Part shown: one piece after another, positions 1 through 64,000 of the stretch
How the letters are laid out: each line of letters begins with the position of its first letter
How positions within the stretch are numbered: the first letter of the stretch is position 1
Source of the DNA: Parcubacteria group bacterium
Lineage (GTDB): Bacteria > Patescibacteriota > Minisyncoccia > Moranbacterales > UBA2206
Reading direction: 5' to 3'
Assembly (NCBI GenBank): GCA_041674205.1
Contig: JBAYWF010000004.1
Span: forward strand, 26,721 to 90,720
DNA length: 64,000 bases
Position numbers and translations under genes: made by a program
Notes under the pieces: generated by a model
Database searches by the model: none
What the model was told of the DNA's origin: nothing
What the model saw: only the letters and a program-made list of their open reading frames with translations

Positions 1-935
1 TGCGGAATTTCAACTAAGGTAAATTCTCCTTCAATTGTCTTTTGATATAATTCGACACTCGGCGTAGCGGAACCGAAAATGACTTTGCCTTTGTGTAATT
101 CAGCTAATTTTTCCGCCACGGTGCGCGCGTCATAGCGCGGATTCATATCCCATTGCTTGTGCGACATATCCTGTTCCTCATCCACCACGATCAAGCCTAA
201 CTTCTTGAACGGCGCGAAAACCGCCATACGCGTACCGATGATGATTTTGATTTCACCGGATTTGATTTTCTGCCATTGGGAATAATATCCACCCTTGGAG
301 ATTTTACTGGTCAGCACCGCGATCCGATCTAAGCCGAAATACTCACCATATCTTTCGATCGCTTGCGGGGTCAAAGCCAGTTCCGGCAGAAGGACGAGGG
401 CCTGCTCGTTCTCTTTGAGTTTCTTAATTGATTCGATATAAATTTCAGTCTTGCCGGAGCCGGCGGGACCATACAAGAGAAATTTTGAATTTTGAATTTT
501 AAATTTTAAAATCTTATTTATGGCATTTTTTTGTTCATCCGTAAGGATAATATTTCTTTTTGCGATAATTTCGTCACTTATCACTTGTTTCTTGCTTCTG
601 GTCTTTACCCTTTTCGGAATAAAGGATTTTAAAACTATCCCGAGCGGGGAGAAATAATAATCTGATATGAATCGCGCCAGCTCGATCTGTTTTTTGTCCA
701 AAAAGCCTTCTTCCAAAACTTTGGAAACTTTCTTGAGTTCGATATTGCCCAGCCGCTCGAAATCCGGCCGCTGGCCGGTCACGATCCCTTCCGCCATCCG
801 GCGGAAAAGCGGCACGGATACCAATGACCCGGTCGGGATTTCCGCGTCTGACAAATACGAAAAAGACTGGTTCCGCGAAAGGGGAATCCGGGCGATCGGC
901 ACGATATCGATGATGATTTTGGCAGACTTTTCCAT
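1..935 (-). CDS. priA: Primosomal protein N' (PriA) replication-restart helicase, N-terminal portion; C-terminal part lies beyond the window start
   Basis: Reverse-strand translation from the ATG at 935 gives MEKSAKIIIDIVPIARIPL..., then Walker A LLYGPAGSGKTEIY and DExH-like IVVDEEQD. Not in the ORF track because the frame is open to position 1. The +strand ORF 667-948 is its shadow. Confidence 0.8.
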   Translation of the reverse strand, partial: MEKSAKIIIDIVPIARIPLSRNQSFSYLSDAEIPTGSLVSVPLFRRMAEGIVTGQRPDFERLGNIELKKVSKVLEEGFLDKKQIELARFISDYYFSPLGIVLKSFIPKRVKTRSKKQVISDEIIAKRNIILTDEQKNAINKILKFKIQNSKFLLYGPAGSGKTEIYIESIKKLKENEQALVLLPELALTPQAIERYGEYFGLDRIAVLTSKISKGGYYSQWQKIKSGEIKIIIGTRMAVFAPFKKLGLIVVDEEQDMSHKQWDMNPRYDARTVAEKLAELHKGKVIFGSATPSVELYQKTIEGEFTLVEIP

Positions 936-1052
936 AAGCCTATTCTAGCAATTTCGCAAAAACTCCGCCAATGATATTGATAAAGACCGTAAAATTAAAA
1001 CAAGCGGGGCATTCCTAGTGCTCCCGCTTGGGTTGTGCAGCGCGATGGCTGA

Positions 1053-1721
1053 CTATATTGTCAATTCCGACAAAATATCCCTATGTGTATCTGCGAAAAT
1101 CCCGTTGCACTGATACCATTCGGCGCTATTGTCCTTGCTGTGAGAGGGCATTCCTGCTATGAGTGAATTTGCCGTCACGATCCTGAATCCATGATGGATA
1201 GCGCTTAATCCGGTAGATTTAACGCAATAATCGGCATTGATACCCATAAGTAATACGGTTTTTATCCGAAGTTCCAATAGGCATTTTTCCAATCCAGGAT
1301 TCGTAAAACCGTTATTCAGACACTTTTGGATAATTATGCACTTTGGGATTTTTTTCGCTTTCCGCATCAATTTCTTATGGGTCCTTCCATATCCTTCGTA
1401 TTCCAGTATTATCAGAGGGATTGAATTCAAACGGCAATATTCAAGGACTTGCACCTGATTTTTAATCAATTTTTTTTGAGTCCGATGCGAAATGCATTCA
1501 AGAAATCCTGCTTGCATGTCGATCAAAATTACCGCCCATCGATTCTTCCCCCCCCAAACATATAACCTTAAAACCAATTTCCATAGATTCAATAATGCAT
1601 CAGCCATTGAAGCTCCTCCTTTATCGATGTTAGATCCGGGTGTTTTACAATTCAGTAGATATGACTGTTTTTTGTCAAAGGGCCAGTTTACAAATATGGC
1701 ACGCATCTTACTTGAAGTCAA
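1053..1721 (-). CDS. Isochorismatase-family (cysteine hydrolase) protein; true start may be an internal Met (MADALLN..., about 1607)
   Basis: Motifs VILIDMQAGF and TVLLMGINADYCVKSTG are typical of the isochorismatase-like hydrolase fold. Confidence 0.65.
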   Translation of the reverse strand: MTSSKMRAIFVNWPFDKKQSYLLNCKTPGSNIDKGGASMADALLNLWKLVLRLYVWGGKNRWAVILIDMQAGFLECISHRTQKKLIKNQVQVLEYCRLNSIPLIILEYEGYGRTHKKLMRKAKKIPKCIIIQKCLNNGFTNPGLEKCLLELRIKTVLLMGINADYCVKSTGLSAIHHGFRIVTANSLIAGMPSHSKDNSAEWYQCNGIFADTHRDILSELTI

Positions 1722-1780
1722 ATGCTATTGCGAATACTATGTAAAAGCAGGCTTCCCCGGTTTTTTTGATCGTAACAAGA

Positions 1781-1848
1781 CGGGGTCCGGGCGATCGGTA
1801 CGATATCGATGATTTTGGCAGATTTTTTCACAATCTTATTCTACTGAG
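1781..1848. repeat. Decayed duplicate of the priA 5-prime end/start region (copy of about 881-950)
   Basis: ggtccgggcgatcggtacgatatcgatgattttggcagattttttcacaatcttattcta matches gaatccgggcgatcggcacgatatcgatgatgattttggcagacttttccataagcctattcta at 881-948, apart from small indels. Confidence 0.7.
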
Positions 1849-1968
1849 TTTAAGGGCAGTCCGCCAATTGCCAAACATATGCGATTTAAACGGCCAAATC
1901 GGCGATTTAGCCGTTGATTTTTGGGTGGGAATGGGATAGGATAGGAATATAGGCAAGTATTTTTGAAC

Positions 1969-2040
1969 CATACTATGGACATCGAAAAAGAAATTGGAAT
2001 CATCAAAGAAAGAAACAAGCGGGTCGAAGCCGGGATAATT
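1969..2040 (+). repeat. Truncated duplicate of the 5-prime end of the small-membrane-protein gene at 2808 (MDIEKEIGIIKERNKRVE...)
   Basis: The first ~47 nt (atggacatcgaaaaagaaattggaatcatcaaagaaagaaacaagcg) are identical to 2808-2854. The copy ends in a stop after 23 codons. Confidence 0.75.
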
Positions 2041-2057
2041 TAAGAAATAAAAAAACT

Positions 2058-2771
2058 ATGTTTAAAATAGATCTGCACACACATACGATTGCCAGTGGCC
2101 ACGCCTTCGGCACAATCCAAGAAAATGCCAGGGAGGCCAAAAATAAAGGCATTGAGCTTCTGGGTATTTCCGATCATGCCCCGACCGGATCAGGCGCTCC
2201 GTCGGAAGCGTATTTCAGGGTTGGCAAAAGGTTACCGAAAGAAATTGAAGGCGTGCGAGTTTTGTTCGGGGTCGAGGCTAATATCATAAGCGATGCTGGC
2301 GGATTGGATCTGCCGGAAAAAATCTTGGAGAGGTTGGATTTCGTTATGGCCGGGTTCCATGACTGCTGTTTTGAGGATCAAGGGATGGAGAGGAATACCG
2401 AAGCCTTGGTCAAAGCCATGCAAAATCCTTATGTAAAAATAATTTCCCATCCCTACGTTTCAAAATTCGTAGTCGATATGGAAAGGATCGCACTGGAATC
2501 AATCAAAAGCAACGTACTCTTGGAAATAAATGCTTCCTATTTCTACAAAGGCCAGATAGTGGATGAGGGAATTTGGAATAGGATGAAAAAAATGGTTGAG
2601 GTTTTGAAAAATAATGATCAAAAGATCCTCGTCGGTTCTGACGCGCATACCCCATGGGAAGTAGGAAAGTTCGAGGATGTCGTAAGTAACTTGAAAGAAT
2701 TGGGAATTGATGAAAGTGACCTATGGAACGATGATGTCGAAGGCATGTTGGCATTTCTAGGTAAGGAATAA
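2058..2771 (+). CDS. PHP-domain phosphoesterase (histidinol-phosphatase/YcdX-like metal-dependent phosphatase family)
   Basis: N-terminal DLHTHTIASGHA, internal GISDHAP and C-terminal GSDAHT metal-binding His/Asp motifs of the PHP domain. Confidence 0.7.
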   Translation: MFKIDLHTHTIASGHAFGTIQENAREAKNKGIELLGISDHAPTGSGAPSEAYFRVGKRLPKEIEGVRVLFGVEANIISDAGGLDLPEKILERLDFVMAGFHDCCFEDQGMERNTEALVKAMQNPYVKIISHPYVSKFVVDMERIALESIKSNVLLEINASYFYKGQIVDEGIWNRMKKMVEVLKNNDQKILVGSDAHTPWEVGKFEDVVSNLKELGIDESDLWNDDVEGMLAFLGKE

Positions 2772-2807
2772 TTTTTTTGTAAAAATTATCAGTAAAATAA
2801 ATATCCG

Positions 2808-3059
2808 ATGGACATCGAAAAAGAAATTGGAATCATCAAAGAAAGAAACAAGCGTGTCGAATCGGACAAGGGTTGGGAAACCAGCTGGACGCGCCGGCTT
2901 TTTATCGCGGCGGTGACTTACGTGATCGCGCTCGCTTGGATGGTCATCATCCACGAAACCATCCCATATCTCAAAGCGGTCGTGCCGGTGGCGGGCTACA
3001 TCCTCTCGACTTTGTCATTGCCGGTGGTGAAAAGATGGTGGGTGAGCAAGACTAGCTAA
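2808..3059 (+). CDS. Small membrane protein (two predicted TM helices), function unknown
   Basis: Hydrophobic stretches LFIAAVTYVIALAWMVII and VVPVAGYILSTLSL. Its 5-prime end is duplicated at 1969. Confidence 0.45.
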   Translation: MDIEKEIGIIKERNKRVESDKGWETSWTRRLFIAAVTYVIALAWMVIIHETIPYLKAVVPVAGYILSTLSLPVVKRWWVSKTS

Positions 3060-3080
3060 GTTGTTAAATTTGTAAAGGAT

Positions 3081-3953
3081 ATGAAAATTGATACTAAAAA
3101 ATTAAATAATGGATTCGAGATGTCGGTTTTTGGAATTGGAACATGGGAAATGGGCGGTCGCACTGAAAGAGATGAAAATTATACAAATGAAGAGAAAGAT
3201 ATTTCGGCTCTGCAAACAGCGATAAAGATGGGCGTCAATCGTTTCGATACCGCCGAGGTGTATGCGCAGGGATATTCAGAAGAAATTTTAGGCAAAGCGA
3301 TAAGAGATTTTGACAGGGGAAAATTATTTATTGTTTCTAAGGTATCTAATCCTAATTTGCAATATGATAATGTAATAAGATCAGCTAAGAATACCCTAAA
3401 AAGATTAGGGACTGATTACTTGGATTTATATTTGATTCATGCGCCTAATCCGGATATTCCAATTGAAGAAACGATGCGCGCGCTTGATTATCTTAAAGAG
3501 AGGGGGTTGATAAAAAATATCGGGGTATGTAATTTTGGAGTTGAAAGCCTTGAAAAGGCGCAATCGGTAACAAAAAATAAAATTGTTTTGAATCAAGTTC
3601 ATTATAATTTAATTTTCAGGGAACCTGTTTTGGCTGGAGTTTTAGAATATTGTCAAAATAATGATGTTTTTCTAGAGGCTTGGAGACCTCTGCAAAAAGG
3701 AGATTTGACGCATTCCGGCATAACAATTTTAGATGAAATATGTGAAAAATATAACAAAACCCAATCGCAAATTGCAATAAACTGGTTGATTTCACAAAAA
3801 AATGTTATCACTCTGACAAAAACGAGCAATCTGGAGCACCTGGAAGATGATCTTGGCGCTTTGGGTTGGGGGATGGAGGAAAATGATGTCAAATTGCTAA
3901 TGGAAAAATTTCCAATCCAGCTTGATAGATCTAATGCTGTTCGATTAGGATAA
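3081..3953 (+). CDS. Aldo/keto reductase family oxidoreductase
   Basis: FGIGTWEMGG, RFDTAEVYAQGYSEEILGKAI and LIHAPNP are characteristic AKR motifs. Confidence 0.8.
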   Translation: MKIDTKKLNNGFEMSVFGIGTWEMGGRTERDENYTNEEKDISALQTAIKMGVNRFDTAEVYAQGYSEEILGKAIRDFDRGKLFIVSKVSNPNLQYDNVIRSAKNTLKRLGTDYLDLYLIHAPNPDIPIEETMRALDYLKERGLIKNIGVCNFGVESLEKAQSVTKNKIVLNQVHYNLIFREPVLAGVLEYCQNNDVFLEAWRPLQKGDLTHSGITILDEICEKYNKTQSQIAINWLISQKNVITLTKTSNLEHLEDDLGALGWGMEENDVKLLMEKFPIQLDRSNAVRLG

Positions 3954-3986
3954 ATCATATAATTTATGTATTTGTTGAAAAAATAA

Positions 3987-4877
3987 ATGCGGACTGAACT
4001 AACGCAGGAACGGAAAGGCGAGCTTATCATTTTATCGGAGGGTGTCTTATGGAGCTTGTTTCCCGTTGTCACGATCCTGTCACTGAAAACCGTGGCACCA
4101 TTGCTATCTTTGGCTTGGAGCACGCTTTTCGCAGCCATATTCTTTGGTATAGTTTTGTTTTTCAAGAATGGTTGGGGAAAATTAAAAGATAAATCAGCTA
4201 TAAAAGATATTCTTTTGGCAACGCTTATATTAGGCGTCATATTTTATCTATTGTTTTTTTCAGGCTTGCACTACACGACAGCTGGCAATGCAAGCCTGAT
4301 CGGTTTGACGGAAATATTTTTCAGTTTTCTCTTTTTCAATATTTGGCACAAGGAATATTTTTCCAAGGATCACATCATCGGGGCGGTTCTGATGCTGGTC
4401 GGGGCGGCTGTCGTCCTATATCCGAATGTCCATAGCCTTCAGATAGGCGACCTGTTGATTTTAGCGGCGGCTTTCATCGCGCCTTTAGGTAATTTTTTTC
4501 AAAAAAGAGCTAGAAAAAAAGTCAGCAGTGAATCGATTTTATTTATCAGAAGTTCCATAAGCGCGCTCGTCATATTCATACTCGCATATTTTTCCCGAGT
4601 TGATTTTTCAGCGATCAACCTGGATAAAACGTTTATCTTCTTGCTTGTTAATGGATTTTTTTTGCTCGGACTTTCTAAATTGCTTTGGATAGAGGGTATC
4701 CATAGGATCAGCGTGACCAAGGCAAACGCATTAAATAGCGTGACGCCATTGCTGACATTATTGTTCGCCTGGATGCTCCTAGGAAACATCCCAACTAGAT
4801 TCCAATTACTAGCATTTATCCCGATGTTTTTTGGAATCATATTGTTAAGCAGGAATAAAAAAATAAGTATAAATTAG
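3987..4877 (+). CDS. EamA/DMT-superfamily transporter
   Basis: About 10 hydrophobic helices in two halves, typical of drug/metabolite transporter duplication. Confidence 0.6.
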   Translation: MRTELTQERKGELIILSEGVLWSLFPVVTILSLKTVAPLLSLAWSTLFAAIFFGIVLFFKNGWGKLKDKSAIKDILLATLILGVIFYLLFFSGLHYTTAGNASLIGLTEIFFSFLFFNIWHKEYFSKDHIIGAVLMLVGAAVVLYPNVHSLQIGDLLILAAAFIAPLGNFFQKRARKKVSSESILFIRSSISALVIFILAYFSRVDFSAINLDKTFIFLLVNGFFLLGLSKLLWIEGIHRISVTKANALNSVTPLLTLLFAWMLLGNIPTRFQLLAFIPMFFGIILLSRNKKISIN

Positions 4878-4879
4878 AT

Positions 4880-5305
4880 ATGCAAAATGTAATTTTAAAT
4901 ATTCCCGATTGCTTCTATCGCATCAGCGTCAAGGCTTTGATTCTGGATGAGGAAAAAAGATTCTTGCTAGTGCTGGAAAATAAAGGATTGTGGGAATTTC
5001 CCGGCGGGGGATTGGATTTCGGCGAGAAGCCGGCCGAGTGCCTGGCACGGGAGATCAAAGAAGAAATGGGATTGGAAGTTATCCATATCAGCGAAAAACC
5101 GGCATATTTCTTAACCACTCCGGTCAGAAACGGACAATGGTGGACTGGTAACATGATTTACGAAACGGAAGTCAAAAACTTGGATTTCACGCCGTCTGAT
5201 GAATGCGTGGAGCTGAGATTTTTCACCAAAGAAGAAGCTTTGCAAGAAAATCTTTTTCCCAATATCCGGGAATTCGTAAAAATGTATGATCCTGGAAATC
5301 ACTGA
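4880..5305 (+). CDS. NUDIX hydrolase
   Basis: Nudix box GGGLDFGEKPAECLAREIKEEMGLEV matches GX5EX7REUXEEXGU. Confidence 0.8.
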   Translation: MQNVILNIPDCFYRISVKALILDEEKRFLLVLENKGLWEFPGGGLDFGEKPAECLAREIKEEMGLEVIHISEKPAYFLTTPVRNGQWWTGNMIYETEVKNLDFTPSDECVELRFFTKEEALQENLFPNIREFVKMYDPGNH

Positions 5306-5349
5306 AAAGACCGCGAATCCTTGCTTTTCGGCTTCAAATAGGCTAGAAT

Positions 5350-5943
5350 TTGGATATGAAAAGGAAAATATTCATCAGTATAAACCTGCCCAACCGGACG
5401 AAAAAACGCCTTGTCAAAGCCACGGAAGCTTGGCAGCCTGCCCAGACAGGGCCCGACCGTCCAGAGCCTGCCCAGCCAGGGGATTTGCCGGTCAAGTGGA
5501 ACAAAGAGGAAAATTTGCACATAACCTTGCTTTTCTTGGGTTTCGTGGATGATGATTCGACCTATGCGGTATGCGAGAAAGTCGCCAAGATAAGCGAAAA
5601 TAGCGAGATTTTCGATATCGAATTCGATTCGATCGGACTGGGACCGACCGCGGAAGACGCGCGGATGGTTTGGGTTTCCGGGCAAGCCAATGAAGAACTG
5701 AGAAGCCTAGTTGAAAAAATCGAAAAAGAATTGGGCATTTTCACCAGCTCCAAAAAAGAATTCCGCCCGCACATCACTTTGGGCAAGATCCGTAAAAACA
5801 AATGGGATGAGCTGGCTGAAAAACCGGAGATTAAAAAAGATTTTCCATTGGTAGTTTCAGTGGAAAGCGTGGACGTGATGGCGAGCAATTTCGAAGGGGA
5901 TGGGATGGAATATACCATCATCGAAAGTTGCGAATTAAATTAA
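5350..5943 (+). CDS. 2H-phosphoesterase family protein (LigT/ThpR-like RNA 2',3'-cyclic phosphodiesterase / 2'-5' RNA ligase)
   Basis: Two H-x-T-x motifs (HITLLF and HITLGK) in two pseudo-symmetric halves. Contains a GC-rich, internally repeated insertion (WQPAQTGPDRPEPAQPGD). Confidence 0.7.
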   Translation: MDMKRKIFISINLPNRTKKRLVKATEAWQPAQTGPDRPEPAQPGDLPVKWNKEENLHITLLFLGFVDDDSTYAVCEKVAKISENSEIFDIEFDSIGLGPTAEDARMVWVSGQANEELRSLVEKIEKELGIFTSSKKEFRPHITLGKIRKNKWDELAEKPEIKKDFPLVVSVESVDVMASNFEGDGMEYTIIESCELN

Positions 5944-5950
5944 GGCTTGC

Positions 5951-6661
5951 ATGGATATTTTAGGAGTTAAAATTGATAATCTTAGCCGCAAGGATATTTC
6001 GGATAAAGTATGGTTTTTTTTACAAGAAGAGAAATTCCATCAAGTGGCTACCGTCAATCCGGAATTCATCTTGCAGGCCCAGGAAGACGGGGGATTTAAA
6101 AATATTTTAAATGGGTGCGATTTGAATGTCGCTGACGGTGTCGGCATCCGGTTCGCGTCCTTGCGCTTCGGCAAATATTTGAAAAGCCGGATGGCGGGGA
6201 TCGACTTGATGTCGGAAATCCTGAGGTTGGCGGATAAAAACAACCTGTCGGTGTTTCTGGGGAGCTATGGCGGCGCGTTGAGTGGCTGGGAGGAAACCCG
6301 CGAGGCTATTTTAAAGGAATATCCCAAATTGAAAATCAGCGGGGCTACCCTGGACAAGGAAGGCGCCGGTTACGGATTGCGAGTTGCGGATCACGAGGTT
6401 GTATTTTTCAATTTCGGCGCGCCTGCTCAAGAAAAATTCCTGCACTCGCTAAAAAACCAAGAAAATAGTAAAATACGGTTAGCGATGGGCGTGGGCGGGA
6501 GCTTCGATTTTTTGACCGGTAAAATAAAAAGGGCGCCTGCTTTTATTAGGAAAACAGGGCTTGAGTGGCTATGGCGGTTTTTGCAGGAGCCGGGTTATCG
6601 CGCCAAAAGGATTTTCCGAGCGGTCATAATTTTCCCAATCAAAGTTTTGTTCAATAAATAA
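5951..6661 (+). CDS. WecB/TagA/CpsF-family glycosyltransferase (N-acetylmannosaminyltransferase-like)
   Basis: VATVNPEF, CDLNVADGVGI and EWLWRFLQEP are WecG/TagA family hallmarks. Confidence 0.75.
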   Translation: MDILGVKIDNLSRKDISDKVWFFLQEEKFHQVATVNPEFILQAQEDGGFKNILNGCDLNVADGVGIRFASLRFGKYLKSRMAGIDLMSEILRLADKNNLSVFLGSYGGALSGWEETREAILKEYPKLKISGATLDKEGAGYGLRVADHEVVFFNFGAPAQEKFLHSLKNQENSKIRLAMGVGGSFDFLTGKIKRAPAFIRKTGLEWLWRFLQEPGYRAKRIFRAVIIFPIKVLFNK

Positions 6662-6679
6662 TTTTTTAATAACAAAAAT

Positions 6680-7090
6680 ATGACCGACAAAGTGAAGTTG
6701 ATCCGCACCATCTATTTGTATCTGGCCGTGGCGGTGAGTCTTATTTTCACCGGCATCGGCGCCGGGACGCTGTTGAATACCGGGTTGAAATATTATCTTT
6801 TCCCGAAAGCGGAAAAGGGCGGATATAGCCAGTGCAACCAACAGCCGCCGGTCTATGCTTTGGATAAAAACAGCTATGCCGGCGTGGCTACGGCGGATCA
6901 AAAAATCCAACTGGAAAATCTCCTGCGCGACTACGACCAATGGAAAACCGCCAATACCGGCGAAGAATGTTATAGCGCTGAGCGCCAATCGAACGTGGTG
7001 GATGCCTTGACGATGATCGTCATAGCCCTGCCGATTTTGTTGGTGCATTGGAGAGTAATCAAAAAAGAAAAGTCGGAAAAAAGCGCATGA
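6680..7090 (+). CDS. Hypothetical membrane protein
   Basis: N- and C-terminal TM segments. No recognisable catalytic motif. Confidence 0.4.
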   Translation: MTDKVKLIRTIYLYLAVAVSLIFTGIGAGTLLNTGLKYYLFPKAEKGGYSQCNQQPPVYALDKNSYAGVATADQKIQLENLLRDYDQWKTANTGEECYSAERQSNVVDALTMIVIALPILLVHWRVIKKEKSEKSA

Positions 7091-7176
7091 TAATGCTGAT
7101 CATAATCGCAGTCCTTATTTTCATCGCCGGAAGCGCGTGGATAATTTTTAGTAAGAATGGGGAATAAATAAAAACT

Positions 7177-8625
7177 ATGCCAGAAAAAAATGTGTTCAAG
7201 GGGACTATCAGTCAGAACTTCGAATCGCTCGACAAGCAGGCTGTCCAAGTGGAAAAGTATGAGAAGGGCGAAGCATTCGATTTTTACGCCCGCTATGGCT
7301 ATTTGAAACTGGCGGAGCGTGAGAAGGAATTTTCCGAGATGATGGGGTCGGCAGACTGCGCTTTGTTCAATGACGGTATGGCCGCGATCGATACCGCGAT
7401 CGAAGCCGAGGGATTGAAAAACGGAGACGTGGTCATATGTGCCAAGGAAATGTATGAACAATCCAATGCGATAGTGGATACGCTGAAAAACAGAGGGGTC
7501 GAGGTGGTCGCGGTGGATCCGGGAAATATGGAAGAAATCGCGGAAGTCGTGGAAATGAAAAAGCCCAGGTTGATTTTCCTTGAAAGTGTCGCGAATTCCC
7601 AAGATATGCAAGTTTGCGACATAAAGCGGTTGATGTCTATCTCCGAGAGTGCCAATCAGGATTACCGGGAAAATCTCACTTCGGAAAAATTGATTGAAAA
7701 ATATTTTTCCATCAAGCGCTATCCGCTTGCAGGCGGCGCAAACGATCAACAGGGCCCTTCGGTTGGAGAAACCCATGATTCCAAGGCGGGATCCGAACTG
7801 GGAAATTTAAAGAAAATGTTGTCCAAAGAAATCAGTGAATTCGAAGAGGGCAATAACCCGTTCGTTTTCCGCAAAGCCTTGCGGGAATTTGAACGACAAA
7901 CAGGTTGTGACAGGGAAGAATCGATCAGGGAAATTTCCAAAGCGGTGCGATACGTCCGAAAAAATAGCCGGGAAAAATTATCCGTCATCATCGACAATAC
8001 CTTGCCATCGCCGGTCCTGTATAATCCGTTGGAAGACGCGAAAGGCAGTCCTGTCGAATTGGTCATCGTGGAAAGCGCGACAAAACACTACCAAGTAGGC
8101 CGGGACAAGATCACTATGGGTATCGCGTATTCCGATAGCGCGGAGAAAATAAAGGAGATAAAAAAAATCCGGGCTATGATCGGAAGCTATTTGCAGCCGA
8201 TCGCGGAAAAAGAGATACCCAAGGACTTGATAGGAATTATGCCGGAAATCATGAAACGCCACGCTGAAAACGCCCTTGAGTTGGCGAAAATGCTGAGCGG
8301 AAGCGGGAAAGTGGGCGAGGTCGAACATCCGAACCTACCTGAACATGCCCAGAGCGAGTTAGCCAAAGAAATCGCGCCGGAAGGCCTTGTCACGCTCTTC
8401 AATATCAAGATAACCGATGCGCCCCGATTCGTGAAAACCTTGAAAGAAATCGCCGGTGACAAAATCGGCCTGGGAGGAAGTTTCGGACATCCGAAGACCT
8501 GGGTACTGAGCCTGGGGGAATATTGGCCGGAAAGGATCCGGATAGCCGCCGGTAGAGAAACGGAAAAAGAGTTCAAGGAAGTTTTGGATATTTTCAAAAA
8601 AGCCCTGGAAACATACGAAACATAA
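7177..8625 (+). CDS. Cys/Met-metabolism PLP-dependent enzyme family protein (cystathionine gamma-synthase/lyase-like), divergent, with a large internal insertion
   Basis: N-terminal half (YARYGYLKLAEREKEFSEMMGSADCALFNDGMAAIDTAIEA...VVAVDPGNMEEIAEVV...LIFLESVANSQDMQVCDI) aligns by eye with the Cys/Met PLP fold. VIVESATKHY supplies the S-x-T-K PLP-lysine motif. About 150 aa of acidic/lysine-rich sequence separates the two halves. Confidence 0.55.
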   Translation: MPEKNVFKGTISQNFESLDKQAVQVEKYEKGEAFDFYARYGYLKLAEREKEFSEMMGSADCALFNDGMAAIDTAIEAEGLKNGDVVICAKEMYEQSNAIVDTLKNRGVEVVAVDPGNMEEIAEVVEMKKPRLIFLESVANSQDMQVCDIKRLMSISESANQDYRENLTSEKLIEKYFSIKRYPLAGGANDQQGPSVGETHDSKAGSELGNLKKMLSKEISEFEEGNNPFVFRKALREFERQTGCDREESIREISKAVRYVRKNSREKLSVIIDNTLPSPVLYNPLEDAKGSPVELVIVESATKHYQVGRDKITMGIAYSDSAEKIKEIKKIRAMIGSYLQPIAEKEIPKDLIGIMPEIMKRHAENALELAKMLSGSGKVGEVEHPNLPEHAQSELAKEIAPEGLVTLFNIKITDAPRFVKTLKEIAGDKIGLGGSFGHPKTWVLSLGEYWPERIRIAAGRETEKEFKEVLDIFKKALETYET

Positions 8626-8646
8626 GCTGATTAGTAATAAAAAAAT

Positions 8647-9504
8647 ATGACTGTCAAAAACTATCCCATCAAGAATGATACGGATTGGTGGCCTAAATTA
8701 GCAATAAAATGGAAAGGGATAACCGATCCAGTGAGGCCATCAGAGGATAACTTGGGAGTTTATGATAAACTCCTCAGAACTTCCCTAAAGGGTATAAAAA
8801 AGCCGAGAATTTTAGTGTTGGGATCAACCCCTGAAATGCGCGATTTGGCTCACAGATATGATGCTGAAGTTACCATCGTCGATATCAACATTGAAATGAT
8901 GCTGGCGATGTCGGAATTAATGGAGCATAAAAGCGATATCGAAAAAGAAATCTGGGTAAAAAGCGGCTGGGACAACGTCCCATTGGCTGGAAATTATTTT
9001 GATGCGATACTAGGTGACGCGGTCAGCAGCAATATGCCTTGGGAAAAATCGAAATTATGGATGGCGCATATGGCTGAACTGCTAAAAAAGGGCGGAGTTT
9101 TCATCGAAAGAACGTACATCCATACTGGCAATAAAAATACCGAGGTTCTGATCGATAAGCTTTTTAAGCGGATATCTGCCGAGGGGATGGTCAAAAAACA
9201 AGACCTATCCATACTTCAAATATTATTGCTGGATCTGAGTTATGATAATGAAAAAAAGATCGTAATAAATACCAACAATAAAATAAACATCTCGAGATTC
9301 AAAGACGCTTATAGGGATGAATTCATCGATGGATTATATCGGAAATTCAACAAACTCTTTCCGGATAATCCGCCTAAGATGTGGCGCGCGGTTACGGAAG
9401 ATGAACAGGACATCATATTCAGCAAAGATTTTAAAATTATCGATAAAATGCCCTCCAAATCATTTGTTAAAAATTTCATTTTTTACAAATTAATCAAAAA
9501 ATAG
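8647..9504 (+). CDS. Methyltransferase-fold paralog 1 (putative class I SAM-dependent methyltransferase, divergent motif I)
   Basis: Family signature W...RPSxxDxxxY, LVLGSTPEMRDL (beta1-loop), acidic VTIVDIN (beta2), FDAILGD, LLKKGG (motif III-like). Confidence 0.5.
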   Translation: MTVKNYPIKNDTDWWPKLAIKWKGITDPVRPSEDNLGVYDKLLRTSLKGIKKPRILVLGSTPEMRDLAHRYDAEVTIVDINIEMMLAMSELMEHKSDIEKEIWVKSGWDNVPLAGNYFDAILGDAVSSNMPWEKSKLWMAHMAELLKKGGVFIERTYIHTGNKNTEVLIDKLFKRISAEGMVKKQDLSILQILLLDLSYDNEKKIVINTNNKINISRFKDAYRDEFIDGLYRKFNKLFPDNPPKMWRAVTEDEQDIIFSKDFKIIDKMPSKSFVKNFIFYKLIKK

Positions 9505-9505
9505 G

Positions 9506-10405
9506 ATGAAGATCACGGAAAAATTCAAAAATCATCAGAAAAAATGGGCCAGGATTTCCAAGCACTGGGGGAATTTTACCGAGCCAAGCCGGCCAAGCAG
9601 AGGGGATATCGCCAATTACAATTCCTTGCTTAGTGCGGCGCTGAAAAACCGGAAAAACCCCGACATCTTATTGCTCGGTTCCACGCCGGAAATCCGCGAC
9701 GTGCTTTTCAAATTTTCCATGACCCATGGCGCGAAAGTGATCTGTGCCGATATGACGCGTGAGATGTTTGACGCTATGTCGGCACTCACTGATTTTAAAA
9801 ACGCCAAGGAAAAATTCGTATCCGCGAACTGGGTCGATATGCGGTTTGATAAAAAATTCGACGTCATAATCGGGGATTTCGTAAACGGAAATATCGGGGA
9901 CAGACATAAGCACGCTTATTTTTCCAATCTGGTGTCACTTTTGAAAGAGGACGGCTCATTCATCACCCGCGATTGCGTATTTACAGACGAATGCAAGATA
10001 GGAAGCGTCGAGCAGGCGTTCAGGTCTTTCTTGAACCAGGCGCGCGATGAGGAATACCCGATGAAAAAAGCGGCCAATATGGCGGCAAACACGCTTATCT
10101 GGGCAAGCCGGGCATTGAATGATGAGAGGAAAGGGTCGCTTTCGTATTTTTGGCCGGAACTTGAAAAATTCGGAGAGAAATTGGATTCGGCCCGGAGCGA
10201 GGACGATATCCTGCTCAAGATAATGTACCAGCGGATGATGAGAGCTTGGACGCCGTACAAATCGAAATATTGGACGTATAACACCTTTGAAGAAAATAAG
10301 CGGATGCTGGAAGGATATTTCATAATCAAGAAAACGCTTTTTGCCGACGACTACGGAAAAATCATCACGAAAGCTTCCCCGATGTATTTATTAGGTAAGC
10401 AATAA
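9506..10405 (+). CDS. Methyltransferase-fold paralog 2
   Basis: RPSRGDIANY, LLLGSTPEIRDV, VICADM, FDVIIGD, LLKEDG. Starts 2 nt after paralog 1. Confidence 0.5.
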   Translation: MKITEKFKNHQKKWARISKHWGNFTEPSRPSRGDIANYNSLLSAALKNRKNPDILLLGSTPEIRDVLFKFSMTHGAKVICADMTREMFDAMSALTDFKNAKEKFVSANWVDMRFDKKFDVIIGDFVNGNIGDRHKHAYFSNLVSLLKEDGSFITRDCVFTDECKIGSVEQAFRSFLNQARDEEYPMKKAANMAANTLIWASRALNDERKGSLSYFWPELEKFGEKLDSARSEDDILLKIMYQRMMRAWTPYKSKYWTYNTFEENKRMLEGYFIIKKTLFADDYGKIITKASPMYLLGKQ

Positions 10406-10424
10406 CAAACTACGGAAAAAAACT

Positions 10425-11291
10425 ATGGAAAAGAAAGTTGTTGACTTATGGAAAAATTGGTGGAAAGTATGGACTAAAATCGGACCGCCTTGGCGTCCAT
10501 CTAAAAAGGATATCGGTTTTTGGGAAAAGCGGATAGAGGAGCTTTCAAAGAATAAAAAATTAAAAGTTTTATTGCTTGGATCGACTCCTGAAATCAGAGA
10601 TATGTTCGCGAGACATGACATCCCACTGACCCTATTGGAAGCGAATGAATCTATGTACGAAGCTATGGGCAAGATGAGAAAGGTACATAGCGCTCCTAGC
10701 GATGAAAAGCTGGTTATCGGCAATTGGCTTGAAGCTGACAGGATATTTAAGGAAAATAGATTCGATATCGTAATAAGCGATTTGCCGCATTGCAATATTG
10801 CCTACAAGGACTGGCCGAAATTTTTTACAAATATTTTTAATGTCCTAAAACCAGGGGGACAATTTTTGCTTGCTACGGTAACTTATGGTTACCCAGAAAG
10901 GCAGACGATTGAAGAAATGTTGGAAAAATACAGTAAAAACAAAAAATACTTCGCTGATTTTAAAAATAGGATTTGGGAACTATATCAAGTTCTAAATGAA
11001 CCCGGGATTCTTGATAAAAAAGAATGGCGATTCAACCTTTACAAGCTAAGGGAGCTTGTAAAGAAAAAAGCCAAGAAAAAATTTTCACTGGACGAGATAG
11101 ATAGAAACCTTGTATTCATCCAGGGTGATTTAACCGGGGAACTGCTCAATGATGTCGTTGAAGTCGGGCCACCCCTGGAAGAGCAACTCATCATGCAGTC
11201 GAAATGGTTTTATTTAGATAGTTTGTATTTGGTGCCAGATCATCCGGTTTTTAAAATAAGAAGGACGATGATCCTTAAAGTAAAAAAATAA
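10425..11291 (+). CDS. Methyltransferase-fold paralog 3
   Basis: WRPSKKDIGFW, LLLGSTPEIRDM, FDIVISD, VLKPGGQFLLATV (classic motif III). Confidence 0.55.
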   Translation: MEKKVVDLWKNWWKVWTKIGPPWRPSKKDIGFWEKRIEELSKNKKLKVLLLGSTPEIRDMFARHDIPLTLLEANESMYEAMGKMRKVHSAPSDEKLVIGNWLEADRIFKENRFDIVISDLPHCNIAYKDWPKFFTNIFNVLKPGGQFLLATVTYGYPERQTIEEMLEKYSKNKKYFADFKNRIWELYQVLNEPGILDKKEWRFNLYKLRELVKKKAKKKFSLDEIDRNLVFIQGDLTGELLNDVVEVGPPLEEQLIMQSKWFYLDSLYLVPDHPVFKIRRTMILKVKK

Positions 11292-11376
11292 ACAATGGAG
11301 ATAAGCCATTCATTCGCATAATTATGATATTATTAAGCAGCCACTAATTTATTTTATTAAATATTGAAAAGATGAT

Positions 11377-12261
11377 ATGGAAAGAGTAAATGACAGAAAG
11401 GCTTGGGATAATATCTCAAAAATGTACTCAAAGCTGATAATTCCTAATCGACCTAGTTTAGGAGATATTGAAAATTACGGGCGCATAATGTCGCTAGTAT
11501 TAGGCAATAAAAAAAATCCAAAAATAATGATAATGGGCTCTACGCCAGAATTGAGATCTGCTGCTTACAGATTTAGGATTATGAAGGGGGCAAAGGTTTT
11601 TTGCGTAGATATTAGCGAAAATATGTATGAAGCAATGAATAATTTTTGCGTATCAAAGCAGTCAAATGATGAAAAGTATTTAGAAAGATCGTGGCTAAAA
11701 ACTGGTTTCAAAAAAGATTACTTTGATTTAATTTTGGGAGATGAAGTTATTTGCAATATCCCATTTGAATCACAAGACGAATTATTTAAAGAAATTTCAA
11801 GAATCCTGAAAAAAAATGGAGCTTGGGTTACAAGGCATAATTTTTCTATTGGAAAAGACGAGGTAACAAACCCAAAAGAAATAATAGAATACCTAGCTAT
11901 TAACATATCTAATGGGAATATAAACTTTGATTTTGCTGTAAATTTATTATTCGTGGATTTTTTTTACTACGCGGGATGGCATAATCCATTAGATAATTCT
12001 ATGGAGAGCCATTTGAAAGTAATGAAAAAAGAATATTTAATTCACTTCAAGAAACATCCATTAAAAAAGATCGTGAAGGAATTGATAGATTTATATGATA
12101 TTTTTTGGGTAAGTTTATCCGGGAATCATAACTGGTCTATTGTTTCAAGAAAAGATAGTGAAATAAGATTAAAGAAATTTTTTAAAATCGGAAAAAAATT
12201 ATATTCCAATGATTACCCAACTGCTAAAAATTCACCGATCTATCTGTTAAGTAAAAAATAA
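11377..12261 (+). CDS. Methyltransferase-fold paralog 4
   Basis: NRPSLGDIENY, MIMGSTPELRS, VFCVDISENM, FDLILGD, ILKKNG. Confidence 0.5.
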   Translation: MERVNDRKAWDNISKMYSKLIIPNRPSLGDIENYGRIMSLVLGNKKNPKIMIMGSTPELRSAAYRFRIMKGAKVFCVDISENMYEAMNNFCVSKQSNDEKYLERSWLKTGFKKDYFDLILGDEVICNIPFESQDELFKEISRILKKNGAWVTRHNFSIGKDEVTNPKEIIEYLAINISNGNINFDFAVNLLFVDFFYYAGWHNPLDNSMESHLKVMKKEYLIHFKKHPLKKIVKELIDLYDIFWVSLSGNHNWSIVSRKDSEIRLKKFFKIGKKLYSNDYPTAKNSPIYLLSKK

Positions 12262-12262
12262 T

Positions 12263-13117
12263 ATGGAACCAAAAAAACCAAAGGTTTATAACCAAGCCTG
12301 GGCCAGCTATTATGATATGTGGGGCAAGACGGAATCGCCGTGGCGGCCGAACAAGAACGACATCGCTTTTTGTGGGAAGATGATCAAGGATATTCTCAAA
12401 AAAGAAAAGAGCCCGAAAGCCTTGGTGTTCGGTTCGACTCCGGAAATCCGCGATCTTTTGGCCAAGTATGGGATAGAAACCACCCTTGTCGATGCCAATC
12501 CGACGATGAAAAAAGCGATGGACAAATTAATGAAGCTCAAAAATCCCAAAGAGAAATTCATAATCGACAACTGGCTAAGCGTCAGATTGCCGAAGGAACA
12601 TTTCGATTTGGTTTTCTCCGATGGGCCGCTGTGCAATATCGCCCTTAGTACCTGGGGAAAGTTCATCGATAACGTGAATGGGTCGCTTAAAAAAGAAGGT
12701 TTGTTTTATCTGGCCGCTTGGGTTTACCAAGTCCGGAATCCTTGGGGATTCGATGGATTGATAGCGAAATATAAGAAAGACCCGGAATATTTCAAAGATT
12801 TCAAAAATAGGATATGGTCGTTGCACCGCCTCTACCAGGAACCCGGACTATACAACCGGAAGAAAAAAGAATTCCATTTCGACAAAGTCATAAAAAGATT
12901 GGAAAGATTTGTTAAAAAGGGCATCATCAGCGAATCAGATCTTGGAAATATCCGCTGGGTGAATGATGATTTGGGCTCATACGTGGAAATCGCTTTTGAC
13001 AATATCAGGGAAAATGACGATTTTTTGAGGCGATTTTACACGATCAAGGAAATATATACCGACAAATCCCATCCATTGATGGCTTTTCGAAGGGATTATA
13101 TGCTGAAAAAGAAATAA
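12263..13117 (+). CDS. Methyltransferase-fold paralog 5
   Basis: WRPNKNDIAF, LVFGSTPEIRDL, TTLVDANPTM, FDLVFSD, LKKEG. Confidence 0.5.
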   Translation: MEPKKPKVYNQAWASYYDMWGKTESPWRPNKNDIAFCGKMIKDILKKEKSPKALVFGSTPEIRDLLAKYGIETTLVDANPTMKKAMDKLMKLKNPKEKFIIDNWLSVRLPKEHFDLVFSDGPLCNIALSTWGKFIDNVNGSLKKEGLFYLAAWVYQVRNPWGFDGLIAKYKKDPEYFKDFKNRIWSLHRLYQEPGLYNRKKKEFHFDKVIKRLERFVKKGIISESDLGNIRWVNDDLGSYVEIAFDNIRENDDFLRRFYTIKEIYTDKSHPLMAFRRDYMLKKK

Positions 13118-13191
13118 TTCCTAATCCATATTCGAAAGTTAGCTGATTTTTTTGGTTTTGTAAAGCCAAAAAATAGTATATAATAAGGGGA

Positions 13192-14064
13192 TTGATGCAA
13201 AAAACGAAATCAGTAAAAGTTAAAAATATGTCAAAAAAACCAGTATTAAACAAGGAAGGTTGGACCCGTGTTTCAGAAGAATGGGGGCGGGTTATGTCAC
13301 CTGATCGTCCTTCACGCTATGAAATTGAGATATATGAGGATTACATCCGAAAGATAGTCCAAAAATCCAAGAAGAAAATCAAGGCTTTGATTTTAGGCGC
13401 GACGCCGGAACTCAGGGATCTATTGGCTACGTATGATATCGACGTCACTATTGTCGACATAAATTCGGATATGATCAAGGCTATGGATCAGCTTCTGGAA
13501 TATTCGGATGGGAAAGAAAAAACAGTGGTTTCAAATTGGCTTGAAATTCCGCTGGAATCGGATTCTTTCGATGTCGTTCTTTGTGACCACGGAGTGTGCC
13601 ATATCCCGTTTGAAAAGTGGGAAGCGTTTTTCGCTGAGCAGGCGAGACTCTTGAAAAAAGGCGGCCACCTGATAAAGAACGTCGTCACAGTTGAAAAAAA
13701 CGAGACCCTTGGCGCGGATGATATGATAGCCGCCTTTAAAAATAATATTTTTACCCGGGATGACAAAAATTATTATTATTGGTCGTGCATTATCGGGATG
13801 GATGATTTTGAAGGCAAGCAACACCTTAAAAACTTCCAAGATTTAGATGATCAGCTGAAGAAGTTCCTAAAAGGCGGAGTTATCACAAAAAAACAATTTG
13901 ATTTCCTAAAGACTTTTTGGCATGGATTCAAGGCTACGTTTCCACCGAAAGAGGTCGTTGACGATATCATCAGCAGGAGTTTTATTATAAAATCAATCAG
14001 AAGCAGCGCGGCAAATAGGGCTTTGACATGCTATAAGATTTATTTCGGTCAGGCAAAGAAGTAA
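13192..14064 (+). CDS. Methyltransferase-fold paralog 6
   Basis: DRPSRYEIEIY, LILGATPELRDL, VTIVDINSDM, FDVVLCD, LLKKGG. Confidence 0.5.
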   Translation: MMQKTKSVKVKNMSKKPVLNKEGWTRVSEEWGRVMSPDRPSRYEIEIYEDYIRKIVQKSKKKIKALILGATPELRDLLATYDIDVTIVDINSDMIKAMDQLLEYSDGKEKTVVSNWLEIPLESDSFDVVLCDHGVCHIPFEKWEAFFAEQARLLKKGGHLIKNVVTVEKNETLGADDMIAAFKNNIFTRDDKNYYYWSCIIGMDDFEGKQHLKNFQDLDDQLKKFLKGGVITKKQFDFLKTFWHGFKATFPPKEVVDDIISRSFIIKSIRSSAANRALTCYKIYFGQAKK

Positions 14065-14125
14065 CGCCCCTATTTTTATAATATGAAAAATTGAAAAAGA
14101 CATAATTTTTTTAAAGACCAGCGTT

Positions 14126-14467
14126 ATGCGGAAAATTTCAGGCGTCATTATCAAGGGCAAACAAAAAGGGCGGACATTGGGATTTCCGACCGCTAATCTT
14201 GTTTTGGATGACCCGGCAATCGGAAGCGGGGTTTATGTCGGCAAAGCCCGTTTTGACGGCGGAGAATATGTCGCCGCCATTTTCGTGCCGGAAAAACGCG
14301 ATGTTCTGGAGGCGCACATTTTGGATTTTGAAGGCGACTTATACGGGAAAGAAATCAGCGTCGAGGTCGGCCAAAAGATCCGCGAGGTGGTCCGTTTCGA
14401 GAGCGAGAAGGAATTGATCAGCCAAGTACTGAAAGACCTGTTCCTGATCAGAAAAGCTAAACCGTAA
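14126..14467 (+). CDS. Riboflavin kinase (monofunctional, RibF C-terminal-domain type)
   Basis: GRTLGFPTANL and the EAHILDF(E)GDLYG pattern of the flavokinase domain. Confidence 0.75.
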   Translation: MRKISGVIIKGKQKGRTLGFPTANLVLDDPAIGSGVYVGKARFDGGEYVAAIFVPEKRDVLEAHILDFEGDLYGKEISVEVGQKIREVVRFESEKELISQVLKDLFLIRKAKP

Positions 14468-14478
14468 TTTCAAAAGAT

Positions 14479-15063
14479 ATGTTCACCGGCATCATAAAAA
14501 AATTATCCGTTATCGAAAAGGTCTCCCAAAAAAATGGCAGCCTTTTCGTATCCGTAAAAATCCCGGCTGGCTGGAAAGTTTGGAAGGGGGAGAGTATCGC
14601 GATCGATGGCGTATGCTCGACGGTCAAAAATTTGACCAAAAAAGATTTTATCGTGGAATATATGCCGGAAACCATCCATAAAACTACCGTCGGAGATTTT
14701 ATCAAAGATAGGCCGGTGAACTTGGAAAAAAGCCTCAAATTGAACGATCTCCTGGATGGCCATCTGGTGCAAGGGCATATCGATACGACCGGACAAGTGA
14801 AGGAAATCAAACAAATCCAAGAATCCAAAGTCGTCAAGATAAAAATCCCAACCAGTTTTATGCGCTTGGTCGCCGATAAAGGTTCGGTGACGGTGAACGG
14901 CACGAGCCTCACGGTCGTTTCCACCGGCAAAGATTGGTTCAGCGTGTCGCTAGTCGGCTACACCTTGAACAACACCAACCTCGGGACGCTCGAAGTGGGG
15001 GATAGGGTAAACATTGAAACCGATGTTTTGGCCAAATATATCGATAAATTGTTAAGGAAATAA
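14479..15063 (+). CDS. Riboflavin synthase alpha subunit
   Basis: MFTGII start and duplicated lumazine-binding halves (GESIAIDGVCSTV / GSVTVNGTSLTV). Confidence 0.85.
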   Translation: MFTGIIKKLSVIEKVSQKNGSLFVSVKIPAGWKVWKGESIAIDGVCSTVKNLTKKDFIVEYMPETIHKTTVGDFIKDRPVNLEKSLKLNDLLDGHLVQGHIDTTGQVKEIKQIQESKVVKIKIPTSFMRLVADKGSVTVNGTSLTVVSTGKDWFSVSLVGYTLNNTNLGTLEVGDRVNIETDVLAKYIDKLLRK

Positions 15064-15064
15064 T

Positions 15065-15523
15065 ATGCTAAGAAAACAATCAAGTGAAGTCGGGAAAATC
15101 GACGGGGAGAAATTAAAAATCGCGATCGTGGTTTCGAAATTCAACCTGGATATCACCGGCAAAATGTTCGCGGGCGCAGTTGAAACTTTACAGGATAGCG
15201 GGGTGATGGAAAAAAACATCCGGACTGTCTGGGTGCCGGGAGCGTTCGAAATCCCTTTGGCTTGCCAGAAATTAGCCCAAACAAAAAAGTATGACGGGCT
15301 GGTCGCGCTGGGTTGCGTCATCAAGGGCGATACCGACCATTACCATTACGTATCCAGCGAATCGATCCGCGGCGTGATGGATGTGATGCTTAAAACCGAT
15401 TTGCCGATCGGATTAGGCATAATCACGACCGCCAATTTGAAACAAGCCCAGGAGCGCTCCAATGACCGGCACAACAAAGGTGCCGAAGCGGCCCAAGCCG
15501 TTTTGGAGGTGATAAATAATTAA
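15065..15523 (+). CDS. ribH: 6,7-dimethyl-8-ribityllumazine synthase
   Basis: KIAIVVSKFN, WVPGAFEIP and GCVIKGDTDHY motifs. Confidence 0.85.
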   Translation: MLRKQSSEVGKIDGEKLKIAIVVSKFNLDITGKMFAGAVETLQDSGVMEKNIRTVWVPGAFEIPLACQKLAQTKKYDGLVALGCVIKGDTDHYHYVSSESIRGVMDVMLKTDLPIGLGIITTANLKQAQERSNDRHNKGAEAAQAVLEVINN

Positions 15524-15539
15524 ATCATATATAAAATTT

Positions 15540-17075
15540 ATGGATAAAGTCAGAGTCAGATTCGCGCCGTCGCCGACCGGTTATTTGCATATCGGCGGCT
15601 TGCGGAGCGCCCTATATAACTATCTGTTCGCCAAGAAAAACGGCGGGACTTTCATCTTGAAAATAGAAGACACTGACCGCAAAAGATTCGTCGAGGGCGC
15701 GGTGGAAAGCCTTATCAGCTCTTTGGATTGGGCGGGTTTGGATCGGGATGAGGGCGTGTTTATGAAAAACCAGGTTTCGGGTTCGGAATCACAAAAAACA
15801 TTCGAGTCCGAGAATTACCCGGGGGTTATGGAAATAGGCGAGTTTGGACCATACATACAATCGGAAAGACTGAATCTGTACAAAAAATATGCCGAGGAAT
15901 TGGTCGCCAAGGACAAGGCTTATTATTGTTTTTGCGAACAAGATCGGCTGGACAAGGTTAAGGAAGAAAAGATCGCAAACAAACAGGCTCCGATGTATGA
16001 CCGCTATTGTTTGAAAAACGTCACTCCGGAAGAAGTCAATGGGAAATTGAAATCGAATTGCGCCTACACGATCAGGCTTAAAGTTCCTGCTGATGAAATC
16101 ATCGAATTTGAAGATTTGGTCCGCGGAAAAGTTTCCATCAATTCCAATACCATCGATGACCAGGTCTTGATGAAATCCGACGGTTTCCCAACCTACCACT
16201 TGGCCAGCGTGATAGATGATCATCTGATGTGTACGACGCATGTCATCCGCGGCGAAGAATGGCTGCCTAGCACGCCGAAACATATCTTGCTCTATCGGGC
16301 GTTCGGATGGGAAATCCCAGAGTTCGCGCATCTGCCTCTTCTGCTCAGCACGGACAAGAAAAAACTTTCCAAACGTATGGGGGATGTGGCGGTTGAGGAT
16401 TACATAAAAAACGGCTATCTGAAAGAGGCGATAATAAATTTTGTAGCTCTTTTGGGATGGCATCCGGGCGAAGGAGAAACTCAGGAAATATATTCGCTGG
16501 ACGAATTGGAAAAAATATTCGATATTAAGCGGGTGCACAAGGCCGGCGCGGTTTTTGATTTGCAAAAGCTTGATTGGCTTAACGCGCAATATATCAAAAA
16601 AATGTCCGTGGATGAATTGTACGGACAGTCCTTGAAATTTTTCGCGCAGAAAGATTTTTATAATTCAGCTCCAAAGGAAATGAAAACCGAGGAATATCTG
16701 AAAAAAGTTTTGACTGTGGAGCAAGAGCGGCTCGTCAGATTGTCAGACGTAGGAGAAAATGATAAATTCTTTTTTACTAATATTGATTACGATAAGGCCA
16801 TGTTGCGCTGGAAAGATATGTCCGACGAAGCCTTGAAAGAATCATTGGAAAAATCCAAAAAAGTCCTGATGGGAATCGATGAACAAGGATGGGAACTGAA
16901 AAATATCGAAGAAAAACTTTTTGCGGCGGCAGGGGACAAGAAGGGCGATTTGCTTTGGCCGCTCCGAGTAGCCCTTTCCGGCGCGCAAAAATCCCCTTCG
17001 CCGATGGAATTGGCCTGGGTATTAGGCAAGCAAGAAAGCCTGGATAGACTGGAAAGCGCCATAAATAAGATTTGA
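15540..17075 (+). CDS. gltX: Glutamyl-tRNA synthetase
   Basis: RFAPSPTGYLHIGGLRSAL (HIGH) and KLSKRMG (KMSKS) class-I motifs. Length fits GluRS. Confidence 0.9.
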   Translation: MDKVRVRFAPSPTGYLHIGGLRSALYNYLFAKKNGGTFILKIEDTDRKRFVEGAVESLISSLDWAGLDRDEGVFMKNQVSGSESQKTFESENYPGVMEIGEFGPYIQSERLNLYKKYAEELVAKDKAYYCFCEQDRLDKVKEEKIANKQAPMYDRYCLKNVTPEEVNGKLKSNCAYTIRLKVPADEIIEFEDLVRGKVSINSNTIDDQVLMKSDGFPTYHLASVIDDHLMCTTHVIRGEEWLPSTPKHILLYRAFGWEIPEFAHLPLLLSTDKKKLSKRMGDVAVEDYIKNGYLKEAIINFVALLGWHPGEGETQEIYSLDELEKIFDIKRVHKAGAVFDLQKLDWLNAQYIKKMSVDELYGQSLKFFAQKDFYNSAPKEMKTEEYLKKVLTVEQERLVRLSDVGENDKFFFTNIDYDKAMLRWKDMSDEALKESLEKSKKVLMGIDEQGWELKNIEEKLFAAAGDKKGDLLWPLRVALSGAQKSPSPMELAWVLGKQESLDRLESAINKI

Positions 17076-17097
17076 ATTTAAAAATAGGCGTTTTTAT

Positions 17098-17106
17098 GTT
17101 ATAATG
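17098..17106 (+). promoter_or_regulatory. Extended -10 element (TGnTATAAT) upstream of the M23 peptidase gene
   Basis: tgttataat lies 41 nt upstream of the ATG at 17147. Confidence 0.35.
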
Positions 17107-17146
17107 CGGTATGATTGGATTAGAAACATAGGATGACGTCTGCTGT

Positions 17147-18379
17147 ATGCTAAAAAAACAAAGTGTGAAAAAAAATATATCCAAAAGGATCACTGCGCTA
17201 ATGGCAATCTCCAGCGCATTGTTTTTCCCGTCCATCCATAGGGTTTATGGCACTGCTACCGACTGCGACTCGGCAAACGACAGGGTTGAATGTTTGGAAA
17301 AGGAGCGCAAGGATACCCAAAAGCTAATCGATATAAAAAATAAGACTCAGCTGACGATCCAAAGCCAGCTATCGCTTATCGACGCGCAACAACAAAAAAA
17401 CCAAGTTGAATTGCTGAAAACCAAGGAAAAAGCGCAGAGTCTCGCGCAACAAGTGGCTAACTTGGAACGGGAAATCAAAGACAAAGAAGATCTGTTGAAA
17501 TATCAACAAGTGGTCTTGAGCAAGCTGATCCAATCATACTATGAATACAACCAGGGTGGGCTTTTGAATATCGTACTGATTAATCAGGATTTCTCCGATA
17601 TTTTTAGCCAATCGGACCACATTGAACAATCCAGCAGCCGCGTAAGCGAGGTTCTGAAAACTATCCGTGAAACGAAAGAAAGCCTACAAGAGGAATATGA
17701 TGACCTGAACGTCAAGAAACGGGAGAGTGAAGATATGAAAAGCGAATTGGAAGATAGGAATTTGAACTTGCAATACAGTGAAAACCAGAAGCAGAATCTG
17801 CTCGGACAGACGCAGGCTGAAATCGCCAAATATAAAGAGCTTCTGGCAAAAATCGATAATGAAATCAACGACTTGGAAGAGGGCCTTTCAAATTCGGTCA
17901 ATATGGCCGACTTGCCGCCGGACAAAGATGGCTACTTTACTTGGCCGGTCAATCCGCATATATTCACCCAGGGTTACGGCAAAACAAGCTTCGCTAAGAC
18001 ATCCGGCATATATAAGAATAATTTCCACAATGGCGTGGATTTCGGAATAAAATACAGTAGCGTCTTTGCTGCCAGAGGCGGCAAAGTGGTCGGCTCCGGC
18101 GATAATGGTAAATATGCCTATGGTAAATGGCTTGCGATTGACCATGGAGACGGGTTAGTGACATTATACGGCCATTTGAGCGATAAGGCTGTTTCTAAAG
18201 GTGGGAAAGTCAAGGAAGGGCAAAAAATTGGCGTCAGCGGAAATACCGGGAATTCAACCGGGCCGCATCTGCATTTTTCAGTTTTCTCTTCGGGAACTTT
18301 CAAGACCGTCGAGTCTTCCTATGTCAACGGCCTGATGATCCCGACCGGAGCGCCGGTCAATCCGAAAAAATATCTGTAA
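17147..18379 (+). CDS. M23-family peptidoglycan metalloendopeptidase with N-terminal signal/TM and long coiled-coil (EnvC-like architecture)
   Basis: C-terminal HNGVDFG...GHLS...GNTGNSTGPHLHF zinc-binding M23 motifs. Residues about 40-240 are Q/E/K-rich heptad-like. Confidence 0.8.
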   Translation: MLKKQSVKKNISKRITALMAISSALFFPSIHRVYGTATDCDSANDRVECLEKERKDTQKLIDIKNKTQLTIQSQLSLIDAQQQKNQVELLKTKEKAQSLAQQVANLEREIKDKEDLLKYQQVVLSKLIQSYYEYNQGGLLNIVLINQDFSDIFSQSDHIEQSSSRVSEVLKTIRETKESLQEEYDDLNVKKRESEDMKSELEDRNLNLQYSENQKQNLLGQTQAEIAKYKELLAKIDNEINDLEEGLSNSVNMADLPPDKDGYFTWPVNPHIFTQGYGKTSFAKTSGIYKNNFHNGVDFGIKYSSVFAARGGKVVGSGDNGKYAYGKWLAIDHGDGLVTLYGHLSDKAVSKGGKVKEGQKIGVSGNTGNSTGPHLHFSVFSSGTFKTVESSYVNGLMIPTGAPVNPKKYL

Positions 18380-18757
18380 GCGTTTTCGTATATAAATATA
18401 AAAAAAAGACCTGCTTCATTCCGTAGGCCTTTTTTTTATTATCCGTAGGGGAGAGGTTTGGTAATCTCAAATAAAAAAAGTTTTGGACTATTGGACATAC
18501 ATAGATGTATCCTGCGAAGCCAGCCGATTGAAATCTGATTGGAATGGGATGCCAAGGCATACATAGATGTATATGCCGCAACTTTATTTTTTAAAAACAA
18601 CTACCGATCATAGCACGGAGAGAAGGCGTATGGATAGGTCTATATATCTATTAGGATATATTATAATGGGCAAGGCGAATGTTTTAAAAACGATGCAATG
18701 TCGCAAAAGAAATGATGTGCGACACTGTCCATATTCCAAGATAGGGCTATTTTCCCC

Positions 18758-19348
18758 CTAAATAAGGGTACTTTTAGCATTATAATTTTTAATAAAACTG
18801 ACCGGCTCTTTCCAATACTCCGCCTCCGTCAGGCCGTTCTCTTTGTAGTAGCCCGGCAATACTTTTCCATAATACGGTCCGGTATATATTCCGAAGTGCA
18901 GATGTTCTTCCTCCCAGGCTCCATTTGACTCGCTCATAGCCTTTCCGATCGTGCCGATAATCCCGCCCATCTCGATCGTATCGCCTCTTTTGACATAGCG
19001 TTTGCCCATATGGCCATACAAGGAGTAGAAAATTTCCCTGGATTGCGGTTTTTTATGGGCGATAATCACGATTCCGCCCCAATTCCTCTTTTCAACCTGG
19101 CCATTTTCGGAAAATTCTCCCGGGTGCAGCTTTGAATACACGACTACCCCTCTTCCAGCCGAAAAAACCTTAGTGTCATGCGGCACGGATATGTCGATGC
19201 CTAGGTGCTTGCCCCACAATGTCTTATCATACACATTCATCTCTCCGAATCCCGAGGAAATATTTTTGAAATTTCCAATCGGGAAAATCAAATTAGGTGT
19301 GATCCGATACGCCATGGCCGTAGTTTTTCCAGTGCCGGGTCTTGGCAA
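18758..19348 (-). CDS. M23-family peptidase (short, catalytic domain only)
   Basis: HLGIDIS...YGHM...EEEHLHFGIY motifs. Confidence 0.7.
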   Translation of the reverse strand: MPRPGTGKTTAMAYRITPNLIFPIGNFKNISSGFGEMNVYDKTLWGKHLGIDISVPHDTKVFSAGRGVVVYSKLHPGEFSENGQVEKRNWGGIVIIAHKKPQSREIFYSLYGHMGKRYVKRGDTIEMGGIIGTIGKAMSESNGAWEEEHLHFGIYTGPYYGKVLPGYYKENGLTEAEYWKEPVSFIKNYNAKSTLI

Positions 19349-19372
19349 TCGCCAAAACCTTGGACCGGATTG

Positions 19373-19759
19373 TTATTTATGCTTATTTTGATAATCCTTA
19401 ATAGCTTCATGAAGGGCTTCATCGGCCAAATTTGAACAATGCATCTTGATCGGCGGAAGGCCTTCCAGCGCGTCAGCTACATCTTGCCGGGTTATCTTCA
19501 TCGCTTCCTCAAGCGTCTTATCCTTGGCTAGGTCGGTTATCATGGAAGAGGTCGCGATGGCTGAGGCGCAACCCAGGGTTTCGAAACCGATCTTATTAAT
19601 CACTTCTCCCCGCTGTTTGTCCCGTTTGACTTTGATATATATTTTCATCAAGTCTCCGCAAACCGGATTGCCGACCATCCCGACGCCTGAGGCGTTTTTG
19701 ATCACGCCCTGGTTATGGGGACGCGTGAAATGTTCCAAGACTTTTTTTGAATATTGCAT
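19373..19759 (-). CDS. Fe-S cluster assembly scaffold protein (IscU/NifU-like)
   Basis: GNPVCGDLM, ETLGCASA and KMHCSNLA carry the three conserved Cys of U-type scaffolds. Confidence 0.85.
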   Translation of the reverse strand: MQYSKKVLEHFTRPHNQGVIKNASGVGMVGNPVCGDLMKIYIKVKRDKQRGEVINKIGFETLGCASAIATSSMITDLAKDKTLEEAMKITRQDVADALEGLPPIKMHCSNLADEALHEAIKDYQNKHK

Positions 19760-19836
19760 ATGGTTGATTTACGGATACGGTTCAGATTTCCAGCTCGGCT
19801 GTTGTGGTCGTCCATCCGCACGGCATCCGCTTTGAA

Positions 19837-21069
19837 TTATTTCTTAGAATAGTAATCCGCCAGGACTGAGCCGGAAATTTTCCGCAATCTTCCGGCGATG
19901 ATTTTCAATTTTTTTACCACCATGTCGATTTCGCTTTTAGTCGTATACTTTCCCAATGTCATCCGCAATGATCCGTGCGCCTGTTCGGCTTTCAATCCGA
20001 TAGACAAGAGGACGTGCGAAGGCGAAAGCGCACCGGACGAACAGGCTGATCCGGTCGAACAAGCGATGCCTTCCATATCCAGCGACAATAATAACCCCTC
20101 CCCTTCTATATCCCTGAATGAAAAATTGGCATTGTTGGGCGAACGCATTATTTTCGATCCATTGAGCGTCGCGTTCGGGATTTCGCGCAAAACCTTCCCG
20201 ATCAGATAGTCGCGCAGGCTTTGGATTTTTTTTGAGTCCTTCGACGCATTTTTTTTCATAATCTCAATCGCTTTGCCGAATCCGACGATTCCGGTGACAT
20301 TGTGCGTGCCGGCGCGCATCTTGTATTCCTGGTCGCCTCCGTCCTGGATTTTCCGGATCGCAGTACCCTTCCTGACATACAGCATCCCGATACCTTTGGG
20401 TCCGTAAATCTTATGCGCGGACATCGAAAGCAGGTCCACGCCTAATTTTTCCACATCGCAATCAAAATAGTTGACGGCCTGCGTTGCATCGGTATGGAAC
20501 ACGGCTTTAAATTCATTTTCCGTCCTGTTTTTGTTGGTTTTTGCGACCAATTTGGCGATCTTTCCGATCGGCTGCACTGTGCCTATTTCATTATTAACAT
20601 ACATTATGGAAATCAAAACCGTGTTCGGCTGGATAGCCTTTGCGATTTCGGAAACCTTCACTATGCCGTCCTTGCCAGGCTTGACGTAGGACACTTCGGC
20701 CAGTCCTTCTTTTTCTGCCGCCTTACATGAATCCAAGACGCAATGATGTTCGAAGGCGGACGTGATGATATGCGGTTTTTTGCCGCGGTTTTCCGCCTTG
20801 GAATAGTATGATTTCAAAACACCCTTGACTGTCAGGTTGTTCGATTCGGTCGCGCCACTAGTAAAGACTATTTCAGTCGGCGCGCACCCGAAGAAACCGG
20901 CGATCTTTCCGCGGGCCGTGTCGACGGCTTGCAAAGCCTCTTGCCCGAAAGAATGGATGGACATCGCGTTGCCAAATTTTTCCGAAAAATACGGCAGCAT
21001 TTCTTTCAAGACTTCTTTATCTACGGGCGTAGTGGCGGCATAATCGAGATATATTTTTTTGTTCTGCAT
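19837..21069 (-). CDS. Cysteine desulfurase (NifS/IscS class V aminotransferase)
   Basis: IYLDYAATTP start, SAHKIYGPKGIG (PLP lysine) and SGSACSSG active-site Cys loop. Confidence 0.85.
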   Translation of the reverse strand: MQNKKIYLDYAATTPVDKEVLKEMLPYFSEKFGNAMSIHSFGQEALQAVDTARGKIAGFFGCAPTEIVFTSGATESNNLTVKGVLKSYYSKAENRGKKPHIITSAFEHHCVLDSCKAAEKEGLAEVSYVKPGKDGIVKVSEIAKAIQPNTVLISIMYVNNEIGTVQPIGKIAKLVAKTNKNRTENEFKAVFHTDATQAVNYFDCDVEKLGVDLLSMSAHKIYGPKGIGMLYVRKGTAIRKIQDGGDQEYKMRAGTHNVTGIVGFGKAIEIMKKNASKDSKKIQSLRDYLIGKVLREIPNATLNGSKIMRSPNNANFSFRDIEGEGLLLSLDMEGIACSTGSACSSGALSPSHVLLSIGLKAEQAHGSLRMTLGKYTTKSEIDMVVKKLKIIAGRLRKISGSVLADYYSKK

Positions 21070-21078
21070 AAATTTATT

Positions 21079-21468
21079 TTATTTGTTTAAATCGCTTAAT
21101 TTTATGTGGGACAAGGTCTTTTCAATCTGCGTGCCGAGAATCTGCCAAACGATTTTCGATGAGCATTGATGTTCCATCCGGCAGGTCTTGCCTACGCATT
21201 TCATCGGCGCAATCGGCCCCTCCAGGGCGATAACGACATCCGCTACGCTGATTTTCTTGGCGGGTCTTTTCAAAGCATATCCCCCATTGACGCCTTTGAA
21301 ACTTTCAACCAGGCCATATTTGCGCAAACCGTTCAAAAGCCGTTCTAAATATTTGATGGAAATCGACTCCTCCTTGGCAATCAGCTTGATATTTTTGGTC
21401 CGGGTTTCATCCTTGGCCAAGTTGACCATAGCCTTGAGGCCGTATTCGGCTTTGGTGGAAAATTTCAT
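21079..21468 (-). CDS. Rrf2-family transcriptional regulator (IscR-like)
   Basis: N-terminal wHTH (KAEYGLKAMVNLAK...) and three Cys (C-x-...-C-x5-C), consistent with a cluster-ligating Rrf2. Heads the cysteine desulfurase-scaffold operon. Confidence 0.75.
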   Translation of the reverse strand: MKFSTKAEYGLKAMVNLAKDETRTKNIKLIAKEESISIKYLERLLNGLRKYGLVESFKGVNGGYALKRPAKKISVADVVIALEGPIAPMKCVGKTCRMEHQCSSKIVWQILGTQIEKTLSHIKLSDLNK

Positions 21469-21477
21469 AATTCAATA

Positions 21478-21492
21478 TCCTACTAATTTAGT
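21478..21492. promoter_or_regulatory. Perfect 13-bp palindrome tactaatttagta just upstream of the Rrf2 start codon; candidate autoregulatory operator
   Basis: tactaa-t-ttagta lies about 10 nt upstream of the Rrf2 ATG (minus strand), between a TTGACG...TAGTAT-like promoter (read on the minus strand at about 21498-21535) and the start. Confidence 0.4.
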
Positions 21493-21855
21493 ATGCTTTA
21501 ATACTACAAAAAAACTTGAACCGCGTCAAGTCTTTTGTTTTTTGGTTTGATTCCAGGCTATCCCTACATCCACTGCGTTATTTCGTAGGAAATAGCGATA
21601 GTTATTATCAAAAATACCGAGGCGATGATCGTAAAAGCGAATTTAAGCGCCTCATCGGATTTCGGATTCTTCACGTCTTTGAACATCGTTTTTTGTTATT
21701 TTTTAATATACGGATATTTTATCATAAATAGGAAATTTGTCACCTTTGGCGCAATCCTAGGCTAATCAGAAGCAAATCCTTGACTTTTCGGGGTTTATCT
21801 GATATAACGAAACAAACCCAACAACTGAAAAAACACCTGGGGAGGCGGGGAAAAA

Positions 21856-22061
21856 TGAAAAAAATACGAACAGTTGGCTGCAATCCATTCATGCAGGGAT
21901 TGCAGAGGAATTTTTTGGTTGTCCTGGCGATATTTTCAAATATCGTCGGGATAATCGCCATTGCGGTCGACAAATTTTACCTGCCGGCCGCAGTAGGATT
22001 TTTAGCATTTGCCCAAGTGCTGAAAATCCTGCACGACTACCGGAGCATCAATAAGGGCTGA
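21856..22061 (+). CDS. Small membrane protein, hypothetical (start chosen at the internal ATG with a GGAGG-like RBS)
   Basis: ggggaggcggggaaaaatg context. The product MKKIRTVGCNPFMQ...LVVLAIFSNIVGIIAIAV has one clear TM helix. Confidence 0.3.
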
Positions 22062-22187
22062 AAAATCACCCCCACCCTTGCTCCGGAGAAAGCGCCTAGG
22101 ATATCCATCATCCTTGGCGCTTATTTTTTAAGCTATTTTTCCGGTTTGACCGCGCCGCCACCCTGGATTACAATTGGATTATAAACT

Positions 22188-23312
22188 ATGAGGATATCCT
22201 ACTCGGCGTTCGATACCTATCAGAATTGTTCGCTGAAATATAAATTCCAGAATATCGACCACATTAAGACTCCTAAATCCAAGGAGGCGGTTTTCGGTTC
22301 CACGGTCCATGAAACGATGAAATTTATCCACACGACCGGCATCCTCTCCCCCACCCTCGACCAAGCGATGGAACATTTTTCCAATTCCTGGAATCCGGCG
22401 GTTTTCGACAGCGCCGACGAGGAGCGCGCCGCTTTTTCGCAAGGCGTGCGGATCATCCAGGATTATTATCAAAAAAACAATCCGGCTAATTTCAATATCG
22501 TCGATTTGGAATCACGTTTCCAAATCGAAATCGGCCCCATCGAGGACAAACATATCATTTCCGGCATCATCGATCGCATCGATAAGACCGAGGACGGCTA
22601 TGAAATTATCGATTACAAAACCACCAAAAAAATGCCCTCCCAGGAAAAAGTCGATAACGATTTGCAACTTTCCGTTTATCTGCAAGCCTTCCTTTCACGT
22701 TACCCGAAAGAAATTGAAAACATCGGCAAACTGAAAGTGAGCCTCTATTATCTCAAACACGGAGTGAAGCTTTCCGCCACCCGGACAATCGAACAGCTCC
22801 AAAAAAGTGAACAACTTTTTCTAGACGTTATCAGGTTGATAGAAGAAGGTAAATTCGAACCGAACATCACCCCGCTTTGCGATTGGTGCGGTTATCAAAA
22901 TATCTGCCCGATGTGGAAGCACAAATTCAAGGAGTTGCGGAAAATAGACACGGAGGAGGTGGATTCCGCCATCAACGAATATGTCGAGCTGAAATCGGCC
23001 ATCTCCATCACCAAAGATCGCCTAGCGGAAATCCAAGACAAAATCCTGCAATATATGGACCAGGAAGGCGTCGAACGGGTTTTCGGCTCGCAAGGCATCG
23101 TCGGCCGGTCTTTGCGCAAAACCTATAAATATGATGAAAAAAAGATCCGTGAAATCCTTGAGCCGCTCGACAAATGGGAATCGGTCCTGAAAGTCGACGG
23201 CATCGCCCTCAAGCAGATTATGGGCGTGTTGCCATTTGAAGCTAAAGCGGAAATCGAAAAAGCCAAGGTGATCGACAAAGAAACCAAAACTTTAGCCGTA
23301 AAAAAGAAGTAG
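22188..23312 (+). CDS. PD-(D/E)XK nuclease with Cas4/AddB-type 4-Cys Fe-S motif plus C-terminal coiled-coil extension (stand-alone Cas4-like/RecB-family exonuclease)
   Basis: N-terminal Cys (YQNCSLKYKF), nuclease core GIIDRIDKT...YEIIDYKT (D...E/D-x-K), C-terminal CDWCGYQNICP (C-x2-C-x5-C). Residues about 250-374 are charged and helical. Confidence 0.65.
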   Translation: MRISYSAFDTYQNCSLKYKFQNIDHIKTPKSKEAVFGSTVHETMKFIHTTGILSPTLDQAMEHFSNSWNPAVFDSADEERAAFSQGVRIIQDYYQKNNPANFNIVDLESRFQIEIGPIEDKHIISGIIDRIDKTEDGYEIIDYKTTKKMPSQEKVDNDLQLSVYLQAFLSRYPKEIENIGKLKVSLYYLKHGVKLSATRTIEQLQKSEQLFLDVIRLIEEGKFEPNITPLCDWCGYQNICPMWKHKFKELRKIDTEEVDSAINEYVELKSAISITKDRLAEIQDKILQYMDQEGVERVFGSQGIVGRSLRKTYKYDEKKIREILEPLDKWESVLKVDGIALKQIMGVLPFEAKAEIEKAKVIDKETKTLAVKKK

Positions 23313-23330
23313 TCCGGCAAAAAACAGGAA

Positions 23331-23357
23331 AGTCCCGCGGAAACGGGACTTTTTTAT
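23331..23357 (+). terminator. Rho-independent terminator after the Cas4-like gene
   Basis: agtcccgcggaaacgggact hairpin followed by TTTTTT. Confidence 0.7.
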
Positions 23358-23518
23358 ATCCATATATTTGAAATAGGTTTGATTTTAGTCGGACCGGATA
23401 GATCGCCAGACAACGAATTTTTCGATAATATCACCCTCACAACCAAAAAATTTGATATCTATGCCACCCTCGGTCCTTGAGTGATACATACTACAATGGT
23501 TTCTGAAAAACATTTCAT

Positions 23519-23857
23519 TCAGCCGCGCGCGTCCGTTTCGGGAACTTTTTTCGCTTCTATAACGACATTTTTGAAATTTACTTTTAATTTTTTATTAATT
23601 TCCGACAATTCTTTCGCGAAGACGCGGATTTCCTGGACACTGGCACTGCCGCGGATTTTGATCAAAAGGCAACCGGTCTCTTCTTTTATTTTCACCCTTT
23701 GCGGCCCGGCCTTGATGCCCATTTTGATATGGCCTATCGCGATATTGGATACGCCGGGATCTTTCAAAAGGAAGTCGATAATCGGCCTGGCCGCGTCGAT
23801 CACCGTCGTGTGCCGTCCGCCGATTTTCCCGCCGCTGCGGTGGTTGTTCGCGCCCAT
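23519..23857 (-). CDS. Hypothetical conserved protein co-transcribed with pyrH (start uncertain; GC-rich 5-prime end)
   Basis: ORF overlaps the pyrH stop by 4 nt. No motif I can assign. Possibly shorter (internal MGIKAGPQ...). Confidence 0.3.
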   Translation of the reverse strand: MGANNHRSGGKIGGRHTTVIDAARPIIDFLLKDPGVSNIAIGHIKMGIKAGPQRVKIKEETGCLLIKIRGSASVQEIRVFAKELSEINKKLKVNFKNVVIEAKKVPETDARG

Positions 23858-23860
23858 AAA

Positions 23861-24553
23861 TTATTTTATAATCGTCCCCTTGGCTTTTTGGCCTTCCAGA
23901 TATTTTTTGAGATTCGGCAGGTTTTGGCCGTTCATAATGGCGACTTCAAGTCCGATTTCTTGCGCTTCCTTGGAAGCGATCGGATCAAAAGGCGCGTTCA
24001 TTCCGGGATCCCATTTATTTCCTACCATTTTGCGGAATTCCGTCCAGGAAATTTCTTCGATTTTTTTCGCATCGGGAAATTTGCGCGGATCTTTGTCGCA
24101 GACGTAGTCGATATTGGAAAGATTGATGACGGTTTTGATGCCTAGATATTTAGCCAGAAGCACGGCATCGAAGTCCGTGGAAAAGCCCGGCCGCCAACCG
24201 GCCGCCACTAGGATATTTTCTTTGAAGTTATAGAAATCTTCCAAATCATGCGGATTTTTGTTGATGCGAGGATGGGCGTGCTTGCGGAAGATTGTCCGGA
24301 TAAAATGGGCATTCATCCGCGTGGCGTGTATGCCGATCCAATCCTTATCTTCATCATTGATGTCGTCGATTTTAGCCGACGCATCGATATATTTGCGTGC
24401 GGTTTTTCCTCCGCCGGTAATCAGGATGAATTTCAAACCTTTTTCGATTTGCTCCTCGATGAGCGCCTTGAATTTCTTCACGAATTTCCAATCGATTTCT
24501 TCCGGTACGATCAGCGACCCGCCCAATGAGATGATGATGGTTTTTTTGTCCAT
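23861..24553 (-). CDS. pyrH: UMP kinase (amino-acid-kinase fold, archaeal/short type)
   Basis: IIISLGGSLI, ILITGGGKTARKY and C-terminal DYVCDKDPRKFPDAKKIEEISWTEF match the UMP kinase pattern. Confidence 0.7.
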   Translation of the reverse strand: MDKKTIIISLGGSLIVPEEIDWKFVKKFKALIEEQIEKGLKFILITGGGKTARKYIDASAKIDDINDEDKDWIGIHATRMNAHFIRTIFRKHAHPRINKNPHDLEDFYNFKENILVAAGWRPGFSTDFDAVLLAKYLGIKTVINLSNIDYVCDKDPRKFPDAKKIEEISWTEFRKMVGNKWDPGMNAPFDPIASKEAQEIGLEVAIMNGQNLPNLKKYLEGQKAKGTIIK

Positions 24554-24659
24554 AATCTATAGATTTATTGATTTAAATACCCGCAAATATTATGATAACC
24601 GCAATCGCTTTTTGTGGCAAATGACGAAGGTCGTCTTAAAAAACCATTGGACTTAAAAT

Positions 24660-25067
24660 CTATTTGCATCCGGCGCTCGCAGTCCTCCCCTGGGCCAGCG
24701 CTTCCTGGGCGGTGGCGAAACAAACGAGGTTTTCAGGCTTGATCCTTTTGGCGTACGAGCAGCTGGGCGGATAGAATTTATCGGAATTTTTACTGCCGAC
24801 ATAAGCGCATTTTTTCAATGGCGCCAAATCAGCCTCGCCAGGCGTTTTCTTGGTGATATCGATATTTGATGCCTGATCAGTGGAAACCGGGCATCCAGAG
24901 CCGTTTTCTGAGCCTACAGCCGGTTTTTCAATGACTACTGGGCTGGATTTGAAAGATTTCCCCTGCGTATAGCCGAATTCGAAAGAAATAGTCGCAATCA
25001 ACACGAAGCCTATGGCTAAAACAAGCTTATATTCATATTTATCCCAGAATTCCCTTAAATTTAGCAT
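24660..25067 (-). CDS. Hypothetical membrane-anchored protein with conserved Cys pairs
   Basis: N-terminal TM (LVLAIGFVLIATISF), then a soluble domain with four Cys. Confidence 0.4.
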   Translation of the reverse strand: MLNLREFWDKYEYKLVLAIGFVLIATISFEFGYTQGKSFKSSPVVIEKPAVGSENGSGCPVSTDQASNIDITKKTPGEADLAPLKKCAYVGSKNSDKFYPPSCSYAKRIKPENLVCFATAQEALAQGRTASAGCK

Positions 25068-25116
25068 AATCCGTTTGGTTATAGGCTATCAACTGCGGAG
25101 CAAAACCGATCCGATA

Positions 25117-25144
25117 TTGACATTGTACCATATTTTGCTATAAT
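25117..25144 (+). promoter_or_regulatory. Consensus sigma70-type promoter (TTGACA-16-TATAAT) upstream of rpmA
   Basis: ttgaca at 25117-25122, 16-nt spacer, tataat at 25139-25144, about 90 nt upstream of the rpmA ATG. Confidence 0.5.
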
Positions 25145-25234
25145 AAATCTCGTTATCCCCTAGGGCATCGTGGTGATGGACAAATGCCTGAGTGGGAATG
25201 ATTTTTAGCGGTTATAATACTTAAATAAACAAAT

Positions 25235-25582
25235 ATGGCACATCGTAAAGCTGGTGGATCTACCCAGCTGGGCCGTGATTCGATATCCAAAAGGCTCGGC
25301 GTCAAAATTTTCGGAGACCAAAAGGTCCAAGCTGGAAATATAATTATCCGGCAACGCGGATCGAAGTGGAGACCCGGAACCAACGTGAAGCAAGGCGAGG
25401 ACGACACCCTCTATTCTATGGTTGACGGCGTCGTAAAATTCGCCCGGAAGAAAGTCCGGACTTTCACCGGCAACTTGGAAAATAAAAGATTCGTTTCAGT
25501 AGTTGCGGAAGCTCCCGTAGCCGAAAAAACGAAGACCGCCCGCCCGAAGACCAAGGCTGGCAAAATCAGCAACAAAAAATAA
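25235..25582 (+). CDS. rpmA: 50S ribosomal protein L27 with Lys-rich C-terminal extension
   Basis: [24 protein letters not shown] is the canonical L27 N-terminus. About 30 extra K/A/T-rich residues at the C-terminus. Confidence 0.85.
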
Positions 25583-25638
25583 TCGGATTCTTGCGATAAA
25601 AAAATCCTCCTGAATATTTGGGAGGATTTTTTATTTTT

Positions 25639-25923
25639 TTATTCCCGTTCATTATTCCTATCCGAATCGTCCGATTCGGTATCTGGAAGTTCAAAAGGAA
25701 AGTCATCTTCAGCTAATTTGATTAAATTTTCAAAAAAATCGACGTCGGCGCTTGTTTTAGCGGAATCGGATATATGGTTGATGATTTCTTCCTTGTCCGA
25801 AAGCGCAAGTCTTTGGGATAGGTTTTGCAAGCCCTTCCCATCTAACTGTTCCACTCTTTTTTTAAGACCATCCTTGAGCTGTTCCAATGATTTTGGTAGC
25901 TCGAATGCTTTTTCTGATTGCAT
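25639..25923 (-). CDS. Hypothetical acidic protein
   Basis: 94-aa ORF, very acidic C-terminus (DDFPFELPDTESDDSD), immediately downstream of pyrG. Confidence 0.35.
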   Translation of the reverse strand: MQSEKAFELPKSLEQLKDGLKKRVEQLDGKGLQNLSQRLALSDKEEIINHISDSAKTSADVDFFENLIKLAEDDFPFELPDTESDDSDRNNERE

Positions 25924-25940
25924 ATGCTTATTTCAAAAAA

Positions 25941-27647
25941 TTATTTTATTTTCTTTTTCAGGCCCACTCCCGCTTTGATGAATTCATTGAAAAGCGGATG
26001 ACCCTTGATCGGATTGGTTTTAAGTTCCGGATGGAATTGCGTCGAAACGAAGAATGGATGGATCGCAATTGGCAATTCGGTGATTTCCATCAGCTTGCTA
26101 TCCGGTGATTTTCCTGAAAAAACCAGGCCGGCTTTTTCCAGACGTTCGATGTATTCCGGATTAACTTCCCAACGGTGCCGGTGGCGCTCGGAAATCTTGA
26201 CTGACCGATAGGCTTTGTTAGCGATGCTGCCCTTTTGCAGGACGGCCGGATAAGCACCTAGTCTCATCGTAGCTCCATAATTCCCGTCTTCCAGATTCTT
26301 TTTCTGTTCAGGCATAATATCGATGACCGGATTTTTAGTATTCCTATTGACTTCGGTCGTGTGGGCGTCCTTGAGGCCCAAGACGTTGCGCGCGTATTCG
26401 ATTACGGCCAATTGCATCCCATAGCAAAGTCCCAAGAACGGGATTTTATTTTTGCGTAAAAACTCGATTGCCAAAATTTTGCCTTCGATGCCTCGCGAGC
26501 CGAATCCGCCCGGAATGACGATGCCGTCATATTCTTTCAATTCTTCCAATTTTTCCGGATTTTTCTCATACGTCTCACTGCTGATCCAATCGATTTTCGG
26601 TTTGACATGGTTATGGTATGCCGCATGCTTCACCGCTTCAATCACGCTGATATAGGCGTCTGACAAGACGAAATCGCCTGTGCCGAAATATTTGCCGACG
26701 ATTCCGATCCGGGCCGTCCCTTTCGGATGCTTTATTTTTTCCACCAGGTCGTACCAGCCGGAAAGATCGGTCTTATCATATTTCAAACCGAGTTTTTTCA
26801 ATATCAAACGGCTCAAATCATCCCTTTCGAAATTGATCGGCACCTCATAGATACTATCGATGTCCGGCGCGGAAATCACGTCGCGTTCCGGGATATTGCA
26901 AAACATCGCGATTTTCTCCTTCCTTCTTTGATCCAGGAACGTCTCACTGCGGGCGATGATGAAATCCGGCTGGATGCCGGCCCCGTTTAGTGTCCGCACC
27001 GCGTATTGCGTCGGCTTGGTCTTCATTTCGCCGATCTTGGATGGGATAGGCAGATAGCTGACCATGATGACCAACACGTCATCCGGATGCTTTATTCTCA
27101 TCATCCGCGCCGCTTCCAAAAACAAGATATTCTGGTATTCGCCTACCGTGCCTCCGATCTCGATGATCGAAATGTCAGCCTTGGCTTTCTCCGAAGCCTT
27201 CTCGATCCGCTCGATGACTTCCAGCGGGATATGCGGCACGACTTCCACGCATTTGCCCTTGTATTTCAAATCCCTTTCTTTATGGATGACCGATTCATAC
27301 ACGCTGCCGGTCGTCATATAATTTTCCGATGGCAAAGTCACATTCAGGAACCTTTCATAATTTCCCATATCCTGGTCGGTTTCCAATCCGGAATCCAATA
27401 CGAAAACCTCGCCATGCTCGGTCGGGTTCATCGTGCCGGCATCGACATTGATATATGGATCGATCTTCATAGCGGTCACATGGAATCCGCGCGCATTAAG
27501 AATCGCTCCGACCGCCGAAGTCGTAACTCCCTTGCCTACCCCACTCATCACTCCCCCGACGACAAAAATGTATTTTCGGTTCTTCATAATGTTATTAAAA
27601 AATTTATTTTTTACAAACGAAAAAGCCGCCTCCCCTTGCGACTTCAT
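25941..27647 (-). CDS. pyrG: CTP synthase
   Basis: KYIFVVGGVMSGVGKG N-terminal synthetase motif and C-terminal glutamine amidotransferase GLCYGMQ. Confidence 0.9.
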   Translation of the reverse strand: MKSQGEAAFSFVKNKFFNNIMKNRKYIFVVGGVMSGVGKGVTTSAVGAILNARGFHVTAMKIDPYINVDAGTMNPTEHGEVFVLDSGLETDQDMGNYERFLNVTLPSENYMTTGSVYESVIHKERDLKYKGKCVEVVPHIPLEVIERIEKASEKAKADISIIEIGGTVGEYQNILFLEAARMMRIKHPDDVLVIMVSYLPIPSKIGEMKTKPTQYAVRTLNGAGIQPDFIIARSETFLDQRRKEKIAMFCNIPERDVISAPDIDSIYEVPINFERDDLSRLILKKLGLKYDKTDLSGWYDLVEKIKHPKGTARIGIVGKYFGTGDFVLSDAYISVIEAVKHAAYHNHVKPKIDWISSETYEKNPEKLEELKEYDGIVIPGGFGSRGIEGKILAIEFLRKNKIPFLGLCYGMQLAVIEYARNVLGLKDAHTTEVNRNTKNPVIDIMPEQKKNLEDGNYGATMRLGAYPAVLQKGSIANKAYRSVKISERHRHRWEVNPEYIERLEKAGLVFSGKSPDSKLMEITELPIAIHPFFVSTQFHPELKTNPIKGHPLFNEFIKAGVGLKKKIK

Positions 27648-27697
27648 ATCTGGTTTTTAAAAAAATGATTTTATATCCATTTGCGAATGGGCGCTTA

Positions 27698-28138
27698 TCA
27701 GGCGTTTTCAACCAGCACCATGATCATCGCTTCGATTTTGTGGTCCAGTTCGATTTTCACTTCATATTCCCCCAGCTCCCTGATCGGTCCTTTCAATATG
27801 ATTGATTTTTCCGGTACGGTTATGTTTTCCTTTTTCAATTCTTTCACGATATCCTTGACGCCTACTGATCCGAAAAGCTTCCCGTCTTTGGATTTGACGA
27901 TAAGCGTGATCGCCTTGCCCTCCAACCGATCGGCCAATTCTTGTGTCTTTTCCAAATCCAATTGGTCTTTCTCGGCTTGTTTTTTCTGGATAACTTCAGC
28001 TTTCTTCAAGCCTGATCCGGTGGCGATTTCAGCCAGCTTTTTCACGAATAGAAAATTCCTCGCGTAGCCTTCCGCGACTTCCTTTATGGCGCCTTTTTTT
28101 CCAAGGCCCTTCACGTCTTGTAGGAGGATGATTTTCAT
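27698..28138 (-). CDS. rplI: 50S ribosomal protein L9
   Basis: [30 protein letters not shown] is the canonical L9 N-domain. Confidence 0.85.
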
Positions 28139-28191
28139 ATAGTTATTATACCAAAAACTGGAAGTATGGCAAATCCGGATAACCAGAATGG

Positions 28192-29736
28192 TCAGGCCGC
28201 GGATATTGCCGCACGTATGGCTCTTATTTCTCCCGTCTTCAGATCCAGTTCGACCTCATCCCCGTCCTGCAGAATCCGCGTAGCGTTTTTCGTACCGATG
28301 ATGGCCGGCAAGCCGAGTTCGCGTGAAACGATCGCCGCGTGGCACGCCAAGCCGCCCTCATCGGTGATTATCGCGATGGCTTTTTTCATAAGCGGCACAA
28401 ACTCGATCCTGGTCATGCTGGTCACCAAAATCCTGCCCGCTTCAAAATCACTTTTGTCCGGACGCAGGATTATGCTCACAATCCCTCTGATTTTTTCTTG
28501 GCCGCCCCGGCTGGCTACCACGCCCATCAATCCGCTTGCAGATTCGATCTTGCTTGCCAACCCGAATAAATCCCTGGCCTCATCGCCGAAAAAAATGTTC
28601 CGCTTGCCATGCTCGAATGCCAAGAATACGCCCGACTCCCTTTTTGCGATAATCAACGGATCGACTCGCACGTCCTTTTCCAGCAAATCAAACAATTCTT
28701 CCATAAAATACGCGGTGCAGGTGTGATAATCGATTTTTTTGCGTTCCGTGATTTCCCGCAGCATGGAATAGATGTAATAGAATTGCTTCATCATTCCCGA
28801 TTTCCTTTGATCAAACCACAAAATTGCCTTTTGGGAAAATTCAATATCCATCAAATCAACCTCTCTTAGGGCATAGCGCTTTTTAAGTTCATTTTTACTA
28901 GCATGGATATTTGAGAAATTATCTTCTATTTTAGCCAGTTCATTTTCCAGGTCGGCTTCGTTTTTTATTTTTAATTCATTTTTAACTTCATCCCTCAATG
29001 AATATCCATCTACACGCGTCGCCTCATAAAAATTCGTTTTAATCCAGAAAAAATCCCGTATATATTTATCGACTAGCGGTTGGACATTTTTATCTTCCCA
29101 CGCTTTAGCGAAATCATCATTCCCAGAACTATGGATTTTCCGGTTAACCGTCAGACATATTTCAAAAAAATTCTTTCGTTCCTGATTGAAAACCGCCATC
29201 TCATCCGGATGCGCCAACACGCTCACCGCTTCCCGCGCATCTTCATAGCTGATGCCATGGCGTTTTTGGAATCGCGGCACCACTTCCCAATTGACTACCT
29301 CCGCTTTGTCTTCGCCGGTAGCGGCACATTTCCACCACTCATAGGCCAGCTCGTTTATTTTCCTAAAATATCCAGCGAATTCAGCGTCTGGAATTCCCCC
29401 TTCCGCCCTTTCCAGATATTCCAACCCCAAGCGGTCGATTTCTAGAGCCAATTTTTGTTGGGCTTGGATTTTGTTCCGCATACCCTCCGGGTTTTCCAAA
29501 TAATCTTCGTAAAACTTTTTGGAAACCTTTTTGATATCGTCCCGTGAAATCAATTGGTAGAAAACGTCCGCCCCTTGGCCGAAATAGCAATGCACGTGAT
29601 CATAATCGACTCCGGTGATTTCCGCCGAATCCGAATAGGCCCGGAAAACCCAATCGGCCGCGTTGAAAGCCGCCCGGGCGCTTTGCACGTCGATTTCATT
29701 TTCCGCCAGATATTTTTTCAATTCTTGCGCGTCCAT
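28192..29736 (-). CDS. Phosphotransferase paralog 1: variable N-terminal domain (~400 aa) + C-terminal PEP-utilising-enzyme phosphohistidine swivel domain
   Basis: C-terminus GVVASRGG...[48 protein letters not shown] matches the PEP-utilisers mobile domain. The conserved His codon falls at about 28339-28341. No ATP-grasp or PEP-binding barrel. Confidence 0.7.
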
Positions 29737-29737
29737 A

Positions 29738-31159
29738 TTATTTTATTATTTTTACCAATCCATGATTCGCCTTGACTTCCACCAGCATTCCGTCTTTCAA
29801 AACCTTGGTCGCGATTTTTGTGCCGATGACGGCCGGAATGCCAAGCTCGCGCGCCACGATGGCCGCGTGGCAAGTTATACCACCTTCATCCGTCACAATA
29901 GCGGCAGCTTTACGCAAAGCAGGAATAAATTCAGGACGAGTCATAGAAGAGACCAAAATATCGCCCTCCTCCACTTTGTCTATGGTTTTAATGTCCTTGC
30001 AAATAATCACTCGTCCGATAGCGGTTCCAGCATTGGCAGTCGTGCCGTGTAAATCCATTCCGAAATCATGCTTAGCCGCTTCTTTTTCCTTTTTAATTCT
30101 AGCATACTCCGCATAATCCCCGCCTATGGATTTCTTTTCTCCCTGTTCATCCACAAGAAACAATACGCCCTGGGTCCTTTCCGTCAGCTCGCCTTCCATA
30201 TCCTTCATTTTTCCAATCGTTTCCATTCCCATGACATCATCCACTCCCAGGTAGGATAGCAGATGGCTGGCGACTCCCATCCTTTGCGCCAATTCATCCA
30301 TAATAATGCCTAGATTGCTGATAGCTCTCAAAATATTTTCTTTCCTTTCGTCCTGCCAGACCGTACAAAAATCGATTATTCCGATCATCTCTTTCAGTTC
30401 CGGACCCAAATCCATACTAGGCATATTCTCTTGTTTCGAAGAAATTTCTTTTTTATCAACCATGCTAGCTATCCTTTCCTTGAGCGAAGCAATAGTGATT
30501 TTTTTCGGACCGACATAGCTGTTTTGGATCCAAAAATATCTTTTCAAATGCGCTTCGAGCGCCGCTTCAAATTCCGCGCCTTCCAAGGACATGGTTTTTT
30601 TAAGATCGTTTTCTTCCCTGGCTATGAAAGAGATTTCCGTAGGCGCCGTTATGGCGGCGAAATACTTATTGAAACTTTTTTTATCCTCAAGGGAATCGAA
30701 TAATTTTTCCTTCAATTCTTTCTCCAGTTCCATGCCGATTCCTTCCAGCACATGGGCGATGCCTACGGAATCAGTCATAGCTTCCAAACTTTTTTTGAAA
30801 TGGTCCAAAAGCCCCACGTCGTCCATCAGAGCCACCTCTCCAGCTCCGACGCTATCAAACATCTCCCGATGTTTTTTAAAAATTTCTTCGTACCGGTTTT
30901 TAATCTTAACCAGATAATCATTGTCTTCCCCGATCTTCTTCTTCGCCTGCATCCAAACGTCGGCCAGATCGCTTTGCAAATAGCCGTATTCGCAATAATC
31001 ATCCTGGTAACTGCAAATGAAACCGGAATATCCATATCCCAGATGTTTTTTCATCGGCACCAGGCTTGCGGCGCAAGAGTTCAAAAAAATCGGCACGCCG
31101 TTGAATCCTTGGATATACCAATCCTTTTCCAGTGCCATTTCCAGATCTTTTTTGTCCAT
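29738..31159 (-). CDS. Phosphotransferase paralog 2: variable N-domain + phosphohistidine swivel domain
   Basis: C-terminus GTAIGRVIICKD...ILVSSMTRPEFIPALRKAAAIVTDEGGITCHAAIVARELGIPAVIG. The N-domain shares a YFWIQNSY-type motif with paralog 1 (YFWIKTNFY) but is otherwise divergent. Confidence 0.7.
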   Translation of the reverse strand: MDKKDLEMALEKDWYIQGFNGVPIFLNSCAASLVPMKKHLGYGYSGFICSYQDDYCEYGYLQSDLADVWMQAKKKIGEDNDYLVKIKNRYEEIFKKHREMFDSVGAGEVALMDDVGLLDHFKKSLEAMTDSVGIAHVLEGIGMELEKELKEKLFDSLEDKKSFNKYFAAITAPTEISFIAREENDLKKTMSLEGAEFEAALEAHLKRYFWIQNSYVGPKKITIASLKERIASMVDKKEISSKQENMPSMDLGPELKEMIGIIDFCTVWQDERKENILRAISNLGIIMDELAQRMGVASHLLSYLGVDDVMGMETIGKMKDMEGELTERTQGVLFLVDEQGEKKSIGGDYAEYARIKKEKEAAKHDFGMDLHGTTANAGTAIGRVIICKDIKTIDKVEEGDILVSSMTRPEFIPALRKAAAIVTDEGGITCHAAIVARELGIPAVIGTKIATKVLKDGMLVEVKANHGLVKIIK

Positions 31160-31171
31160 ATGTTTTTTTTA

Positions 31172-31813
31172 TTAAGACTGAAGATTTTTCTCCGCCTCGA
31201 TCAAATCATGCAAACTTCCGATTTCAACATAGCCCTCTTTCGCCCGCAAACCGTCGCCATCATTCAGGATGTGGTATAGGCGGTAGCCGAAATCGCCGGC
31301 TTCTTTTTTGACTTCTTCGGCGGCCTCCGCGAAGTTTCCGCAATTTTTGAGTTTGTCATCGGTATACACGACCGTCCGGAACCCTTCGGCATATTTTTTC
31401 CGCAAATAATCCAGAAGCATCTCTTTGGTTTTCACGTTCGTTTCGGCATAATCGAAAGTCGAGTTTATTTTTTTGAAAAACTTCCGCACATCAAATCCGA
31501 TCCGCGGGGTGAGATATTCCGCCCGCCAGTCGATCTGTTCCGGGTTGCCTTGCGTGAAAACCTCGCTGTGCTGCGCCCATTCCAAAACTTCCTGCGCGCC
31601 CGGCATCAGATCAAGCTTGAAATACCAGCCTTCGCCATAAGGTATTTTATACATTTCTTCCTCTTCCCGCGCGGAAATACCGTCCATTTTTCTGCCAAGT
31701 TCGTTTTCCAGCCAATCATAATAGCCGGCAAATCCGGTTTTCTCCGCGTCCCATTCCTCCCGGAAAATCGTCCCGGCCAGATCCCAAAGATACAATGTTT
31801 TATTATTTTTCAT
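31172..31813 (-). CDS. Hypothetical protein with weak HAD-like features
   Basis: LYLWDLAGTIF resembles a degenerate HAD motif I (second Asp absent). TVVYTDDK is motif-IV-like. Assignment is weak. Confidence 0.3.
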   Translation of the reverse strand: MKNNKTLYLWDLAGTIFREEWDAEKTGFAGYYDWLENELGRKMDGISAREEEEMYKIPYGEGWYFKLDLMPGAQEVLEWAQHSEVFTQGNPEQIDWRAEYLTPRIGFDVRKFFKKINSTFDYAETNVKTKEMLLDYLRKKYAEGFRTVVYTDDKLKNCGNFAEAAEEVKKEAGDFGYRLYHILNDGDGLRAKEGYVEIGSLHDLIEAEKNLQS

Positions 31814-32393
31814 CTATTTCTCTAATTAATTTTTTTATATCTTTAAAAATTATCACTTTCATTCCCGCCAATATGGCGCCTTCCACCCTGTCCGGGCGAT
31901 CATCGACATAGATAGCCTCCCCTCCGGATATCCCGGCTTGGGCGAGAGCATAGTCAAAAATTTCTTTTGCCGGCTTGCGGATATGCAGATCACCCGACAC
32001 CGCGATGATATCGAAAATGCCGTTCCATCCGAAGTTATTGGAAAAATATTCGAACCATTCCTTGGGATTATTGGAAATGACGCCGATTTTATATTTTTTC
32101 TTCAAGGTCCTAATATAATCCACGAGCTCGGTATTTTGAACGAAGCCCCCAAGTACGGATTCCCGTAATCGATTTACATCCAGCCCATTCTTAAAATTCT
32201 TACTTACCTCATCGAAATATTCTTTTTCAGAAATTTTACCCAGCGTAAAATCCTTCCAGTATGGAAAATCGCGCATTGCCGCGTAAAGACTGCCTGGCGC
32301 CAAGGAATTATCCTTTTCATATTCCCTGATTCCGGAGATAAACCCCTCTTTTACCAGGACATTTCCCGAATCAAAAAAAATCGCTTTTATCAT
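31803..32393 (-). CDS. HAD-superfamily hydrolase-fold protein (subfamily IA-like, variant motif I)
   Basis: IFFDSGNVL (motif I, second Asp replaced), IGVISNN (motif II), K...YVDDRPDRVEGAILAGMKVIIF (motifs III/IV). Confidence 0.55.
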   Translation of the reverse strand: MIKAIFFDSGNVLVKEGFISGIREYEKDNSLAPGSLYAAMRDFPYWKDFTLGKISEKEYFDEVSKNFKNGLDVNRLRESVLGGFVQNTELVDYIRTLKKKYKIGVISNNPKEWFEYFSNNFGWNGIFDIIAVSGDLHIRKPAKEIFDYALAQAGISGGEAIYVDDRPDRVEGAILAGMKVIIFKDIKKLIREIDEK

Positions 32394-32399
32394 ATGGTT

Positions 32400-33899
32400 T
32401 TAACTTGTAGCCCGTTCAATGATTTTTATCACGCCTGTTTTGGCATCCACTTCCACTAGATCATTATCATGGATTATCCTCGTGCCGTTTTTCGTATCCA
32501 TCACGCAAGGAACGCCTAGTTCCCTCGATACGATCGCCGCATGCGAAGACAATCCGCCCTGATCGGCTATTATAGCTGCCGCCTTTTCCATCGCCACCAC
32601 GAAATCCGGGGTAGTGAATTGGGCGACCAATATATCGCCCTTGTTTACTTTCGGGATATCCTTTTTGTCCAGGCAAATTTTCGCCCTTCCGCGAATAATC
32701 CCTCCCGAACATGCCACTTTGCCTTTTAGCTCCTCGGATTTTACGACATCGACGAAATAATCTTTTTCCATTTTTTTTATTTCTTCCGGATCGGTAATCA
32801 GCCGCGTCTTTGAATTACGGACGATCATAGCATAATTGGAATGCCTCCGCGCCATTTCTTCCGCATCGGGCAATACCTTGCCTTCCAGGGCGCCAAACAT
32901 TTCCTCATCCGTGATTTCCATGATTTCATCCGGATTGAAATTAGATCTTCGGGCGATTTCGGAATAGAGAAAACTCGCTCCAAAATCAGCATTGAAGAAA
33001 GCTTCTACGCGCCTATTGCGCAAATATGAATGATGTTTGGCCTTTCTGATTATTTCCAGAAAGTCAGGCTTAGGTTTTATCTTATCCAGCGCCGCTTCAT
33101 AGTCCGCCTCCACTTTTTCTTCCGAAGCGTTATAGTCCATCTCGTCCAATTTCATTCCATCGTCCACCTGTTTTTTTATTTCTTTCAAGCGATTGATTAT
33201 GTCCTCAAAAGAATAGGGCCGGCTAGTAGCCAATCCCCTGTTTATATAGGCGTATTTATCCAGATGATCATCGATAATATTCCTAGCCTCAGCCGATAAT
33301 CCATCCAGATCCTCCATTTTTTCAAAAAAATCCTTCGCAATCGCCAATAGAGCTATCCTTTCCTGGCTCACTTCGGTCGCTTTTTCCGGATCGGTAAACG
33401 TCAGCACTAGGTTCCTGAATCCAGAATCGCTAGAAGGGATGTATTCCGCCAAATTGTTCTCAATCGCGTTCTCAAAATACTCATCCAGTGGATATTGCGC
33501 ATACCAGGCGCCGACCAGACTCCTATATTTATTCAATATATCAGCCAAGGATTCCTTCAACTCAGAATTGTCTTTTTCTTTCCAATTGATTTTTTTAAGT
33601 TCTAATCCTTTTTTATACAGATTCTCGCATTCTTCCAATTCTCTTTGGCAATACCGCTCAAACCAACCATCATTAGCCTTAAGATGATCAATCACTTCTT
33701 TTTCGAAACTGTTATATTCCGACGCCTCCCAATACATCATATGGTTCAAGAATGTGCGGTTGCAAAGCACGGTTTTAATTTCGACTTTGCTAGCATCCTC
33801 CTTGTTAAAAGCAGAATTTATCATAAAACGCAAGAAAATCGGAAGTTTTCCCGAAGGTTTGATCCTCCATTTCCCCGAATGCATGACCGCTGATGACAT
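32400..33899 (-). CDS. Phosphotransferase paralog 3: variable N-domain + phosphohistidine swivel domain
   Basis: C-terminus KGKVACSGGIIRGRAKI...[46 protein letters not shown]. Confidence 0.7.
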   Translation of the reverse strand: MSSAVMHSGKWRIKPSGKLPIFLRFMINSAFNKEDASKVEIKTVLCNRTFLNHMMYWEASEYNSFEKEVIDHLKANDGWFERYCQRELEECENLYKKGLELKKINWKEKDNSELKESLADILNKYRSLVGAWYAQYPLDEYFENAIENNLAEYIPSSDSGFRNLVLTFTDPEKATEVSQERIALLAIAKDFFEKMEDLDGLSAEARNIIDDHLDKYAYINRGLATSRPYSFEDIINRLKEIKKQVDDGMKLDEMDYNASEEKVEADYEAALDKIKPKPDFLEIIRKAKHHSYLRNRRVEAFFNADFGASFLYSEIARRSNFNPDEIMEITDEEMFGALEGKVLPDAEEMARRHSNYAMIVRNSKTRLITDPEEIKKMEKDYFVDVVKSEELKGKVACSGGIIRGRAKICLDKKDIPKVNKGDILVAQFTTPDFVVAMEKAAAIIADQGGLSSHAAIVSRELGVPCVMDTKNGTRIIHDNDLVEVDAKTGVIKIIERATS

Positions 33900-33917
33900 A
33901 TGATTGTAATTAAAAGA

Positions 33918-34868
33918 TTATTTTGCTGATTCTTTAGAATTTTTCCATTCCTTATACTTGCCCACCAATGCCAGAAATTTATTTTTGTCGATAAAAACTT
34001 TGCTTTCCGCCGGTCGGCTGCCACCCTCGAACCTGACCGGTATTTTATCCGGCAGATCGTTCGGATTTTTGATATCCAAATAGATCGATTCGTTGGTATC
34101 GATAAAACCGCCAAAGTCCTCGTTTTCAAAATCGGAAATCGGTCCTTCCTGGCCATCCGCTCCCAGCATAACGCCCGCCTTCTTCAACAAGGCCTCCATG
34201 AACATGCCATGCGTAACAGTATTCAATACGGCATCCTTTTTAACATTGGAATCATCCCCACCCCGGTATCGCCTATCATATCTTCCCGCTATTTCAAATT
34301 CGTGATTCAATTGTTGCGCTAACCCCATAGCCATCCGGGTTATCACCTCATCGTTTTCTTCCCTTAGGATATATCTGAATCCGACCGCTTGGTTTTTGGC
34401 CCGGATCGGTGCGATTTTTTCTTGGTCGGGCAATTTCGTAAGGTCGACTTTCAATTTTCCATTTTCATCCCTTTCAGTCGACTCGCCTAATTCCCGCAGG
34501 GTTTCTTCATTGATCAAATCAGCAGCTTTCCCTAGCTGTTTTTTCAAATCCGGATTCAATATCCCATATTGGATATCCTCGACTTTGCGCGTAGCATATT
34601 GCTTCCCGGTCAATTCCGACTTGATGCCGCTTTTTTCAGAAATGAGATCGCCAGTAATAAAAGCTCGGTCGCTTTTTTCATCACTGGCATAGGCCTTCAG
34701 CACCTCGGCCTCTTCTCCGATTTGCCCGCCCTTCCCACTTGCGTTTTCAATGCCCTCGGGAGAAAGTTCACCTGAAGCCAGCCTTTCCGCGTGCCTTGTG
34801 ATCATAAAGACATATGTGGGTTCTTTTTCAAATGTTACTTCTTTAGGGCCGCCTTCCTTGAAACTCAT
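33918..34868 (-). CDS. Histidine-phosphatase-superfamily protein (phosphoglycerate-mutase-like branch)
   Basis: VFMITRHAERL gives the RHG-type catalytic motif (R-H-A-E). Confidence 0.5.
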   Translation of the reverse strand: MSFKEGGPKEVTFEKEPTYVFMITRHAERLASGELSPEGIENASGKGGQIGEEAEVLKAYASDEKSDRAFITGDLISEKSGIKSELTGKQYATRKVEDIQYGILNPDLKKQLGKAADLINEETLRELGESTERDENGKLKVDLTKLPDQEKIAPIRAKNQAVGFRYILREENDEVITRMAMGLAQQLNHEFEIAGRYDRRYRGGDDSNVKKDAVLNTVTHGMFMEALLKKAGVMLGADGQEGPISDFENEDFGGFIDTNESIYLDIKNPNDLPDKIPVRFEGGSRPAESKVFIDKNKFLALVGKYKEWKNSKESAK

Positions 34869-34902
34869 AAATTTATTCTTAAATATTTATGTTTTTATTA
34901 TA

Positions 34903-36381
34903 TCACGATTTATTCAATATTCTCACGATCCCCATATCCGCATCCACTTCCACCAAGTCCCCGTCATGCAAAATCTGCGTCGCAATTTTGGTGCCGATGA
35001 TGCAAGGGATTTTCAGCTCACGGGAAATTATCGCAGCATGCGAAGTTATACCACCCTCGTCAGTTATTATAGCTGAAGCTTTTTTCATAAGCGACACGAA
35101 TTCCGGCCGGGTCATGCCAGTTACCAATATTTCGTTTTTCAAAAAATAATTTCTTTGCGCCCGATAGCTATGTATAACTCGCACTCTGCCTTGCACCTTT
35201 CCAGGTGATCCAACACTCCCCTTAATAATATTTCCTCCATATTTTTCTAAGGATTGTTGTTGTAAATAATAATCATTGATCTGTTTTTTAACGTCTTCGT
35301 GCTTTCCGATATTTTCTATCATTTTACCACCCTTATCTATAAATACCGAATATTCAGGAAAACGCGCTTGTACTATGTGGCTTATGGAAGAAATATATTC
35401 AGATCCTTTCAAGACTTCATGAAAATGAGTATACGGAATATATTTTTCTCCTACAGCACACTGAGCGAATATTTTTTGCGCAAATCTATATGTAACAGTT
35501 GTAAAGCGAGCCATAGAATCCTTCCTTACATCTCTTAATTTCATAATTGCTTGTATATATTCAACGAGTTTTATTTCTTCCGAGGAAAGAGTCCTGATCC
35601 ACCGCGCATATTCTTGTCGCCTTTCTTTTTCAGCATCAATATCCCGCCTAAGGATATCGTCGATTTGGGCTAATGAAAAATCACCGAAATCTTTTTTTAA
35701 ATTTGACGCGACTTCTGACGCGGATTTGATATGGTCATAATGGGCTTCAAAAAACTGGCATTTTTCCCCTATTTTCTCCCAAGAACAACCTTCCTTTATC
35801 ATATTGATAAGTATATGTCTCCTTCTGATATCAAACGAATGGGAAACGGGCCATGTCGCATTCTCCCAAAGGGATCGCACCCTATCCGGATTTATATCGC
35901 TTTTCACTTGTTTGAGAAATCCCAGACACATCCGCTCATCAAATGCGATGGAAAAAAATAGCGCTGCGTTCATATCCCATACCGCGTCTCTTATGGCAAT
36001 CACATCGTCTTTGATTTCAGACTCCTGCTTCAACGCGATGTAATGATATGTGAGTTTTTCATAAATTTCCGATATCTTATCATCAAGCCTATGAAAAATT
36101 TTAAATCGTTGATCCAATATGTCCTGGCCTTTCCAATGTCTCAGAAAAATTTCCTCGGAATGCCGTTGCGCCTGCGAAAAATGATAGTAATAAATACCCT
36201 CTTTAGAATTCATCGTGACAACAAGCGGGAATGACAAATCATCATCATAATACTTTTTAAAGTATTTTCTAGTATTCCATCCGCTTGACTGGACAATCAT
36301 AGCGCCATTGTATAAGGCCGGAGAAATTTCCTCATTTCGTGACGCCCGCGTAAATAATTGTGCCACACCATATGTTTCCAT
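34903..36381 (-). CDS. Phosphotransferase paralog 4: variable N-domain + phosphohistidine swivel domain
   Basis: C-terminus GSVGSPGKVQGRVRVI...[72 protein letters not shown]. Confidence 0.7.
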   Translation of the reverse strand: METYGVAQLFTRASRNEEISPALYNGAMIVQSSGWNTRKYFKKYYDDDLSFPLVVTMNSKEGIYYYHFSQAQRHSEEIFLRHWKGQDILDQRFKIFHRLDDKISEIYEKLTYHYIALKQESEIKDDVIAIRDAVWDMNAALFFSIAFDERMCLGFLKQVKSDINPDRVRSLWENATWPVSHSFDIRRRHILINMIKEGCSWEKIGEKCQFFEAHYDHIKSASEVASNLKKDFGDFSLAQIDDILRRDIDAEKERRQEYARWIRTLSSEEIKLVEYIQAIMKLRDVRKDSMARFTTVTYRFAQKIFAQCAVGEKYIPYTHFHEVLKGSEYISSISHIVQARFPEYSVFIDKGGKMIENIGKHEDVKKQINDYYLQQQSLEKYGGNIIKGSVGSPGKVQGRVRVIHSYRAQRNYFLKNEILVTGMTRPEFVSLMKKASAIITDEGGITSHAAIISRELKIPCIIGTKIATQILHDGDLVEVDADMGIVRILNKS

Positions 36382-36394
36382 ATTGAATATGATA

Positions 36395-37882
36395 TCACGA
36401 ATTTATTTTTAATATTCGAACTGTCCCGCGATCCGCATCCACCTCCACCAAATCCCCGTCGTGCAAAATTTGCGTCGCGATTTTGGTGCCGATGATACAA
36501 GGTTTTTTCATTTCTCGAGCGACGATAGCCGCGTGGCAAGTGACACCGCCTTCGTCTGTCACAAAAGCAGAAGCTTTACGCATAGCCGGAAGATAACTAG
36601 GCTTGGTCATATGCGCGATCAAAATATCCCCTGCCTTCACTTTCATCAAATCTTGCTCGTTGTTTAAAACTTTTACTGCGCCCCTTGCGATCCCATGCGA
36701 GGCCACCACTCCCATAATTTCAGTTTTCACATCTCTAACCAAAGATTTCTTGCCAATTTCCCGCCCGATTATTTTCTCCGCTTCCGTGCCGACATGATAA
36801 TTCTCCTTGCCGTCACACATCCACATAAATGTTCCATCCCTATGGGATACTTCCCTAAAATCAAAATTTTTACCGCCCACCAAGTCCTTGTATTCAGAAA
36901 ATTTCATAAAATACCGCGCCTCTTTTGGAACATCAAATCTCCTAATCACCTCCTTGAATAAAATATTTATATACTGATGGGATCTAGTATATATGCCATC
37001 CCTATATTCCTTTAAATAAATAATTTTTCTCAATGCGGAAAATAAATCATGATGCCTCTTATCAATATTCAATTTATTTTCTATGTCTTTTATATTTTTC
37101 GCGATTTCTTTCTTTCCAGGAAGAGTGGACAATCCCTTTTCCGATAAATCCTTTAATCTCGGAATAAAATCCCCCGGCTCCATTATGGGCCCAAGAAATT
37201 GATAACCCAATGACTGCCAACCGAATTTCTCCGCATGCTTCTTTAATGCCAACGACGCTTTGGTTCCTGAAATAGATTCCCCCTTTCTGATCATTTTCAC
37301 GATCTTCCAAAGATTTTCATCACTTAATCTGGCCCAAGACTTTCCCGGATTGTAGGCAAGCTTAGAAAAATATTCTCCGAGTTTATTTTCTTCGCCCGCG
37401 TCTTTTAATTTTGATTTCAAATACGGGATTACTTCATCCTCAATGGCAAAGGTGGCGATTACCGGAATATATGTATATATGGCTAAATTTTCATAGGCTT
37501 TTTCAAAATCACTCAAATATTTCAAAAGTTCCTTATCACCTTTACTAGAAAAGTCGATTTTAGAAAATTTTTTGCTATACGCTATCAGGTTTCGGCCATT
37601 TTTAAAATGATATTTTTCCAGTCTGTCTAAAAAATTCGTTTCTTTTTTTATTTCTCTCAAGAAAAATTTGGCAAAATTATCCAAATCCTGTTGTTTCCAA
37701 TATATGGATATTTTATCGCCCTCCCATAAATAAATATGTCCGAGATAGGTTTTGGCAAATTTCTTAAATGCCGGATGGAAAGGATGCGCGCTATCCCGCA
37801 AGTTGCAATATGAAACCGCAATTCCCTCCCGCTCCGTCCAAAGCCACCATTTGGATTTATTTTTAGATCTGGTTTTCTCCAT
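36395..37882 (-). CDS. Phosphotransferase paralog 5: variable N-domain + phosphohistidine swivel domain
   Basis: C-terminus GVVASHGIARGAVKVL...ILIAHMTKPSYLPAMRKASAFVTDEGGVTCHAAIVAREMKKPCIIGTKIATQILHDGDLVEVDADRGTVRIL. Confidence 0.7.
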   Translation of the reverse strand: MEKTRSKNKSKWWLWTEREGIAVSYCNLRDSAHPFHPAFKKFAKTYLGHIYLWEGDKISIYWKQQDLDNFAKFFLREIKKETNFLDRLEKYHFKNGRNLIAYSKKFSKIDFSSKGDKELLKYLSDFEKAYENLAIYTYIPVIATFAIEDEVIPYLKSKLKDAGEENKLGEYFSKLAYNPGKSWARLSDENLWKIVKMIRKGESISGTKASLALKKHAEKFGWQSLGYQFLGPIMEPGDFIPRLKDLSEKGLSTLPGKKEIAKNIKDIENKLNIDKRHHDLFSALRKIIYLKEYRDGIYTRSHQYINILFKEVIRRFDVPKEARYFMKFSEYKDLVGGKNFDFREVSHRDGTFMWMCDGKENYHVGTEAEKIIGREIGKKSLVRDVKTEIMGVVASHGIARGAVKVLNNEQDLMKVKAGDILIAHMTKPSYLPAMRKASAFVTDEGGVTCHAAIVAREMKKPCIIGTKIATQILHDGDLVEVDADRGTVRILKINS

Positions 37883-37896
37883 AATTTATAAAATCT

Positions 37897-38991
37897 TTAT
37901 TCCTCGCTCGCTCTCTTTAAAATTTTAACCACCCCCTTATCCGCGTCCACTTCCACTTCATCACCCGTTTTGAATGAGAGCGTCGCGTTAACCGTATTTA
38001 CGATACAGGGGATATTAAGCTCCCGCGACACGACTGCCGCATGGGAAAGCATTCCTCCGGTATTCGTAACGATCGCTGCCGCTTTTTTACATAACAATAG
38101 GACCTCCGGGCTGGTAGTCTCCGCTATTAGAATATCTCCCTTTTTCATTATTTTATCAATCTCCATAATCTGCTTATGATTATCGAACATCGGAACCACT
38201 ACAGCTTTTCCCGAAACCATCCCCCTGCTCGCGCTAACGCCTTTAACAATTTTCCTATTCACCCTTTCAGCAAATCGATCAAAAATATTTTTGGCTTCTT
38301 GATATGGGAATACCGCCAGCTTTCCCTTATGGTTTGTAGCCGCATAACATTTTTCTCTTCGTTCATAATCTTTTGGCGGCATATGTCCGTCAAAAAGCCC
38401 TCTTATCTCATCGGTGTAAAGATACTCGGCTTTCACGTCGTATTTCCTGGAAAAATATTTATAAATATTTTCCAAGACACCGCCCCTGAAATAATAGTCG
38501 TTCATAATTTCCCGGACTTCGAATTTAAATCTACCAGCATAATCCAAGTTTTTCTTTATGACCTTATTATCGTTCTTTTGAGCCACGGCATATGCATATT
38601 CTTGGAAATAGGCTTCTAAAAATCCATATCTTTTCCATAATAATCCCATGAAGTTTCTTGCATCAATGAATTCTTCTTTGGTTAAATTTTCGGGAACTTT
38701 TTTAAAATCTTTAATTATCCCTGACTTCGCTTCTCGTATATATTCCTTATATTCCTCAATATATCCATTAAATTCTTCCTGATTTCCATATAGCTCCAAC
38801 CCTTGTTCCGCCCAATCTTTTTCATGTCGACGGCTTATATATGAATAAAATACCATATTTTGGTTCATGACAAGCATATCTTGTCCCAGTGGACCCTCCA
38901 GAAGAAATTCACTATGCATACATCCGATAAGCCCGTCTGTACGGAAATATTTAATGAAATCTTCCGGATTCAATTGGTTTGGGTTTATCAT
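37897..38991 (-). CDS. Phosphotransferase paralog 6 (short N-domain, ~260 aa) + phosphohistidine swivel domain
   Basis: C-terminus GVSASRGMVSGKAVVV...ILIAETTSPEVLLLCKKAAAIVTNTGGMLSHAAVVSRELNIPCIVN. Confidence 0.65.
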   Translation of the reverse strand: MINPNQLNPEDFIKYFRTDGLIGCMHSEFLLEGPLGQDMLVMNQNMVFYSYISRRHEKDWAEQGLELYGNQEEFNGYIEEYKEYIREAKSGIIKDFKKVPENLTKEEFIDARNFMGLLWKRYGFLEAYFQEYAYAVAQKNDNKVIKKNLDYAGRFKFEVREIMNDYYFRGGVLENIYKYFSRKYDVKAEYLYTDEIRGLFDGHMPPKDYERREKCYAATNHKGKLAVFPYQEAKNIFDRFAERVNRKIVKGVSASRGMVSGKAVVVPMFDNHKQIMEIDKIMKKGDILIAETTSPEVLLLCKKAAAIVTNTGGMLSHAAVVSRELNIPCIVNTVNATLSFKTGDEVEVDADKGVVKILKRASEE

Positions 38992-39005
38992 ATATTTATT
39001 TACAG

Positions 39006-39830
39006 TTAATCATTCAATTCCACTTTCTCGCCCCTTCTCGCTATGGCGATGCTATTTTCTGAGACGTCGATTTTTATAGCTTCACAATTCTTAATTTCAT
39101 GATCGCCAAAATATTCATTTAAAGCATAGGCTATATAATTTTCATGTCCGAATGCCATAACTTTTATATTTTTCCCAGACCCGCTCTCCTTGATTTTATC
39201 ATGACCAAACCTTATCAACCTTAACAAATTTTTAAAATTGACATCAAACGTATCTTTAGCTGATTTTATTTCAGGGAAAAATTTTTTTAATTCTTCCGAG
39301 TAGTGAAAAAAATTAGCCCCCCAATTCCCATAATTTTTATTTTCTACAATTTTTCGAGCTTCCTCCCATTTCTTCCTGGCTTCAGCTGGAACTTTTTCCC
39401 AGTCTACATCCACGGACCGTGTCGGCATAAAAAGATATTGGACAAGAACATTGTCTATGCGCAATGACAAGTTTTTTATCTTCCTTATTCTCCCCTCACT
39501 AACTTCGTCTGAATACGCGCTTCTTGAACGTTTAGGACATACTATTTCGAAGCCTTTTCTTTCAGCAACCTTCATATATATGCTGGCCGTATCCATCGCT
39601 CTCACTTGCCCGCTAGACACAAAGAATAATCCATCATCATCGGGGTTAAATTCCGATAATAATTTTTCTGCCTCTTGCTCCGCCAAAATAATTCCTTCTT
39701 TTGATAAATCATTCTTTTCTTGCTCGCTTTCCTCAATAGGGCCCTGAGGATTATCAGAATCTAATATTTTTTTATAACTCTTATATTCTGAAATGCTATG
39801 GCGCACACCGTAAATTTCACTTTTTTCCAT
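39006..39830 (-). CDS. Histidine-phosphatase-superfamily protein
   Basis: IYGVRHSISEY (RHG-type motif) and MAFGHENYI (second catalytic His region). Confidence 0.5.
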   Translation of the reverse strand: MEKSEIYGVRHSISEYKSYKKILDSDNPQGPIEESEQEKNDLSKEGIILAEQEAEKLLSEFNPDDDGLFFVSSGQVRAMDTASIYMKVAERKGFEIVCPKRSRSAYSDEVSEGRIRKIKNLSLRIDNVLVQYLFMPTRSVDVDWEKVPAEARKKWEEARKIVENKNYGNWGANFFHYSEELKKFFPEIKSAKDTFDVNFKNLLRLIRFGHDKIKESGSGKNIKVMAFGHENYIAYALNEYFGDHEIKNCEAIKIDVSENSIAIARRGEKVELND

Positions 39831-39834
39831 AAAT

Positions 39835-40047
39835 TTATTTGTCTTCCGATTTTTTAATTATCCTCACAATCCCCTTATCCGCATCCACTTCCACCAGATC
39901 CCCGTCACGCAAAACTTGGGTGGCGATTTTGGTGCCGACGATACAAGGGATTTTGAATTCCCGCGCCAGCATCGAGGCGTGGCAAAGCATTCCGTCCTCA
40001 TCGGTCACGATCGCTTTTACTTTTTTCTTAAAATATAAATGGGCCAA
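39835..40047 (-). pseudogene. Orphan 3-prime fragment of a phosphohistidine-swivel-domain gene (C-terminal ~60 residues only)
   Basis: Encodes ...KAIVTDEDGMLCHASMLAREFKIPCIVGTKIATQVLRDGDLVEVDADKGIVRII behind a short non-homologous leader. Overlaps the 3-prime end of the methyltransferase paralog at 40017-40838 by about 30 nt. Confidence 0.6.
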
Positions 40048-40838
40048 TATCTGGGATCGAAGTATTTATCGGTTATGTATTTAACGTCTTCAATCAGATA
40101 ATATTTATTAAAAATATTTTCCAAATTGTCCCTTAGCGGCAATCTGATTTTCAGGCTGCTCGGTTTAATAAATCCAAGCATCGTCTTAAGTTCCGAATCA
40201 TCAATAATCCGTTTTCCGCGCATATCGCGCAACTTCGATAATATTCCGGACGGCGTATAGGATCCTTTTTTCCGCCCTATTGAAAGCGCCAGGTCCGGGT
40301 AAGCCATCATAAAAAGCGTTTTTTTGCCCGTCTTGATTCGCAGTTTCCTGTATCTTTCAAACCCATCAGCCGGATTGACTTCTTTGCGTACCGGACGTAT
40401 TACCGCGGTAGTCGCGAATATCCCGCCCGGCTTCAAATTGTCGGCAATATTTTTTACAAAAAAGCTTTGTTTATTTATCGGGATCATATTGATAACGTTA
40501 TGGCCCATTATCAAATCAAATCCACGCGCATCATCCAGCTCAAGCCAATCAGACTCAATGAATAATTCTTTTCCATCCCTTTTCATCAAAATCCTCAGCG
40601 CCTCATACACCTCCGAATTCACATCACAACAAATCGGCGTTATTTTATGCTTCAAAAGCAAATCACGGAATTCCGGCGTCGACCCCAAAATTAAAATCCT
40701 CGGCTTCTTATTACCTGCAAGAACCTTTCTGATGATTTTTTCGTATATAGCCATTTCCAACCCTGGCCTGACGGGCGCGGCATAATTTTTCCAATCTTTT
40801 GCCAATTGTTTGTTCCAAGGAAGTTTTTTTTCAGTCAT
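40017..40838 (-). CDS. Methyltransferase-fold paralog 7 (same family as the 8.6-14.1 kb array)
   Basis: VRPGLEMAIY, ILILGSTPEFRDL, ICCDVNSEV, FDLIMGH, LKPGGIFATTAV. Confidence 0.5.
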   Translation of the reverse strand: MTEKKLPWNKQLAKDWKNYAAPVRPGLEMAIYEKIIRKVLAGNKKPRILILGSTPEFRDLLLKHKITPICCDVNSEVYEALRILMKRDGKELFIESDWLELDDARGFDLIMGHNVINMIPINKQSFFVKNIADNLKPGGIFATTAVIRPVRKEVNPADGFERYRKLRIKTGKKTLFMMAYPDLALSIGRKKGSYTPSGILSKLRDMRGKRIIDDSELKTMLGFIKPSSLKIRLPLRDNLENIFNKYYLIEDVKYITDKYFDPRYWPIYILRKK

Positions 40839-40857
40839 ATCTATATATAACTAATTA

Positions 40858-40900
40858 TTTCGCGCCCACCTCCGCCAGATCCCCATTCTGCAAAAAATCG
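40858..40900 (-). repeat. Remnant of the conserved 3-prime terminus of a swivel-domain gene (...LQNGDLAEVGAK*), immediately downstream of the GGCT-like gene
   Basis: cgcgcccacctccgccagatccccattctgcaaaaaatcgc parallels the 3-prime ends of paralogs 4/5 (cgcatccacctccaccaaatccccgtcgtgcaaaatttgcg). Confidence 0.5.
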
Positions 40901-40903
40901 CAT

Positions 40904-41446
40904 TCAATCAATCTGGTGCTTCCTCCTATATTCTTCATAATCTCTTGCCGCGACTTTCAAAATAGCATCTTTCGGGACTAAATAATCTTCATAATCCCCA
41001 TTTTCAATCACCCTATCCGCCGGCATATCCGGCGATAATGACCCGTGCGTGATAATATTGACGATTTTTCCTTCTGAATCCATCGCAATGGCTTTGATAT
41101 CTTCCTGCATACCATATTCCAGCAATTCCCAATCCCTAACCAATCCATATTCTTCTTCTGTCAGTTTCCAAATCGTACCATAAGTGACGGCGTTAACTTT
41201 TGGCCTGATAATATATAACTCAAAATTATCATCAAAAGCCTTGGAAACGATTTCGCGCGGAGAAAGCCTGGATGGCGCCGTCCCAATTATTTCTCCCGGT
41301 ATATCATCGATTTTTTGGACACACAGCTCAAAGCCCAGTAATTTTCCCTTAACGCCTTCGATTTTTTCACGGCCAACCATAGCAGACATCATCTCCAAAT
41401 CGCGATTAGTGCCATAGCCGAAATAATCCAATAGTTGCTTCTTCAT
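40904..41446 (-). CDS. Gamma-glutamyl cyclotransferase-like (GGCT/AIG2/BtrG fold) protein
   Basis: N-terminal YFGYGTNRD matches the YFAYGSN signature of the GGCT fold. Confidence 0.5.
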   Translation of the reverse strand: MKKQLLDYFGYGTNRDLEMMSAMVGREKIEGVKGKLLGFELCVQKIDDIPGEIIGTAPSRLSPREIVSKAFDDNFELYIIRPKVNAVTYGTIWKLTEEEYGLVRDWELLEYGMQEDIKAIAMDSEGKIVNIITHGSLSPDMPADRVIENGDYEDYLVPKDAILKVAARDYEEYRRKHQID

Positions 41447-41465
41447 AGCGTTTGTTTTGATTTAA

Positions 41466-42344
41466 TTAATTCAAACTTAATTCTTTGCCTTGTATTTCAC
41501 AGGATGCCTTGCCGCGCTTATCGATTCCGATGGAAATGCCAGCGCCTTGATCGACTGGCAAATATTTTTTCATGTCTATCCCGGCAATATGCCTTTTGAT
41601 AAAAGGGCTTATGGAATCATAATGGCTTACCGCCCAGATGATTAATCGCCTGTCAGGATTAGCCTTGTGATATTCATCAGCTATCTGCGCCTGTAATGAA
41701 AGCGCGTAATTAACCCGGTCAGCTATTCCATCCGGACCTTCCGCACCCATCTCTACACGAGTCTCCCTTTCCGAATCTGATTCATACGCATCCCAAAATT
41801 CCACCCCGGTTCCATATTTATCTATCAAAAATTGCGTAAATTCTGGTGACTCTTCCAATATCATCAAGTCCCTCAGTTCTGAAACTTCAATAGCTCCGCC
41901 GTTTTGAGCGGCTGAATTATTCAACAATTGTCCATCCGCAATAAAAAATTCCGACATAGATTCCCTGAGCCCCGTCATTACCTGACCGGCAGTTTCCACC
42001 GCCCTCTGATGCTTATTTTTTATTCCATCGGGAGTGGACAATGTCGAATCGCTGGCAATCACCATCACATCGATCATTTTTCTCTCTTCCTCATTTAAAC
42101 CGCCAAATATCTTATTGAAAAATTCCTTGGCGTTCACTCGCACTTGTTCTGCCGCGCCAACTTCAAGCGCACCCATATCTGGCGAGTCTTTGCGCCTATC
42201 GTCTTTGGCGTTGCGCTGCAAAACGATTGTCGAGCCGCCGATTTCAGGCATTTTTGGATGGAGATCTGCCGATGTGATTCTTTCTATTTCAACCTTCCCG
42301 CCTTCGTTATGAAAAATTTGATTCGGCCATTCATTCATAAACAA
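41466..42344 (-). CDS. Hypothetical protein, possibly a degenerate histidine-phosphatase-like fold
   Basis: RLIIWAVSHYDSISP resembles the second-His region of histidine phosphatases, but the RHG motif is not evident (IVLQRNAKD). Confidence 0.3.
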   Translation of the reverse strand: MFMNEWPNQIFHNEGGKVEIERITSADLHPKMPEIGGSTIVLQRNAKDDRRKDSPDMGALEVGAAEQVRVNAKEFFNKIFGGLNEEERKMIDVMVIASDSTLSTPDGIKNKHQRAVETAGQVMTGLRESMSEFFIADGQLLNNSAAQNGGAIEVSELRDLMILEESPEFTQFLIDKYGTGVEFWDAYESDSERETRVEMGAEGPDGIADRVNYALSLQAQIADEYHKANPDRRLIIWAVSHYDSISPFIKRHIAGIDMKKYLPVDQGAGISIGIDKRGKASCEIQGKELSLN

Positions 42345-42353
42345 TTTAATTTT

Positions 42354-42893
42354 TTATTTATTAATATCCTTAGCCAGATAATCCGCCGCCTCTTCTATGG
42401 AATCAAAAATAGGCACTCCTTTCTCTTTCCATTTTGAAATCCAATTCCTGTGTCCCATAACCTGCCCTAGCCGATCAGAAGTCGCCCCGCCATCATAGTT
42501 CGTTTCTTCTCTCTTTTTGATAAATGATTTATGCTTCTCCCATTCGGGCACGACTACCGCATCCGGCCTAAGCCAATTATTAGAAGCGCCCATAATCCAC
42601 AAACCTTTTTCTATGGCCCGCTTTGTCACTTCATCACTTCGCCTATCGATTTCATCCATCACATCTTCGCTTTCCAGCCACCATGCCCTTTTCGGATGAG
42701 CGCCTGATTTTTCCCATAATTTATCGCCATCGATCCAATTTTTGTCCTTTTGCCTATCTACAAAATATGTTTTACCGGCACCGGATGGAGCAACGATAAA
42801 AAGCCCTGACTTGTGCCTGACGAATTCTTTTAAAAACAGCTCTATCGCCTCAGCAATCTGAGAATCATCCAATGGCTCCAGATCATATACCAT
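42354..42893 (-). CDS. P-loop kinase/NTPase (small-molecule or nucleotide kinase-like). The ORF track extends it to 42974 through an upstream swivel-domain remnant
   Basis: Walker A LFIVAPSGAGKTYFV. Probable start MVYDLEPLDD at 42893. The upstream in-frame codons (MQDGSLVEVDAGVVI) are homologous to swivel-domain C-termini. Confidence 0.5.
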   Translation of the reverse strand: MVYDLEPLDDSQIAEAIELFLKEFVRHKSGLFIVAPSGAGKTYFVDRQKDKNWIDGDKLWEKSGAHPKRAWWLESEDVMDEIDRRSDEVTKRAIEKGLWIMGASNNWLRPDAVVVPEWEKHKSFIKKREETNYDGGATSDRLGQVMGHRNWISKWKEKGVPIFDSIEEAADYLAKDINK

Positions 42894-42924
42894 ATTTTTT
42901 AATATTAAAATGTTACGCTTTTTT

Positions 42925-42975
42925 AATATTATCACAACTCCCGCATCCACTTCCACTAGACTCCCATCCTGCAAA
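42925..42975 (-). repeat. Remnant of the conserved 3-prime terminus of a swivel-domain gene (QDGSLVEVDAGVVI), in frame with the P-loop kinase ORF
   Basis: caactcccgcatccacttccactagactcccatcctgcaaaac parallels the paralog 3-prime ends. Confidence 0.5.
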
Positions 42976-42998
42976 ACCTAAATGAATAATCCTAATCC

Positions 42999-43946
42999 CT
43001 AATTTTTCAAAGTCGTAATCGGCCGGCTTTGGACGATGTGAAATTTTCCACTTTCATAAGCCCACTCGATATCGCACGGAAAACCGTAATGTTTTTCGAT
43101 ACCCAAGATTATTTCCGACAATTCCAAAATTTGTTTTTCCGCCAGGACTTGCGCGGACGCTTGCGGCTCGGGAATATTTTTCCATTCGTTGCCGCCGTTT
43201 TGCGCCCGATAGATCCCGCGTTCCTGCGTGGAAACGTTGATGTCTAAAATATTCCTCGGATTTTTTTCCACCACATAACTGTCCGGGGTGATTTGGCCGG
43301 ACACGATCGCTTCGCCGAGGCCATAGCCGGCTTCGATGATGAGTTGATTGCGATCTTCCGTCACCGGGTGCACCGAAAAAGCGATGCCGGAAATCTCGCT
43401 TTCCACCATTTTTTGCACCACCACCGCCACGGAAATTTTTTGTTTATGCAGGTTTTTTTCAAAACGGTAAAAAATCGCGCGCGGTGTGAATAGCGACGCC
43501 CAACAATGCTGGACTTTTTCCAATAAATTATCCTTGGTCGTGTTCAAATAGGAATCCAATTGCCCCGCCCAAGCGTTTTCCGCGCCGTCCTCCGCCGTCG
43601 CACTGGACCGGACAGCCACGAATTCAGCATTCAATTCGGTAAATCTTTTTTTAATTTCTTGCGCGATATCTTCCGGCATCTGCGCCTTTTTAATCAAAGT
43701 CTGGATCTTTTCCGAAGCCTCTTCGACCGTGTGCATCGCATTGTGATCGACAGTATGTAAAACCGCATCCACCTCGACGCCCAAATCGGTTTCCGCTAGA
43801 AATTTCTCGAAAGTCCCGGCCAGAACCACGAAGCCAGGCGGCACCGGGATGCCGGCCTGCGTCATCTCGCCGAGAGACGCTCCTTTGCCTCCGGCGATAT
43901 CGGTATCGCTTTTTGATAAATTTTGAAAAATTCTAATCAGTTCCAT
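42999..43946 (-). CDS. Stand-alone PEP-synthase/pyruvate-phosphate-dikinase N-terminal ATP-grasp (nucleotide-binding) domain protein, ~315 aa
   Basis: IAGGKGASLGEMTQAGIPVPPGFVV near the N-terminus. VAVRSSATAEDGAENAWAGQLDSYLN, AVVVQKMVESEISGIAF and C-terminal CDIEWAYE...HIVQSRPITT match the PPDK_N / rifampin-phosphotransferase ATP-binding domain. No swivel or substrate domain follows. Confidence 0.75.
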   Translation of the reverse strand: MELIRIFQNLSKSDTDIAGGKGASLGEMTQAGIPVPPGFVVLAGTFEKFLAETDLGVEVDAVLHTVDHNAMHTVEEASEKIQTLIKKAQMPEDIAQEIKKRFTELNAEFVAVRSSATAEDGAENAWAGQLDSYLNTTKDNLLEKVQHCWASLFTPRAIFYRFEKNLHKQKISVAVVVQKMVESEISGIAFSVHPVTEDRNQLIIEAGYGLGEAIVSGQITPDSYVVEKNPRNILDINVSTQERGIYRAQNGGNEWKNIPEPQASAQVLAEKQILELSEIILGIEKHYGFPCDIEWAYESGKFHIVQSRPITTLKN

Positions 43947-44136
43947 AGTGTTTTTTGCCTTATTAACGACTTATTTATAATCCAAGCATATCACAAAGAC
44001 CGCATCTGACAAAACCTGTTTTTTATTTTAAAATCTCCCCCATCTCTTGTTCCATACCAATCTAGACTAAAACCCCGTACCCTTCCGAATCATTTAGAGC
44101 CATCCAGCTTCATTAAAAAAACCAGGATGGGAATTC

Positions 44137-45426
44137 CTAGTTCTTTAATATCTCTTTGATTTTTTCCATCGCTTTATCCAGTTGCGGATCCCGGTCGTTC
44201 TTGAAATCATCCAGGGTCAAATCGACGTCGATGTCTGGACTGATGCCTTTTTCCATTATGTAATCGCCGTTCGGCGTCAGCCATTTAGCTACGGTTATTT
44301 TCACGCTGGATTTATTTGGCAAATCTATCAATTCTTGCACTGAGCCTTTGCCGAATGATTTTTTTCCGATCAATTGGAGGCCTCGATTGTCACGCAAAGC
44401 GCCTGCTAGAATTTCCGAAGCGCTGGCGCTGCCTTCGTTTATCAGGACCACCATCGGAAGTCCGCTCAGTCTGTCGCCTCCAGCAGTATATAAGTTGTCT
44501 TTTTTGCCGGTTCCATCTTCTTCGGTCACGACGACTTTCCCCCGAGGAATCAAACGGCTGGCGATTTCAACCGATGAAGTCAGGAACCCTCCAGGATTAT
44601 TGCGCAAATCCAAAACTATGCCTTTCGATCCGCGGGAAATTATCTGGTTCATCGCCGCATCGAACTCATCGGAAGTTTTCTCGCCGAATTGGTTTATCTT
44701 CAAATACGCGATATTATTTTCCTTGAATTCGATTTTAACACTCTTGACCTTGATCATCTCGCGGGTTATTGAAATCTCCGTGGTTTCTTGATCGCCTTTA
44801 TGCAGGATTACCAATTTTACTTGCGTACCTTTTTTGCCGCGAATGAGGTCTACCGCTTGATCAATCGATACGTCTGACGTTAATTTGTCCCCGATTTGCA
44901 AAATTTTATCTCCAGCCAGAAGCCCGGACTTTTGCGACGGCGAACCGTCCAGCGGAGCGATGACCGTCAAAATCCCATCTTTTACCCCAAGTTCCGCCCC
45001 GATTCCCTCGAAACTTCCGCTGATATCCTGATCGAATTCCTGGGTTTCCTTGGGATCGAAAAAGGTCGTATAGGGATCCTTCGTCGCAGCCAGCATCCCT
45101 TTGATCGCGCCATAAACCAATTCCTGCGCGTCCAAGGAATCATGGTTGACATATTTTTCCTTAAGCAAATCCCAGACCTTCCAAAAAAGATCGAAATCCA
45201 CTTCTTTCTCTTCCGTTAGGAACTTGTTCTTGATGACGGTCGAATCGATAGGATAGCTTTGATTTGCCGATTCCGTCGATTTTTTGCCATTAGTGTAGCC
45301 GATCCAAAAACTTCCGACCACCAGGAACAGCACGATAAAAAACAAAAAATAACGCTTAAAAAGCCGATGGTTTTTCTCTTCTTCGTGCACTGCCGGATTT
45401 ATCAGTTGTTCTTCTTGCATATCCAT
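44137..45426 (-). CDS. Carboxyl-terminal processing protease (S41 family, CtpA-like)
   Basis: N-terminal TM, PDZ domain (GAELGVKDGILTVIAPLDGSPSQKSGLLAGDKILQI) and GIVLDLRNNPGG...S41 catalytic region. Confidence 0.85.
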   Translation of the reverse strand: MDMQEEQLINPAVHEEEKNHRLFKRYFLFFIVLFLVVGSFWIGYTNGKKSTESANQSYPIDSTVIKNKFLTEEKEVDFDLFWKVWDLLKEKYVNHDSLDAQELVYGAIKGMLAATKDPYTTFFDPKETQEFDQDISGSFEGIGAELGVKDGILTVIAPLDGSPSQKSGLLAGDKILQIGDKLTSDVSIDQAVDLIRGKKGTQVKLVILHKGDQETTEISITREMIKVKSVKIEFKENNIAYLKINQFGEKTSDEFDAAMNQIISRGSKGIVLDLRNNPGGFLTSSVEIASRLIPRGKVVVTEEDGTGKKDNLYTAGGDRLSGLPMVVLINEGSASASEILAGALRDNRGLQLIGKKSFGKGSVQELIDLPNKSSVKITVAKWLTPNGDYIMEKGISPDIDVDLTLDDFKNDRDPQLDKAMEKIKEILKN

Positions 45427-45526
45427 TCTTGATTATATTCCGGTACCGGCCAGCTAGGGATGAAAAATCCTGTTCTAGAAGAATCTCGATGATTTCATCC
45501 CTATGGTTGGAATACGGATTTTTGCC

Positions 45527-46741
45527 TTATATTTTAGGCTTGATGTCGGTTTGCGCCGGCATCGTAAAGATGTTTTTCGCCATATCGCGGATCTTGTCAT
45601 AATTATCCCCGATCGGAAGCAGGATATAGCCCGCATCGCCTTGAGGCGGATTGTATAATAAGCCTTCTTCGGAATTCTCCAATACCCGGCGATAGATTTG
45701 GGGATTAGCCATCCCGCCGTAGATATCATACATTTTTTTCATCTCCCAGGATTTCATATCCGTCTTCACATTATTTCCCAAGCTGTCCAAAATACCGTTC
45801 ACCTTGCTGAAATCAGTCAGGGTTCCAGCGCTCATCAACCTGTCTTTGACCAACTGAATGATCTCTTGCTGCCTCTTGGCCCGCTCAAAATCGCTCGTGG
45901 CATATCTTGACCTGGCGAAACAAAGCGCCTGCTCCCCGTTCAACATCTGCTTTCCGGCCGCTAACTTGAAACTTCCCCCACACTCCAAGGTGTCCTGCGG
46001 AGCATTGCACAACGGATAGGTCGCCACGATTCGGGTCTTGTAGGCTTGGGTCGTCTTGCTAAAATATTTCACCGTCTTATTTTCAACATTTCCCGTCGGT
46101 ATATTGAAAAATGAATCACAGACATGTTCTTGATTGAATTGCATCGACTCATCGAATGGCTGACTCAAAGTCACTTCGATGCCGCCGACCGCGTCAATCA
46201 ATTGTTTGAATCCGGCAAAATTAGTACGCACCGCGTAGTGGATCGGCAAACCGGTAACTTCCGAAACGGCCGTCTTCATATCTTCCATTCCCTGTCCTTC
46301 GCCTTTCTGCTCTCCGTAAGCGTGCACCGCGTTGATTTTCTGCTTGTCTCCGGTGCCAGGAACCGTGACATACAGATCGCGCGGGATGGAAATCATCGCC
46401 ACCTTATTTTCTTTCGGCAGGATGCTCACTAACATTATAGTATCCGCCAAATTTCCACCGCCCGGCAAATCGACTCCGCGCATTCCCAGAAGCAGGATAT
46501 TTATCCGCCCGTCGGTTTCCCCCTTGAGATCATTATTGACCCCGGGAATCGAACGCGACAAACTTTCCAATAGTCCGCCATCGGAAATCTTCTTCAAGAC
46601 GCCGTCCATTTTCCAGGCAAATACGCCCCCGATAGCAATCAAAACGACCACGATCGCGGCTACGATTTTGAACCATACTTTTTTCATAAACCCGAAACGC
46701 GAAGCATTCATTTGCGGGTTATTTTTTTCGATGTAAGACAT
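45527..46741 (-). CDS. LytR-CpsA-Psr (LCP) family cell-envelope glycopolymer transferase
   Basis: N-terminal TM, then RINILLLGMRG...ADTIMLVSI...ISIPRDLYV, the LCP-domain signature. Confidence 0.8.
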   Translation of the reverse strand: MSYIEKNNPQMNASRFGFMKKVWFKIVAAIVVVLIAIGGVFAWKMDGVLKKISDGGLLESLSRSIPGVNNDLKGETDGRINILLLGMRGVDLPGGGNLADTIMLVSILPKENKVAMISIPRDLYVTVPGTGDKQKINAVHAYGEQKGEGQGMEDMKTAVSEVTGLPIHYAVRTNFAGFKQLIDAVGGIEVTLSQPFDESMQFNQEHVCDSFFNIPTGNVENKTVKYFSKTTQAYKTRIVATYPLCNAPQDTLECGGSFKLAAGKQMLNGEQALCFARSRYATSDFERAKRQQEIIQLVKDRLMSAGTLTDFSKVNGILDSLGNNVKTDMKSWEMKKMYDIYGGMANPQIYRRVLENSEEGLLYNPPQGDAGYILLPIGDNYDKIRDMAKNIFTMPAQTDIKPKI

Positions 46742-46832
46742 TGCTTTTTCTTTAAATTAATAAATAAATCCAATCCCTATCCGCCGGAACAGGCATTAAT
46801 ATATATTTTACTTTGAATTCAAGTATTGTCAA

Positions 46833-47990
46833 TCAATCGGATATGTTGCATAATTTTTTATAGATAGCCAGCATCTTTTCCGCGGTTTTCAACCATGAAA
46901 ACTTTGCGGCTTGTACCAACCCTTTTTGGCTCAAACTGAACCTCAATGAGTCATCTATCACGATCCGGGTAAGCTTGTCAGCGAAATCATCCGGATCATT
47001 CGGATCGAAAAATAGCGCCGCACCTTCCGTTATTTCACTATGCGGCGGAATGTCCGAGGCGATCACCGGCACGCCGAGAGTCATCGCTTCCAAAACCGGG
47101 ATGCCAAAACCTTCATATAGGGAAGGGAAACAAAAAGCCTGCGCCAATCCCATCAGGATCGGCTTATCAGCCTCATCGATGAAACCCGGCAGGATCACAT
47201 ATTCCTGCAAGGAATAGCTTTTGATGAATTCATCGATCCTTTGATCGAAATTATGTCCGCGCCCGCCCGCCAAAACCAGCTTACAATACTCGCGTTTTTC
47301 CGTCGGAATCCTGACATAGGCTTCAATCAACGCTGGCAGGTTTTTTCTGGGCTGGAGCGTCCCGATATAGAGGATGAAATTCCGAGGAAGGTCGTATTTT
47401 TTCCTGACTGCTTCCATTTGCTCTTTCGTATAATTTTCCCGGAAACTGTCCGCCACCGCGTTATGGATCCAGTCGACTTTTTCCGAAGCGACTTTATAAT
47501 ATTTGATGATTTCCTGGGCGGTGAACCGCGAAACACCAATTATTTTATCGGCACGCCTCAGACTCAAGGGAATCAGGCTGCTCAGAAAAAACAAATCCGT
47601 CTTTTTGATCAGTTTCGGGAAAACCCTGAAAGAAACGTCGTGGATGATCGTCACGATTTTGATTTTGCGGGAAATGAAAAGCGGCGTGATATATTGCACC
47701 TGCAAAATATCCACCGGATTCCGACGCAAATATTCCGGCAGGATCCAAGCATTCCAAATAATTTTTCCAGAACCTTTTTGACAAAGGCTTACGACTTTGA
47801 AATTCGGCGCCAACTGCAGAAATGCTATCGATTCTCGCAGATCCGCATCCAGCTCGGGATTCCGGTCCGTCAGCAATAAATATTCATTCTCCTTATCTAT
47901 AACAGCCAGGTTTTTCACCAAATTGAAAAACACCACTTCGTCACCAGTCCTTTTTTTGCCGATATTGCGGATGTCGATCGCGATACGCAT
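46833..47990 (-). CDS. Glycosyltransferase family 4
   Basis: C-terminal EGFGIPVLEAMTLGVPVIASD (GT4 E-x7-E region). Confidence 0.8.
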   Translation of the reverse strand: MRIAIDIRNIGKKRTGDEVVFFNLVKNLAVIDKENEYLLLTDRNPELDADLRESIAFLQLAPNFKVVSLCQKGSGKIIWNAWILPEYLRRNPVDILQVQYITPLFISRKIKIVTIIHDVSFRVFPKLIKKTDLFFLSSLIPLSLRRADKIIGVSRFTAQEIIKYYKVASEKVDWIHNAVADSFRENYTKEQMEAVRKKYDLPRNFILYIGTLQPRKNLPALIEAYVRIPTEKREYCKLVLAGGRGHNFDQRIDEFIKSYSLQEYVILPGFIDEADKPILMGLAQAFCFPSLYEGFGIPVLEAMTLGVPVIASDIPPHSEITEGAALFFDPNDPDDFADKLTRIVIDDSLRFSLSQKGLVQAAKFSWLKTAEKMLAIYKKLCNISD

Positions 47991-47991
47991 A

Positions 47992-49611
47992 TTATTTTTT
48001 TATTTTATTATCAACAAGCGCCGCTCCCAAAAACAGCCACAGGTAACCCAGCATTATTCCTGAGTTGAATAGATTGGGAATCAGGATAGCGAAAAATCCG
48101 AGAAGCAGAAAGAGGCCGACAGTTTTTCTTTCCCTATCAGCCTGCATAAAACTCTGCAAAGCTCGAATCAGGATGATGACCAGCAGCATGACAAAAGACA
48201 ACAGGCCGAGCAGACCGGAACCCAGCCAAATTTCCAAAAAGATATTGCTGGCGTTGAGTCCCGCGCCGCGTTCGTCCGTACCCAGATAGCCGCTGATACT
48301 GCCCCAGCCGATGCCGAGTAGCGGATGCGCTTTGATCAGGTTCCAAGATTTGACATAGATCACGCTGCGGATGCTAATATTCGGGTCAGCGCGGTAAACT
48401 TCCGTCACGAAATTACCCTCCGCCTTTTCAGTGTCGATGTCTTCCAGGTCGATATGGCGGCAACCGATTTTTTCCAAGGATTCCAAATCAAGAGTTTCCG
48501 ATCCATCAAATTTTTCCTGTTGCCCGCAAGAAACCGTGATTTTCTGCAAACCGCTGCCGGTGCTTTGCACGCGATTGCCCAACTGGAAAGTCGTCAGCTG
48601 GAAAAAATAGACCGACGCGATGCTGACAACAAGCGCGGTCAAAATTCCGATTTTCAATTTAAATGTTTCTTTCCATCGCCAATTCGCCGGCTTAATTTTC
48701 AAATGCGTGAAAATGACGAACAAAAAAATAAAAGTCACCCCAAGCGCCCCCAGCCAAGCACTTCTTGAAACCGTCAAAATCAACAACACATATGTCGCGA
48801 CAAGCAACGCATACAAAAAAGTTTGGAAAATTAAAAATTTAGTAATTGAAAATTGTTTTAAAATTAAAAATTTAAAATTTAAAATTGAGGGACTATCCAG
48901 ATTATTCCCATTTCTGGAAAAATAATAAATCAAAGAATATACCAAAGCTATTAACATCACCAAAAATATTCCCAGCCAATCCGCTTCCGTGAATGTAGCA
49001 TTGGGCCGCCCCGGCATCACCTCAAAATTTGAAAGTCCCTGTGCGAAGCGCACGTTCTGCCAGGCACCATAAACCATCATAACGGCCGACGAGCTTAAAA
49101 AAAACGGGATAATTTTTTTCATATCCCCGCTTGTTTGCAAAAAATTCCGCGTTAAAAAATACAAGACCGCAAACGAAGCCAACACGATCGATTGTTTCAA
49201 ACTGACACCCCTGGACGATGAACCTATGGCGCTCAAAAATCCGGCTAGCGTCAAAATGATGACCAGATAGTCCGGCCAAACCGGTCTGGCAAGTTTGAAG
49301 TCAAGACGTTTGGTCGATAACCTGATAAGCAGAGCCAGAATCGTCACTCCGCCGAAAAATTGGTATGGACGGACGGCGATTCCTATTTCTGCCGGCGCTA
49401 AATTTATATTTTCCAACATAATCGTGCCGGCAAAAAACAGGAAGGCCCAGCCAGGCCGGTAAAGCGCCAGGGCTAGCGCCAGAATCGCGAAAAATATGAA
49501 ATCGCCCATTCCCATCGGCAAAATATTCAAATTGGACGACACGATCAAAAACAGGACCAATGCCGCATTGGCGCCCAGTAAAAAAATCCTATTCTGATTC
49601 TTTCCAAACAT
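47992..49611 (-). CDS. Polytopic membrane protein, O-antigen ligase/polymerase-like (Wzy/WaaL-type)
   Basis: More than 12 hydrophobic segments with a large central loop, flanked on both sides by GT4 genes. Family call by context. Confidence 0.45.
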   Translation of the reverse strand: MFGKNQNRIFLLGANAALVLFLIVSSNLNILPMGMGDFIFFAILALALALYRPGWAFLFFAGTIMLENINLAPAEIGIAVRPYQFFGGVTILALLIRLSTKRLDFKLARPVWPDYLVIILTLAGFLSAIGSSSRGVSLKQSIVLASFAVLYFLTRNFLQTSGDMKKIIPFFLSSSAVMMVYGAWQNVRFAQGLSNFEVMPGRPNATFTEADWLGIFLVMLIALVYSLIYYFSRNGNNLDSPSILNFKFLILKQFSITKFLIFQTFLYALLVATYVLLILTVSRSAWLGALGVTFIFLFVIFTHLKIKPANWRWKETFKLKIGILTALVVSIASVYFFQLTTFQLGNRVQSTGSGLQKITVSCGQQEKFDGSETLDLESLEKIGCRHIDLEDIDTEKAEGNFVTEVYRADPNISIRSVIYVKSWNLIKAHPLLGIGWGSISGYLGTDERGAGLNASNIFLEIWLGSGLLGLLSFVMLLVIILIRALQSFMQADRERKTVGLFLLLGFFAILIPNLFNSGIMLGYLWLFLGAALVDNKIKK

Positions 49612-49624
49612 ATTCCTTATGCCG

Positions 49625-50806
49625 CTACAAATTTTTAATTATATTGAGCGCCTTATCGACGAATCTGTCCCAGGAAAAATAACCGGAGCGCTCTTTGCTG
49701 CGCCGCGCCAACACGGCGCGCAATTCCGGATTGACCAGGACGTTTTTCATCACCATCGCGATGTCGGCGATATCGTCCGGGTCGCAATACAGGATACTAT
49801 CCAGGCCGACTTCTGGCAAGGATGTCGTTTTGGAAGTCACGACCGGCATACCGACGCTCATCGCTTCCAAAACCGGAATGCCGAAACCTTCATAACGCGA
49901 CGGATATGCGAAAAAAAGCGCATTCGCGAACAAAGCCGGCATATCCGCCTGGGGCGTCCTGTCCAGCAGCTTCACTCGTCTGGTCAGATTGAGTTCGCGC
50001 ACCAATTTTTCAGCATCCAACGCCAGCGGCGCCAATTGGGGCAGCAGCTTTCCGTAGATGGCCAGCACGGGCATCTCTTTGATGAATCGCGCTTTTTTAT
50101 TCAATTCCACCAGATATTTATACGCGCGGATGGCACCCTCCACGTTTTTTCTGACTTCCATTCCCCCGCCGGCCAGGATATAGCCCGGCTTCAATTTGTA
50201 TTTATGTAAAATCTCCCGGCTTTTGGCTTGGGATATCCTTGATTTATATATTTCATCGCAATCATTATAATTCACGCTGATATCTTCAGCCTTGATTCCT
50301 AAGTGCCGGATCAAATCCTTTTCCGTCCTGACCGAAACCGCCAGGAGTTTGTCCGCGCGTTTGATCGCCCTTTCCGTCAAAGACCAATAAATCTTCTTGC
50401 GCGAATTGTTCAAATATTCCGGAAACAGCTTCGGCACGATATCATGCACCAGCATCAAATGCTTGATGCCATCCGGCATGACGGTCGGGCACTGGTAGGG
50501 CGAGAAGAAAGCGTCGCAACCGTCCCGTTTAGCCATACGCGGCAAATAATATTTTTCCCACAAAACCTTGCGGATCAAGTCATCCCGTTTCCAGAACGGC
50601 AAAAAAATCCTTTTTTGGAAATTTTCCGGCAACTTGATATCTTCCGGAAAATCTTCTTCCAAATACAAAACGAATTCCAATTTATCATTTTTTGAAATTT
50701 GAAATTTAGAGTTCGAAACCGCCAACTTTTTTAAGAAGTTGGTCGTCACCTGGCCGATGCCGGATGAAGCTTTTCTAGCGAATGACGCGTTGATTCCGAT
50801 TTTCAT
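49625..50806 (-). CDS. Glycosyltransferase family 4
   Basis: EGFGIPVLEAMSVGMPVVTSK region. Starts 14 nt from the Wzy-like gene. Confidence 0.8.
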   Translation of the reverse strand: MKIGINASFARKASSGIGQVTTNFLKKLAVSNSKFQISKNDKLEFVLYLEEDFPEDIKLPENFQKRIFLPFWKRDDLIRKVLWEKYYLPRMAKRDGCDAFFSPYQCPTVMPDGIKHLMLVHDIVPKLFPEYLNNSRKKIYWSLTERAIKRADKLLAVSVRTEKDLIRHLGIKAEDISVNYNDCDEIYKSRISQAKSREILHKYKLKPGYILAGGGMEVRKNVEGAIRAYKYLVELNKKARFIKEMPVLAIYGKLLPQLAPLALDAEKLVRELNLTRRVKLLDRTPQADMPALFANALFFAYPSRYEGFGIPVLEAMSVGMPVVTSKTTSLPEVGLDSILYCDPDDIADIAMVMKNVLVNPELRAVLARRSKERSGYFSWDRFVDKALNIIKNL

Positions 50807-50892
50807 AATATTAATAGCATTATACCCGAAAAAATCATTTTAAACAAAAAATCCACATTGACATCCGGACAGTCTGACGATATAATCAGGCT

Positions 50893-51186
50893 ATGGAGAA
50901 AAATGATCCGGCAAAAAACGGGATGACGATCGATGATCTGGCAAGGATCGTCCAAGGCGGTTTTTTGAACGTGGAAGGAAGGTTGGATACTATGGAGGGA
51001 AAACTGGGAACTATGGAAGGAAGGCTGGATACTATGGAAGGCAGACTGGATAAAATCGAAAACACTGTCGATGAGATAAAGACGGCCGTAGATAACATCC
51101 AAGCCGATCTGAACAAGAAAGTCGACAGGATCGACCACAACACGCTGACATACCGCGTGGAAAAATTGGAGGATAAATTCGTGTAG
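50893..51186 (+). CDS. Small coiled-coil protein with tandem octapeptide repeats (EGRLDTMEG-type)
   Basis: VEGRLDTMEGKLGTMEGRLDTMEGRLDKIEN encoded by tandem 24-nt DNA repeats (ggaaggctggatactatggaagg...). Confidence 0.45.
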   Translation: MEKNDPAKNGMTIDDLARIVQGGFLNVEGRLDTMEGKLGTMEGRLDTMEGRLDKIENTVDEIKTAVDNIQADLNKKVDRIDHNTLTYRVEKLEDKFV

Positions 51187-51357
51187 GAACAAAATAGCCT
51201 TTATAAAAATCCGGCGGCAAGCCGTTTTTTTTATTTTCCAATATTCCTTGCCGGCAAGCCGATAGTCTGGACGGAAAAACACGCCCCCTTGGTTTTACAT
51301 TATTTTTAAAACCGCTTATAATAATTCGAGCGGATTAATTTATAATTTCCAAAAAAA

Positions 51358-52638
51358 ATGGAACAGAAAAAAGAGAAGGTCTGCGTGATCGGCCTCGGAT
51401 ATGTCGGTTTGCCGTTGGCGGTGCGTTGCGTCGAGAAAGGCTATGAAACTTTCGGACTCGATATGGACAAAAATAAAGTCGATCTCATCAACCAAGGCAA
51501 GAGCCCGATTGAAGAAAAATTCCTAGCGGATAATCTGCCTGCGCACAGGCCGCAGGCGACTACTGATGAAAAAATCATCAAGCAAGCGGACATTATCCTC
51601 ATTTGCGTGCCGACTCCGGTCGATAGCCTCTATATGCCTGATCTCGGTCCGGTCATCGGCGCGACGGAAGCGGTCGTGCGCAACCTGAAAAAAGGCGCCT
51701 TAGTCGTCCTGGAATCGACCGTCAATCCGGGAGTGAGCGAAGAAATCGTAAAACCGCTTTTTGAAGAAGCCGGTTTCAAGGTCGGCCAAGACGTTTTCAT
51801 CGCGCATTGTCCGGAACGCATCAATCCAGGCGACCCGAAGTGGAACGTCACCAATATCCCGCGCGTAGTCGGCTCGTTCGACAAGCAAGGATTGGCAACG
51901 GCCGTAAAATTTTATGAAAGCATCGTGGACGGCGGAATCCGTCCGATGAAATCCATCCGCGAAGCTGAAGCCGTGAAAATCGTGGAAAATTCATTCCGCG
52001 ACATCAATATCGCTTTCGTCAATGAACTGGCCAAGTCTTTTGATAAGCTTGGCATCGACGTCAAAGACGTGGTCCTGGGCGCTTCGACCAAGCCGTTCGC
52101 TTTTATGCCCCATTTCCCTTCTTGCGGCGTCGGCGGGCATTGCATCCCGGTCGACCCGTACTACCTTATCGAACGCGCCAAGAAATCCGGCTTCGATCAC
52201 AAATTCCTGAAAATCGCCCGGGAAATAAACAACTCGATGCCGTCATACACCGTCGAGCTCCTGCAAGACGCCCTGAATGAAATACGCTTGCCAATGAAAG
52301 GAACCAAAATCGGAGTCTTGGGGATTTCCTATAAAGCCAATGTCGACGATACGCGGGAATCACCAACCTTCAAAATATTAGCCTTACTTGATGAACATAG
52401 TTCCAAATATGAGACTTTCGATCCGCACATCCTAAAAAGATCGACCGTCAAAACACTGGCAGCATTGCTCAAAAAAGTCGACGCTCTCATAATCGCCACC
52501 GACCACAAAGAATTCAAAGAAATCGATCCGAAAATATTCAAGCAAAACGGGATCAAGGTCATCATCGATGGAAAAAATTGTCTGGATAAAGATGCGATTA
52601 AAAAACTCGGTATCATTTATAAGGGTATCGGCAGATAG
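51358..52638 (+). CDS. Nucleotide-sugar dehydrogenase (UDP-glucose/UDP-ManNAc/GDP-mannose 6-dehydrogenase family)
   Basis: VCVIGLGYVGLPLAV Rossmann N-terminus and central catalytic Cys region (FPSCGVGGHCIPVDP). Confidence 0.85.
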   Translation: MEQKKEKVCVIGLGYVGLPLAVRCVEKGYETFGLDMDKNKVDLINQGKSPIEEKFLADNLPAHRPQATTDEKIIKQADIILICVPTPVDSLYMPDLGPVIGATEAVVRNLKKGALVVLESTVNPGVSEEIVKPLFEEAGFKVGQDVFIAHCPERINPGDPKWNVTNIPRVVGSFDKQGLATAVKFYESIVDGGIRPMKSIREAEAVKIVENSFRDINIAFVNELAKSFDKLGIDVKDVVLGASTKPFAFMPHFPSCGVGGHCIPVDPYYLIERAKKSGFDHKFLKIAREINNSMPSYTVELLQDALNEIRLPMKGTKIGVLGISYKANVDDTRESPTFKILALLDEHSSKYETFDPHILKRSTVKTLAALLKKVDALIIATDHKEFKEIDPKIFKQNGIKVIIDGKNCLDKDAIKKLGIIYKGIGR

Positions 52639-52729
52639 CGCTGTCCGATTGTTAATACTTGCTTAAATCAGGAAATAAAAGGTATAATCAGGATGGATTA
52701 TGCCTTTTTAATTTTTTAAAAACAAGAGG

Positions 52730-52957
52730 ATGTTCGACATACTAAAATTTATCGTCTGGATTTCAGGTTTGGCAGTCATAGCCTACTTCGCTTTGCCGTA
52801 TTTCGGCTATGAAGTAAATCTGAATTATCTTAACGAAAGCAAAGAAAAATGCCAAGAAAGCGTCAATAATTGCACCAAAGAATTGGTCCAGCAAGGGACT
52901 AAGAATGCCAAGTGCGATTTCAGCTGCGCCGATCCTTTAATAATTAAGAAAAAATAA
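52730..52957 (+). CDS. Small hypothetical protein with one TM helix and four Cys
   Basis: 75-aa ORF. The ATGA overlap with the downstream GT2 start suggests translational coupling. Confidence 0.35.
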   Translation: MFDILKFIVWISGLAVIAYFALPYFGYEVNLNYLNESKEKCQESVNNCTKELVQQGTKNAKCDFSCADPLIIKKK

Positions 52958-53940
52958 TGAAGCTTATCGTAAATATCCCGGCATACAATGAAGATACCCT
53001 TATCGGAGGAACCATCCAGAAAATCAAAGAAAGTTTCAACGCTGAATTTTATTCGAAAAAAGGAGCGGCCATCGATGAAAAAATAATCCAAGTGGTTGAC
53101 GACGGCTCGACCGACGACACGGCGCGAAAAGCCAAAGAAGCCGGCGCGGACATAGTTATTTCCTACAAACCCAATCGGCGCTTGGCTTATTCTTTCAAAC
53201 AAGCGGTCGAAAGCTCTCTGAAAAATAACGCCGACCTGATGGTCAATATCGATGCAGACGGGCAATTCAATCCATATGACATTCCCAAGCTCCTAACTCC
53301 TATCTTGGACGGGAAAGCCGATATGGTCATCGCCAACCGCTTCGGGGAAAAAGAAGCTAAAAATATCCCCTGGATCAGAAAAAGCCTGAACAAATTCGCC
53401 GCCAATGTCATCGGTTTTTTTCTCAATTACAAAACCAACGACCTGACTTGCGGTTTTCGCGCCCATAATCGCGAAACCCTTTTGAAATTAAATCTGACCA
53501 ACGTCCATTTCACCTACACCCAGGAAACCATCATCGACGCAATCGGCAAAAACCTGAAGCTTTTTTGGGTACCGATCGAAGTCACTTATTTTGATAACCG
53601 CGATGCCAAGATAACCAAGTCTATCTGGAAATTCGTCAATAATTCCACCAAAATCATCCTGAAGGCTATCCGCGATATCCGGCCGATGAAATTTTTCGGA
53701 ATCCCGGGACTATTCCTGATTTTCCTGTCGCTCGTCTCACTTGGAATTTTTCTAGTCAACTATTCCATCAGTTTTCAAATCACACCTTTTCGCAACTACC
53801 TGATTTTCGGCATCGCGCTGTTTTTAGTCGGCCTGCAATTCGTCGTGTTCGCCCTCATCGCCGATATGATCAAATCCTCCCGCCAGCTTACGGAGGAATT
53901 GATGTACCAATGGAAAAAAGACCGCTACGACACCAAATAA
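52957..53940 (+). CDS. Glycosyltransferase family 2 (polyprenyl-phosphate sugar transferase-like, C-terminal TM helices)
   Basis: IVNIPAYNE, VVDDGSTDDT and the NIDADGQ (DxD) motif, then two C-terminal TMs. Confidence 0.8.
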   Translation: MKLIVNIPAYNEDTLIGGTIQKIKESFNAEFYSKKGAAIDEKIIQVVDDGSTDDTARKAKEAGADIVISYKPNRRLAYSFKQAVESSLKNNADLMVNIDADGQFNPYDIPKLLTPILDGKADMVIANRFGEKEAKNIPWIRKSLNKFAANVIGFFLNYKTNDLTCGFRAHNRETLLKLNLTNVHFTYTQETIIDAIGKNLKLFWVPIEVTYFDNRDAKITKSIWKFVNNSTKIILKAIRDIRPMKFFGIPGLFLIFLSLVSLGIFLVNYSISFQITPFRNYLIFGIALFLVGLQFVVFALIADMIKSSRQLTEELMYQWKKDRYDTK

Positions 53941-54055
53941 CGGATATTCTCCAAAAAAAATCTTCCAGATTATGGCTTTCGAAAAAACCGGTCCGCTTCC
54001 TTGAAAGATGCTATGTTTTGAGGTAGAATAGAACAGTAACTTGCTAAGATAAATT

Positions 54056-55177
54056 ATGCGGATTTTATTCATATCACACTCTTTCCCGCCGATTTTCGGC
54101 GGAGTCGAAAGGCAAAACTACTACCTGTCAGAAGGCTTGAAAAAACACGCCGCAGTCACAGTAATCGCCAATACCAAGGGCAAATGGTTTTTGCCTGTTT
54201 TTTTGCCGGTCACTTTCCTGCGGGCGCTTTTTCTGATGCCATCCTATGATGTCTGCCTGGTCGGCAACGGCGTCCTGGCTCCGATCGCCGCCGGCTTGAA
54301 AATTTTCCATCCTGGAAAAAAATTCTTTTCCGTCGTCCACGGCTTGGATATCACCTTCGCCAGCAAAAAAGGCCTCCTCTCAAAAATTTACAAAGCCGTA
54401 AATATCCCTTCCCTGAAAAAATTAGATCGATTATTTATGGTCGGCAACCAAACTATCGATGAAGCGGTCAAGATCGGTATCGCCCGCGAGCATTGCATTT
54501 TCATCCCCAACGGCATCCTTTTGGACGAATTGACTATCCCCTGCTCCAGACAGGATATGGAAAAGATTTTAGGAATCAATATTACCGGAAAAAAAATTAT
54601 CTTGCGGGTCGGAAGGCTAGTCCCACACAAAGGCGTCCATTGGTTCATCCGCAATGTCTTGCCGAAATTACCGGATAATTATTTTTTTGCCGCAGTCGGC
54701 GGAATCGTTTCCGATAACGCGGCTGGCGATAAAAATGACTTCCCTATTTGTGAAAAAGCCATCCAAGAACTCGGCCTCCAACAGCGGGCCAAACTTATCG
54801 GCAACATACCGGAGCCTGATAAATTGATATTGATGAATTGCGCCGATTTGCATATCGGCCCGAACATCCAAGTGCCGGGATCGATGGAAGGCTTCGGCAT
54901 CACCGCTATCGAAGGCGGCGCTTGCGGAAAAGTCATACTAGCCTCTAACCTGGAAGGCCTCAAGGACGCGATCAAAGACGGTGAGAACGGATTTTTGGTC
55001 GAACCGGGCGATGCCGACGCGTATGTTAAAAAAATCAACGAGCTTCTGTCCGATGACGGTTTCCGGGAAGAATTCGGCGCCAAAGCCCGGCAATATGTGC
55101 TGGACAATTTCAGTTGGGACAATATTTCCAAAAAATATTTGGAAGAAATCCAGAAGACCATCGCTATTAAGCAATAA
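54056..55177 (+). CDS. Glycosyltransferase family 4
   Basis: MEGFGITAIEGGACGKVILAS region. Confidence 0.75.
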   Translation: MRILFISHSFPPIFGGVERQNYYLSEGLKKHAAVTVIANTKGKWFLPVFLPVTFLRALFLMPSYDVCLVGNGVLAPIAAGLKIFHPGKKFFSVVHGLDITFASKKGLLSKIYKAVNIPSLKKLDRLFMVGNQTIDEAVKIGIAREHCIFIPNGILLDELTIPCSRQDMEKILGINITGKKIILRVGRLVPHKGVHWFIRNVLPKLPDNYFFAAVGGIVSDNAAGDKNDFPICEKAIQELGLQQRAKLIGNIPEPDKLILMNCADLHIGPNIQVPGSMEGFGITAIEGGACGKVILASNLEGLKDAIKDGENGFLVEPGDADAYVKKINELLSDDGFREEFGAKARQYVLDNFSWDNISKKYLEEIQKTIAIKQ

Positions 55178-55183
55178 AATATC

Positions 55184-57082
55184 ATGTTCGGATCCATAAC
55201 CGGTCAAATATCGTTTTATGCCACGCTGGCCCTTGCGTTTTTCTTGCCGGGCTACGTTTTGCTGCTGGCGATATTCGGAAAAAGCAAGAGCCTAAGCACG
55301 CTCGAAAGATCCATACTGCCATTCGGCCTCGGCATCATCAGCGTTGATTTTTTGAATTTTTCCTTAGCCGGCCTGCACCTGCCGATCACCCGCCTTTCGC
55401 TTTCCATCAGCATCGCCATCTTCATTTCCATTTGCTGGGCTATTTTCAAACTTCACCGGAAAAACACCAACACAGACACGGAAAGTTCCCTATTCAATTT
55501 TTCCAAATCCCAATTGACTCTGATTTTACTCCTGATTTTCCTGACCGTCTTCATCAAGACCGCCTATCTTTCCGACACTGTTTTTCCGACTTCCACCGAT
55601 ATGGGCCACCATATGTATTGGACGCAATGGATGATCGACAACCACCGCTTGCCGGACTATGACCAGATGCCGGATTTCATCATCGGCGAACAAATCCCGT
55701 TCGGCACGATCGGCATCCTAAGCGGTGCCAGCGTCTTTTCCGCCTTCCCCGTCGTGATGCTTCTGCTCGTGAACCTTTTGGGCATACTGACGGTTTTCAT
55801 CCTGACCCTGCGCATATTCAAACGGAAAAATATCGCCATCCTGATCCTGCTTTTTTTGGGCGTCCTATATGCCATAACTTCCCCCCAAGCCAAGTTTGTC
55901 AGCGGAGGAGTCGTCGGCAATATCCTGGGAAACCTGCTGATGCCGCTTGCTTTTTATTTTTATTACCGTTCGCTGGAATTCTTCGAAACCGGCTTCGCGG
56001 CGGCGGAAAACTCCCGCGCCTTTCTCGCCCTCGCGATTTTCACGACCTTCGGGCTGTTCTATACCCATCACCTCACCGCCTTCATCCTCCTCTTCATTTT
56101 CGCGATGATCGCCGCCATATTTTTTATCGCCAACTTCAAGGATTTGAAAAACATTTTCCCGGCTTTATCACGTCTTATTTTTTCTCCCCAAGTCCTCGCG
56201 ACCTTTTTTGCCGGACTTGTCTTTTTCTTTTTCATCTTCACCCCGAACTATGTCAAAAATAGCGCCGTCAACACCGCCGTCGGAGCGCCTAGCAAGGAAA
56301 CCCGCGTCGGACTGACGATGGAAAACCTGCGCTCCTCCATCGGCGAAGCCCGGATCGCCTTAGGCTTCCTGGGCGTCATAATCCTTATCGCCGGATTCAA
56401 GAAAAGGAATTTCGGACACTCCATCATCCTCGCCTGGGCGGTGATGATTTTCCTGATGTCGACCCAGCCGCATGTGCTATTCATAAACCTTCCCAGTAAC
56501 CGCATCGGGAATTACCTATCTTATCCCATCGCCATCCTCAGCGCCTATTCGCTCTACACCCTCTTCGGAGCGGACAAAAAATCAAAGGTGCTGGGACTCG
56601 CATCTTCTGGCAATCTCATCCGCGCCGGATTCATCGTGGCTTTGACTTTCGTCCTGGTGGACGGGATTTCCGACTCAGCCGCCGCTTTCAAAGACAAAAC
56701 CGATCTCGCTCCGGTCGCGCAGACTTTCGACGCTTCCAATTACCTCGCCCAAAAAACTTCTTCAAGCGATATGATCCTGAAAGATCACAACTACATCACT
56801 GCCGACTCTTGGATGAAGATTTTTCTGATGCGCGGCTACAAATATCCGCTTTCACGCGGCTATTTCAAACGTTATGAAGATGAAACCAAACCGCGCGAAA
56901 TGTGCACCCTGCAGATGATCGCCAGCCCTGACAACGCGGAAGCCCGGGATTGTTTCGCCGAAACCGGCACAGATTTCATTATGATCAACCCGCGCTACGA
57001 CAGCGCCCAATTCAGAAAACTGAAAAATTTCGACCAGACCTATTCCAGCTCCGGCATCAATATTTATTATCGCAATAATTGA
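55184..57082 (+). CDS. Large polytopic membrane protein (about 14 TM), possible GT-C-type glycosyltransferase or polymerase; function unknown
   Basis: 632 aa, almost entirely hydrophobic helices with a soluble C-terminal ~120 aa. Confidence 0.4.
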   Translation: MFGSITGQISFYATLALAFFLPGYVLLLAIFGKSKSLSTLERSILPFGLGIISVDFLNFSLAGLHLPITRLSLSISIAIFISICWAIFKLHRKNTNTDTESSLFNFSKSQLTLILLLIFLTVFIKTAYLSDTVFPTSTDMGHHMYWTQWMIDNHRLPDYDQMPDFIIGEQIPFGTIGILSGASVFSAFPVVMLLLVNLLGILTVFILTLRIFKRKNIAILILLFLGVLYAITSPQAKFVSGGVVGNILGNLLMPLAFYFYYRSLEFFETGFAAAENSRAFLALAIFTTFGLFYTHHLTAFILLFIFAMIAAIFFIANFKDLKNIFPALSRLIFSPQVLATFFAGLVFFFFIFTPNYVKNSAVNTAVGAPSKETRVGLTMENLRSSIGEARIALGFLGVIILIAGFKKRNFGHSIILAWAVMIFLMSTQPHVLFINLPSNRIGNYLSYPIAILSAYSLYTLFGADKKSKVLGLASSGNLIRAGFIVALTFVLVDGISDSAAAFKDKTDLAPVAQTFDASNYLAQKTSSSDMILKDHNYITADSWMKIFLMRGYKYPLSRGYFKRYEDETKPREMCTLQMIASPDNAEARDCFAETGTDFIMINPRYDSAQFRKLKNFDQTYSSSGINIYYRNN

Positions 57083-57083
57083 T

Positions 57084-57458
57084 ATGTTAAAAATAAACCC
57101 AACTAACCGGATCATCTATTTTTTCCTGGCCCTATTCCTGGCTAGTTCCGCCTATTTGTTCGCCATCGATTCGCGCTATAATAACCCGGAATATAACACC
57201 GACTGGTATGCCGTGTCTTTCACCGACCCCAAATCCGACCGTCTGGATTTCGCCATTGAAAATTTCAGCTCCCGGACGGATTTCCATTGGGAAATCCTAG
57301 CCGACAACACGGAAAAGATTTCCCAAGGCGATGTTGAGATAAAAACCGGAGAAAGAAAAGAACTGAGCCCTTTGGGAAACGTGTCCGATAAAAAAATGAC
57401 CATCCGGGTTTCCACCGGAGAGAACGTGCAGGAAATCTATAAAAACATAAGGAACTGA
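57084..57458 (+). CDS. Hypothetical membrane-anchored protein
   Basis: N-terminal TM (IIYFFLALFLASSAYLFAI) then a soluble domain. Tight operon spacing with neighbours. Confidence 0.4.
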   Translation: MLKINPTNRIIYFFLALFLASSAYLFAIDSRYNNPEYNTDWYAVSFTDPKSDRLDFAIENFSSRTDFHWEILADNTEKISQGDVEIKTGERKELSPLGNVSDKKMTIRVSTGENVQEIYKNIRN

Positions 57459-57459
57459 T

Positions 57460-58581
57460 ATGGCTAACCCTAAAAAAATCCTCTTGGTCACGCGGCCCAT
57501 CGCTCCGCCTTGGGACGAGGCTTCCAAAAATTTCGCCTACTATCTGGCGCGCAATATTTCGGGCGTGGAAATCAACCTTTTGACCAACGGACTCGTACCG
57601 AATCTGCCGTCCAACGTACGCCAAAGGCCGATTTACACTTCCAACCGCCTTTCTTGGTTGCAACGCGCCCGCCTGTTGAAACTGATGCGCATCCGAAAAG
57701 ATTTCGATATCCTGCATTTTATGCTCACCCCTAACAAACTCAACGCGTTCGGTTTCAAAACTTTCATAAAAAACAAAAAGGCCCGCACCATCCAGACCAT
57801 TGCCACTTTGCGCGAAGACCTATTCCAAGACAAGGATTACGCAGGGATGCTTTTTGCCGATCTCATCATCACCTATTCGGACTATGCCAAAAACAAGCTC
57901 AACGGCCTGGGATTCAATAATGTCAAACGCGTCTATCCCGGAATCGACCTCGATTATTATTCACCGCGATTGAAAGACGCGGAGGCGATGGAAAAAATCG
58001 GAATTGCCAAGCAGGATTTCGTAGTGACCTATCCGGGGGAGTATGTCCGCCTAGGCGCGACTGACGACATCGTGGATATGGTAATCGGGAGCGCCGAAGA
58101 ACTCCGGAAAAGGAAAATCAAAATCGTCCTGGCCTGCCGCCTCAAAAATGACCCGGAAGCCATCCGCAAGAAAGCTGAAGTGATCGAACGCCTCCAAAAA
58201 AATTCCGTCCTGGACCGGATAATCTTCATAGATATTTTTCCTGATATGGCCGCCCTCTACAATCTGTCGGATGTGATCATTTTTCCAGTGCGGAATATGC
58301 GCGGAAAATTCGACGTGCCGTTGGCCGCCGTGGAACCGATGGCCTGCAAAAAACCGGTAATCGTTTCCGATCTGCCGATTCTCAAAGAATTCGCCAATGA
58401 AAAAAATTCCATCACCGTCCATGCCGGAAATACCCGGGAGTTGGCGGATGGGATCTTCGACCTGCAAGACCATCCGGAAAAAAGAAGCGCTCTCGGCGAA
58501 GGAGGACGCGAATTCTGCGAAGAAAATTTAGACATCAAGAAAGTCGCCGCCATCTATGGAAAAATTTACGAAAAATTATAA
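57460..58581 (+). CDS. Glycosyltransferase (GT4/GT1-like GT-B fold)
   Basis: C-terminal PLAAVEPMACKKPVIVSD motif of GT-B retaining transferases. Confidence 0.7.
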   Translation: MANPKKILLVTRPIAPPWDEASKNFAYYLARNISGVEINLLTNGLVPNLPSNVRQRPIYTSNRLSWLQRARLLKLMRIRKDFDILHFMLTPNKLNAFGFKTFIKNKKARTIQTIATLREDLFQDKDYAGMLFADLIITYSDYAKNKLNGLGFNNVKRVYPGIDLDYYSPRLKDAEAMEKIGIAKQDFVVTYPGEYVRLGATDDIVDMVIGSAEELRKRKIKIVLACRLKNDPEAIRKKAEVIERLQKNSVLDRIIFIDIFPDMAALYNLSDVIIFPVRNMRGKFDVPLAAVEPMACKKPVIVSDLPILKEFANEKNSITVHAGNTRELADGIFDLQDHPEKRSALGEGGREFCEENLDIKKVAAIYGKIYEKL

Positions 58582-60103
58582 GCCTTTAATCCGCCTAATC
58601 ATCCCATTTATGTCTTATCAAATCAAAAACCTATCCGCCCATAAAAAAGAATTCCAAACCGGACGGATGAAAGTGCCGGCCATCCTGCATGTTTCCGATG
58701 ACCTGATGCCTAGCGACGCCACGCTGGCTGAAATCGAAGGCGTCGCTTCCGATCCGCACGCCTTCCACCATATAGCCGCGATGAGCGACGTGCACAGCAA
58801 AAAAGGGCGCAAGAATCCCACCGGCACCGTCATCGCTTCCGAACACCATCTCTTGCCGCAAATCAACGACACCGCGCCTAATTGCGGGATGCGCTTCTTA
58901 AAAACCAATCTCACCGACGCCGACCTGGCTTCCGGAAATATCGACCGGCTATTCCAAGAATTGGTGCGCGCCATCCCCACCAAGGCATATGCCGGCACCA
59001 AAGTCCCCTATTCCCTGATAATGGATATCTGCCGCAAAGGCGTGGCGCCGGTCCGCGATTTTTTCAAAATGCGCACCAAAAATGAAATTGAAAACACTTT
59101 TTCCGGCGGCAATTTTTTCTCAGAAATTCCGACTGAAAAAGACATCCTCAACGCCATTCCGAAGTTATTCCTGCACATCGGCCGATACCGGCTGGGCATC
59201 TTGGGCGCCGCCGGCAACCATTTCCTGGACCTGATGAAAATCACCGAAATCCGCGATCCGGAAATCGCCGAAAAATTCGGTTTGAAAAACGGGCAATATA
59301 TCTTCCTCTTGCATACCGGCTCCGGGCTGCTGGGGCAATACGCTTCCTATCTCTACACTCCCAAACGGAAAGAACATTTGAGCCAGAAGGTCATCTTGGA
59401 AATCGGCAAATTCTTTTTCCAAACCGACTATAAAAAAGAATTCAAAGCCTTGTGGAAAAAAATCGAATCTTTCAAGGATGCCAAAGAATATTTTTCCTAT
59501 GACGACCAAAGCCTGGAAGGCCGGCTTTTCATCACTTCCCACAATGCCGCCGCCAACCAAGGTTATGCCAACCGCTCCATCCTCACCCATCAGCTGGATA
59601 TGGCGATTGAGAAGGTCCTGGGCAAAAATCCCGAACTTGATATGCTCTATGATATGCCCCATGTTTTCGTCCATCGTGAAAAAAACCATTTCGGCAAGGA
59701 CGTCTGGGTGCATCGCAATGGCACCGTACGCGCCAACGGTCCGTCCCGGATGAACCATCCGCTCTTTTCCCAAACCGGCGAACCGGTTTTCATCCCGTCT
59801 TCGATGAGCACCCCGGCCTATATCTGCGCCGGCACCGATGACAACCAATCCAGTTTCTTTTCAGCCAGCCATGGGACCGGCCGCCGGAAAAATCCTTTGG
59901 CTGACGCGTCACGCGACAAGGAAACGCTTTTCAAAAAAATGGAAAAAAACCATATCAAGCTTTTCAACGCCAAATCTTCAGGCGTCATAATGCAGGACAG
60001 TTCCTACTATAAAGACGTGGAGGAAGTCATCGCCGGTATGGAAGACAACCAGATCGTGAAAGCCGTAGCCAAAATGGAGCCGGTAGCGGTATTGATGTAT
60101 TGA
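58556..60103 (+). CDS. rtcB: RtcB-family RNA 3'-phosphate/5'-OH ligase (start probably at an internal Met such as MSYQ... or MKVPAIL...)
   Basis: AMSDVHSKKGRKNPTGTVIAS (metal-binding His region), APNCGMRF (Cys), AAGNHFLDL (GxGNHF), TSHNAAANQGYANR and ASHGTGRR (HGxGR) match RtcB motifs in order. Confidence 0.8.
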   Translation: MEKFTKNYKPLIRLIIPFMSYQIKNLSAHKKEFQTGRMKVPAILHVSDDLMPSDATLAEIEGVASDPHAFHHIAAMSDVHSKKGRKNPTGTVIASEHHLLPQINDTAPNCGMRFLKTNLTDADLASGNIDRLFQELVRAIPTKAYAGTKVPYSLIMDICRKGVAPVRDFFKMRTKNEIENTFSGGNFFSEIPTEKDILNAIPKLFLHIGRYRLGILGAAGNHFLDLMKITEIRDPEIAEKFGLKNGQYIFLLHTGSGLLGQYASYLYTPKRKEHLSQKVILEIGKFFFQTDYKKEFKALWKKIESFKDAKEYFSYDDQSLEGRLFITSHNAAANQGYANRSILTHQLDMAIEKVLGKNPELDMLYDMPHVFVHREKNHFGKDVWVHRNGTVRANGPSRMNHPLFSQTGEPVFIPSSMSTPAYICAGTDDNQSSFFSASHGTGRRKNPLADASRDKETLFKKMEKNHIKLFNAKSSGVIMQDSSYYKDVEEVIAGMEDNQIVKAVAKMEPVAVLMY

Positions 60104-60157
60104 AAATCCAAACGATGCCCACATAAAATAAAATCCGAGCTAGGGAGGGATATAGGT

Positions 60158-60358
60158 ATGATGCATATTTCCGTATGTTCTTTGGGTGATTATGACAAGC
60201 TTGTCGCATTCTTATCGAAGCATGACGAGCCGATCGCAAACAGCGACCGGGAAAGGATGGTGATAACCGCCGAAATTTCCGAGAAGTTCGTACATCGGAT
60301 ATATTCTGACGCGGATATCGAGGATGGGATATCGGTCTGGGAAACGGTATCCGATTAG
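60158..60358 (+). CDS. Small hypothetical protein
   Basis: GGGAGGG RBS 8 nt upstream. A strong terminator follows. Confidence 0.35.
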   Translation: MMHISVCSLGDYDKLVAFLSKHDEPIANSDRERMVITAEISEKFVHRIYSDADIEDGISVWETVSD

Positions 60359-60392
60359 CGACGCGCTGATGGGCGGACCAGCATCCATCTTC

Positions 60393-60421
60393 GCCTCAAC
60401 CTCGCGGTTGAGGCGTTTTTT
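60393..60421 (+). terminator. Rho-independent terminator
   Basis: gcctcaacctcgcggttgaggc hairpin followed by TTTTTT. Confidence 0.75.
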
Positions 60422-60555
60422 ATTCCAAAAAAAAGCCGGAAATCCCCTAAAAAAATATTGGCTTAGCCGCAAGTTTGTGTTATGATTTCGATATAAGCAT
60501 AACTGGACCATAGATAAATTGCGGCAGTCTATCGGCGATTTTCCAATAAAAAAAT

Positions 60556-61161
60556 ATGCACATAATCACCATTTCCGGACTGGATGGGTCAGGCAAATCC
60601 ACCCAGATCCAATTACTCAAATCCCATCTTGAATCGCAAGGCAGGCGGGTTTTTTATTTCCATGCCAACCGATTCAGCGTCAGCAATTTCTATAATATCC
60701 TCAGACCCCACAAGGTGATTTTGAAAAAACATCAGGAAAGCGTCAGCAAAGCCGGCTGGATCCAGATCCAGCTCCGAAAGCTGGCACTCCGAATCGACCT
60801 GTGGCGGTTCGGATCGTTAAGCGAAAAATTGCGCAATGAAAATTACGATTACATCCTTAGCGATCGGTTTTTCTGGGATAGCATCGTCAATATCCGATAT
60901 CTGGGGAGTAAGAATTTCAGGATTGGAAATCCGGAATTGGAAATCCGGAATTCGGTTTCATTCTATCTCGACACCGACCCGGAAGCGATCATGCGGCGTG
61001 AACGCCAGCCAGACCAAGGACTGCGCTATCTGATTGATAAAAAAAGATTGTATGATCAATATTTCCGAAACTTTCCCGGCGCCGAAATAATCGACGGCAA
61101 CCGTGACAAAGAAATAATTTTCGCTGAAATAAAAGAAAAGGTAGCGTGGGATCAAAGTTAG
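60556..61161 (+). CDS. Thymidylate-kinase-like P-loop nucleotide kinase
   Basis: IITISGLDGSGKSTQIQLL is the Tmk-type P-loop. DRFFWDS region. Confidence 0.55.
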   Translation: MHIITISGLDGSGKSTQIQLLKSHLESQGRRVFYFHANRFSVSNFYNILRPHKVILKKHQESVSKAGWIQIQLRKLALRIDLWRFGSLSEKLRNENYDYILSDRFFWDSIVNIRYLGSKNFRIGNPELEIRNSVSFYLDTDPEAIMRRERQPDQGLRYLIDKKRLYDQYFRNFPGAEIIDGNRDKEIIFAEIKEKVAWDQS

Positions 61162-61195
61162 GCACGATACTATATTATACACCTAAATCAATATT

Positions 61196-62716
61196 ATGTC
61201 AAGTATCGCAAAATCCGCCCTCTGGGTCACGGTTTCCGAAATCATCTTTAATCTGTCCGGTTTCATCATCCACAGCATCCTGGGACGCGTTTTGGGCCCG
61301 TCAGACTATGGCCGCTACGGACTCGTCATCACTCTTACCACGATGGTAATCGTACTTATTGGCAACGGCATCCCGACGGCTATGGCCAAATACATCAGCG
61401 AGATTTTCGAAACCGACCCGCGCCTGGTTTTGCGGATTAAAAAACAGGCTATCATCCTGCAAACTTTGATCGTCGGCACCATCACGGTCATTTTCTACGC
61501 CTGCACTGGTTTGATTTCCCAGGCGCTCGGCGATCCGACACTGGAACCGCTTTTCCGCTTTTCAACCCTGATCATCCCAGCTTTCGCCGCCGCCTCTTTC
61601 TATTTTTCCTATTACACCGGATTGCACCGGTTCAACACCCAAGCCACCCTTAAAACCATCCGCTCCGTTTTCCGCATCGCCTTCGTCATCGGCTTGGCTT
61701 TCATTTTCGGACTCAAGGGTTCGATTTCCGGCTATGTCATCGCACCTTTTTCCGTTTTCGCGATCGCCTATCTGATCGACAAATTCAAAGTCTCCCCGGC
61801 ACTGGAAAAACAACAAAAAAACTCCCCAGCCGGCAAAGCCGACTTCGATTGGCGCAAACTGGTCAACTACGGCTGGCAAGTGGTGGTTTTTTTCCTGGCC
61901 TACGAACTACTGATCAGCATCGATTTATATATGGTTCAGGCGATTTTGCGCGATGACGCCTTGACCGGAATCTATAACGCCTCCCTTACCGTCGGACGCA
62001 TCCCCTATTATATTTTTTACGCGATGACCGTCTTCCTATTGCCAATGGTTTCCAAAGCCAGCGTCAATGGCAATTTCAAGAATGCCAAAAACATCATCGA
62101 CAACGCCCTGCGCATTATGCTGATCTTGCTGGTGCCGATGATCGTCCTGATGTCCGCCTATTCGCAAGAAATCCTCCAGCTGCTCTACGGCCGGAAATAC
62201 CTGGCCGGAGCGGAACCGATGTCGGTGCTGGTCTATGGCGTCGGTTTCCTGACAATTTTTTATGTGCTCAGTTTCGCGATGAACGGCGCCGGCAAAACCA
62301 AGACGGCGATGTGGATCGCCTTCGCCGGCCTGACCCTGAACGTCGCGACCAACTATTTCTTCATCCGGAAACTGGGTATCCTCGGATCCGCTTATGCCAC
62401 GACTGCCACTTCTTTCGCCATTATGATCCTGATGCTTTATGGGACTAAAAAATATTTCGATGCCGGCCTCAGCCTCGGCGAGTCCGCCAAAGTCGCCCTC
62501 GCCGGCGCCTTCGCTTATCTGCTTGCCGCCCTGTTGCCCGCCGGAAGATATTCCTTTATCGCGGTCGGCCTCCTGATTTTCGCGGCTTATTTCTTCGTCC
62601 TATATGCCGCGAAAGGCCTGACCGAAAAAGACATAAATTACTTTATGTCTATGGTCAAAAAACGCAAAAAAACGGATGTTTCGCAGGAGCTTTCCGGCAA
62701 TGAACCCGGAGCTTGA
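61196..62716 (+). CDS. Polysaccharide-biosynthesis flippase (MOP/Wzx-like)
   Basis: 506 aa, about 14 TM helices, charged C-terminal tail. Sits in a glycan-assembly context. Confidence 0.65.
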   Translation: MSSIAKSALWVTVSEIIFNLSGFIIHSILGRVLGPSDYGRYGLVITLTTMVIVLIGNGIPTAMAKYISEIFETDPRLVLRIKKQAIILQTLIVGTITVIFYACTGLISQALGDPTLEPLFRFSTLIIPAFAAASFYFSYYTGLHRFNTQATLKTIRSVFRIAFVIGLAFIFGLKGSISGYVIAPFSVFAIAYLIDKFKVSPALEKQQKNSPAGKADFDWRKLVNYGWQVVVFFLAYELLISIDLYMVQAILRDDALTGIYNASLTVGRIPYYIFYAMTVFLLPMVSKASVNGNFKNAKNIIDNALRIMLILLVPMIVLMSAYSQEILQLLYGRKYLAGAEPMSVLVYGVGFLTIFYVLSFAMNGAGKTKTAMWIAFAGLTLNVATNYFFIRKLGILGSAYATTATSFAIMILMLYGTKKYFDAGLSLGESAKVALAGAFAYLLAALLPAGRYSFIAVGLLIFAAYFFVLYAAKGLTEKDINYFMSMVKKRKKTDVSQELSGNEPGA

Positions 62717-62723
62717 AACCTCC

Positions 62724-64000
62724 CTACTTCACCCTCAGATCAAAGACTGAGAATTGCCGGTACACGGCGCAGTTTTCAATTGCATATTTTTTCGAAACCT
62801 TGGAGGGCAATTCGCATTTTTCCTCGGCATTTCTCAGATAAAACAGCTGCGATCCGCCCGCTAATTTAACATCCTCGCTCAATTCGATCACTTCCAAATC
62901 CGATTTTTCCGCGATAAAACGCAATGATTTCAATGACTTAAAAAGATATCCGGCTTGCGCGTCCACGTACGCGGTCCGACTATCCGCGACGATATTATCC
63001 CGCATATATTCCACTATGAAATCGGCCTCGCCCAATGTGATATATTCGAAATCACCGTTGATTTCACGCCCGCCAAATTGCAAATCATGAAAAACTGAAA
63101 AATTCTTCTGCAAATTGAAAAATGAAGCCGAAACGACCAGCGCAATCGCTATCCAGCGCCTATCCGCTTTTTCCCATAAAAATTTCAGCCAGAATCCTAA
63201 AAGAAGGAACGGGACGAATTCCAAAATCAGGAAGAAACGCATCGACAATTCGGTCGCCCAAACTATGAAAAATAGGAAGGTCAGGATAACATAAGCAGCT
63301 GTCAATTTGGCAAAAAGATTCTTCTCTTTGTCTTCCCGCTTTTTTATCTCGCGGAACGCGAGATAATAGCCTCCGACGGAAAAGACCGCCGCTGCGATCA
63401 CATATACTAGGAAGACGGCCTTGTCGGCCAACGGGACGTTTTTACTATCCAATTTCTCCATCCGGTTTACAAGGTCGCCATAACCGCACTCTTCCTCATT
63501 GCCATAGGCGGCTAAAATGCCATAGTTAGCCCGGATATGGCAAGACACGTCCAAAGCGAAATTATCCAGCATACTGGTATTGCGTTCATTTTTCTCGGTG
63601 ACACTCAGGATGAAAGCGCGCGTATTTATTCCGCCCGACTGGAACTCGCTGGCGATTTGGGGCACATTAACCAGCAAGGTTCCGGCCATAACCGCGATGA
63701 CGCAACCTTTCGTAAGCGAACCGCTCCTCAAGAGATAGTATGCGAAAAACAGCGCGCCGATCGGCATAATTATCAATAGCGTGGTATGGAGCTGGATACC
63801 GATTCCCATCGCGATACCCGCTGTGGCCGCCCACCAAATTTTCTTGCCTCCCTGCGAATTGCCGATGCGATAGACGGCATAGAGGAAGAGCATCGTAAAA
63901 AACGGGGTTGAATTCGGATTCCAGGCGAAACGGGAATATTTTATGGCAAAATACGAAATTGAAAACAGCCAGGTCAGCGACAATGCTATATATCTGTTAA
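62724..64000 (-). CDS. Polytopic membrane protein, probable GT-C (ArnT/PMT-like) glycosyltransferase, C-terminal part; N-terminus beyond window end
   Basis: Reading frame open to position 64000. Multiple TMs plus a C-terminal soluble domain. Confidence 0.4.
   Translation of the reverse strand, partial: NRYIALSLTWLFSISYFAIKYSRFAWNPNSTPFFTMLFLYAVYRIGNSQGGKKIWWAATAGIAMGIGIQLHTTLLIIMPIGALFFAYYLLRSGSLTKGCVIAVMAGTLLVNVPQIASEFQSGGINTRAFILSVTEKNERNTSMLDNFALDVSCHIRANYGILAAYGNEEECGYGDLVNRMEKLDSKNVPLADKAVFLVYVIAAAVFSVGGYYLAFREIKKREDKEKNLFAKLTAAYVILTFLFFIVWATELSMRFFLILEFVPFLLLGFWLKFLWEKADRRWIAIALVVSASFFNLQKNFSVFHDLQFGGREINGDFEYITLGEADFIVEYMRDNIVADSRTAYVDAQAGYLFKSLKSLRFIAEKSDLEVIELSEDVKLAGGSQLFYLRNAEEKCELPSKVSKKYAIENCAVYRQFSVFDLRVK

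Follow-up and report, generated by a model that had tools for sequence, protein, structure and literature searches.

The window analysed here, a stretch of 64,000 nucleotides from a Parcubacteria group bacterium (contig JBAYWF010000004.1), carries six intact open reading frames of one methyltransferase-fold family in tandem on the + strand, with a divergent PLP enzyme at their head, and a seventh copy within a phosphotransferase island. The seven copies, designated M1 to M7, were found at the coordinates given by the original prediction. The features of the two regions are as follows.

7177-8625, + strand: divergent Cys/Met-metabolism PLP enzyme, 482 aa, at the array head (Pfam PF01053, E 1e-38 in two stretches)
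8647-9504, + strand: M1, methyltransferase-fold paralog, 285 aa, subfamily cluster 11; sister-genome ortholog 87% identical
9506-10405, + strand: M2, paralog, 299 aa, cluster 5; begins 1 nt past the M1 stop; sister-genome ortholog 92% identical
10425-11291, + strand: M3, paralog, 288 aa, cluster 35; GC3 0.41; missing in the sister genome
11377-12261, + strand: M4, paralog, 294 aa, cluster 1; missing in the sister genome
12263-13117, + strand: M5, paralog, 284 aa, cluster 12; begins 1 nt past the M4 stop; sister-genome ortholog 82% identical
13124-13176, + strand: remnant of paralog X, the 3' end of a deleted eighth paralog; aligns to the last ~50 nt of sister gene L128:9092-9949
13192-14064, + strand: M6, paralog, cluster 4; 290 aa from TTG 13192, 289 aa from ATG 13195, 278 aa from ATG 13228
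28192-29736, 29738-31159, 32400-33899, 34903-36381, 36395-37882 and 37897-38991, - strand: six C-terminal swivel (PEP-utilizers) paralogs
39838-40025, - strand: truncated swivel-domain gene remnant (3' end, ~60 codons) directly past the M7 stop; 70% identical to the C-terminal 60 aa of the 34903-36381 product
40017-40838, - strand: M7, seventh paralog, 273 aa, cluster 8, within the phosphotransferase island
40904-41446, - strand: GGCT/AIG2-fold (gamma-glutamyl cyclotransferase) protein directly upstream of M7; fold confirmed structurally
42999-43946, - strand: stand-alone ATP-grasp (PPDK_N) subunit of a split PEP-synthase/rifampin-phosphotransferase-like dikinase (Pfam PF01326, E 3e-99; PDB 8a8e, E 1e-75, and 5fbs, E 4e-65)

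For M6, translation is more likely to start at ATG 13195, which lies behind an AAGGGG ribosome-binding site, or at ATG 13228, the NCBI call, than at TTG 13192. The tight tandem spacing described earlier was real, although the exact range of the spacers is 1-85 nt and not 2-80 nt. An assembly repeat artefact was excluded, because an identical sequence was assembled independently from SRR6484325, the array of the sister genome is collinear, and the copies are too different to collapse or expand as repeats. A scan for promoters and terminators over positions 6500-17500 gave a signal no better than that of shuffled sequence.

The global pairwise identity of the seven copies is 23-36%, and the blastp E-values between them, from 1e-11 to 1e-52, are far past chance. 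The signature motifs proposed for them were also real, and P.RP, G.TPE.R, W, FD and LK..G are invariant in all seven. Among 97 family members, G57, T59, P60, R63 and W104 are invariant, and D77, E61, E97, D115, D120 and Y36 are each conserved in at least 95%. D77 (98% in the family; D or E in all seven window copies) is the predicted acidic residue that closes strand 2 and, in class I methyltransferases, binds the ribose hydroxyls. The adenosine-binding positions are retained despite the divergence: both the N/D-W pair after strand 3 and the acidic end of strand 2, through which canonical methyltransferases grip the adenosine of SAM, are kept. Behind strand 4, where the catalytic residue usually lies, there is a conserved Asp. 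The identity among the seven copies is 53% in the loop, 31% in the core and 11.7% in the cap, a helical insertion some 100 residues long that separates strands 5 and 6 and has diverged almost to randomness.

The methyltransferase fold that had been read from the sequence was recovered by structure prediction and by profile searches. The AlphaFold2 model of M6 (pLDDT 93.7) shows a Rossmann-like alpha/beta fold with a seven-stranded sheet and the cap at residues 155-250. Profile matches in the PDB include 3dtn (E 1e-9) and phosphoethanolamine N-methyltransferases (PMT; E about 1e-8), and the Pfam families matched are Methyltransf_11/25. Against the gathering threshold of 21.2 bits for Methyltransf_11 (PF08241), M6 scored 50.1, M4 39.2, M5 28.1, M3 27.3, M1 21.2 and M7 17.0, and M2 gave no match. 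The Pfam matches start at profile positions 11-53, beyond the start of the domain model. The canonical motif I after strand 1 (E/DxGxGxG) is missing, and G[SA]TPE[LIMF]R is found instead in all 102 sequences inspected; this loop keeps only the first Gly of motif I and has no acidic residue preceding it. That GSTPE stands in the place of GxGxG agrees with the 3dtn profile alignment, which sets LGsTPEl on LGAGTGL. We predict that the products of the seven genes are cytoplasmic enzymes and belong to an uncharacterised subfamily within the class I (Rossmann-like) SAM-methyltransferase fold. Since the glycine-rich loop that cradles the methionine part of SAM is replaced, the predicted use of SAM derives from the fold together with the retained adenosine-binding positions, and we regard the whole explanation to which it belongs as evenly balanced.

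Several specific assignments were tried and rejected. The best score against the UbiE/MenG quinone methyltransferase model (NCBIfam TIGR01934) was 27.3 bits, for M6, with a cut-off of 158 bits. For spermidine/spermine synthases, the best Pfam Spermine_synth score was 19.6 bits (M2), under the cut-off of 22.9; the loop is G[SA]TPE, and an N-terminal beta-hairpin domain is lacking, as the M6 model has no strand before residue 52. The PADLOC matches to mad2 of the MADS defence system (E 2e-11 to 6e-5) were confined to the methyltransferase-domain segment, profile positions 309-426 of 492, and no mads partner genes were seen near the array; the defence assignment was rejected because such matches are generic to the domain.

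The nearest structures are small-molecule methyltransferases of the Methyltransf_11/25 type (3dtn MM_2633, 1ve3 PH0226 and 1vl5 BH2331), most of them without an assigned function. The window family differs from these in G[SA]TPE.R for GxGxG, in its own N-terminal W...P.RPS...Y segment and in the cap. For the PMT enzymes of Plasmodium and nematodes (3uj6, 4r6w and 4iv8), the profile alignment extends through the core and on to the cap (E 6e-9 to 1e-6), and the PMT active-site segment aligns to the FD..(x)5 segment behind strand 4; however, motif I is unlike and the identity is only about 15%. PMT catalysis relies on His132 and Tyr19, and a further set of residues binds the phosphate. At the position aligned to His132, five window copies have Asn, M6 alone has His, and M7 is ambiguous.

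Related loci were collected with a degenerate DNA pattern for the (L/M)G(S/A)TPExR motif, which gave 120 matches; about half were chance and were removed by HMM. At 50% identity the family forms about 730 clusters, the majority of them from Patescibacteria and DPANN-type archaea, and no Pfam or NCBIfam model is specific to it. Contig stretches carry 1-12 copies, and 37 of 60 show a single one. Outside the CPR (Clostridia, Desulfosporosinus and Anaerolineae), the contexts hold hydrolases, peptidases, radical SAM and TIR proteins and no defined pathway. The family does not appear to be phage-borne, since a motif scan of IMG/VR gave no real member. A literature search for the motif, for methyltransferase paralog arrays in CPR and for CPR rifampin phosphotransferases returned nothing specific. 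Fusion proteins also occur: P0096 (1704 aa, a continuous ORF on contig L129) has six family domains, some with degenerate loops (GFNSEIRD, GVDPVLRD), and P0097 and P0098 have two each. The six domains of P0096 were compared with M1-M6 and were not collinear with them. These fusions and the 1-nt spacers of M1/M2 and M4/M5 hint at physical cooperation and count against independent action of the copies.

The duplicates had been described as old or rapidly diversifying; their old age held, and rapid diversification did not. The seven copies fall into seven distinct subfamily clusters which recur in the arrays of other genomes, and the duplications are therefore ancient, as judged from these relationships. 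For six of the seven, between 5 and 63 foreign homologs are nearer than the nearest paralog in the window; the exception is M3, whose nearest relative is M5. The four copies common to the window and the sister genome are under purifying selection, with dN/dS of 0.04-0.26. The gene content of the array changes quickly. The sister genome, 88% identical in nucleotides, is without M3 and M4 and has two other copies (X and Y) instead, and the window retains the 3' remnant of X and the deletion junction for Y. The slot between the PLP gene and a flavokinase gene holds one copy in L109 and six in both the window and the sister genome, in different sets; six copies follow the PLP gene in L127 and twelve in L125. 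M5 and its sister ortholog differ with a dS of 2.0 against about 0.3 in the flanks. M4, a compositional outlier (GC 0.300, GC3 0.286; window mean GC3 0.518, sd 0.087) with nearest foreign homologs about 50% identical, was probably acquired horizontally. The claim that these are not housekeeping genes is borne out by the variable copy number and by the different copies in close relatives, and the quick gain and loss suggests that the enzymes form a kit for modifying different small molecules.

The most consistent partner of the family, absent from the original prediction, is the Cys/Met-family PLP enzyme at the array head. It retains the SATK lysine motif and has an insertion of about 100 aa at roughly residues 160-262, and among PDB entries it is most similar to methionine gamma-lyase, cystathionine gamma-lyase and Ala/Glu racemase (E 1e-17 to 1e-11). 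The PLP gene occurs on 17 of 60 family contigs, DPANN archaea included, and 15 of 18 PLP genes directly adjoin a family gene; most of the 60 stretches are without it inside the 8 kb examined. In a reverse search from PLP homologs, a family gene was adjacent in three of four long contigs. Other neighbours are alpha/beta hydrolases (about 11 loci in two recurrent families, and three single cases), M19 dipeptidases (L130 and L052), an M20 peptidase (L052), C26/GATase proteins (L127 and L088) and GCS2 (L127). These neighbours, like the GGCT-fold protein beside M7, would suit the processing of conjugates. No glutathione S-transferase was found.

M7 physically links the family to the swivel phosphotransferases, and this link, which had been pointed out, is real and conserved: the swivel family is a recurrent neighbour in other genomes, and the cluster-8 member of L127 stands inside its main array. 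HAD and histidine-phosphatase-like genes are interleaved with the six swivel paralogs (28192-38991, - strand). The ATP-grasp subunit matches residues 8-316 of rifampin phosphotransferase (RPH; E 4e-65), and the swivel paralogs match its C-terminal ~170 residues (E 6e-16), a part that ends in the His swivel domain. In contrast to RPH and PEP synthase, the ATP-grasp part is a separate 315-aa protein and the swivel domains belong to six different proteins, each with an unknown N-domain. No match of the island to the rifampin-binding domain of RPH was demonstrated.

Our preferred reading, which we hold with about even confidence, is that the array provides SAM-dependent small-molecule methyltransferases with differing substrates, coupled to the PLP lyase. 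Every copy would bind SAM and methylate a different small nucleophile, with the cap setting the specificity, and the copies would be independent enzymes, each individually dispensable, rather than one pathway or complex. The array may be co-transcribed and work together with the PLP enzyme, which would most likely release or consume a shared amino-acid-derived moiety; we would guess first at a C-S or gamma-lyase reaction that cleaves Cys/Hcy-type conjugates, after which the group set free is capped with a methyl. Such a scheme would be like that of the mammalian thiomethyl shunt or of GliJ-GliI-GtmA in gliotoxin metabolism. The gliotoxin pathway uses the gamma-glutamyl cyclotransferase GliK, the M19 dipeptidase GliJ, the PLP C-S lyase GliI and the thiol methyltransferase GtmA/TmtA. 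The comparison is an analogy and not a claim of membership, as the family has no specific sequence relationship to GtmA/TmtA past the common fold. The peptidase and gamma-glutamyl-type neighbours are sporadic here, unlike in such thiol processing, each occurring in one or two loci only, and in another genome (L134) a homolog of the GGCT-fold protein lies apart from all family members; because of this, the context supports the thiol or conjugate idea weakly. Together with the RPH-like dikinase paralogs and various hydrolases, the array may make up an accessory kit, exchanged horizontally, with which symbiotic bacteria and archaea of small genome size modify metabolites or xenobiotics.

Joint action of the paralogs, as a hetero-oligomer or an ordered series that places several methyls on one substrate (a glycan, lipid head group, protein or polyamine-like molecule), is unlikely, though it would explain the single polypeptides with two or six family domains, the degenerate loops in P0096, as in complexes with non-catalytic subunits, and the 1-nt spacing of two gene pairs; glycosyltransferase genes upstream of the array in both the window and L125 also fit it. 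However, the copies vary from 1 to 12 and the subfamily sets differ even between genomes 88% identical in DNA, P0096 does not follow the order of M1-M6, and the caps have no detectable mutual similarity, which would be unexpected for copies that bind one substrate. It is more doubtful still that the family performs other adenosyl-cofactor chemistry, such as aminopropyl transfer from dcSAM, 3-amino-3-carboxypropyl transfer or SAM cleavage, with the PLP enzyme handling the sulfur by-product. In spermidine synthases, a loop Asp excludes the SAM carboxylate, and the invariant acidic residue in the G[SA]TPE loop that replaces GxGxG parallels it; M2 matches Spermine_synth weakly (E 7e-4), spermidine and thermospermine synthases in the PDB match weakly as well (E 0.01-0.1), and the constant PLP partner is in keeping with such chemistry.

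The replaced motif I and the several Pfam scores under gathering thresholds could also mean inactive ligand-binding proteins, sensors or sponges of SAM/SAH or metabolites that retain the fold alone. This is improbable given the (near-)invariance across the family of G57, T59, P60, E61, R63, D77, E97, W104, D115 and D120, the strong purifying selection and the Asp at the catalytic position. The least probable reading, to which we give hardly any weight, is that of housekeeping RNA or protein methyltransferases, or generic UbiE/MenG enzymes, in tandem by happenstance. JGI labels several homologs 'ubiquinone/menaquinone biosynthesis C-methylase UbiE' and weak NCBIfam matches point the same way, but the scores are far under the cut-offs (27 against 158 bits for TIGR01934), presence differs between close relatives, the family is mostly confined to CPR and DPANN, and one would not expect housekeeping genes in seven to twelve copies per genome.

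A wider reading, rather a speculation, is that an undescribed supermodule unites the G[SA]TPE family and the Cys/Met-type PLP lyase dedicated to it with the split RPH-like dikinases and the hydrolases and peptidases. It would be traded horizontally, be restricted to ultra-small episymbionts (CPR bacteria and DPANN archaea) and process changing host-derived or antibiotic molecules. If true, this would be a modular processing or resistance locus that uncaps, methylates or phosphorylates small molecules and is tuned in each lineage by gain and loss of whole genes.

A pangenome of Patescibacteria counted 89 paralogs among 118,635 genes (PMC12455944). Since these genomes are described as poor in paralogs, seven family genes, and up to twelve in relatives, are a notable investment. 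For the turnover of single genes in a reduced genome, the array offers a clean natural case. As far as could be found, the cofactor loop G[SA]TPE is unreported for characterised methyltransferases, and the enzymology would show how a SAM-type pocket manages when the glycine-rich loop is missing. The substrates of the family, once known, could show what uncultured symbionts take from their hosts or defend against in them.

The six methyltransferase-fold paralogs M1 to M6 and the seventh copy, M7, were each found as an ORF exactly at the position predicted. A gene for a divergent Cys/Met-family PLP enzyme precedes M1.

7177-8625, +, divergent Cys/Met-family PLP enzyme, recurrent partner
8647-9504, +, M1
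9506-10405, +, M2
10425-11291, +, M3
11377-12261, +, M4
12263-13117, +, M5
13192-14064, +, M6
40017-40838, -, M7

The spacers within the M1-M6 array are 1-85 nt. For M6, the ATG at 13195, preceded by the ribosome-binding site AAGGGG, or the ATG at 13228 (NCBI call) is a more likely start than 13192. Global pairwise identity among M1-M7 is 23-36% (blastp E values 1e-11 to 1e-52), and the motifs quoted in the original prediction are genuine, with P.RP, G.TPE.R, W, FD and LK..G invariant in all seven copies. The concern that the array might be an assembly artefact was ruled out by an identical array in an independent Logan assembly of SRR6484325 and a collinear one in the sister genome GCA_030679995.1 (about 88% nucleotide identity). 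The remaining window genes are those of an ordinary Patescibacteria chromosome, including PriA, NifS, CTP synthase, ribosomal protein L9, RtcB and a surface-glycan cluster.

The Pfam matches of the copies were generic and mostly weak (Methyltransf_11/25/31), and started at profile positions 11-53, beyond the beginning of the domain models. An AlphaFold2 model of M6, made with 97 family sequences, had a pLDDT of 93.7 and a pTM of 0.90, and showed the seven-strand sheet of class I methyltransferases, with a mostly helical insertion, designated the cap, between strands 5 and 6.

Elements of the AlphaFold2 model of M6 (residues)
Strand 1, 52-56
Strand 2, 72-77
Strand 3, 98-101
Strand 4, 114-120
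Strand 5, 142-153
Cap, 155-250
Strand 6, 252-258
Strand 7, 269-276

In the PDB, the family profile matched 3dtn (MM_2633) with an E value of 1e-9, and phosphoethanolamine N-methyltransferases with one of about 1e-8. Aligned to 3dtn, LGsTPEl falls on LGAGTGL, and the VD pairs that close strand 2 coincide. The earlier structural reading, a methyltransferase fold with GSTPE in the place of GxGxG, was therefore right. The motif G[SA]TPE.R replaces the glycine-rich loop in all 102 sequences inspected. Across 97 members, G57, T59, P60, R63 and W104 are invariant, and conservation reaches 93% or more at P25, P28, Y36, E61, D77, E97, D115, D120 and G146. Canonical enzymes hold the adenosine via an acidic residue ending strand 2 and a polar-aromatic pair after strand 3. 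The family retains both positions and has remodelled the region that would usually touch the methionine moiety, where E61 and R63 may replace the usual contacts. The proteins have the fold of the class I superfamily, but not its motif I. Membership in the phosphoethanolamine N-methyltransferases is not supported, as identity is about 15% and motif I differs. UbiE/MenG membership was rejected, no NCBIfam model approaching its cut-off for the window copies, and profile tests rejected the spermidine synthase and MADS mad2 families.

Compared pairwise, the seven copies averaged an identity of 53% in the strand 1-loop-helix segment, 31% in strands 2-5, 25% in strands 6-7 and 11.7% in the cap. Since the loop is the most conserved part and the cap the least, and small-molecule methyltransferases have their substrate lid inserted between strands 5 and 6, the copies would share a common cofactor chemistry and diverge at the substrate-binding part.

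The duplicates had been described as either old or rapidly diversifying, and the first alternative held, while recent, fast diversification did not. When 321 family sequences were clustered, the seven window copies fell into seven separate clusters, and clusters 1, 4, 5, 8, 12 and 35 reappeared in arrays of other genomes (L125, L127, L123). For six of the seven copies, 5 to 63 foreign homologs outscored every in-window paralog; the exception was M3, whose closest relative is M5. Because of these scores and the recurrence of the clusters, the window copies represent subfamilies of ancient origin, each keeping a conserved role of its own. The four copies shared with the sister genome are under purifying selection, as judged by dN/dS (M1 0.26, M2 0.10, M5 0.04 and M6 0.08; neighbouring genes 0.13-0.17), and the cap evolved faster than the core in M1 and M2. 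Two or more copies were present in 23 of 60 independent contig stretches, and in GCA_028715115.1 twelve copies stand in a row behind the PLP gene. Family domains also occur fused in single polypeptides, two in P0097 and P0098 and six in P0096 (1704 aa), which is one uninterrupted ORF (L129:1125-6239; ENA ERZ27256924 contig k141_1111282). Several of its six tandem domains have degenerate loops (GLAPELRE, GFNSEIRD, GVDPVLRD, GSTPNLRD). Its host is likely a DPANN-type archaeon, because genes for a beta-CASP RNase, ribose-1,5-bisphosphate isomerase, form III RuBisCO and AMP phosphorylase adjoin it.

The gene order of the sister genome is PLP, M1, M2, M5, X, M6, Y, flavokinase; M3 and M4 are absent, and the paralogs X and Y are extra. 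The M5-M6 spacer of the window retains about 50 nt from the 3' end of X, and its M6-flavokinase spacer is the sister's spacer joined to the final bases of Y inside an A-rich microhomology. All copies terminate in KK-stop (AAAAAATAA/G), which makes microhomology available and may drive the deletions. In composition, M4 departs strongly from the window (GC3 0.286 vs 0.518 ± 0.087) and M3 also has a low value (0.41), in agreement with horizontal gain. M5 has a dS of 2.0 where the flanks have about 0.3, and such an excess suggests allelic replacement. In a further relative, L109, one copy alone separates the PLP gene from the flavokinase gene. Individual copies appear to be dispensable and exchanged, because the copy sets of the sister and L109 differ, remnants of X and Y persist, M3 and M4 are outliers and the dS of M5 is high.

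Other genes of the window also depart from its mean GC3 of 0.52, namely an aldo-keto reductase gene (3081-3950, +; 0.30) and, within 34903-39830 (-), three paralogs of the PEP-utilizers-domain (swivel) proteins with an adjoining 274-aa gene (0.34-0.42). These values below the mean suggest that these accessory genes were also acquired horizontally. Directly after the M7 stop lies a remnant of a truncated swivel gene, its last ~60 codons (39838-40025, -), which share 70% identity with the C-terminal end of the protein encoded at 34903-36381. A second remnant, of 19 codons (42918-42974, -), follows the ATP-grasp gene and lies at the annotated N-terminus of a P-loop-like ORF (42354-42974). Both point to truncation of earlier swivel paralogs by deletions or insertions.

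Clustering of neighbour genes identified two recurrent partners. The PLP gene was found in 17 of 60 family contigs, archaeal ones included, and 15 of 18 PLP genes directly adjoin a family gene; in the reverse search from PLP homologs, a family gene was next door in three of four independent long contigs. The window enzyme, whose nearest matches are methionine and cystathionine gamma-lyases, has retained the SATK lysine motif, and its Pfam match is interrupted by an insertion of ~100 aa (roughly residues 160-262). In archaea, a homolog adjoining a family gene (L040; at least 405 aa, the contig end cutting the gene) appears canonical over the region of this insertion. The second partner, the swivel proteins, occurred in 11 of 60 family contigs. 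In the window they belong to an island (28192-43946, -) that looks like a split rifampin-phosphotransferase/PEP-synthase-type dikinase, in which several interleaved genes had no Pfam match.

42999-43946, -, stand-alone ATP-grasp PPDK_N protein
within 28192-43946, -, six swivel paralogs (N-domain of ~300-420 aa without known assignment, C-terminal His swivel domain)
31803-32393, -, interleaved HAD hydrolase
33918-34868 and 39006-39830, -, two interleaved proteins whose RH(A/S) motifs resemble those of histidine phosphatases

In L127 the genes run PLP, six methyltransferase-sized genes unbroken (five HMM-confirmed), swivel, PPDK_N, swivel, an unannotated 284-aa gene and flavokinase. Since these genes are contiguous there, the two separate regions of the window form one block in L127, and the predicted link between the two families was borne out. 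Rarer neighbours were probable alpha/beta hydrolases (two recurrent families covering about 11 loci, and three single cases), an M19 dipeptidase (L130, L052), an M20 peptidase (L052), C26/GATase (L127, L088) and GCS2 (L127). At L132:18976-19374, on a Buchananbacteria-like contig and ~9 kb from a PLP-methyltransferase pair, a bAvd gene is followed by a reverse transcriptase gene (RVT_1), probably a diversity-generating retroelement that has no connection with the family.

When 1.84 billion cluster representatives were searched exhaustively with a profile, 729 proteins matched at E <= 1e-30, and the number rose to 1731 for E <= 1e-10; homologs named by their sources belong to Patescibacteria lineages and one Woesearchaeota archaeon. 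A degenerate DNA motif pattern, searched against one genome per GTDB species, gave at least 120 loci, and among the matches listed the HMM confirmed 58 of 120.

Contigs by record title, among the matches listed
Patescibacteria, about 30
DPANN-type archaea, 11
'Uncultured Gammaproteobacteria', 7
Clostridia / Desulfosporosinus, 5
Myxococcota, 2
Anaerolineaceae, 1

The seven 'uncultured Gammaproteobacteria' MAG contigs (L009, L051, L076, L080, L087, L093, L102) include one complete chromosome of 1.23 Mb. Their labels look doubtful, because several share neighbour genes with CPR loci, labelled Kerfeldbacteria/Patescibacteria (L061, L085). The motif scan of IMG/VR found no family member, and no entry specific to the family was found in Pfam, NCBIfam or the literature.

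The analyses establish the fold, the motif, the conservation pattern, the divergent cap, the separation into ancient subfamilies, the purifying selection, the turnover at gene level, and the linkage to the PLP enzyme and dikinase paralogs. We give about even chances to the family being a set of SAM-dependent small-molecule methyltransferases. With SAM as cofactor, the proteins would methylate small molecules, every subfamily a substrate of its own, and the PLP enzyme would supply or remove a common amino-acid-derived moiety. Our more specific guess, in which C-S or gamma-lyase cleavage of Cys/Hcy-type conjugates would be followed by methyl capping, has a rather low probability; it agrees with the enzyme classes nearby, yet those neighbours are sporadic. 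Such a lyase with capping would be analogous to GliK/GliJ/GliI/GtmA of gliotoxin metabolism, and also to the thiomethyl shunt concept (bioRxiv 10.1101/2023.04.28.538718).

Alternatively, the copies may form a cooperative complex or serially methylate one substrate, as the multi-domain fusions and 1-nt spacers would favour, although gene turnover speaks against it. Less probably, they perform non-methyl chemistry on an adenosyl cofactor, or are pseudoenzymes or housekeeping methyltransferases. The subfamily is real, conserved and uncharacterised, and both its cofactor loop and its genomic habit are unusual, in genomes that are otherwise paralog-poor (PMC12455944). Its value lies in the substrates to be learnt, in the conserved association with the PLP and dikinase genes, and in the turnover of one gene at a time.

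Follow-up and report, generated by a model that had tools for sequence, protein, structure and literature searches.

The closest described systems to the locus examined here are HpeHI, CreHI and PpsAB(C), characterised two-component dikinases in which the ATP-grasp subunit is split from the subunit with the catalytic histidine (PMC12167813; PMC6114531). In HpeHI, CreHI and PpsAB, the ATP-grasp subunit charges the histidine of the other subunit in trans, and no stable complex is formed (PMC12167813; PMC6114531). Hence, the statement in a preliminary description of this DNA that characterised enzymes of the fold are always one polypeptide is incorrect. Its view that the arrangement is unlike described systems has to be narrowed, as the split itself is known and it is the one-to-many layout that looks new; no published description of one-to-many ATP-grasp/module arrays was found in the literature. 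In the present study, we analysed the window (the whole stretch of 64,000 nucleotides) from a very small symbiotic bacterium of the Parcubacteria group, and within it an island in which one ATP-grasp gene (AG) stands beside six intact genes for a substrate domain plus a swivel domain (modules S1-S6), so that the unbundled architecture suspected at first was confirmed. We propose, with a probability of about 0.6, that the island is a multiplexed two-component small-molecule dikinase of the rifampin phosphotransferase (RPH) type, in which AG would charge S1-S6 in trans.

Domain content of the island

The ATP-grasp gene and the modules are as follows:

AG: 42999-43946, minus strand, stand-alone ATP-grasp (PPDK_N, PF01326) subunit of 315 aa
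S1: 28192-29736, minus strand, module (PF00391, E 2e-22)
S2: 29738-31159, minus strand, module (PF00391, E 3e-25)
S3: 32400-33899, minus strand, module (PF00391, E 2e-24)
S4: 34903-36381, minus strand, module (PF00391, E 2e-24)
S5: 36395-37882, minus strand, module with RPH-type substrate domain and swivel
S6: 37897-38991, minus strand, short-type module with 254-aa N-domain and swivel (PF00391, E 1e-24)

PF01326 is the sole Pfam domain of AG (E 3e-99, residues 16-314), the RPH ATP domain 5hv6 aligns with it end to end (E 2e-65), and among PDB sequences it is matched best by 8a8e, a PEP synthase (E 1e-75). These results bear out the reading of this gene as a PPDK_N-type ATP-grasp only, of the size of the RPH ATP domain. 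A six-frame scan of the whole 64-kb window found no further ATP-grasp. We propose that AG uses ATP to charge the histidines of the swivels; a full-length PpsA, PPDK or RPH outside the 64-kb window could act as an additional charger.

The six module genes are intact open reading frames (ORFs) at the coordinates first described, and each ends in a swivel as had been claimed: PF00391 was found once per protein, at the C-terminus, with all 72 model positions covered (E 2e-22 to 3e-27). The catalytic-histidine motif was present in all six, with GGxxxH intact in each (S2, TDEGGITCHAAIVARELGIPA; S4, TDEGGITSHAAIISRELKIPC; S5, TDEGGVTCHAAIVAREMKKPC; S6, TNTGGMLSHAAVVSRELNIPC). Judged by the motifs read in S1-S6, the earlier consensus TDEGG-x-x-(C/S)HAA is only approximate for S3, S5 and S6. 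No PPDK_N or PEP-utilizers_C match was obtained in S1-S6 by Pfam at E<=0.01, in agreement with the earlier claim that the modules have neither an ATP-grasp nor a TIM barrel, and the Pfam domain search found no PEP/pyruvate TIM barrel anywhere in the island.

The swivel domains are 44-62% identical among the modules, whereas identity among the N-domains is at most 23%, and this is the signature of a shared partner. The N-domains had been taken for a different domain in each gene; they represent a single RPH-type domain in diverged forms. In S3, S4 and S5, matches to the NCBIfam RPH, PigC and PRK06241 models reach into the N-domain. The S5 model (pLDDT 92) matches RPH across substrate and swivel domains, RPH being the sole PDB entry matched beyond the swivel. 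S6 aligns with the long-module profile from residue 173 only (hhalign E 7e-38), and its short class was found again in other arrays. N-domain orthologs were found for S1 (L011, from Woesearchaeota, L054 and L039), S2 (L008, L016, L007 and L057), S3 (L061, 435 bits, with a HAD and an X316-like gene as neighbours) and S4 (L048, within an ORF of 4768 aa, L040, L075 and L006).

Arrays in related genomes

For comparison, 80 related CPR/DPANN loci were used, and an ATP-grasp was sought within 10 kb. Tandem module arrays are the rule among these loci and are common in ultra-small bacteria and archaea. Swivel-only ORFs number 3.8 per locus on average and 17 at most, with at least three in 43 loci; adjacent genes in the arrays lie on the same strand in 222 of 224 pairs, at a median gap of 7 nt. 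The co-occurrence of a stand-alone PPDK_N gene with paralog arrays, which had been suggested as a check, recurs in 17 of the 80 loci, where one such gene lies inside the array or edges it (complete ones mostly 289-329 aa). In 11 loci the ATP-grasp is fused to modules, and in 52 none was found within 10 kb. The largest fusions join one ATP-grasp with 10 modules (L048, 4768 aa) and with 7 modules (L064, 3363 aa) in a single ORF, and TxxGGxxxHAAI is kept in every module of both; others join one with 5, 3 or 2 modules. Either terminus of the fusion protein, N or C, can carry the ATP-grasp (P0010, L037). We noted no obvious way for the single ATP-grasp domain of the 4768-aa protein to reach ten swivels in cis.

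Module order and content differ between genomes, and 326 N-domains fell into 273 clusters at 40% identity or above. The family is very large and hyper-diverse and, in the data seen, is confined to CPR bacteria and DPANN archaea.

Accessory genes, relics and cassette turnover

The other features of the island are as follows:

X213: 31172-31813, minus strand, DLAGT-motif protein, possibly HAD-like (no Pfam match)
HAD196: 31803-32393, minus strand, HAD-superfamily hydrolase (HAD_2 E 4e-16, Hydrolase E 1e-14)
X316: 33918-34868, minus strand, histidine-phosphatase-superfamily protein (AF2 and Foldseek)
X274: 39006-39830, minus strand, possible histidine-phosphatase-like protein with RHS...GHEN motifs (weak profile matches)
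39838-40065, minus strand, swivel relic, last 63 aa (TDEDGMLCH...; hmmsearch E 4e-29, swivel positions 44-106)
MT273: 40017-40838, minus strand, methyltransferase-fold paralog (Methyltransf_12/25/11)
40860-40896, minus strand, short relic of a swivel 3' end, LQNGDLAEVGAK* (73% identity with the reference copy of repeat family D2)
X180: 40904-41446, minus strand, protein with N-terminal YGTN motif, inserted cassette
X292: 41466-42344, minus strand, protein of the inserted cassette
X206: 42354-42893, minus strand, Walker-A (APSGAGKT) protein, inserted cassette
42915-42977, minus strand, swivel C-terminus relic VLQDGSLVEVDAGVVIILKK, last 20 aa (repeat family D2)

The AF2 model of X316 (pLDDT 91.6) gave 113 Foldseek hits in the PDB at E<=0.001, the top ones listed being all histidine phosphatases or mutases. 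Residues R25, H26, R29, R68 and H220 are invariant across 36 homologs, and X316 accordingly has a histidine-phosphatase fold with an intact catalytic core. The order X316-S3-HAD is kept in L081, L082, L083 and L164, and X316 and HAD196 (homologs in 13 other loci) travel with module S3. X274 gave two weak matches, to His_Phos_1 in Pfam (E 0.087) and by hhalign (E 0.14), and in L032 its 42% identical ortholog is the gene immediately upstream of an S6-like module; it is possibly a histidine phosphatase paired with the short-type S6. MT273 is a methyltransferase-fold paralog, as described before; its matches to Methyltransf_12/25/11 (E 2e-4 to 9e-3) are under the Pfam cut-offs, and it is 30-37% identical to six methyltransferase-like genes at 8647-14064. 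In the cassette, X206 has weak AAA matches only (E about 0.04), X180 has no Pfam match at E<=0.01, and X292 has no Pfam or NCBIfam match and no significant hhalign match to the X316 family. For the most part, the accessory genes found here have no conserved counterpart in other arrays. From the phospho-modification toolkit envisaged at first, one histidine phosphatase (X316) and one HAD (HAD196) are confirmed, the second gene of each pair (X274, X213) being weak or unmatched; for X206 the profile searches bore out a Walker A protein but not a kinase, and they gave no support for X180 as GGCT-like.

The three swivel relics were absent from the preliminary description. The longest has DG in place of GG, lacks an N-domain and a start codon, and is 80% identical in nucleotide sequence to the SW506 3' end of L081; it is a truncated seventh module, the remnant of the SW506 ortholog. 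The relic at 42915-42977 is in frame downstream of AG past two TAG stops. Alone it matches swivel positions 84-105 weakly (HMM E 0.6), and as a member of the 37-nt repeat family D2 it shares 84% identity with the reference copy.

In the close relatives L081 and L164, AG is accompanied by four modules, and the window has two extra segments compared with them. Both junctions of one of them fall within swivel 3' ends, and the other segment has short swivel 3'-end relics at its edges, of which 42915-42977 marks the AG-proximal edge and 40860-40896 the opposite edge of the inserted cassette. X206, X292 and X180 form this one cassette, which is missing from L081 and L164; the homology with L081 starts again at 40859, and the relic orthologous to 40860-40896 lies, in L081, with AG on one side and the methyltransferase-like gene on the other. 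The window gained its cassettes at junctions within or next to conserved swivel 3' ends, and the three relics were left behind. Gain and loss of cassettes, by a proposed recombination in the conserved swivel-coding 3' ends, alter module content.

The island genes are under purifying selection. Compared with L081, dN/dS was 0.07 for AG (89% identical, equal length), 0.07 for S3 (96% aa identity, the most conserved module), 0.12 for S2 (75%) and 0.13 for S1 (84%); it was 0.09 for X213 (85%), 0.33 for MT273 (87%) and 0.03-0.06 for flanking housekeeping genes.

Discussion

By analogy with RPH, PpsAB and HpeHI, AG would bind ATP, dock transiently on the swivel of any module and phosphorylate its histidine. 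The charged swivel would then swing back to the N-domain of its own module and pass the phosphate to a bound acceptor, most likely a small-molecule hydroxyl, AMP and Pi being released. A separate substrate is envisaged for every module, and X316 and HAD196 (with S3) and X274 (with S6) may perform a downstream phosphatase or mutase step. One ATP loader charging many modules in trans, as first suggested, is the best mechanism on comparative evidence, because 17 loci share the layout and one ATP-grasp is fused to 2-10 modules in independent genomes, and because the swivels are conserved against diverged N-domains and the genes are under purifying selection. As for the physiological role, our guess is that a symbiont living off other organisms uses the modules to modify, capture or detoxify a wide variety of small molecules.

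It is also conceivable, if unlikely, that the acceptors are macromolecules or envelope precursors, the modules phosphorylating surface glycopolymers or lipid- or nucleotide-linked precursors to vary surface chemistry. The island adjoins LytR-CpsA-Psr, an S41 protease and a large GT4/Wzy_C/UGDH/GT2 glycan cluster (44.1-58.6 kb), this neighbourhood is repeated in L081 and L164, methyltransferase-like paralog arrays lie nearby, and plant alpha-glucan water dikinase phosphorylates a polymer. However, glycan genes flank few other loci (GT4 in 2, S41 in 4), the fold of the N-domain corresponds to the RPH domain with the small-molecule pocket, and carbohydrate-binding modules were not detected.

We consider it rather improbable that the modules are ATP-dependent activating or condensing enzymes like PigC and RedH. 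Phosphorylation would then activate a carbonyl or hydroxyl for coupling, and the arrays and megaproteins would therefore be a natural-product assembly line, which the multi-module single ORFs do resemble. S4 (E 1e-25 at residues 249-488) and AG (E 2e-72) do give hits to the NCBIfam models for PigC and RedH, but with scores far under the cut-offs (about 90 bits against 1300), and profile searches found no other biosynthetic genes in the island. Furthermore, genomes differ in the order and content of their modules, which counts against a fixed pathway, as does the number of N-domain clusters.

That the modules act mainly without the ATP-grasp protein, exchanging phosphate between donor and acceptor or using another donor protein encoded elsewhere, seems to us quite improbable. 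HpeH alone moves phosphate from 4-phosphoacetophenone to acetovanillone (PMC12167813), PpsA alpha alone carries out phenol/phenylphosphate exchange (PMC6114531), and most of the loci have no ATP-grasp within 10 kb. Against this stand the ATP-grasp genes in or edging arrays at 17 loci, the fusions at 11 and the strong purifying selection on AG. Decay does occur in the island, as the three relics attest, but that S1-S6 are functionless fragments of former full-length PpsA/RPH-like genes is hardly credible given six complete ORFs with intact catalytic motifs, dN/dS of 0.07-0.13, same-length orthologs in relatives, stand-alone ATP-grasp genes of mostly similar size in 17 loci and a confident S5 model.

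Comparison with known systems

PigC and RedH, the prodigiosin ligases with sub-threshold matches to AG and S4, are also RPH-like family members, but they are single polypeptides with condensing chemistry. The PTS, in which Enzyme I feeds many Enzymes II through HPr, is a functional analogy only, one charger supplying many by phospho-histidine. The swivel domain of Enzyme I is homologous to those of the modules; however, the PTS is PEP-driven, uses an HPr shuttle and is coupled to transport, whereas in the island the donor would be ATP, each module has its own swivel and there are no transporters. PEP synthase and pyruvate phosphate dikinase share homologous ATP-grasp and swivel domains with the island, but their TIM barrel is absent from it and the folds of the substrate domains differ.

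RPH (PDB 5hv1, 5fbs) has the chemistry that we infer for the island (ATP to histidine to substrate), and its ATP domain aligns with AG over the full length. RPH is a single polypeptide in the order ATP-grasp, substrate domain and swivel, whereas the island is split; identity is 15-18%, and the NCBIfam RPH model scores 73 bits or less on the modules against a cut-off of 999. Nothing in the results points to rifamycin as a module substrate. The phenol-type kinases (PRK08296-type NCBIfam models) match the modules in the swivel only and are not close relatives.

HpeHI (Rhodococcus), CreHI (Corynebacterium) and PpsAB(C) (Thauera) share with the island an ATP-grasp subunit that is a homolog of the ATP domain of RPH, a second subunit with RPH-like substrate domain and swivel (T/SxxGGxxxH), adjacent genes and phosphatase-family partners in their pathways. 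They are 1:1 pairs for phenolic substrates; the bacteria that have them are free-living, and their genes belong to catabolic clusters in which a carboxylase follows downstream. In contrast, the island has no carboxylase, its hosts are CPR/DPANN symbionts, its N-domains are strongly diverged from each other, and one ATP-grasp stands for six modules (up to 17 elsewhere), which in the CPR/DPANN family may be joined to it, up to ten at a time, in a single ORF.

Results

Organization of the island and domain content

In the present study, all substantial ORFs between 28192 and 43946 were located on the minus strand. The six swivel genes (S1-S6, each encoding an N-terminal substrate domain and a C-terminal swivel domain) and the gene encoding an ATP-grasp domain only (AG) of the preliminary description were recovered at the same positions by ORF, PF00391 and PF01326 analysis.

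Genes of the island
28192-29736, minus strand: S1, module with full-length C-terminal PF00391
29738-31159, minus strand: S2, module with full-length C-terminal PF00391
31172-31813, minus strand: X213, accessory gene
31803-32393, minus strand: HAD196, HAD hydrolase
32400-33899, minus strand: S3, module with full-length C-terminal PF00391
33918-34868, minus strand: X316, accessory gene, histidine-phosphatase-superfamily fold
34903-36381, minus strand: S4, module with full-length C-terminal PF00391
36395-37882, minus strand: S5, module with full-length C-terminal PF00391
37897-38991, minus strand: S6, module with full-length C-terminal PF00391
39006-39830, minus strand: X274, accessory gene
40017-40838, minus strand: MT273, methyltransferase-fold paralog
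40904-41446, minus strand: X180, accessory gene
41466-42344, minus strand: X292, accessory gene
42354-42893, minus strand: X206, accessory gene
42999-43946, minus strand: AG, PF01326 PPDK_N alone, 315 aa, E 3e-99

The Pfam assignments proposed earlier were both confirmed, PPDK_N in AG (E 3e-99) and PF00391 at the C-terminus of 6/6 modules, with one swivel per module (E 2e-22 to 3e-27). The catalytic GGxxxH motif was kept in 6/6 modules; in the longer T/SxxGGxxxH form, the T/S position is occupied by Ala in S3. By Pfam, PPDK_N or a PEP/pyruvate TIM barrel was found in 0/6 modules at E<=0.01, and PEP-utilizers_C matched no island protein. AG can be aligned from end to end with the isolated RPH (rifampin phosphotransferase) ATP-binding domain 5hv6 (E 2e-65) and also matches the archaeal PEP synthase 8a8e (E 1e-75); the 387-aa chain 9goj is a more distant match than either PEP synthase or RPH. 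No record identical to the AG protein was retrieved. A six-frame scan of the 64-kb window gave no second ATP-grasp, so that one ATP-grasp gene stands against six intact modules and three swivel relics. Rfam scanning of the window gave no RNA family. Counts of promoters and terminators across the island (40 vs 38 expected; 19 vs 15) did not differ from shuffles, and they give no basis for operon boundaries.

N-terminal domains of the modules

The preliminary description assigned a different N-terminal domain to each gene. This was contradicted by the NCBIfam models and the S5 structure model, as the six N-domains are not unrelated. In S3, S4 and S5, NCBIfam models of the RPH/PigC/PRK06241 family reach well upstream of the swivel: residues 193-497 of S3 match NF004881 578-893, residues 249-488 of S4 match PigC 637-881 and residues 258-491 of S5 match RPH 637-864. 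The AlphaFold model of S5 was confident (pLDDT 92.1, pTM 0.89, 52 homologs), and all its PDB matches except RPH cover the swivel of about 100 residues only. Thus, the modules consist of an RPH rifampin-binding-like domain and a swivel, by structure for S5 and by motif and profile for all six. S6 is a short variant with a shortened N-domain, which aligns to the long-module profile from residue 173 only. The idea that the N-domains hide ATP-grasp folds was ruled out by Pfam and the S5 model.

The N-domain diversity is extreme. The swivel domains of the window modules are 44-62% identical to each other and the N-domains <=23% identical, with mostly non-significant BLAST E-values. Clustering of 326 N-domains (320 from 79 loci and six from the window) at >=40% identity gave 273 clusters. 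Among 1.84 billion representatives, the S5 N-domain retrieved 337 clusters only, five of them at E<=1e-30, and type-specific orthologs of S1-S5 occur sporadically, in CPR and DPANN genomes (ultra-small bacteria and archaea) alike. Matches in viral contigs, mostly giant-virus bins, were limited to the swivel (residues 354-491), and the same contigs held no N-domain relatives; hence, the feature is not viral.

Accessory genes

Two histidine-phosphatase genes had been proposed, of which only that at 33918-34868 stood. X316 has the fold of this superfamily (AF2 pLDDT 91.6), its top Foldseek matches are acid phosphatases, TIGAR and BPGM (E ~1e-6), and its catalytic core is intact, with R25, H26, R29, R68 and H220 invariant. 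For X274, a histidine phosphatase is a weak, sequence-based assignment; hhalign gave no significant match of X274 or X292 to the X316 family. Among related loci in other genomes, the X316-S3-HAD triad is kept in L081, L082, L083 and L164, and L061 has the three gene types in another order. In L032, an S6-like module is immediately preceded by an X274 ortholog (42% identical), and other His_Phos_1-like and HAD genes recur within the arrays of other loci. The jackhmmer search of accessory proteins against the locus ORFs added nothing beyond HAD and the methyltransferase-like family. PADLOC defence models gave no match for S1, S3, S5, S6, AG, X206, X292, X180 or X274, and a weak match of MT273 to mad2 (E 2e-6).

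Family size and arrays in other genomes

S5 is 100% identical to an NCBI protein named 'PEP-utilizing enzyme', and close relatives of the island are in Moranbacteria MAGs. The family is large: among only 8000 candidates examined, 4130 proteins were obtained at E<=1e-5, and those with names belong to Patescibacteria/CPR or to the DPANN archaea (Woesearchaeota, Nanoarchaeota, Pacearchaeota). The scan of species-representative genomes gave 78 loci, most of which have CPR or DPANN MAGs as record titles, and a few stand under other TPA labels, e.g. Gammaproteobacteria and Methanosarcinales.

ORFs of the related loci were called and searched with the proteins of the window within +-10 kb. Over 80 loci, the mean was 3.8 swivel-only ORFs per locus, at least three were present in 43/80 and L003 contained 17 in 22 kb. 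Adjacent genes were on the same strand in 222/224 pairs, with a median gap of 7 nt and many 4-nt overlaps. One stand-alone ATP-grasp ORF was found in 17 loci, at the start, middle or end of the array, and the complete ones were mostly 289-329 aa; same-length orthologs and this recurrence rule out AG as a broken gene fragment. The ATP-grasp to module ratio in other loci ranged from 1:2 to 1:10 or more, and GGxxxH was kept in 294/298 modules of >=300 aa. A TrwB/VirD4-like type IV secretion coupling protein of about 676 aa adjoins the arrays in 4 loci (e.g. L014 7737-9767), a hint that some arrays belong to, or lie close to, mobile or secretion-related regions.

Fusions of ATP-grasp and modules

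The ATP-grasp was fused to modules in 11 loci, and di-modules are represented by dozens of relatives of 550-860 aa.

Giant predicted ORFs in related loci
L048 (Nanoarchaeota), 5024-19330: 4768 aa, one ATP-grasp and ten modules
L064 (Parcubacteria), 221-10312: 3363 aa, one ATP-grasp and seven modules
L037, 4455-11576: 2374 aa, five modules, then C-terminal ATP-grasp
L063, 6647-16645: >3333 aa, seven modules, no ATP-grasp in the part seen
L075, 3323-8323: 1667 aa, one ATP-grasp and three complete modules

The ORFs of L048 and L064 were confirmed by a separate ORF listing, and TxxGGxxxHAAI is kept in all their modules. In the 779-aa protein P0010 (L002 7025-9364), an S5 ortholog with 49% identity, the module (1-492) is followed by the ATP-grasp (495-778), whereas in RPH the ATP-grasp comes first; the genomic surroundings of P0010 look archaeal. 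As predicted ORFs, the fusions tie many modules functionally to a single ATP-grasp. Since the ATP-grasp can be at either end, domain order is not constrained, as would be expected if charging resembles an intermolecular encounter.

Selection and cassette turnover

Moranbacteria locus L081 (about 86% identical) was used as the dN/dS reference. The values were 0.07 for AG and S3, 0.12 for S2, 0.13 for S1, 0.11 for X316 and 0.09 for X213, and 0.03-0.06 for the flanking housekeeping genes. Such low values show that these genes are working and not debris; with the intact ORFs, they rule out recent pseudogene fragments. The dS values against L081 were uneven along the island (MT273 0.18, S3 0.28, HAD 0.29, X316 0.55, S1 0.65, AG 0.95, X213 1.05 and S2 1.23), which suggests a mosaic history, with segments differing through recombination or transfer.

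The close relatives L081 and L164 have a shorter order (AG, methyltransferase-like gene, SW506/504 module, X316, S3, HAD, X213, S2, S1, rplI, pyrG), and the window differs from them in two segments. The first, 43005-40860 with X206, X292 and X180, is absent from L081/L164 and is edged by short relics of the swivel 3' end at 42941-42977 and 40860-40896, the latter orthologous to a relic between AG and the methyltransferase-like gene in L081/L164. In the second, the SW506 body is missing from the window and its last 63 codons are left at 39838-40065 (swivel E 4e-29, GG changed to DG); this relic is followed by X274, S6, S5 and S4, and homology with L081/L164 returns inside the swivel 3' end of S4. 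The junctions of the second segment therefore fall inside the conserved swivel-coding 3' end, and the first is flanked by its short relics. In the island, this 3' end occurs as a 37-nt repeat family with eight copies. We infer recombination at that conserved stretch as the route of module gain and loss.

Neighboring features of the window

A second paralog array was observed on the plus strand at 7177-14064, in which a Cys/Met PLP-enzyme gene precedes six tandem SAM-methyltransferase-like genes (284-299 aa, pairwise identity 26-40%). A seventh paralog, MT273 (30-37% identical), lies in the island, and MT273-like genes adjoin the arrays in L017 and L050, with four copies each.

Second paralog array and glycan cluster
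7177-8625, plus strand: Cys/Met PLP-enzyme gene
8647-9504, plus strand: methyltransferase-like gene
9506-10405, plus strand: methyltransferase-like gene
10425-11291, plus strand: methyltransferase-like gene
11377-12261, plus strand: methyltransferase-like gene
12263-13117, plus strand: methyltransferase-like gene
13192-14064, plus strand: methyltransferase-like gene
44137-58581: large envelope-glycan cluster, directly upstream of the island

The glycan cluster contains an S41/CtpB-like protease, LytR-CpsA-Psr, GT4, Wzy_C, GT4, UDP-glucose dehydrogenase, GT2, GT4, a DUF6541 membrane protein and GT4; it also adjoins the island in L081 and L164, unlike in most other loci. At about 17000-19500, the cumulative GC skew peaks near 18 kb, GC and AT skew both change sign and genes switch from the plus to the minus strand. 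The site may mark a region of replication termination or origin, or the pattern may just reflect the effect of gene orientation on strand composition.

Discussion

The feature is real, and its interest lies in the scale and in the restriction to ultra-small symbionts. The best reading of the island is a multiplexed two-component RPH-type dikinase. In this mechanism, AG would charge the swivel His of any one of the six modules at the expense of ATP, each swivel would deliver the phosphate to a substrate, presumably a small molecule, held by its own diverged N-domain, with AMP and Pi as by-products, and the phosphatase-fold partners may act downstream. What the data show is the architecture, fold, recurrence, fusions and selection; the phosphate transfer, the small-molecule substrates and the physiological role are inferred. 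Rival explanations are mainly about the acceptor, as envelope polymers or PigC-like coupling, or about the donor.

CPR and DPANN organisms, with genomes of about 1 Mb, are believed to have lost most of their metabolism; nonetheless, many of them devote 10-20 kb to module arrays or single giant genes. A wider reading, to which we give only about three chances in ten, is a lineage-typical ATP-driven hub-and-spoke system, in which one ATP-grasp charger would serve an exchangeable library of hundreds of substrate modules. The swivel 3' end would be the recombination site for cassette swaps, including those between bacteria and archaea, and the library would let the genome-poor symbionts phosphorylate, and so trap, activate or neutralize, a broad and changing set of small molecules derived from hosts or neighbors. 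If true, this would be a previously unrecognized major functional system of CPR/DPANN. If one ATP-grasp does charge many modules, this would be the first one-to-many dikinase swivel mechanism, a compact means of phosphorylating many compounds and a possible key to what symbionts obtain from their hosts or guard against in them.

In the literature on dikinase, swivel and RPH-type proteins in CPR, Patescibacteria and DPANN, no description of one-to-many arrays or their abundance was found. The current labels are 'PEP-utilizing enzyme', 'PEP synthase', 'phenylphosphate synthase' and 'rph'. In a DPANN study, such genes were read as phenylphosphate synthase for phenol degradation, and the carboxylase was noted as missing (PMC8091004); a CPR resistome survey counted 'rph' matches (PMC8651080). 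The phenylphosphate synthase and rph labels seem to have been carried over in annotation on the basis of the shared swivel or ATP-grasp domains, and the phenol-degradation or rifamycin-resistance inferences to which the labels led are not supported by the domain content.

RPH is a single polypeptide with ATP-grasp, rifampin-binding domain and swivel, whereas the island has these domains on separate genes; against the 999-bit cut-off of NCBIfam RIF_Ptrans_rph, the modules (<=73) and AG (291) both score below. PEP synthase and PPDK carry a PEP/pyruvate TIM barrel, unlike the island proteins, and AG scores 322 against the PEP_synth cut-off of 739.75 bits. NCBIfam PRK08296-type models (about 600 aa, without ATP-grasp) match S1-S6 in the swivel part only.

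The preliminary description took this fold to be always one polypeptide, which is wrong in view of the split HpeHI and phenylphosphate synthase (PMC12167813, PMC6114531). In phenylphosphate synthase, a 40-kDa beta subunit passes a diphosphoryl group to the His of the 70-kDa alpha subunit (PMC6114531). In HpeHI, characterized in 2025, HpeI is an RPH-like ATP-grasp and HpeH has a rifampin-binding-like and a swivel part with an essential His, without formation of a stable complex; HpeH, CreH and PpsA share about 45% pairwise identity (PMC12167813). With these precedents, charging in trans is established chemistry for the RPH-like dikinase family. The HpeHI/CreHI/PpsAB type has in common with the island an ATP-grasp component as a separate polypeptide, here AG, and a second component with an RPH rifampin-binding-like domain and a C-terminal swivel. 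It has one ATP-grasp per module gene, whereas the ratio in the island is 1:6. Split ATP-grasp/swivel dikinases were therefore already known, and what looks new here is the one-to-many layout.

What the first reader, a model, noticed from the sequence alone, without database searches (positions are those of the whole stretch)
31172..42344. Phosphatase-fold genes are interleaved one-to-one with the phosphotransferase paralogs
Each of several swivel-domain genes is immediately followed (minus strand, 3-20 nt gaps) by a histidine-phosphatase-family or HAD-fold gene.
- 29738-31159 is followed by 31172-31813 and 31803-32393 (HAD-like, both with non-canonical motif I).
- 32400-33899 is followed by 33918-34868 (RH-A-E motif).
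- 37897-38991 is followed by 39006-39830 (R-H-S motif).
- 41466-42344 may be a further degenerate member.

Kinase-phosphatase pairing at operon level suggests a controlled phosphorylate/dephosphorylate cycle on small molecules, for example activation and proofreading or salvage of host-derived metabolites. Constitutive antibiotic inactivation seems less likely. The missing second Asp in the HAD-like proteins hints at altered chemistry or pseudo-enzymes.
Basis: partly seen in the sequence, partly recalled or inferred. Interest (0 to 1): 0.55.

Follow-up and report, generated by a model that had tools for sequence, protein, structure and literature searches.

The report
Split dikinase array with paired phosphatases
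A tiny symbiotic (CPR) bacterium carries one ATP-binding kinase subunit and six interchangeable substrate-handling subunits, several with a conserved partner gene of very divergent phosphatase fold; this kinase–phosphatase association is found across the group and I found no description of it.

Summary
The window comes from a Parcubacteria/Moranbacteria-like CPR genome. It carries a minus-strand cluster with one stand-alone ATP-grasp gene (PPDK_N) and six genes encoding an RPH-like substrate-binding domain plus a phospho-His swivel domain. This is the two-component small-molecule dikinase layout known from PpsAB, CreHI and HpeHI, but with a 1:6 subunit ratio.

- **hp316 (33918-34868):** histidine-phosphatase fold, shown by a structure model and invariant RH…R…H residues.
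- **hp274 (39006-39830):** histidine-phosphatase-like, from recurrent sub-threshold PF00300 hits across its family and the same motifs.
- **had196 (31803-32393):** a bona fide HAD.
- **had213 (31172-31813):** a very divergent HAD fold. Both HADs lack the Asp+2 residue.
- **hp292 (41466-42344):** has RN instead of RH. It belongs to a separate conserved module (P-loop protein, hp292, 180-aa protein) that occurs without swivel genes.

"One-to-one" overstates the pattern, because three swivel paralogs have no partner of their own. The specific pairs are nonetheless strongly conserved:

- hp316 sits next to a swivel gene in 11 of 11 related loci, usually the sw499 orthologue.
- hp274 sits next to a split or fused dikinase gene in about 17 of 19 loci.
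- had213 is fused to swivel proteins in two organisms.

The substrates, and whether the phosphatases act on the products, remain inferred.

The parts
42999..43946 (-). ppdkN315: stand-alone ATP-grasp (nucleotide-binding) subunit, the only one in the window
   Evidence: PF01326 PPDK_N, E=3.2e-99, profile positions 2-313 of 328. No swivel domain and no PF02896 domain.
42900..42977 (-). Relic of a swivel-domain 3' end ('VLQDGSLVEVDAGVVIILKK'), in frame with ppdkN after two stop codons
   Evidence: copy of repeat family D2.
42354..42893 (-). ploop206: P-loop protein (APSGAGKT) of a separate module with hp292 and x180
   Evidence: Fused to hp292 in P0140.
41466..42344 (-). hp292: degenerate histidine-phosphatase-like protein with RN in place of RH. 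Candidate pseudo-enzyme, not paired with swivel genes.
   Evidence: Alignment A3. PF00300 hit in 4 of 25 members. Contexts L041-L043.
40904..41446 (-). x180: conserved partner of hp292 and ploop206, with a YFGYG(T/S)N motif
40845..40900 (-). Second relic of a swivel 3' end ('DFLQNGDLAEVGAK*')
40017..40838 (-). mt273: weak class-I methyltransferase-like protein
   Evidence: PF08242 and PF13649, both sub-threshold. Orthologue sits next to a swivel gene in L004.
39835..40047 (-). 70-aa truncated swivel fragment with a degenerate His motif (TDEDGMLCHASMLARE…LVEVDADKGIVRIIKK). Remnant of a seventh paralog.
39006..39830 (-). hp274: divergent histidine-phosphatase-superfamily protein (R10-H11, R77, H229-E230), partner of sw364-type dikinase subunits
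37897..38991 (-). sw364: short substrate-domain plus swivel subunit, catalytic His intact
   Evidence: PF00391, E=1.2e-24. His motif.
36395..37882 (-). sw495: substrate-domain plus swivel subunit
   Evidence: PF00391, E=3.2e-27..
34903..36381 (-). sw492: substrate-domain plus swivel subunit
   Evidence: PF00391, E=2.1e-24..
33918..34868 (-). hp316: histidine-phosphatase-fold protein with a large helical insert. R25, H26, R29, R68 and H220 are invariant. Cognate partner of sw499.
32400..33899 (-). sw499: substrate-domain plus swivel subunit. Its orthologues travel with hp316 and had196.
   Evidence: PF00391, E=1.8e-24. N-domain orthology scores of 159-778 bits.
31803..32393 (-). had196: HAD-IA phosphatase, YihX/YjjG-like, motif I FFDSGNV (no Asp+2)
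31172..31813 (-). had213: very divergent HAD-fold protein (D11, T87-T88, K128, D152; Asp+2 is Ala or Gly). Fused to swivel proteins elsewhere.
29738..31159 (-). sw473: substrate-domain plus swivel subunit
   Evidence: PF00391, E=3.2e-25. The fusion P0173 joins had213 to a sw473-like N-domain.
28192..29736 (-). sw514: substrate-domain plus swivel subunit
   Evidence: PF00391, E=2.3e-22. NCBIfam RPH/PRK06241 matches over residues 310-509.

Best explanation
The locus encodes a two-component, RPH-like small-molecule dikinase system in an expanded form.

**Proposed mechanism**
- One ATP-grasp subunit (42999-43946) charges the catalytic histidine of any of six paralogous subunits. By analogy with PEP synthase, RPH and HpeHI, the chemistry would be ATP to AMP + Pi + His~P.
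- Each of these subunits consists of a divergent RPH-type substrate-binding domain and a conserved swivel domain, and passes the phosphoryl group to its own substrate.
- Some of these subunits have a dedicated, co-inherited phosphohydrolase-fold partner: hp316 and the HAD had196 with sw499, hp274 with sw364-type subunits, and had213 with sw473/sw499-type subunits.
- I propose that each partner hydrolyses the cognate phosphoester. This could be the direct product or a derivative of it. Each pair would then form a substrate-specific phosphorylate/dephosphorylate unit for activation, trapping or level control.

**Shown**
- Domain architectures and intact catalytic motifs.
- Folds of hp316 and had213.
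- Conserved adjacency and fusions.
- hp292 lies outside this scheme.

**Inferred**
- Sharing of the single ATP-grasp subunit among the six.
- Small-molecule substrates.
- That the phosphatases act on the kinase products.
For: **Architecture**
- PF01326 occurs alone in one gene. PF00391 sits at the C-terminus of six genes.
- A profile of 41 CPR swivel proteins matches the Listeria RPH structures over RPH residues 459-878, covering the RIF-binding domain and the swivel, at E about 5e-35.
- All six carry the GGxx(S/C)HAA motif.
- The split layout has precedent in HpeHI, CreHI and PpsAB (PMC12167813).

**Phosphatase folds**
- hp316: the listed top-50 Foldseek hits are all histidine phosphatases. 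R25/H26, R68 and H220 are invariant and sit right after strands β1, β2 and β(212-219) of the model.
- PF00300 hits recur across the families.
- had196 passes Pfam HAD. had213 has a HAD fold.

**Linkage**
- hp316 is next to a swivel gene in 11 of 11 informative related loci, from Moranbacteria, Veblenbacteria, Kuenenbacteria, Magasanikbacteria and others. Protein identity falls as low as 27-49% and the gene order goes both ways. In 7 of them the neighbour is the sw499 orthologue.
- hp274 is next to split or fused (692-1285 aa) dikinase genes in about 17 of 19 distinct loci.
- Fusions: P0156 is a swivel protein plus had213. P0173 is had213 plus a sw473-like N-domain.
- Further divergent His-phosphatase-like ORFs lie between swivel genes in L001, L026, L027, L035 and L038.

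**Argument from divergence**
- The phosphatase families are as divergent from one another as the substrate-binding domains are. The swivel domains are 40-58% identical.
- This fits partners that recognise the variable substrate side rather than the conserved phospho-His carrier.

**Operon precedent**
- In the Hpe operon the HAD phosphatase HpeD dephosphorylates the transformed product of the two-component kinase (PMC9618137).
Against: - No substrate is known, and no biochemical data exist for any member.
- A kinase and a phosphatase acting on the same compound would form a futile ATP-consuming cycle unless they are regulated or separated by an intervening step. The conserved hp316-sw499-had196 core contains no transforming enzyme.
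- Three swivel paralogs lack a partner.
- None of hp316, hp274 or had213 reaches a Pfam gathering threshold.
- The two HADs lack the general acid/base Asp+2.
- Histidine-phosphatase-fold enzymes can also be mutases or phospho-protein (phospho-His) phosphatases. Sequence cannot separate these.
- Sharing of one ATP-grasp subunit by six partners is inferred only from gene counts in this window.
Confidence: 0.5

Rival explanations
1. The phosphatase-fold partners act on the enzyme rather than on its product. Like SixA on HPt/NPr, they would remove the phosphoryl group from the swivel histidine, resetting or throttling each dikinase subunit. For the Asp+2-less HAD-like had213, the variant is that it accepts the phosphoryl group from His~P onto its Asp, a His-to-Asp transfer.
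For: - The histidine-phosphatase superfamily includes phospho-His and phospho-protein phosphatases such as SixA (established knowledge) and PGAM5, which is among the fold hits.
- The next-best fold matches of had213 are the HAD domains of the Legionella effectors Lem4 and Ceg4; from memory these are protein phosphatases.
- had213 is physically fused to either end of swivel proteins.
- Neither HAD has the Asp+2 general acid needed for ordinary phosphoester hydrolysis.
Against: - The swivel domains are well conserved among paralogs (40-58% identity), so a single phosphatase could serve all of them. Instead, each partner family is unrelated at sequence level and tracks a particular N-domain orthologue.
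- hp316 carries a helical insert of about 100 residues, typical of substrate-capping in small-molecule enzymes.
- YihX-type HADs, which from memory have the same DxGN motif, are active sugar-phosphate phosphatases.
Confidence: 0.15
2. The pairs are consecutive steps of a pathway rather than opposing activities. The dikinase would add a second phosphate to an already phosphorylated metabolite. The histidine-phosphatase-fold protein would then remove or migrate a different phosphate, acting as a mutase or bisphosphatase. The net result would be an ATP-driven phospho-isomerisation, or synthesis of a specific monophosphate such as a sugar-1-phosphate or a nucleotide.
For: - The fold family includes the mutases dPGM and BPGM and the bisphosphatases TIGAR and FBPase-2.
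- The best NCBIfam matches of had196 are glucose-1-phosphatase YihX and the pyrimidine nucleotidases YjjG and 5'-nucleotidase.
- The cluster is syntenic with CTP synthase in the window, L001, L004, L006 and L014.
- This reading avoids a futile cycle.
Against: - No evidence exists for any bisphosphate intermediate.
- The characterised RPH-family dikinases cited here act on hydroxyl groups of unphosphorylated molecules (PMC4844700, PMC12167813).
- Synteny with pyrG and L9 may simply be inherited gene order.
Confidence: 0.15
3. The swivel paralogs are regulatory protein kinases or phospho-carriers, like the PPDK-derived VadK of M. tuberculosis. The partners would be the matching protein phosphatases, so the locus would be a signalling or regulatory system rather than small-molecule metabolism.
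For: - VadK shows that PPDK-derived ATP-grasp plus swivel proteins can act as autophosphorylating regulatory kinases (PMC13400623).
- PGAM5 appears among the fold hits of hp316 and the Lem4/Ceg4 HAD domains among those of had213; from memory all three are protein phosphatases.
Against: - The sw proteins retain about 300 residues homologous to the RIF-binding (small-molecule) domain of RPH.
- Six or more paralogs with hypervariable binding domains in a genome of about 1 Mb fit substrate diversity better than signalling.
- No target proteins are evident in the cluster.
Confidence: 0.07
4. The interleaving has no functional meaning. It would reflect gene order inherited within one clade, or chance insertion of unrelated hydrolase genes into a recombination-prone paralog array.
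For: - The array is clearly rearranged by recombination. Three relics of swivel 3' ends lie in the gaps, and cassette content differs between close relatives.
- hp292, ploop206, x180 and mt273 look like unrelated inserts.
Against: - Adjacency of hp316 and hp274 to swivel genes persists at 27-50% protein identity, in both gene orders, next to split and fused dikinases, and in loci that contain nothing else from the cluster, such as L003, L007, L009, L011 and L014.
- Two independent fusions exist.
- With at most 7 swivel genes per roughly 1000 genes, the chance of adjacency is about 1-2% per locus (my estimate).
Confidence: 0.03

Closest known systems
Two-component small-molecule dikinases HpeHI, CreHI and PpsAB (phenylphosphate synthase), with the Hpe operon's HAD phosphatase HpeD
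   Same: - A separate ATP-grasp subunit, plus a subunit made of an RPH-type substrate-binding domain and a C-terminal His swivel domain (PMC12167813).
- In the Hpe operon a HAD-superfamily phosphatase is co-encoded and removes the phosphate later in the pathway (PMC9618137).
   Different: - One ATP-grasp gene here serves six or more substrate subunits, instead of a 1:1 ratio.
- The substrate subunits are shorter: 364-514 aa against about 640 aa for the 71-kDa HpeH.
- No carboxylase or other transforming enzyme lies between kinase and phosphatase.
- The partners are mostly histidine-phosphatase-fold proteins from families without Pfam coverage.
- The host is a CPR bacterium, not an aromatic-compound degrader.
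Rifampin phosphotransferase (RPH) and the PRK06241 'PEP synthase-like' family
   Same: - Homologous substrate-binding and swivel domains (NCBIfam hits).
- The fused relatives next to hp274 homologues (692-1285 aa) have the RPH domain order: ATP-grasp, binding domain, swivel.
   Different: - Split into subunits in the window.
- A phosphatase partner is present, which would undo a resistance function.
- The binding domains are too divergent to infer rifamycin binding.
Bifunctional kinase/histidine-phosphatase enzymes: PFK-2/FBPase-2 and PPIP5K/Vip1
   Same: - A kinase is coupled to a histidine-phosphatase-fold domain acting on the same small molecule. PPIP5K even uses an ATP-grasp kinase domain.
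- TIGAR and the Vip1 phosphatase domain are among the fold matches of hp316.
- Fusion or adjacency acts as the organising principle.
   Different: - Those kinases transfer phosphate directly from ATP, without a swivel His carrier.
- They set the level of one signalling metabolite, whereas here there are many paralogous pairs.
- No sequence relationship exists beyond superfamily level.
Glucan, water dikinase with phosphoglucan phosphatases (SEX4/LSF2) in starch turnover
   Same: A swivel-His dikinase and a dedicated phosphatase act in a reversible phosphorylation cycle on the same substrate (established knowledge; GWD mechanism in PMC13553574).
   Different: - GWD is a single large polypeptide with carbohydrate-binding CBM domains.
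- Its phosphatases are of the dual-specificity (DSP) fold.
- No carbohydrate-binding modules were detected here.

Membership tests
Histidine phosphatase superfamily (Pfam clan; PF00300 His_Phos_1) | α/β phosphoglycerate-mutase-like fold | tested here: met
   Applies to hp316 only. The AF2 model has pLDDT 90.6. All 50 listed Foldseek PDB hits are superfamily members, with E from 2e-6 to 4e-4 and probability 0.98-1.0. hp274 and hp292 were not modelled.
Histidine phosphatase superfamily (Pfam clan; PF00300 His_Phos_1) | N-terminal RHG-type motif with the nucleophilic His | tested here: met
   - hp316: R25-H26 invariant in 30 sequences.
- hp274: R10-H11 present in at least 90% of sequences.
- hp292: NOT met. 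The motif is Q-R-N in 23 of 25 sequences. RH occurs only in P0150 and P0153.
Histidine phosphatase superfamily (Pfam clan; PF00300 His_Phos_1) | Second catalytic Arg and second His of the phosphate pocket | tested here: met
   - hp316: R68 and H220-G221 are invariant and lie directly after β-strands of the model.
- hp274: R77 and H229-E230 are invariant.
- hp292: R114 and H241 are invariant.
Histidine phosphatase superfamily (Pfam clan; PF00300 His_Phos_1) | Score above the Pfam gathering threshold (21.7 bits) | tested here: not met
   - Window proteins: hp316 gives no hit, hp274 gives 12.9 bits (E=0.087) and hp292 gives no hit.
- Family-wise sub-threshold hits: 17 of 30, 19 of 25 and 4 of 25 members respectively.
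Histidine phosphatase superfamily (Pfam clan; PF00300 His_Phos_1) | Phosphomonoesterase or mutase activity via a phospho-His intermediate | not testable with these tools
   Requires an enzyme assay.
HAD superfamily phosphatases | Profile match above threshold | tested here: met
   - had196: PF13419 at 60.2 bits (cut-off 23.8) and PF00702 at 55.4 bits.
- had213: NOT met. It gives no hit, and only 1 of 20 relatives hits PF00702, at E=0.14.
HAD superfamily phosphatases | Rossmannoid HAD fold | tested here: met
   The had213 AF2 model has pLDDT 96.6. Its top seven Foldseek hits are all the HAD enzyme BT-2542 (E from 5e-5 to 9e-4, TM about 0.5), followed by the Lem4 and Ceg4 HAD domains. The moderate TM-scores mean it is a divergent member.
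HAD superfamily phosphatases | Motif I DxDx(T/V), with nucleophile Asp and Asp+2 general acid/base | tested here: not met
   The nucleophile Asp is present in both, but Asp+2 is absent.
- had196 and its orthologues: FFD(S/L/M)(G/F)NV.
- had213 family: D11 in at least 90% of sequences, with position +2 mostly Ala or Gly.
- The same DxGN form occurs, from memory, in the active glucose-1-phosphatase YihX. had196 matches YihX from residue 6 on.
HAD superfamily phosphatases | Motifs II (S/T), III (K) and IV (DD) | tested here: met
   - had196: ISN, RKP and YVDDRPDR.
- had213: FTTGN (T87, T88), K128 and VYTDDK (D152).
Two-component RPH-like small-molecule dikinases (PpsAB, CreHI, HpeHI) | ATP-grasp domain on its own polypeptide | tested here: met
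   The 315-aa protein consists of PF01326 only.
Two-component RPH-like small-molecule dikinases (PpsAB, CreHI, HpeHI) | Second subunit made of an RPH RIF-binding-type domain plus a C-terminal swivel domain with the catalytic His | tested here: met
   The A7 profile matches RPH residues 459-878 at E about 5e-35. PF00391 is present in all six genes. The GGxx(S/C)HAA motif is intact in all six.
Two-component RPH-like small-molecule dikinases (PpsAB, CreHI, HpeHI) | One ATP-grasp subunit per substrate subunit (1:1 gene pair) | tested here: not met
   The ratio in the window is 1:6. Related loci have 1 ATP-grasp gene with 4-7 swivel genes: L001, L008 and L012.
Two-component RPH-like small-molecule dikinases (PpsAB, CreHI, HpeHI) | ATP + substrate + H2O gives AMP + Pi + phospho-substrate | not testable with these tools
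   Requires reconstitution of the enzyme.
PEP synthase / pyruvate phosphate dikinase | C-terminal PEP/pyruvate-binding TIM-barrel domain (PF02896) | tested here: not met
   No PF02896 hit in any gene of the cluster. The PEP synthase structures match only the linker and swivel region.

The most novel reading that the evidence does not exclude
CPR bacteria use a single ATP-grasp 'charger' and a rapidly exchanging set of swivel-His cassettes. Each cassette is locked to its own fast-evolving phosphohydrolase-fold partner. Together they would form a modular phosphoryl-distribution system, for example for phosphorylative capture and release of many different host-derived compounds. In the boldest version, the Asp+2-less HAD-like proteins that are fused to swivel domains receive the phosphoryl group directly from the swivel His~P. 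That would be a previously unknown His-to-Asp relay outside classical two-component signalling.
Probability: 0.12. Interest if true: 0.85.

Novelty: new variant of a known kind. Interest (0 to 1): 0.6.

Why it matters
- **Genome investment.** CPR/Patescibacteria have genomes of about 1 Mb, yet this one devotes roughly 15 kb to the system. Relatives carry up to seven swivel paralogs, so the system presumably matters for their symbiotic lifestyle.
- **Extension of a known enzyme class.** Two-component small-molecule dikinases have so far been characterised only in aromatic-compound catabolism. This finding extends them to a one-charger, many-adaptors layout.
- **New families.** It defines at least three phosphatase-fold families (hp316, hp274 and had213) that no Pfam, NCBIfam or PDB sequence search recognises.
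- **Testable guilt by association.** The link to a kinase is conserved and fusion-supported, which gives a concrete handle: reconstitute ppdkN with sw499 and with or without hp316/had196, then screen metabolites.
- **Evolutionary footprint.** The relic swivel 3' ends show how such paralog arrays are reshuffled.

Tried and rejected
- **Single-sequence and profile searches of the PDB** for hp316, hp274 and hp292 gave only non-significant hits. A PGM1 match fell at the expected motif but at E=0.72.
- **Profile-profile comparison (hhalign)** among the three hp families gave only short local matches at the right motifs, with probabilities of 0.5-51%. Common ancestry cannot be shown by sequence.
- **A 75-residue N-terminal query of had196**, meant to display the motif-I alignment with YihX, found nothing.
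- **The look-up of encoding contigs** with the window's own hp316 found no exact record.
- **Promoter and terminator scans** were at chance level: 40 against 37.7 and 19 against 15.5.
- **No tRNAs** lie in the cluster.
- **The PADLOC defence-system scan** gave nothing except a generic methyltransferase match for mt273. A defence-island reading was dropped.
- **Literature searches** for a dikinase/histidine-phosphatase link, or for CPR swivel paralogs, returned nothing relevant.
- **PEP synthase or PPDK proper** was considered and rejected because there is no PEP/pyruvate domain.
- **Antibiotic (rifamycin) resistance** was considered and rejected as the main role. A conserved cognate phosphatase would reverse it, and the paralog number is too high.

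Full report
**Source and layout**

The window comes from a CPR bacterium. hp274 and hp292 are 100% identical to proteins of an NCBI MAG labelled 'Parcubacteria group bacterium' (locus tags WC120_03035 and WC120_03055, contig 318 kb). The closest relatives of hp316 are from Candidatus Moranbacteria.

Genes from 43946 down to 28192 lie on the minus strand. From hp274 to sw514 the gaps range from an 11-nt overlap to 34 nt. In transcription order the genes are:

- ppdkN315 (42999-43946)
- ploop206
- hp292 (41466-42344)
- x180
- mt273
- hp274 (39006-39830)
- sw364
- sw495
- sw492
- hp316 (33918-34868)
- sw499
- had196 (31803-32393)
- had213 (31172-31813)
- sw473
- sw514
- ribosomal protein L9 and CTP synthase

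**The phosphotransferase paralogs**

One gene is a bare ATP-grasp domain (PF01326, E=3e-99). Six genes end in a PEP-utilisers swivel domain (PF00391, E from 1e-22 to 1e-27) with an intact GGxx(S/C)HAA catalytic-His motif. None has a PEP/pyruvate-binding domain.

Their N-terminal 250-400 residues have no Pfam match and are very divergent from one another. A profile of 41 CPR homologues nevertheless aligns with the Listeria rifampin phosphotransferase structures over RPH residues 459-878, which is the RIF-binding domain plus the swivel, at E about 5e-35. PEP synthase aligns only over the linker and swivel.

The system is therefore a split RPH-type small-molecule dikinase. This layout has been shown experimentally for HpeHI, CreHI and PpsAB (PMC12167813). 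The difference here is one ATP-grasp gene for six substrate subunits.

**Are the interleaved ORFs phosphatase folds?**

- **had196:** yes, by curated thresholds (HAD_2 at 60.2 bits). Its best named relatives are YihX glucose-1-phosphatase and YjjG-type pyrimidine nucleotidases.
- **hp316:**
  - Sequence searches failed.
  - Its 59 homologues are, where named, all CPR or unclassified bacteria.
  - R25, H26, R29, R68, H220 and G221 are invariant.
  - The AF2 model (pLDDT 90.6) places R25/H26, R68 and H220 directly after β-strands, as in phosphoglycerate-mutase-like enzymes.
  - All 50 listed Foldseek PDB hits belong to the histidine-phosphatase superfamily: acid phosphatase, TIGAR, GpgP, MINPP, RosC, PGAM5, BPGM and Vip1.
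  - 17 of 30 family members give sub-threshold PF00300 hits, and no other family recurs.
- **hp274:** 19 of 25 members hit PF00300, best 1.7e-4. R10-H11, R77 and H229-E230 are conserved. It was not modelled.
- **had213:** this is a tiny family, with 34 cluster representatives among 1.84 billion, and has no profile support. Its model (pLDDT 96.6) matches the HAD enzyme BT-2542 and then the Lem4/Ceg4 HAD domains. HAD motifs I (Asp only), II, III and IV can be read in the alignment.
- **hp292:** the nucleophile position reads R-N in 23 of 25 members and R-H only in the two most divergent. Only 4 of 25 members touch PF00300. It is best described as a degenerate, probably non-catalytic relative.

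**Is the pairing conserved?**

*hp316.* Every informative related locus has a swivel gene immediately next to the hp316 homologue. These are L001/L002, L003-L009 and L011-L013, which make 11 distinct loci.

- I compared only the N-terminal domains. In L001, L004, L005, L006, L008, L012 and L013 the neighbour is the orthologue of sw499, scoring 159-778 bits against 30-60 bits for paralogs.
- The gene order goes both ways.
- In L003, L007, L009 and L011 the pair stands alone, away from any cluster.
- had196 follows sw499 in the window, L004, L005, L006 and L008.

*hp274.* Its homologues lie next to a swivel gene, a stand-alone PPDK_N gene, or a fused full-length RPH-like gene of 692-1285 aa in about 17 of 19 distinct loci. 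L015 and L034 are the exceptions. The partner's N-domain is weakly sw364-like in several of them.

*had213.* It occurs fused to swivel proteins. P0156 is a swivel protein followed by had213. P0173 is had213 followed by a sw473-like N-domain, which is exactly the gene order in the window.

*Other loci.* Further, even more divergent His-phosphatase-like ORFs lie between swivel genes:
- L001 7090-7848
- L026 8453-9427
- L027 11510-12370
- L035 3941-4861
- L038 3543-4418

L001 also has an HD-domain gene overlapping the start of a swivel gene.

A genome of about 1000 genes has at most about seven swivel genes, so chance adjacency would be 1-2% per locus (my estimate).

**What is not part of it**

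hp292 travels with ploop206 and x180. This holds in the window, L006, L041 and L043 (a Woesearchaeota archaeon MAG). L042 has ploop206 and hp292. P0140 is a fusion of hp292 and ploop206. No swivel gene is adjacent in L041-L043.

The 'one-to-one' description is therefore too strong. Six swivel genes face four phosphatase-fold genes, and sw495, sw492 and sw514 have no dedicated partner. Relatives have runs of four to six swivel genes without any phosphatase between them, as in L008 and L012.

**Mechanism**

The parts that are shown are a split dikinase with intact catalytic motifs and cognate phosphohydrolase-fold partners whose linkage is under selection.

My main inference rests on divergence. 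The partner families are as divergent from each other as the substrate-binding domains are, whereas the phospho-His carrier domain is conserved. The partners therefore most likely recognise the variable side of the system, meaning the specific phosphorylated product or a derivative. Each pair would then be a substrate-specific phosphorylate/dephosphorylate unit.

Precedents exist:
- the Hpe operon, in which a two-component dikinase is followed by a carboxylase and then the HAD phosphatase HpeD (PMC9618137);
- PFK-2/FBPase-2;
- PPIP5K/Vip1;
- glucan water dikinase with its phosphoglucan phosphatases.

The main weakness is that the conserved hp316-sw499-had196 core has no intervening enzyme. A direct kinase/phosphatase pair would be futile unless it is regulated. 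That keeps three alternatives alive: phospho-His resetting in the manner of SixA, including a His-to-Asp transfer onto the Asp+2-less HAD-like protein; mutase or bisphosphatase steps; and protein phosphorylation as with VadK (PMC13400623).

The missing Asp+2 is not in itself evidence for a pseudo-enzyme in had196. had196 aligns from residue 6 on with YihX, an active phosphatase. From memory, YihX has the same DxGN motif.

**Evolutionary footprint**

Three 'intergenic' gaps contain relics of the conserved 3' end of swivel genes:
- 42900-42977, directly after ppdkN and in its frame;
- 40845-40900, after x180;
- a 70-aa fragment with a degenerate His motif at 39835-40047, after mt273.

The 37-nt segment that encodes DGDLVEVDA is present in eight copies. 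Close relatives differ in cassette content. L004 lacks hp274-sw364-sw495-sw492 and the ploop206-hp292-x180 block, while L006 carries other cassettes. The conserved core is hp316-sw499-had196-(had213)-sw473-sw514-(L9)-pyrG. This fits cassette turnover by recombination at the conserved swivel-coding ends.

**Novelty and verdict**

I found no paper linking swivel-domain dikinases with histidine phosphatases, or describing these paralog arrays in CPR. No defence-system model matches.

The finding is a new variant of a known kind: a two-component small-molecule dikinase with an unprecedented 1:many subunit layout and conserved partners from phosphatase-fold families that current profile libraries do not cover.

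The substrate and the direction of phosphatase action remain open.

Noticed in passing
window 42900-42977 (-), 40845-40900 (-), 39835-40047 (-): Three relics of swivel-domain 3' ends sit in apparent intergenic gaps. One lies in frame just after the ATP-grasp gene. One follows x180. One is a 70-aa ORF with a degenerate catalytic-His motif, directly after mt273. A 37-nt coding element (DGDLVEVDA) occurs in 8 copies. Together these suggest cassette gain and loss by recombination at the conserved swivel ends, and that the stand-alone ATP-grasp gene arose from a fused RPH-like gene.
   Followed up: partly
window 40904-42893 (-); L006 522-2537; L041 7398-9418; L042 8001-9469; L043 7307-9949: ploop206 (P-loop protein), hp292 (RN-type histidine-phosphatase-like) and x180 form their own conserved module. 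x180 has a YFGYG(T/S)N motif that, from memory, resembles gamma-glutamylcyclotransferase/AIG2-like proteins. The module is found in distant CPR genomes and in a Woesearchaeota (DPANN archaeon) MAG. A natural hp292-ploop206 fusion exists (P0140). Function unknown.
   Followed up: partly
L001 7090-7848; L026 8453-9427; L027 11510-12370; L035 3941-4861; L038 3543-4418; L001 1524-2150: Other CPR loci carry additional, still more divergent His-phosphatase-like ORFs (RH/RHG … GH motifs, weak PF00300 or A1/A2 HMM hits) between swivel genes. One locus has an HD-domain phosphohydrolase gene overlapping the start of a swivel gene. The kinase/phosphohydrolase association is therefore broader than the two families in the window.
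   Followed up: partly
window 25941-28138 (-); L001 15479-17587; L004 16718-18905; L006 16625-18262; L014 12233-13912: CTP synthase, usually with ribosomal protein L9, flanks the swivel cluster in several genomes. In the Uhrbacteria locus L014 only a single hp274-swivel pair is present next to it. This could be inherited synteny or a hint of a link to pyrimidine nucleotides. had196 also resembles YjjG-type pyrimidine nucleotidases.
   Followed up: no
L018 2611-5949; L026 1070-4615; L028 2508-5966; L030 2080-5937; L032 1370-3745; L035 1860-3938; L036 282-2711: Many hp274 homologues sit next to fused full-length dikinases (PPDK_N, binding domain, swivel; 692-1285 aa) rather than split ones. The phosphatase association therefore pre-dates, or is independent of, the splitting of the kinase.
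   Followed up: partly
window 40017-40838 (-); L004 7623-8468; L006 4161-6863; L027 10742-11500: Methyltransferase-like genes recur inside these clusters. mt273 is only sub-threshold in Pfam. L027 has a clear Methyltransf_11 gene between a swivel gene and a His-phosphatase-like gene. This is a possible modifying step between phosphorylation and dephosphorylation.
   Followed up: no
L001 12169-14442: In one relative the stand-alone ATP-grasp gene is directly preceded by ribBA (DHBP synthase/GTP cyclohydrolase II). RosC, a flavin-phosphate phosphatase, is among the fold matches of hp316. This is only a weak hint of a cofactor connection.
   Followed up: no
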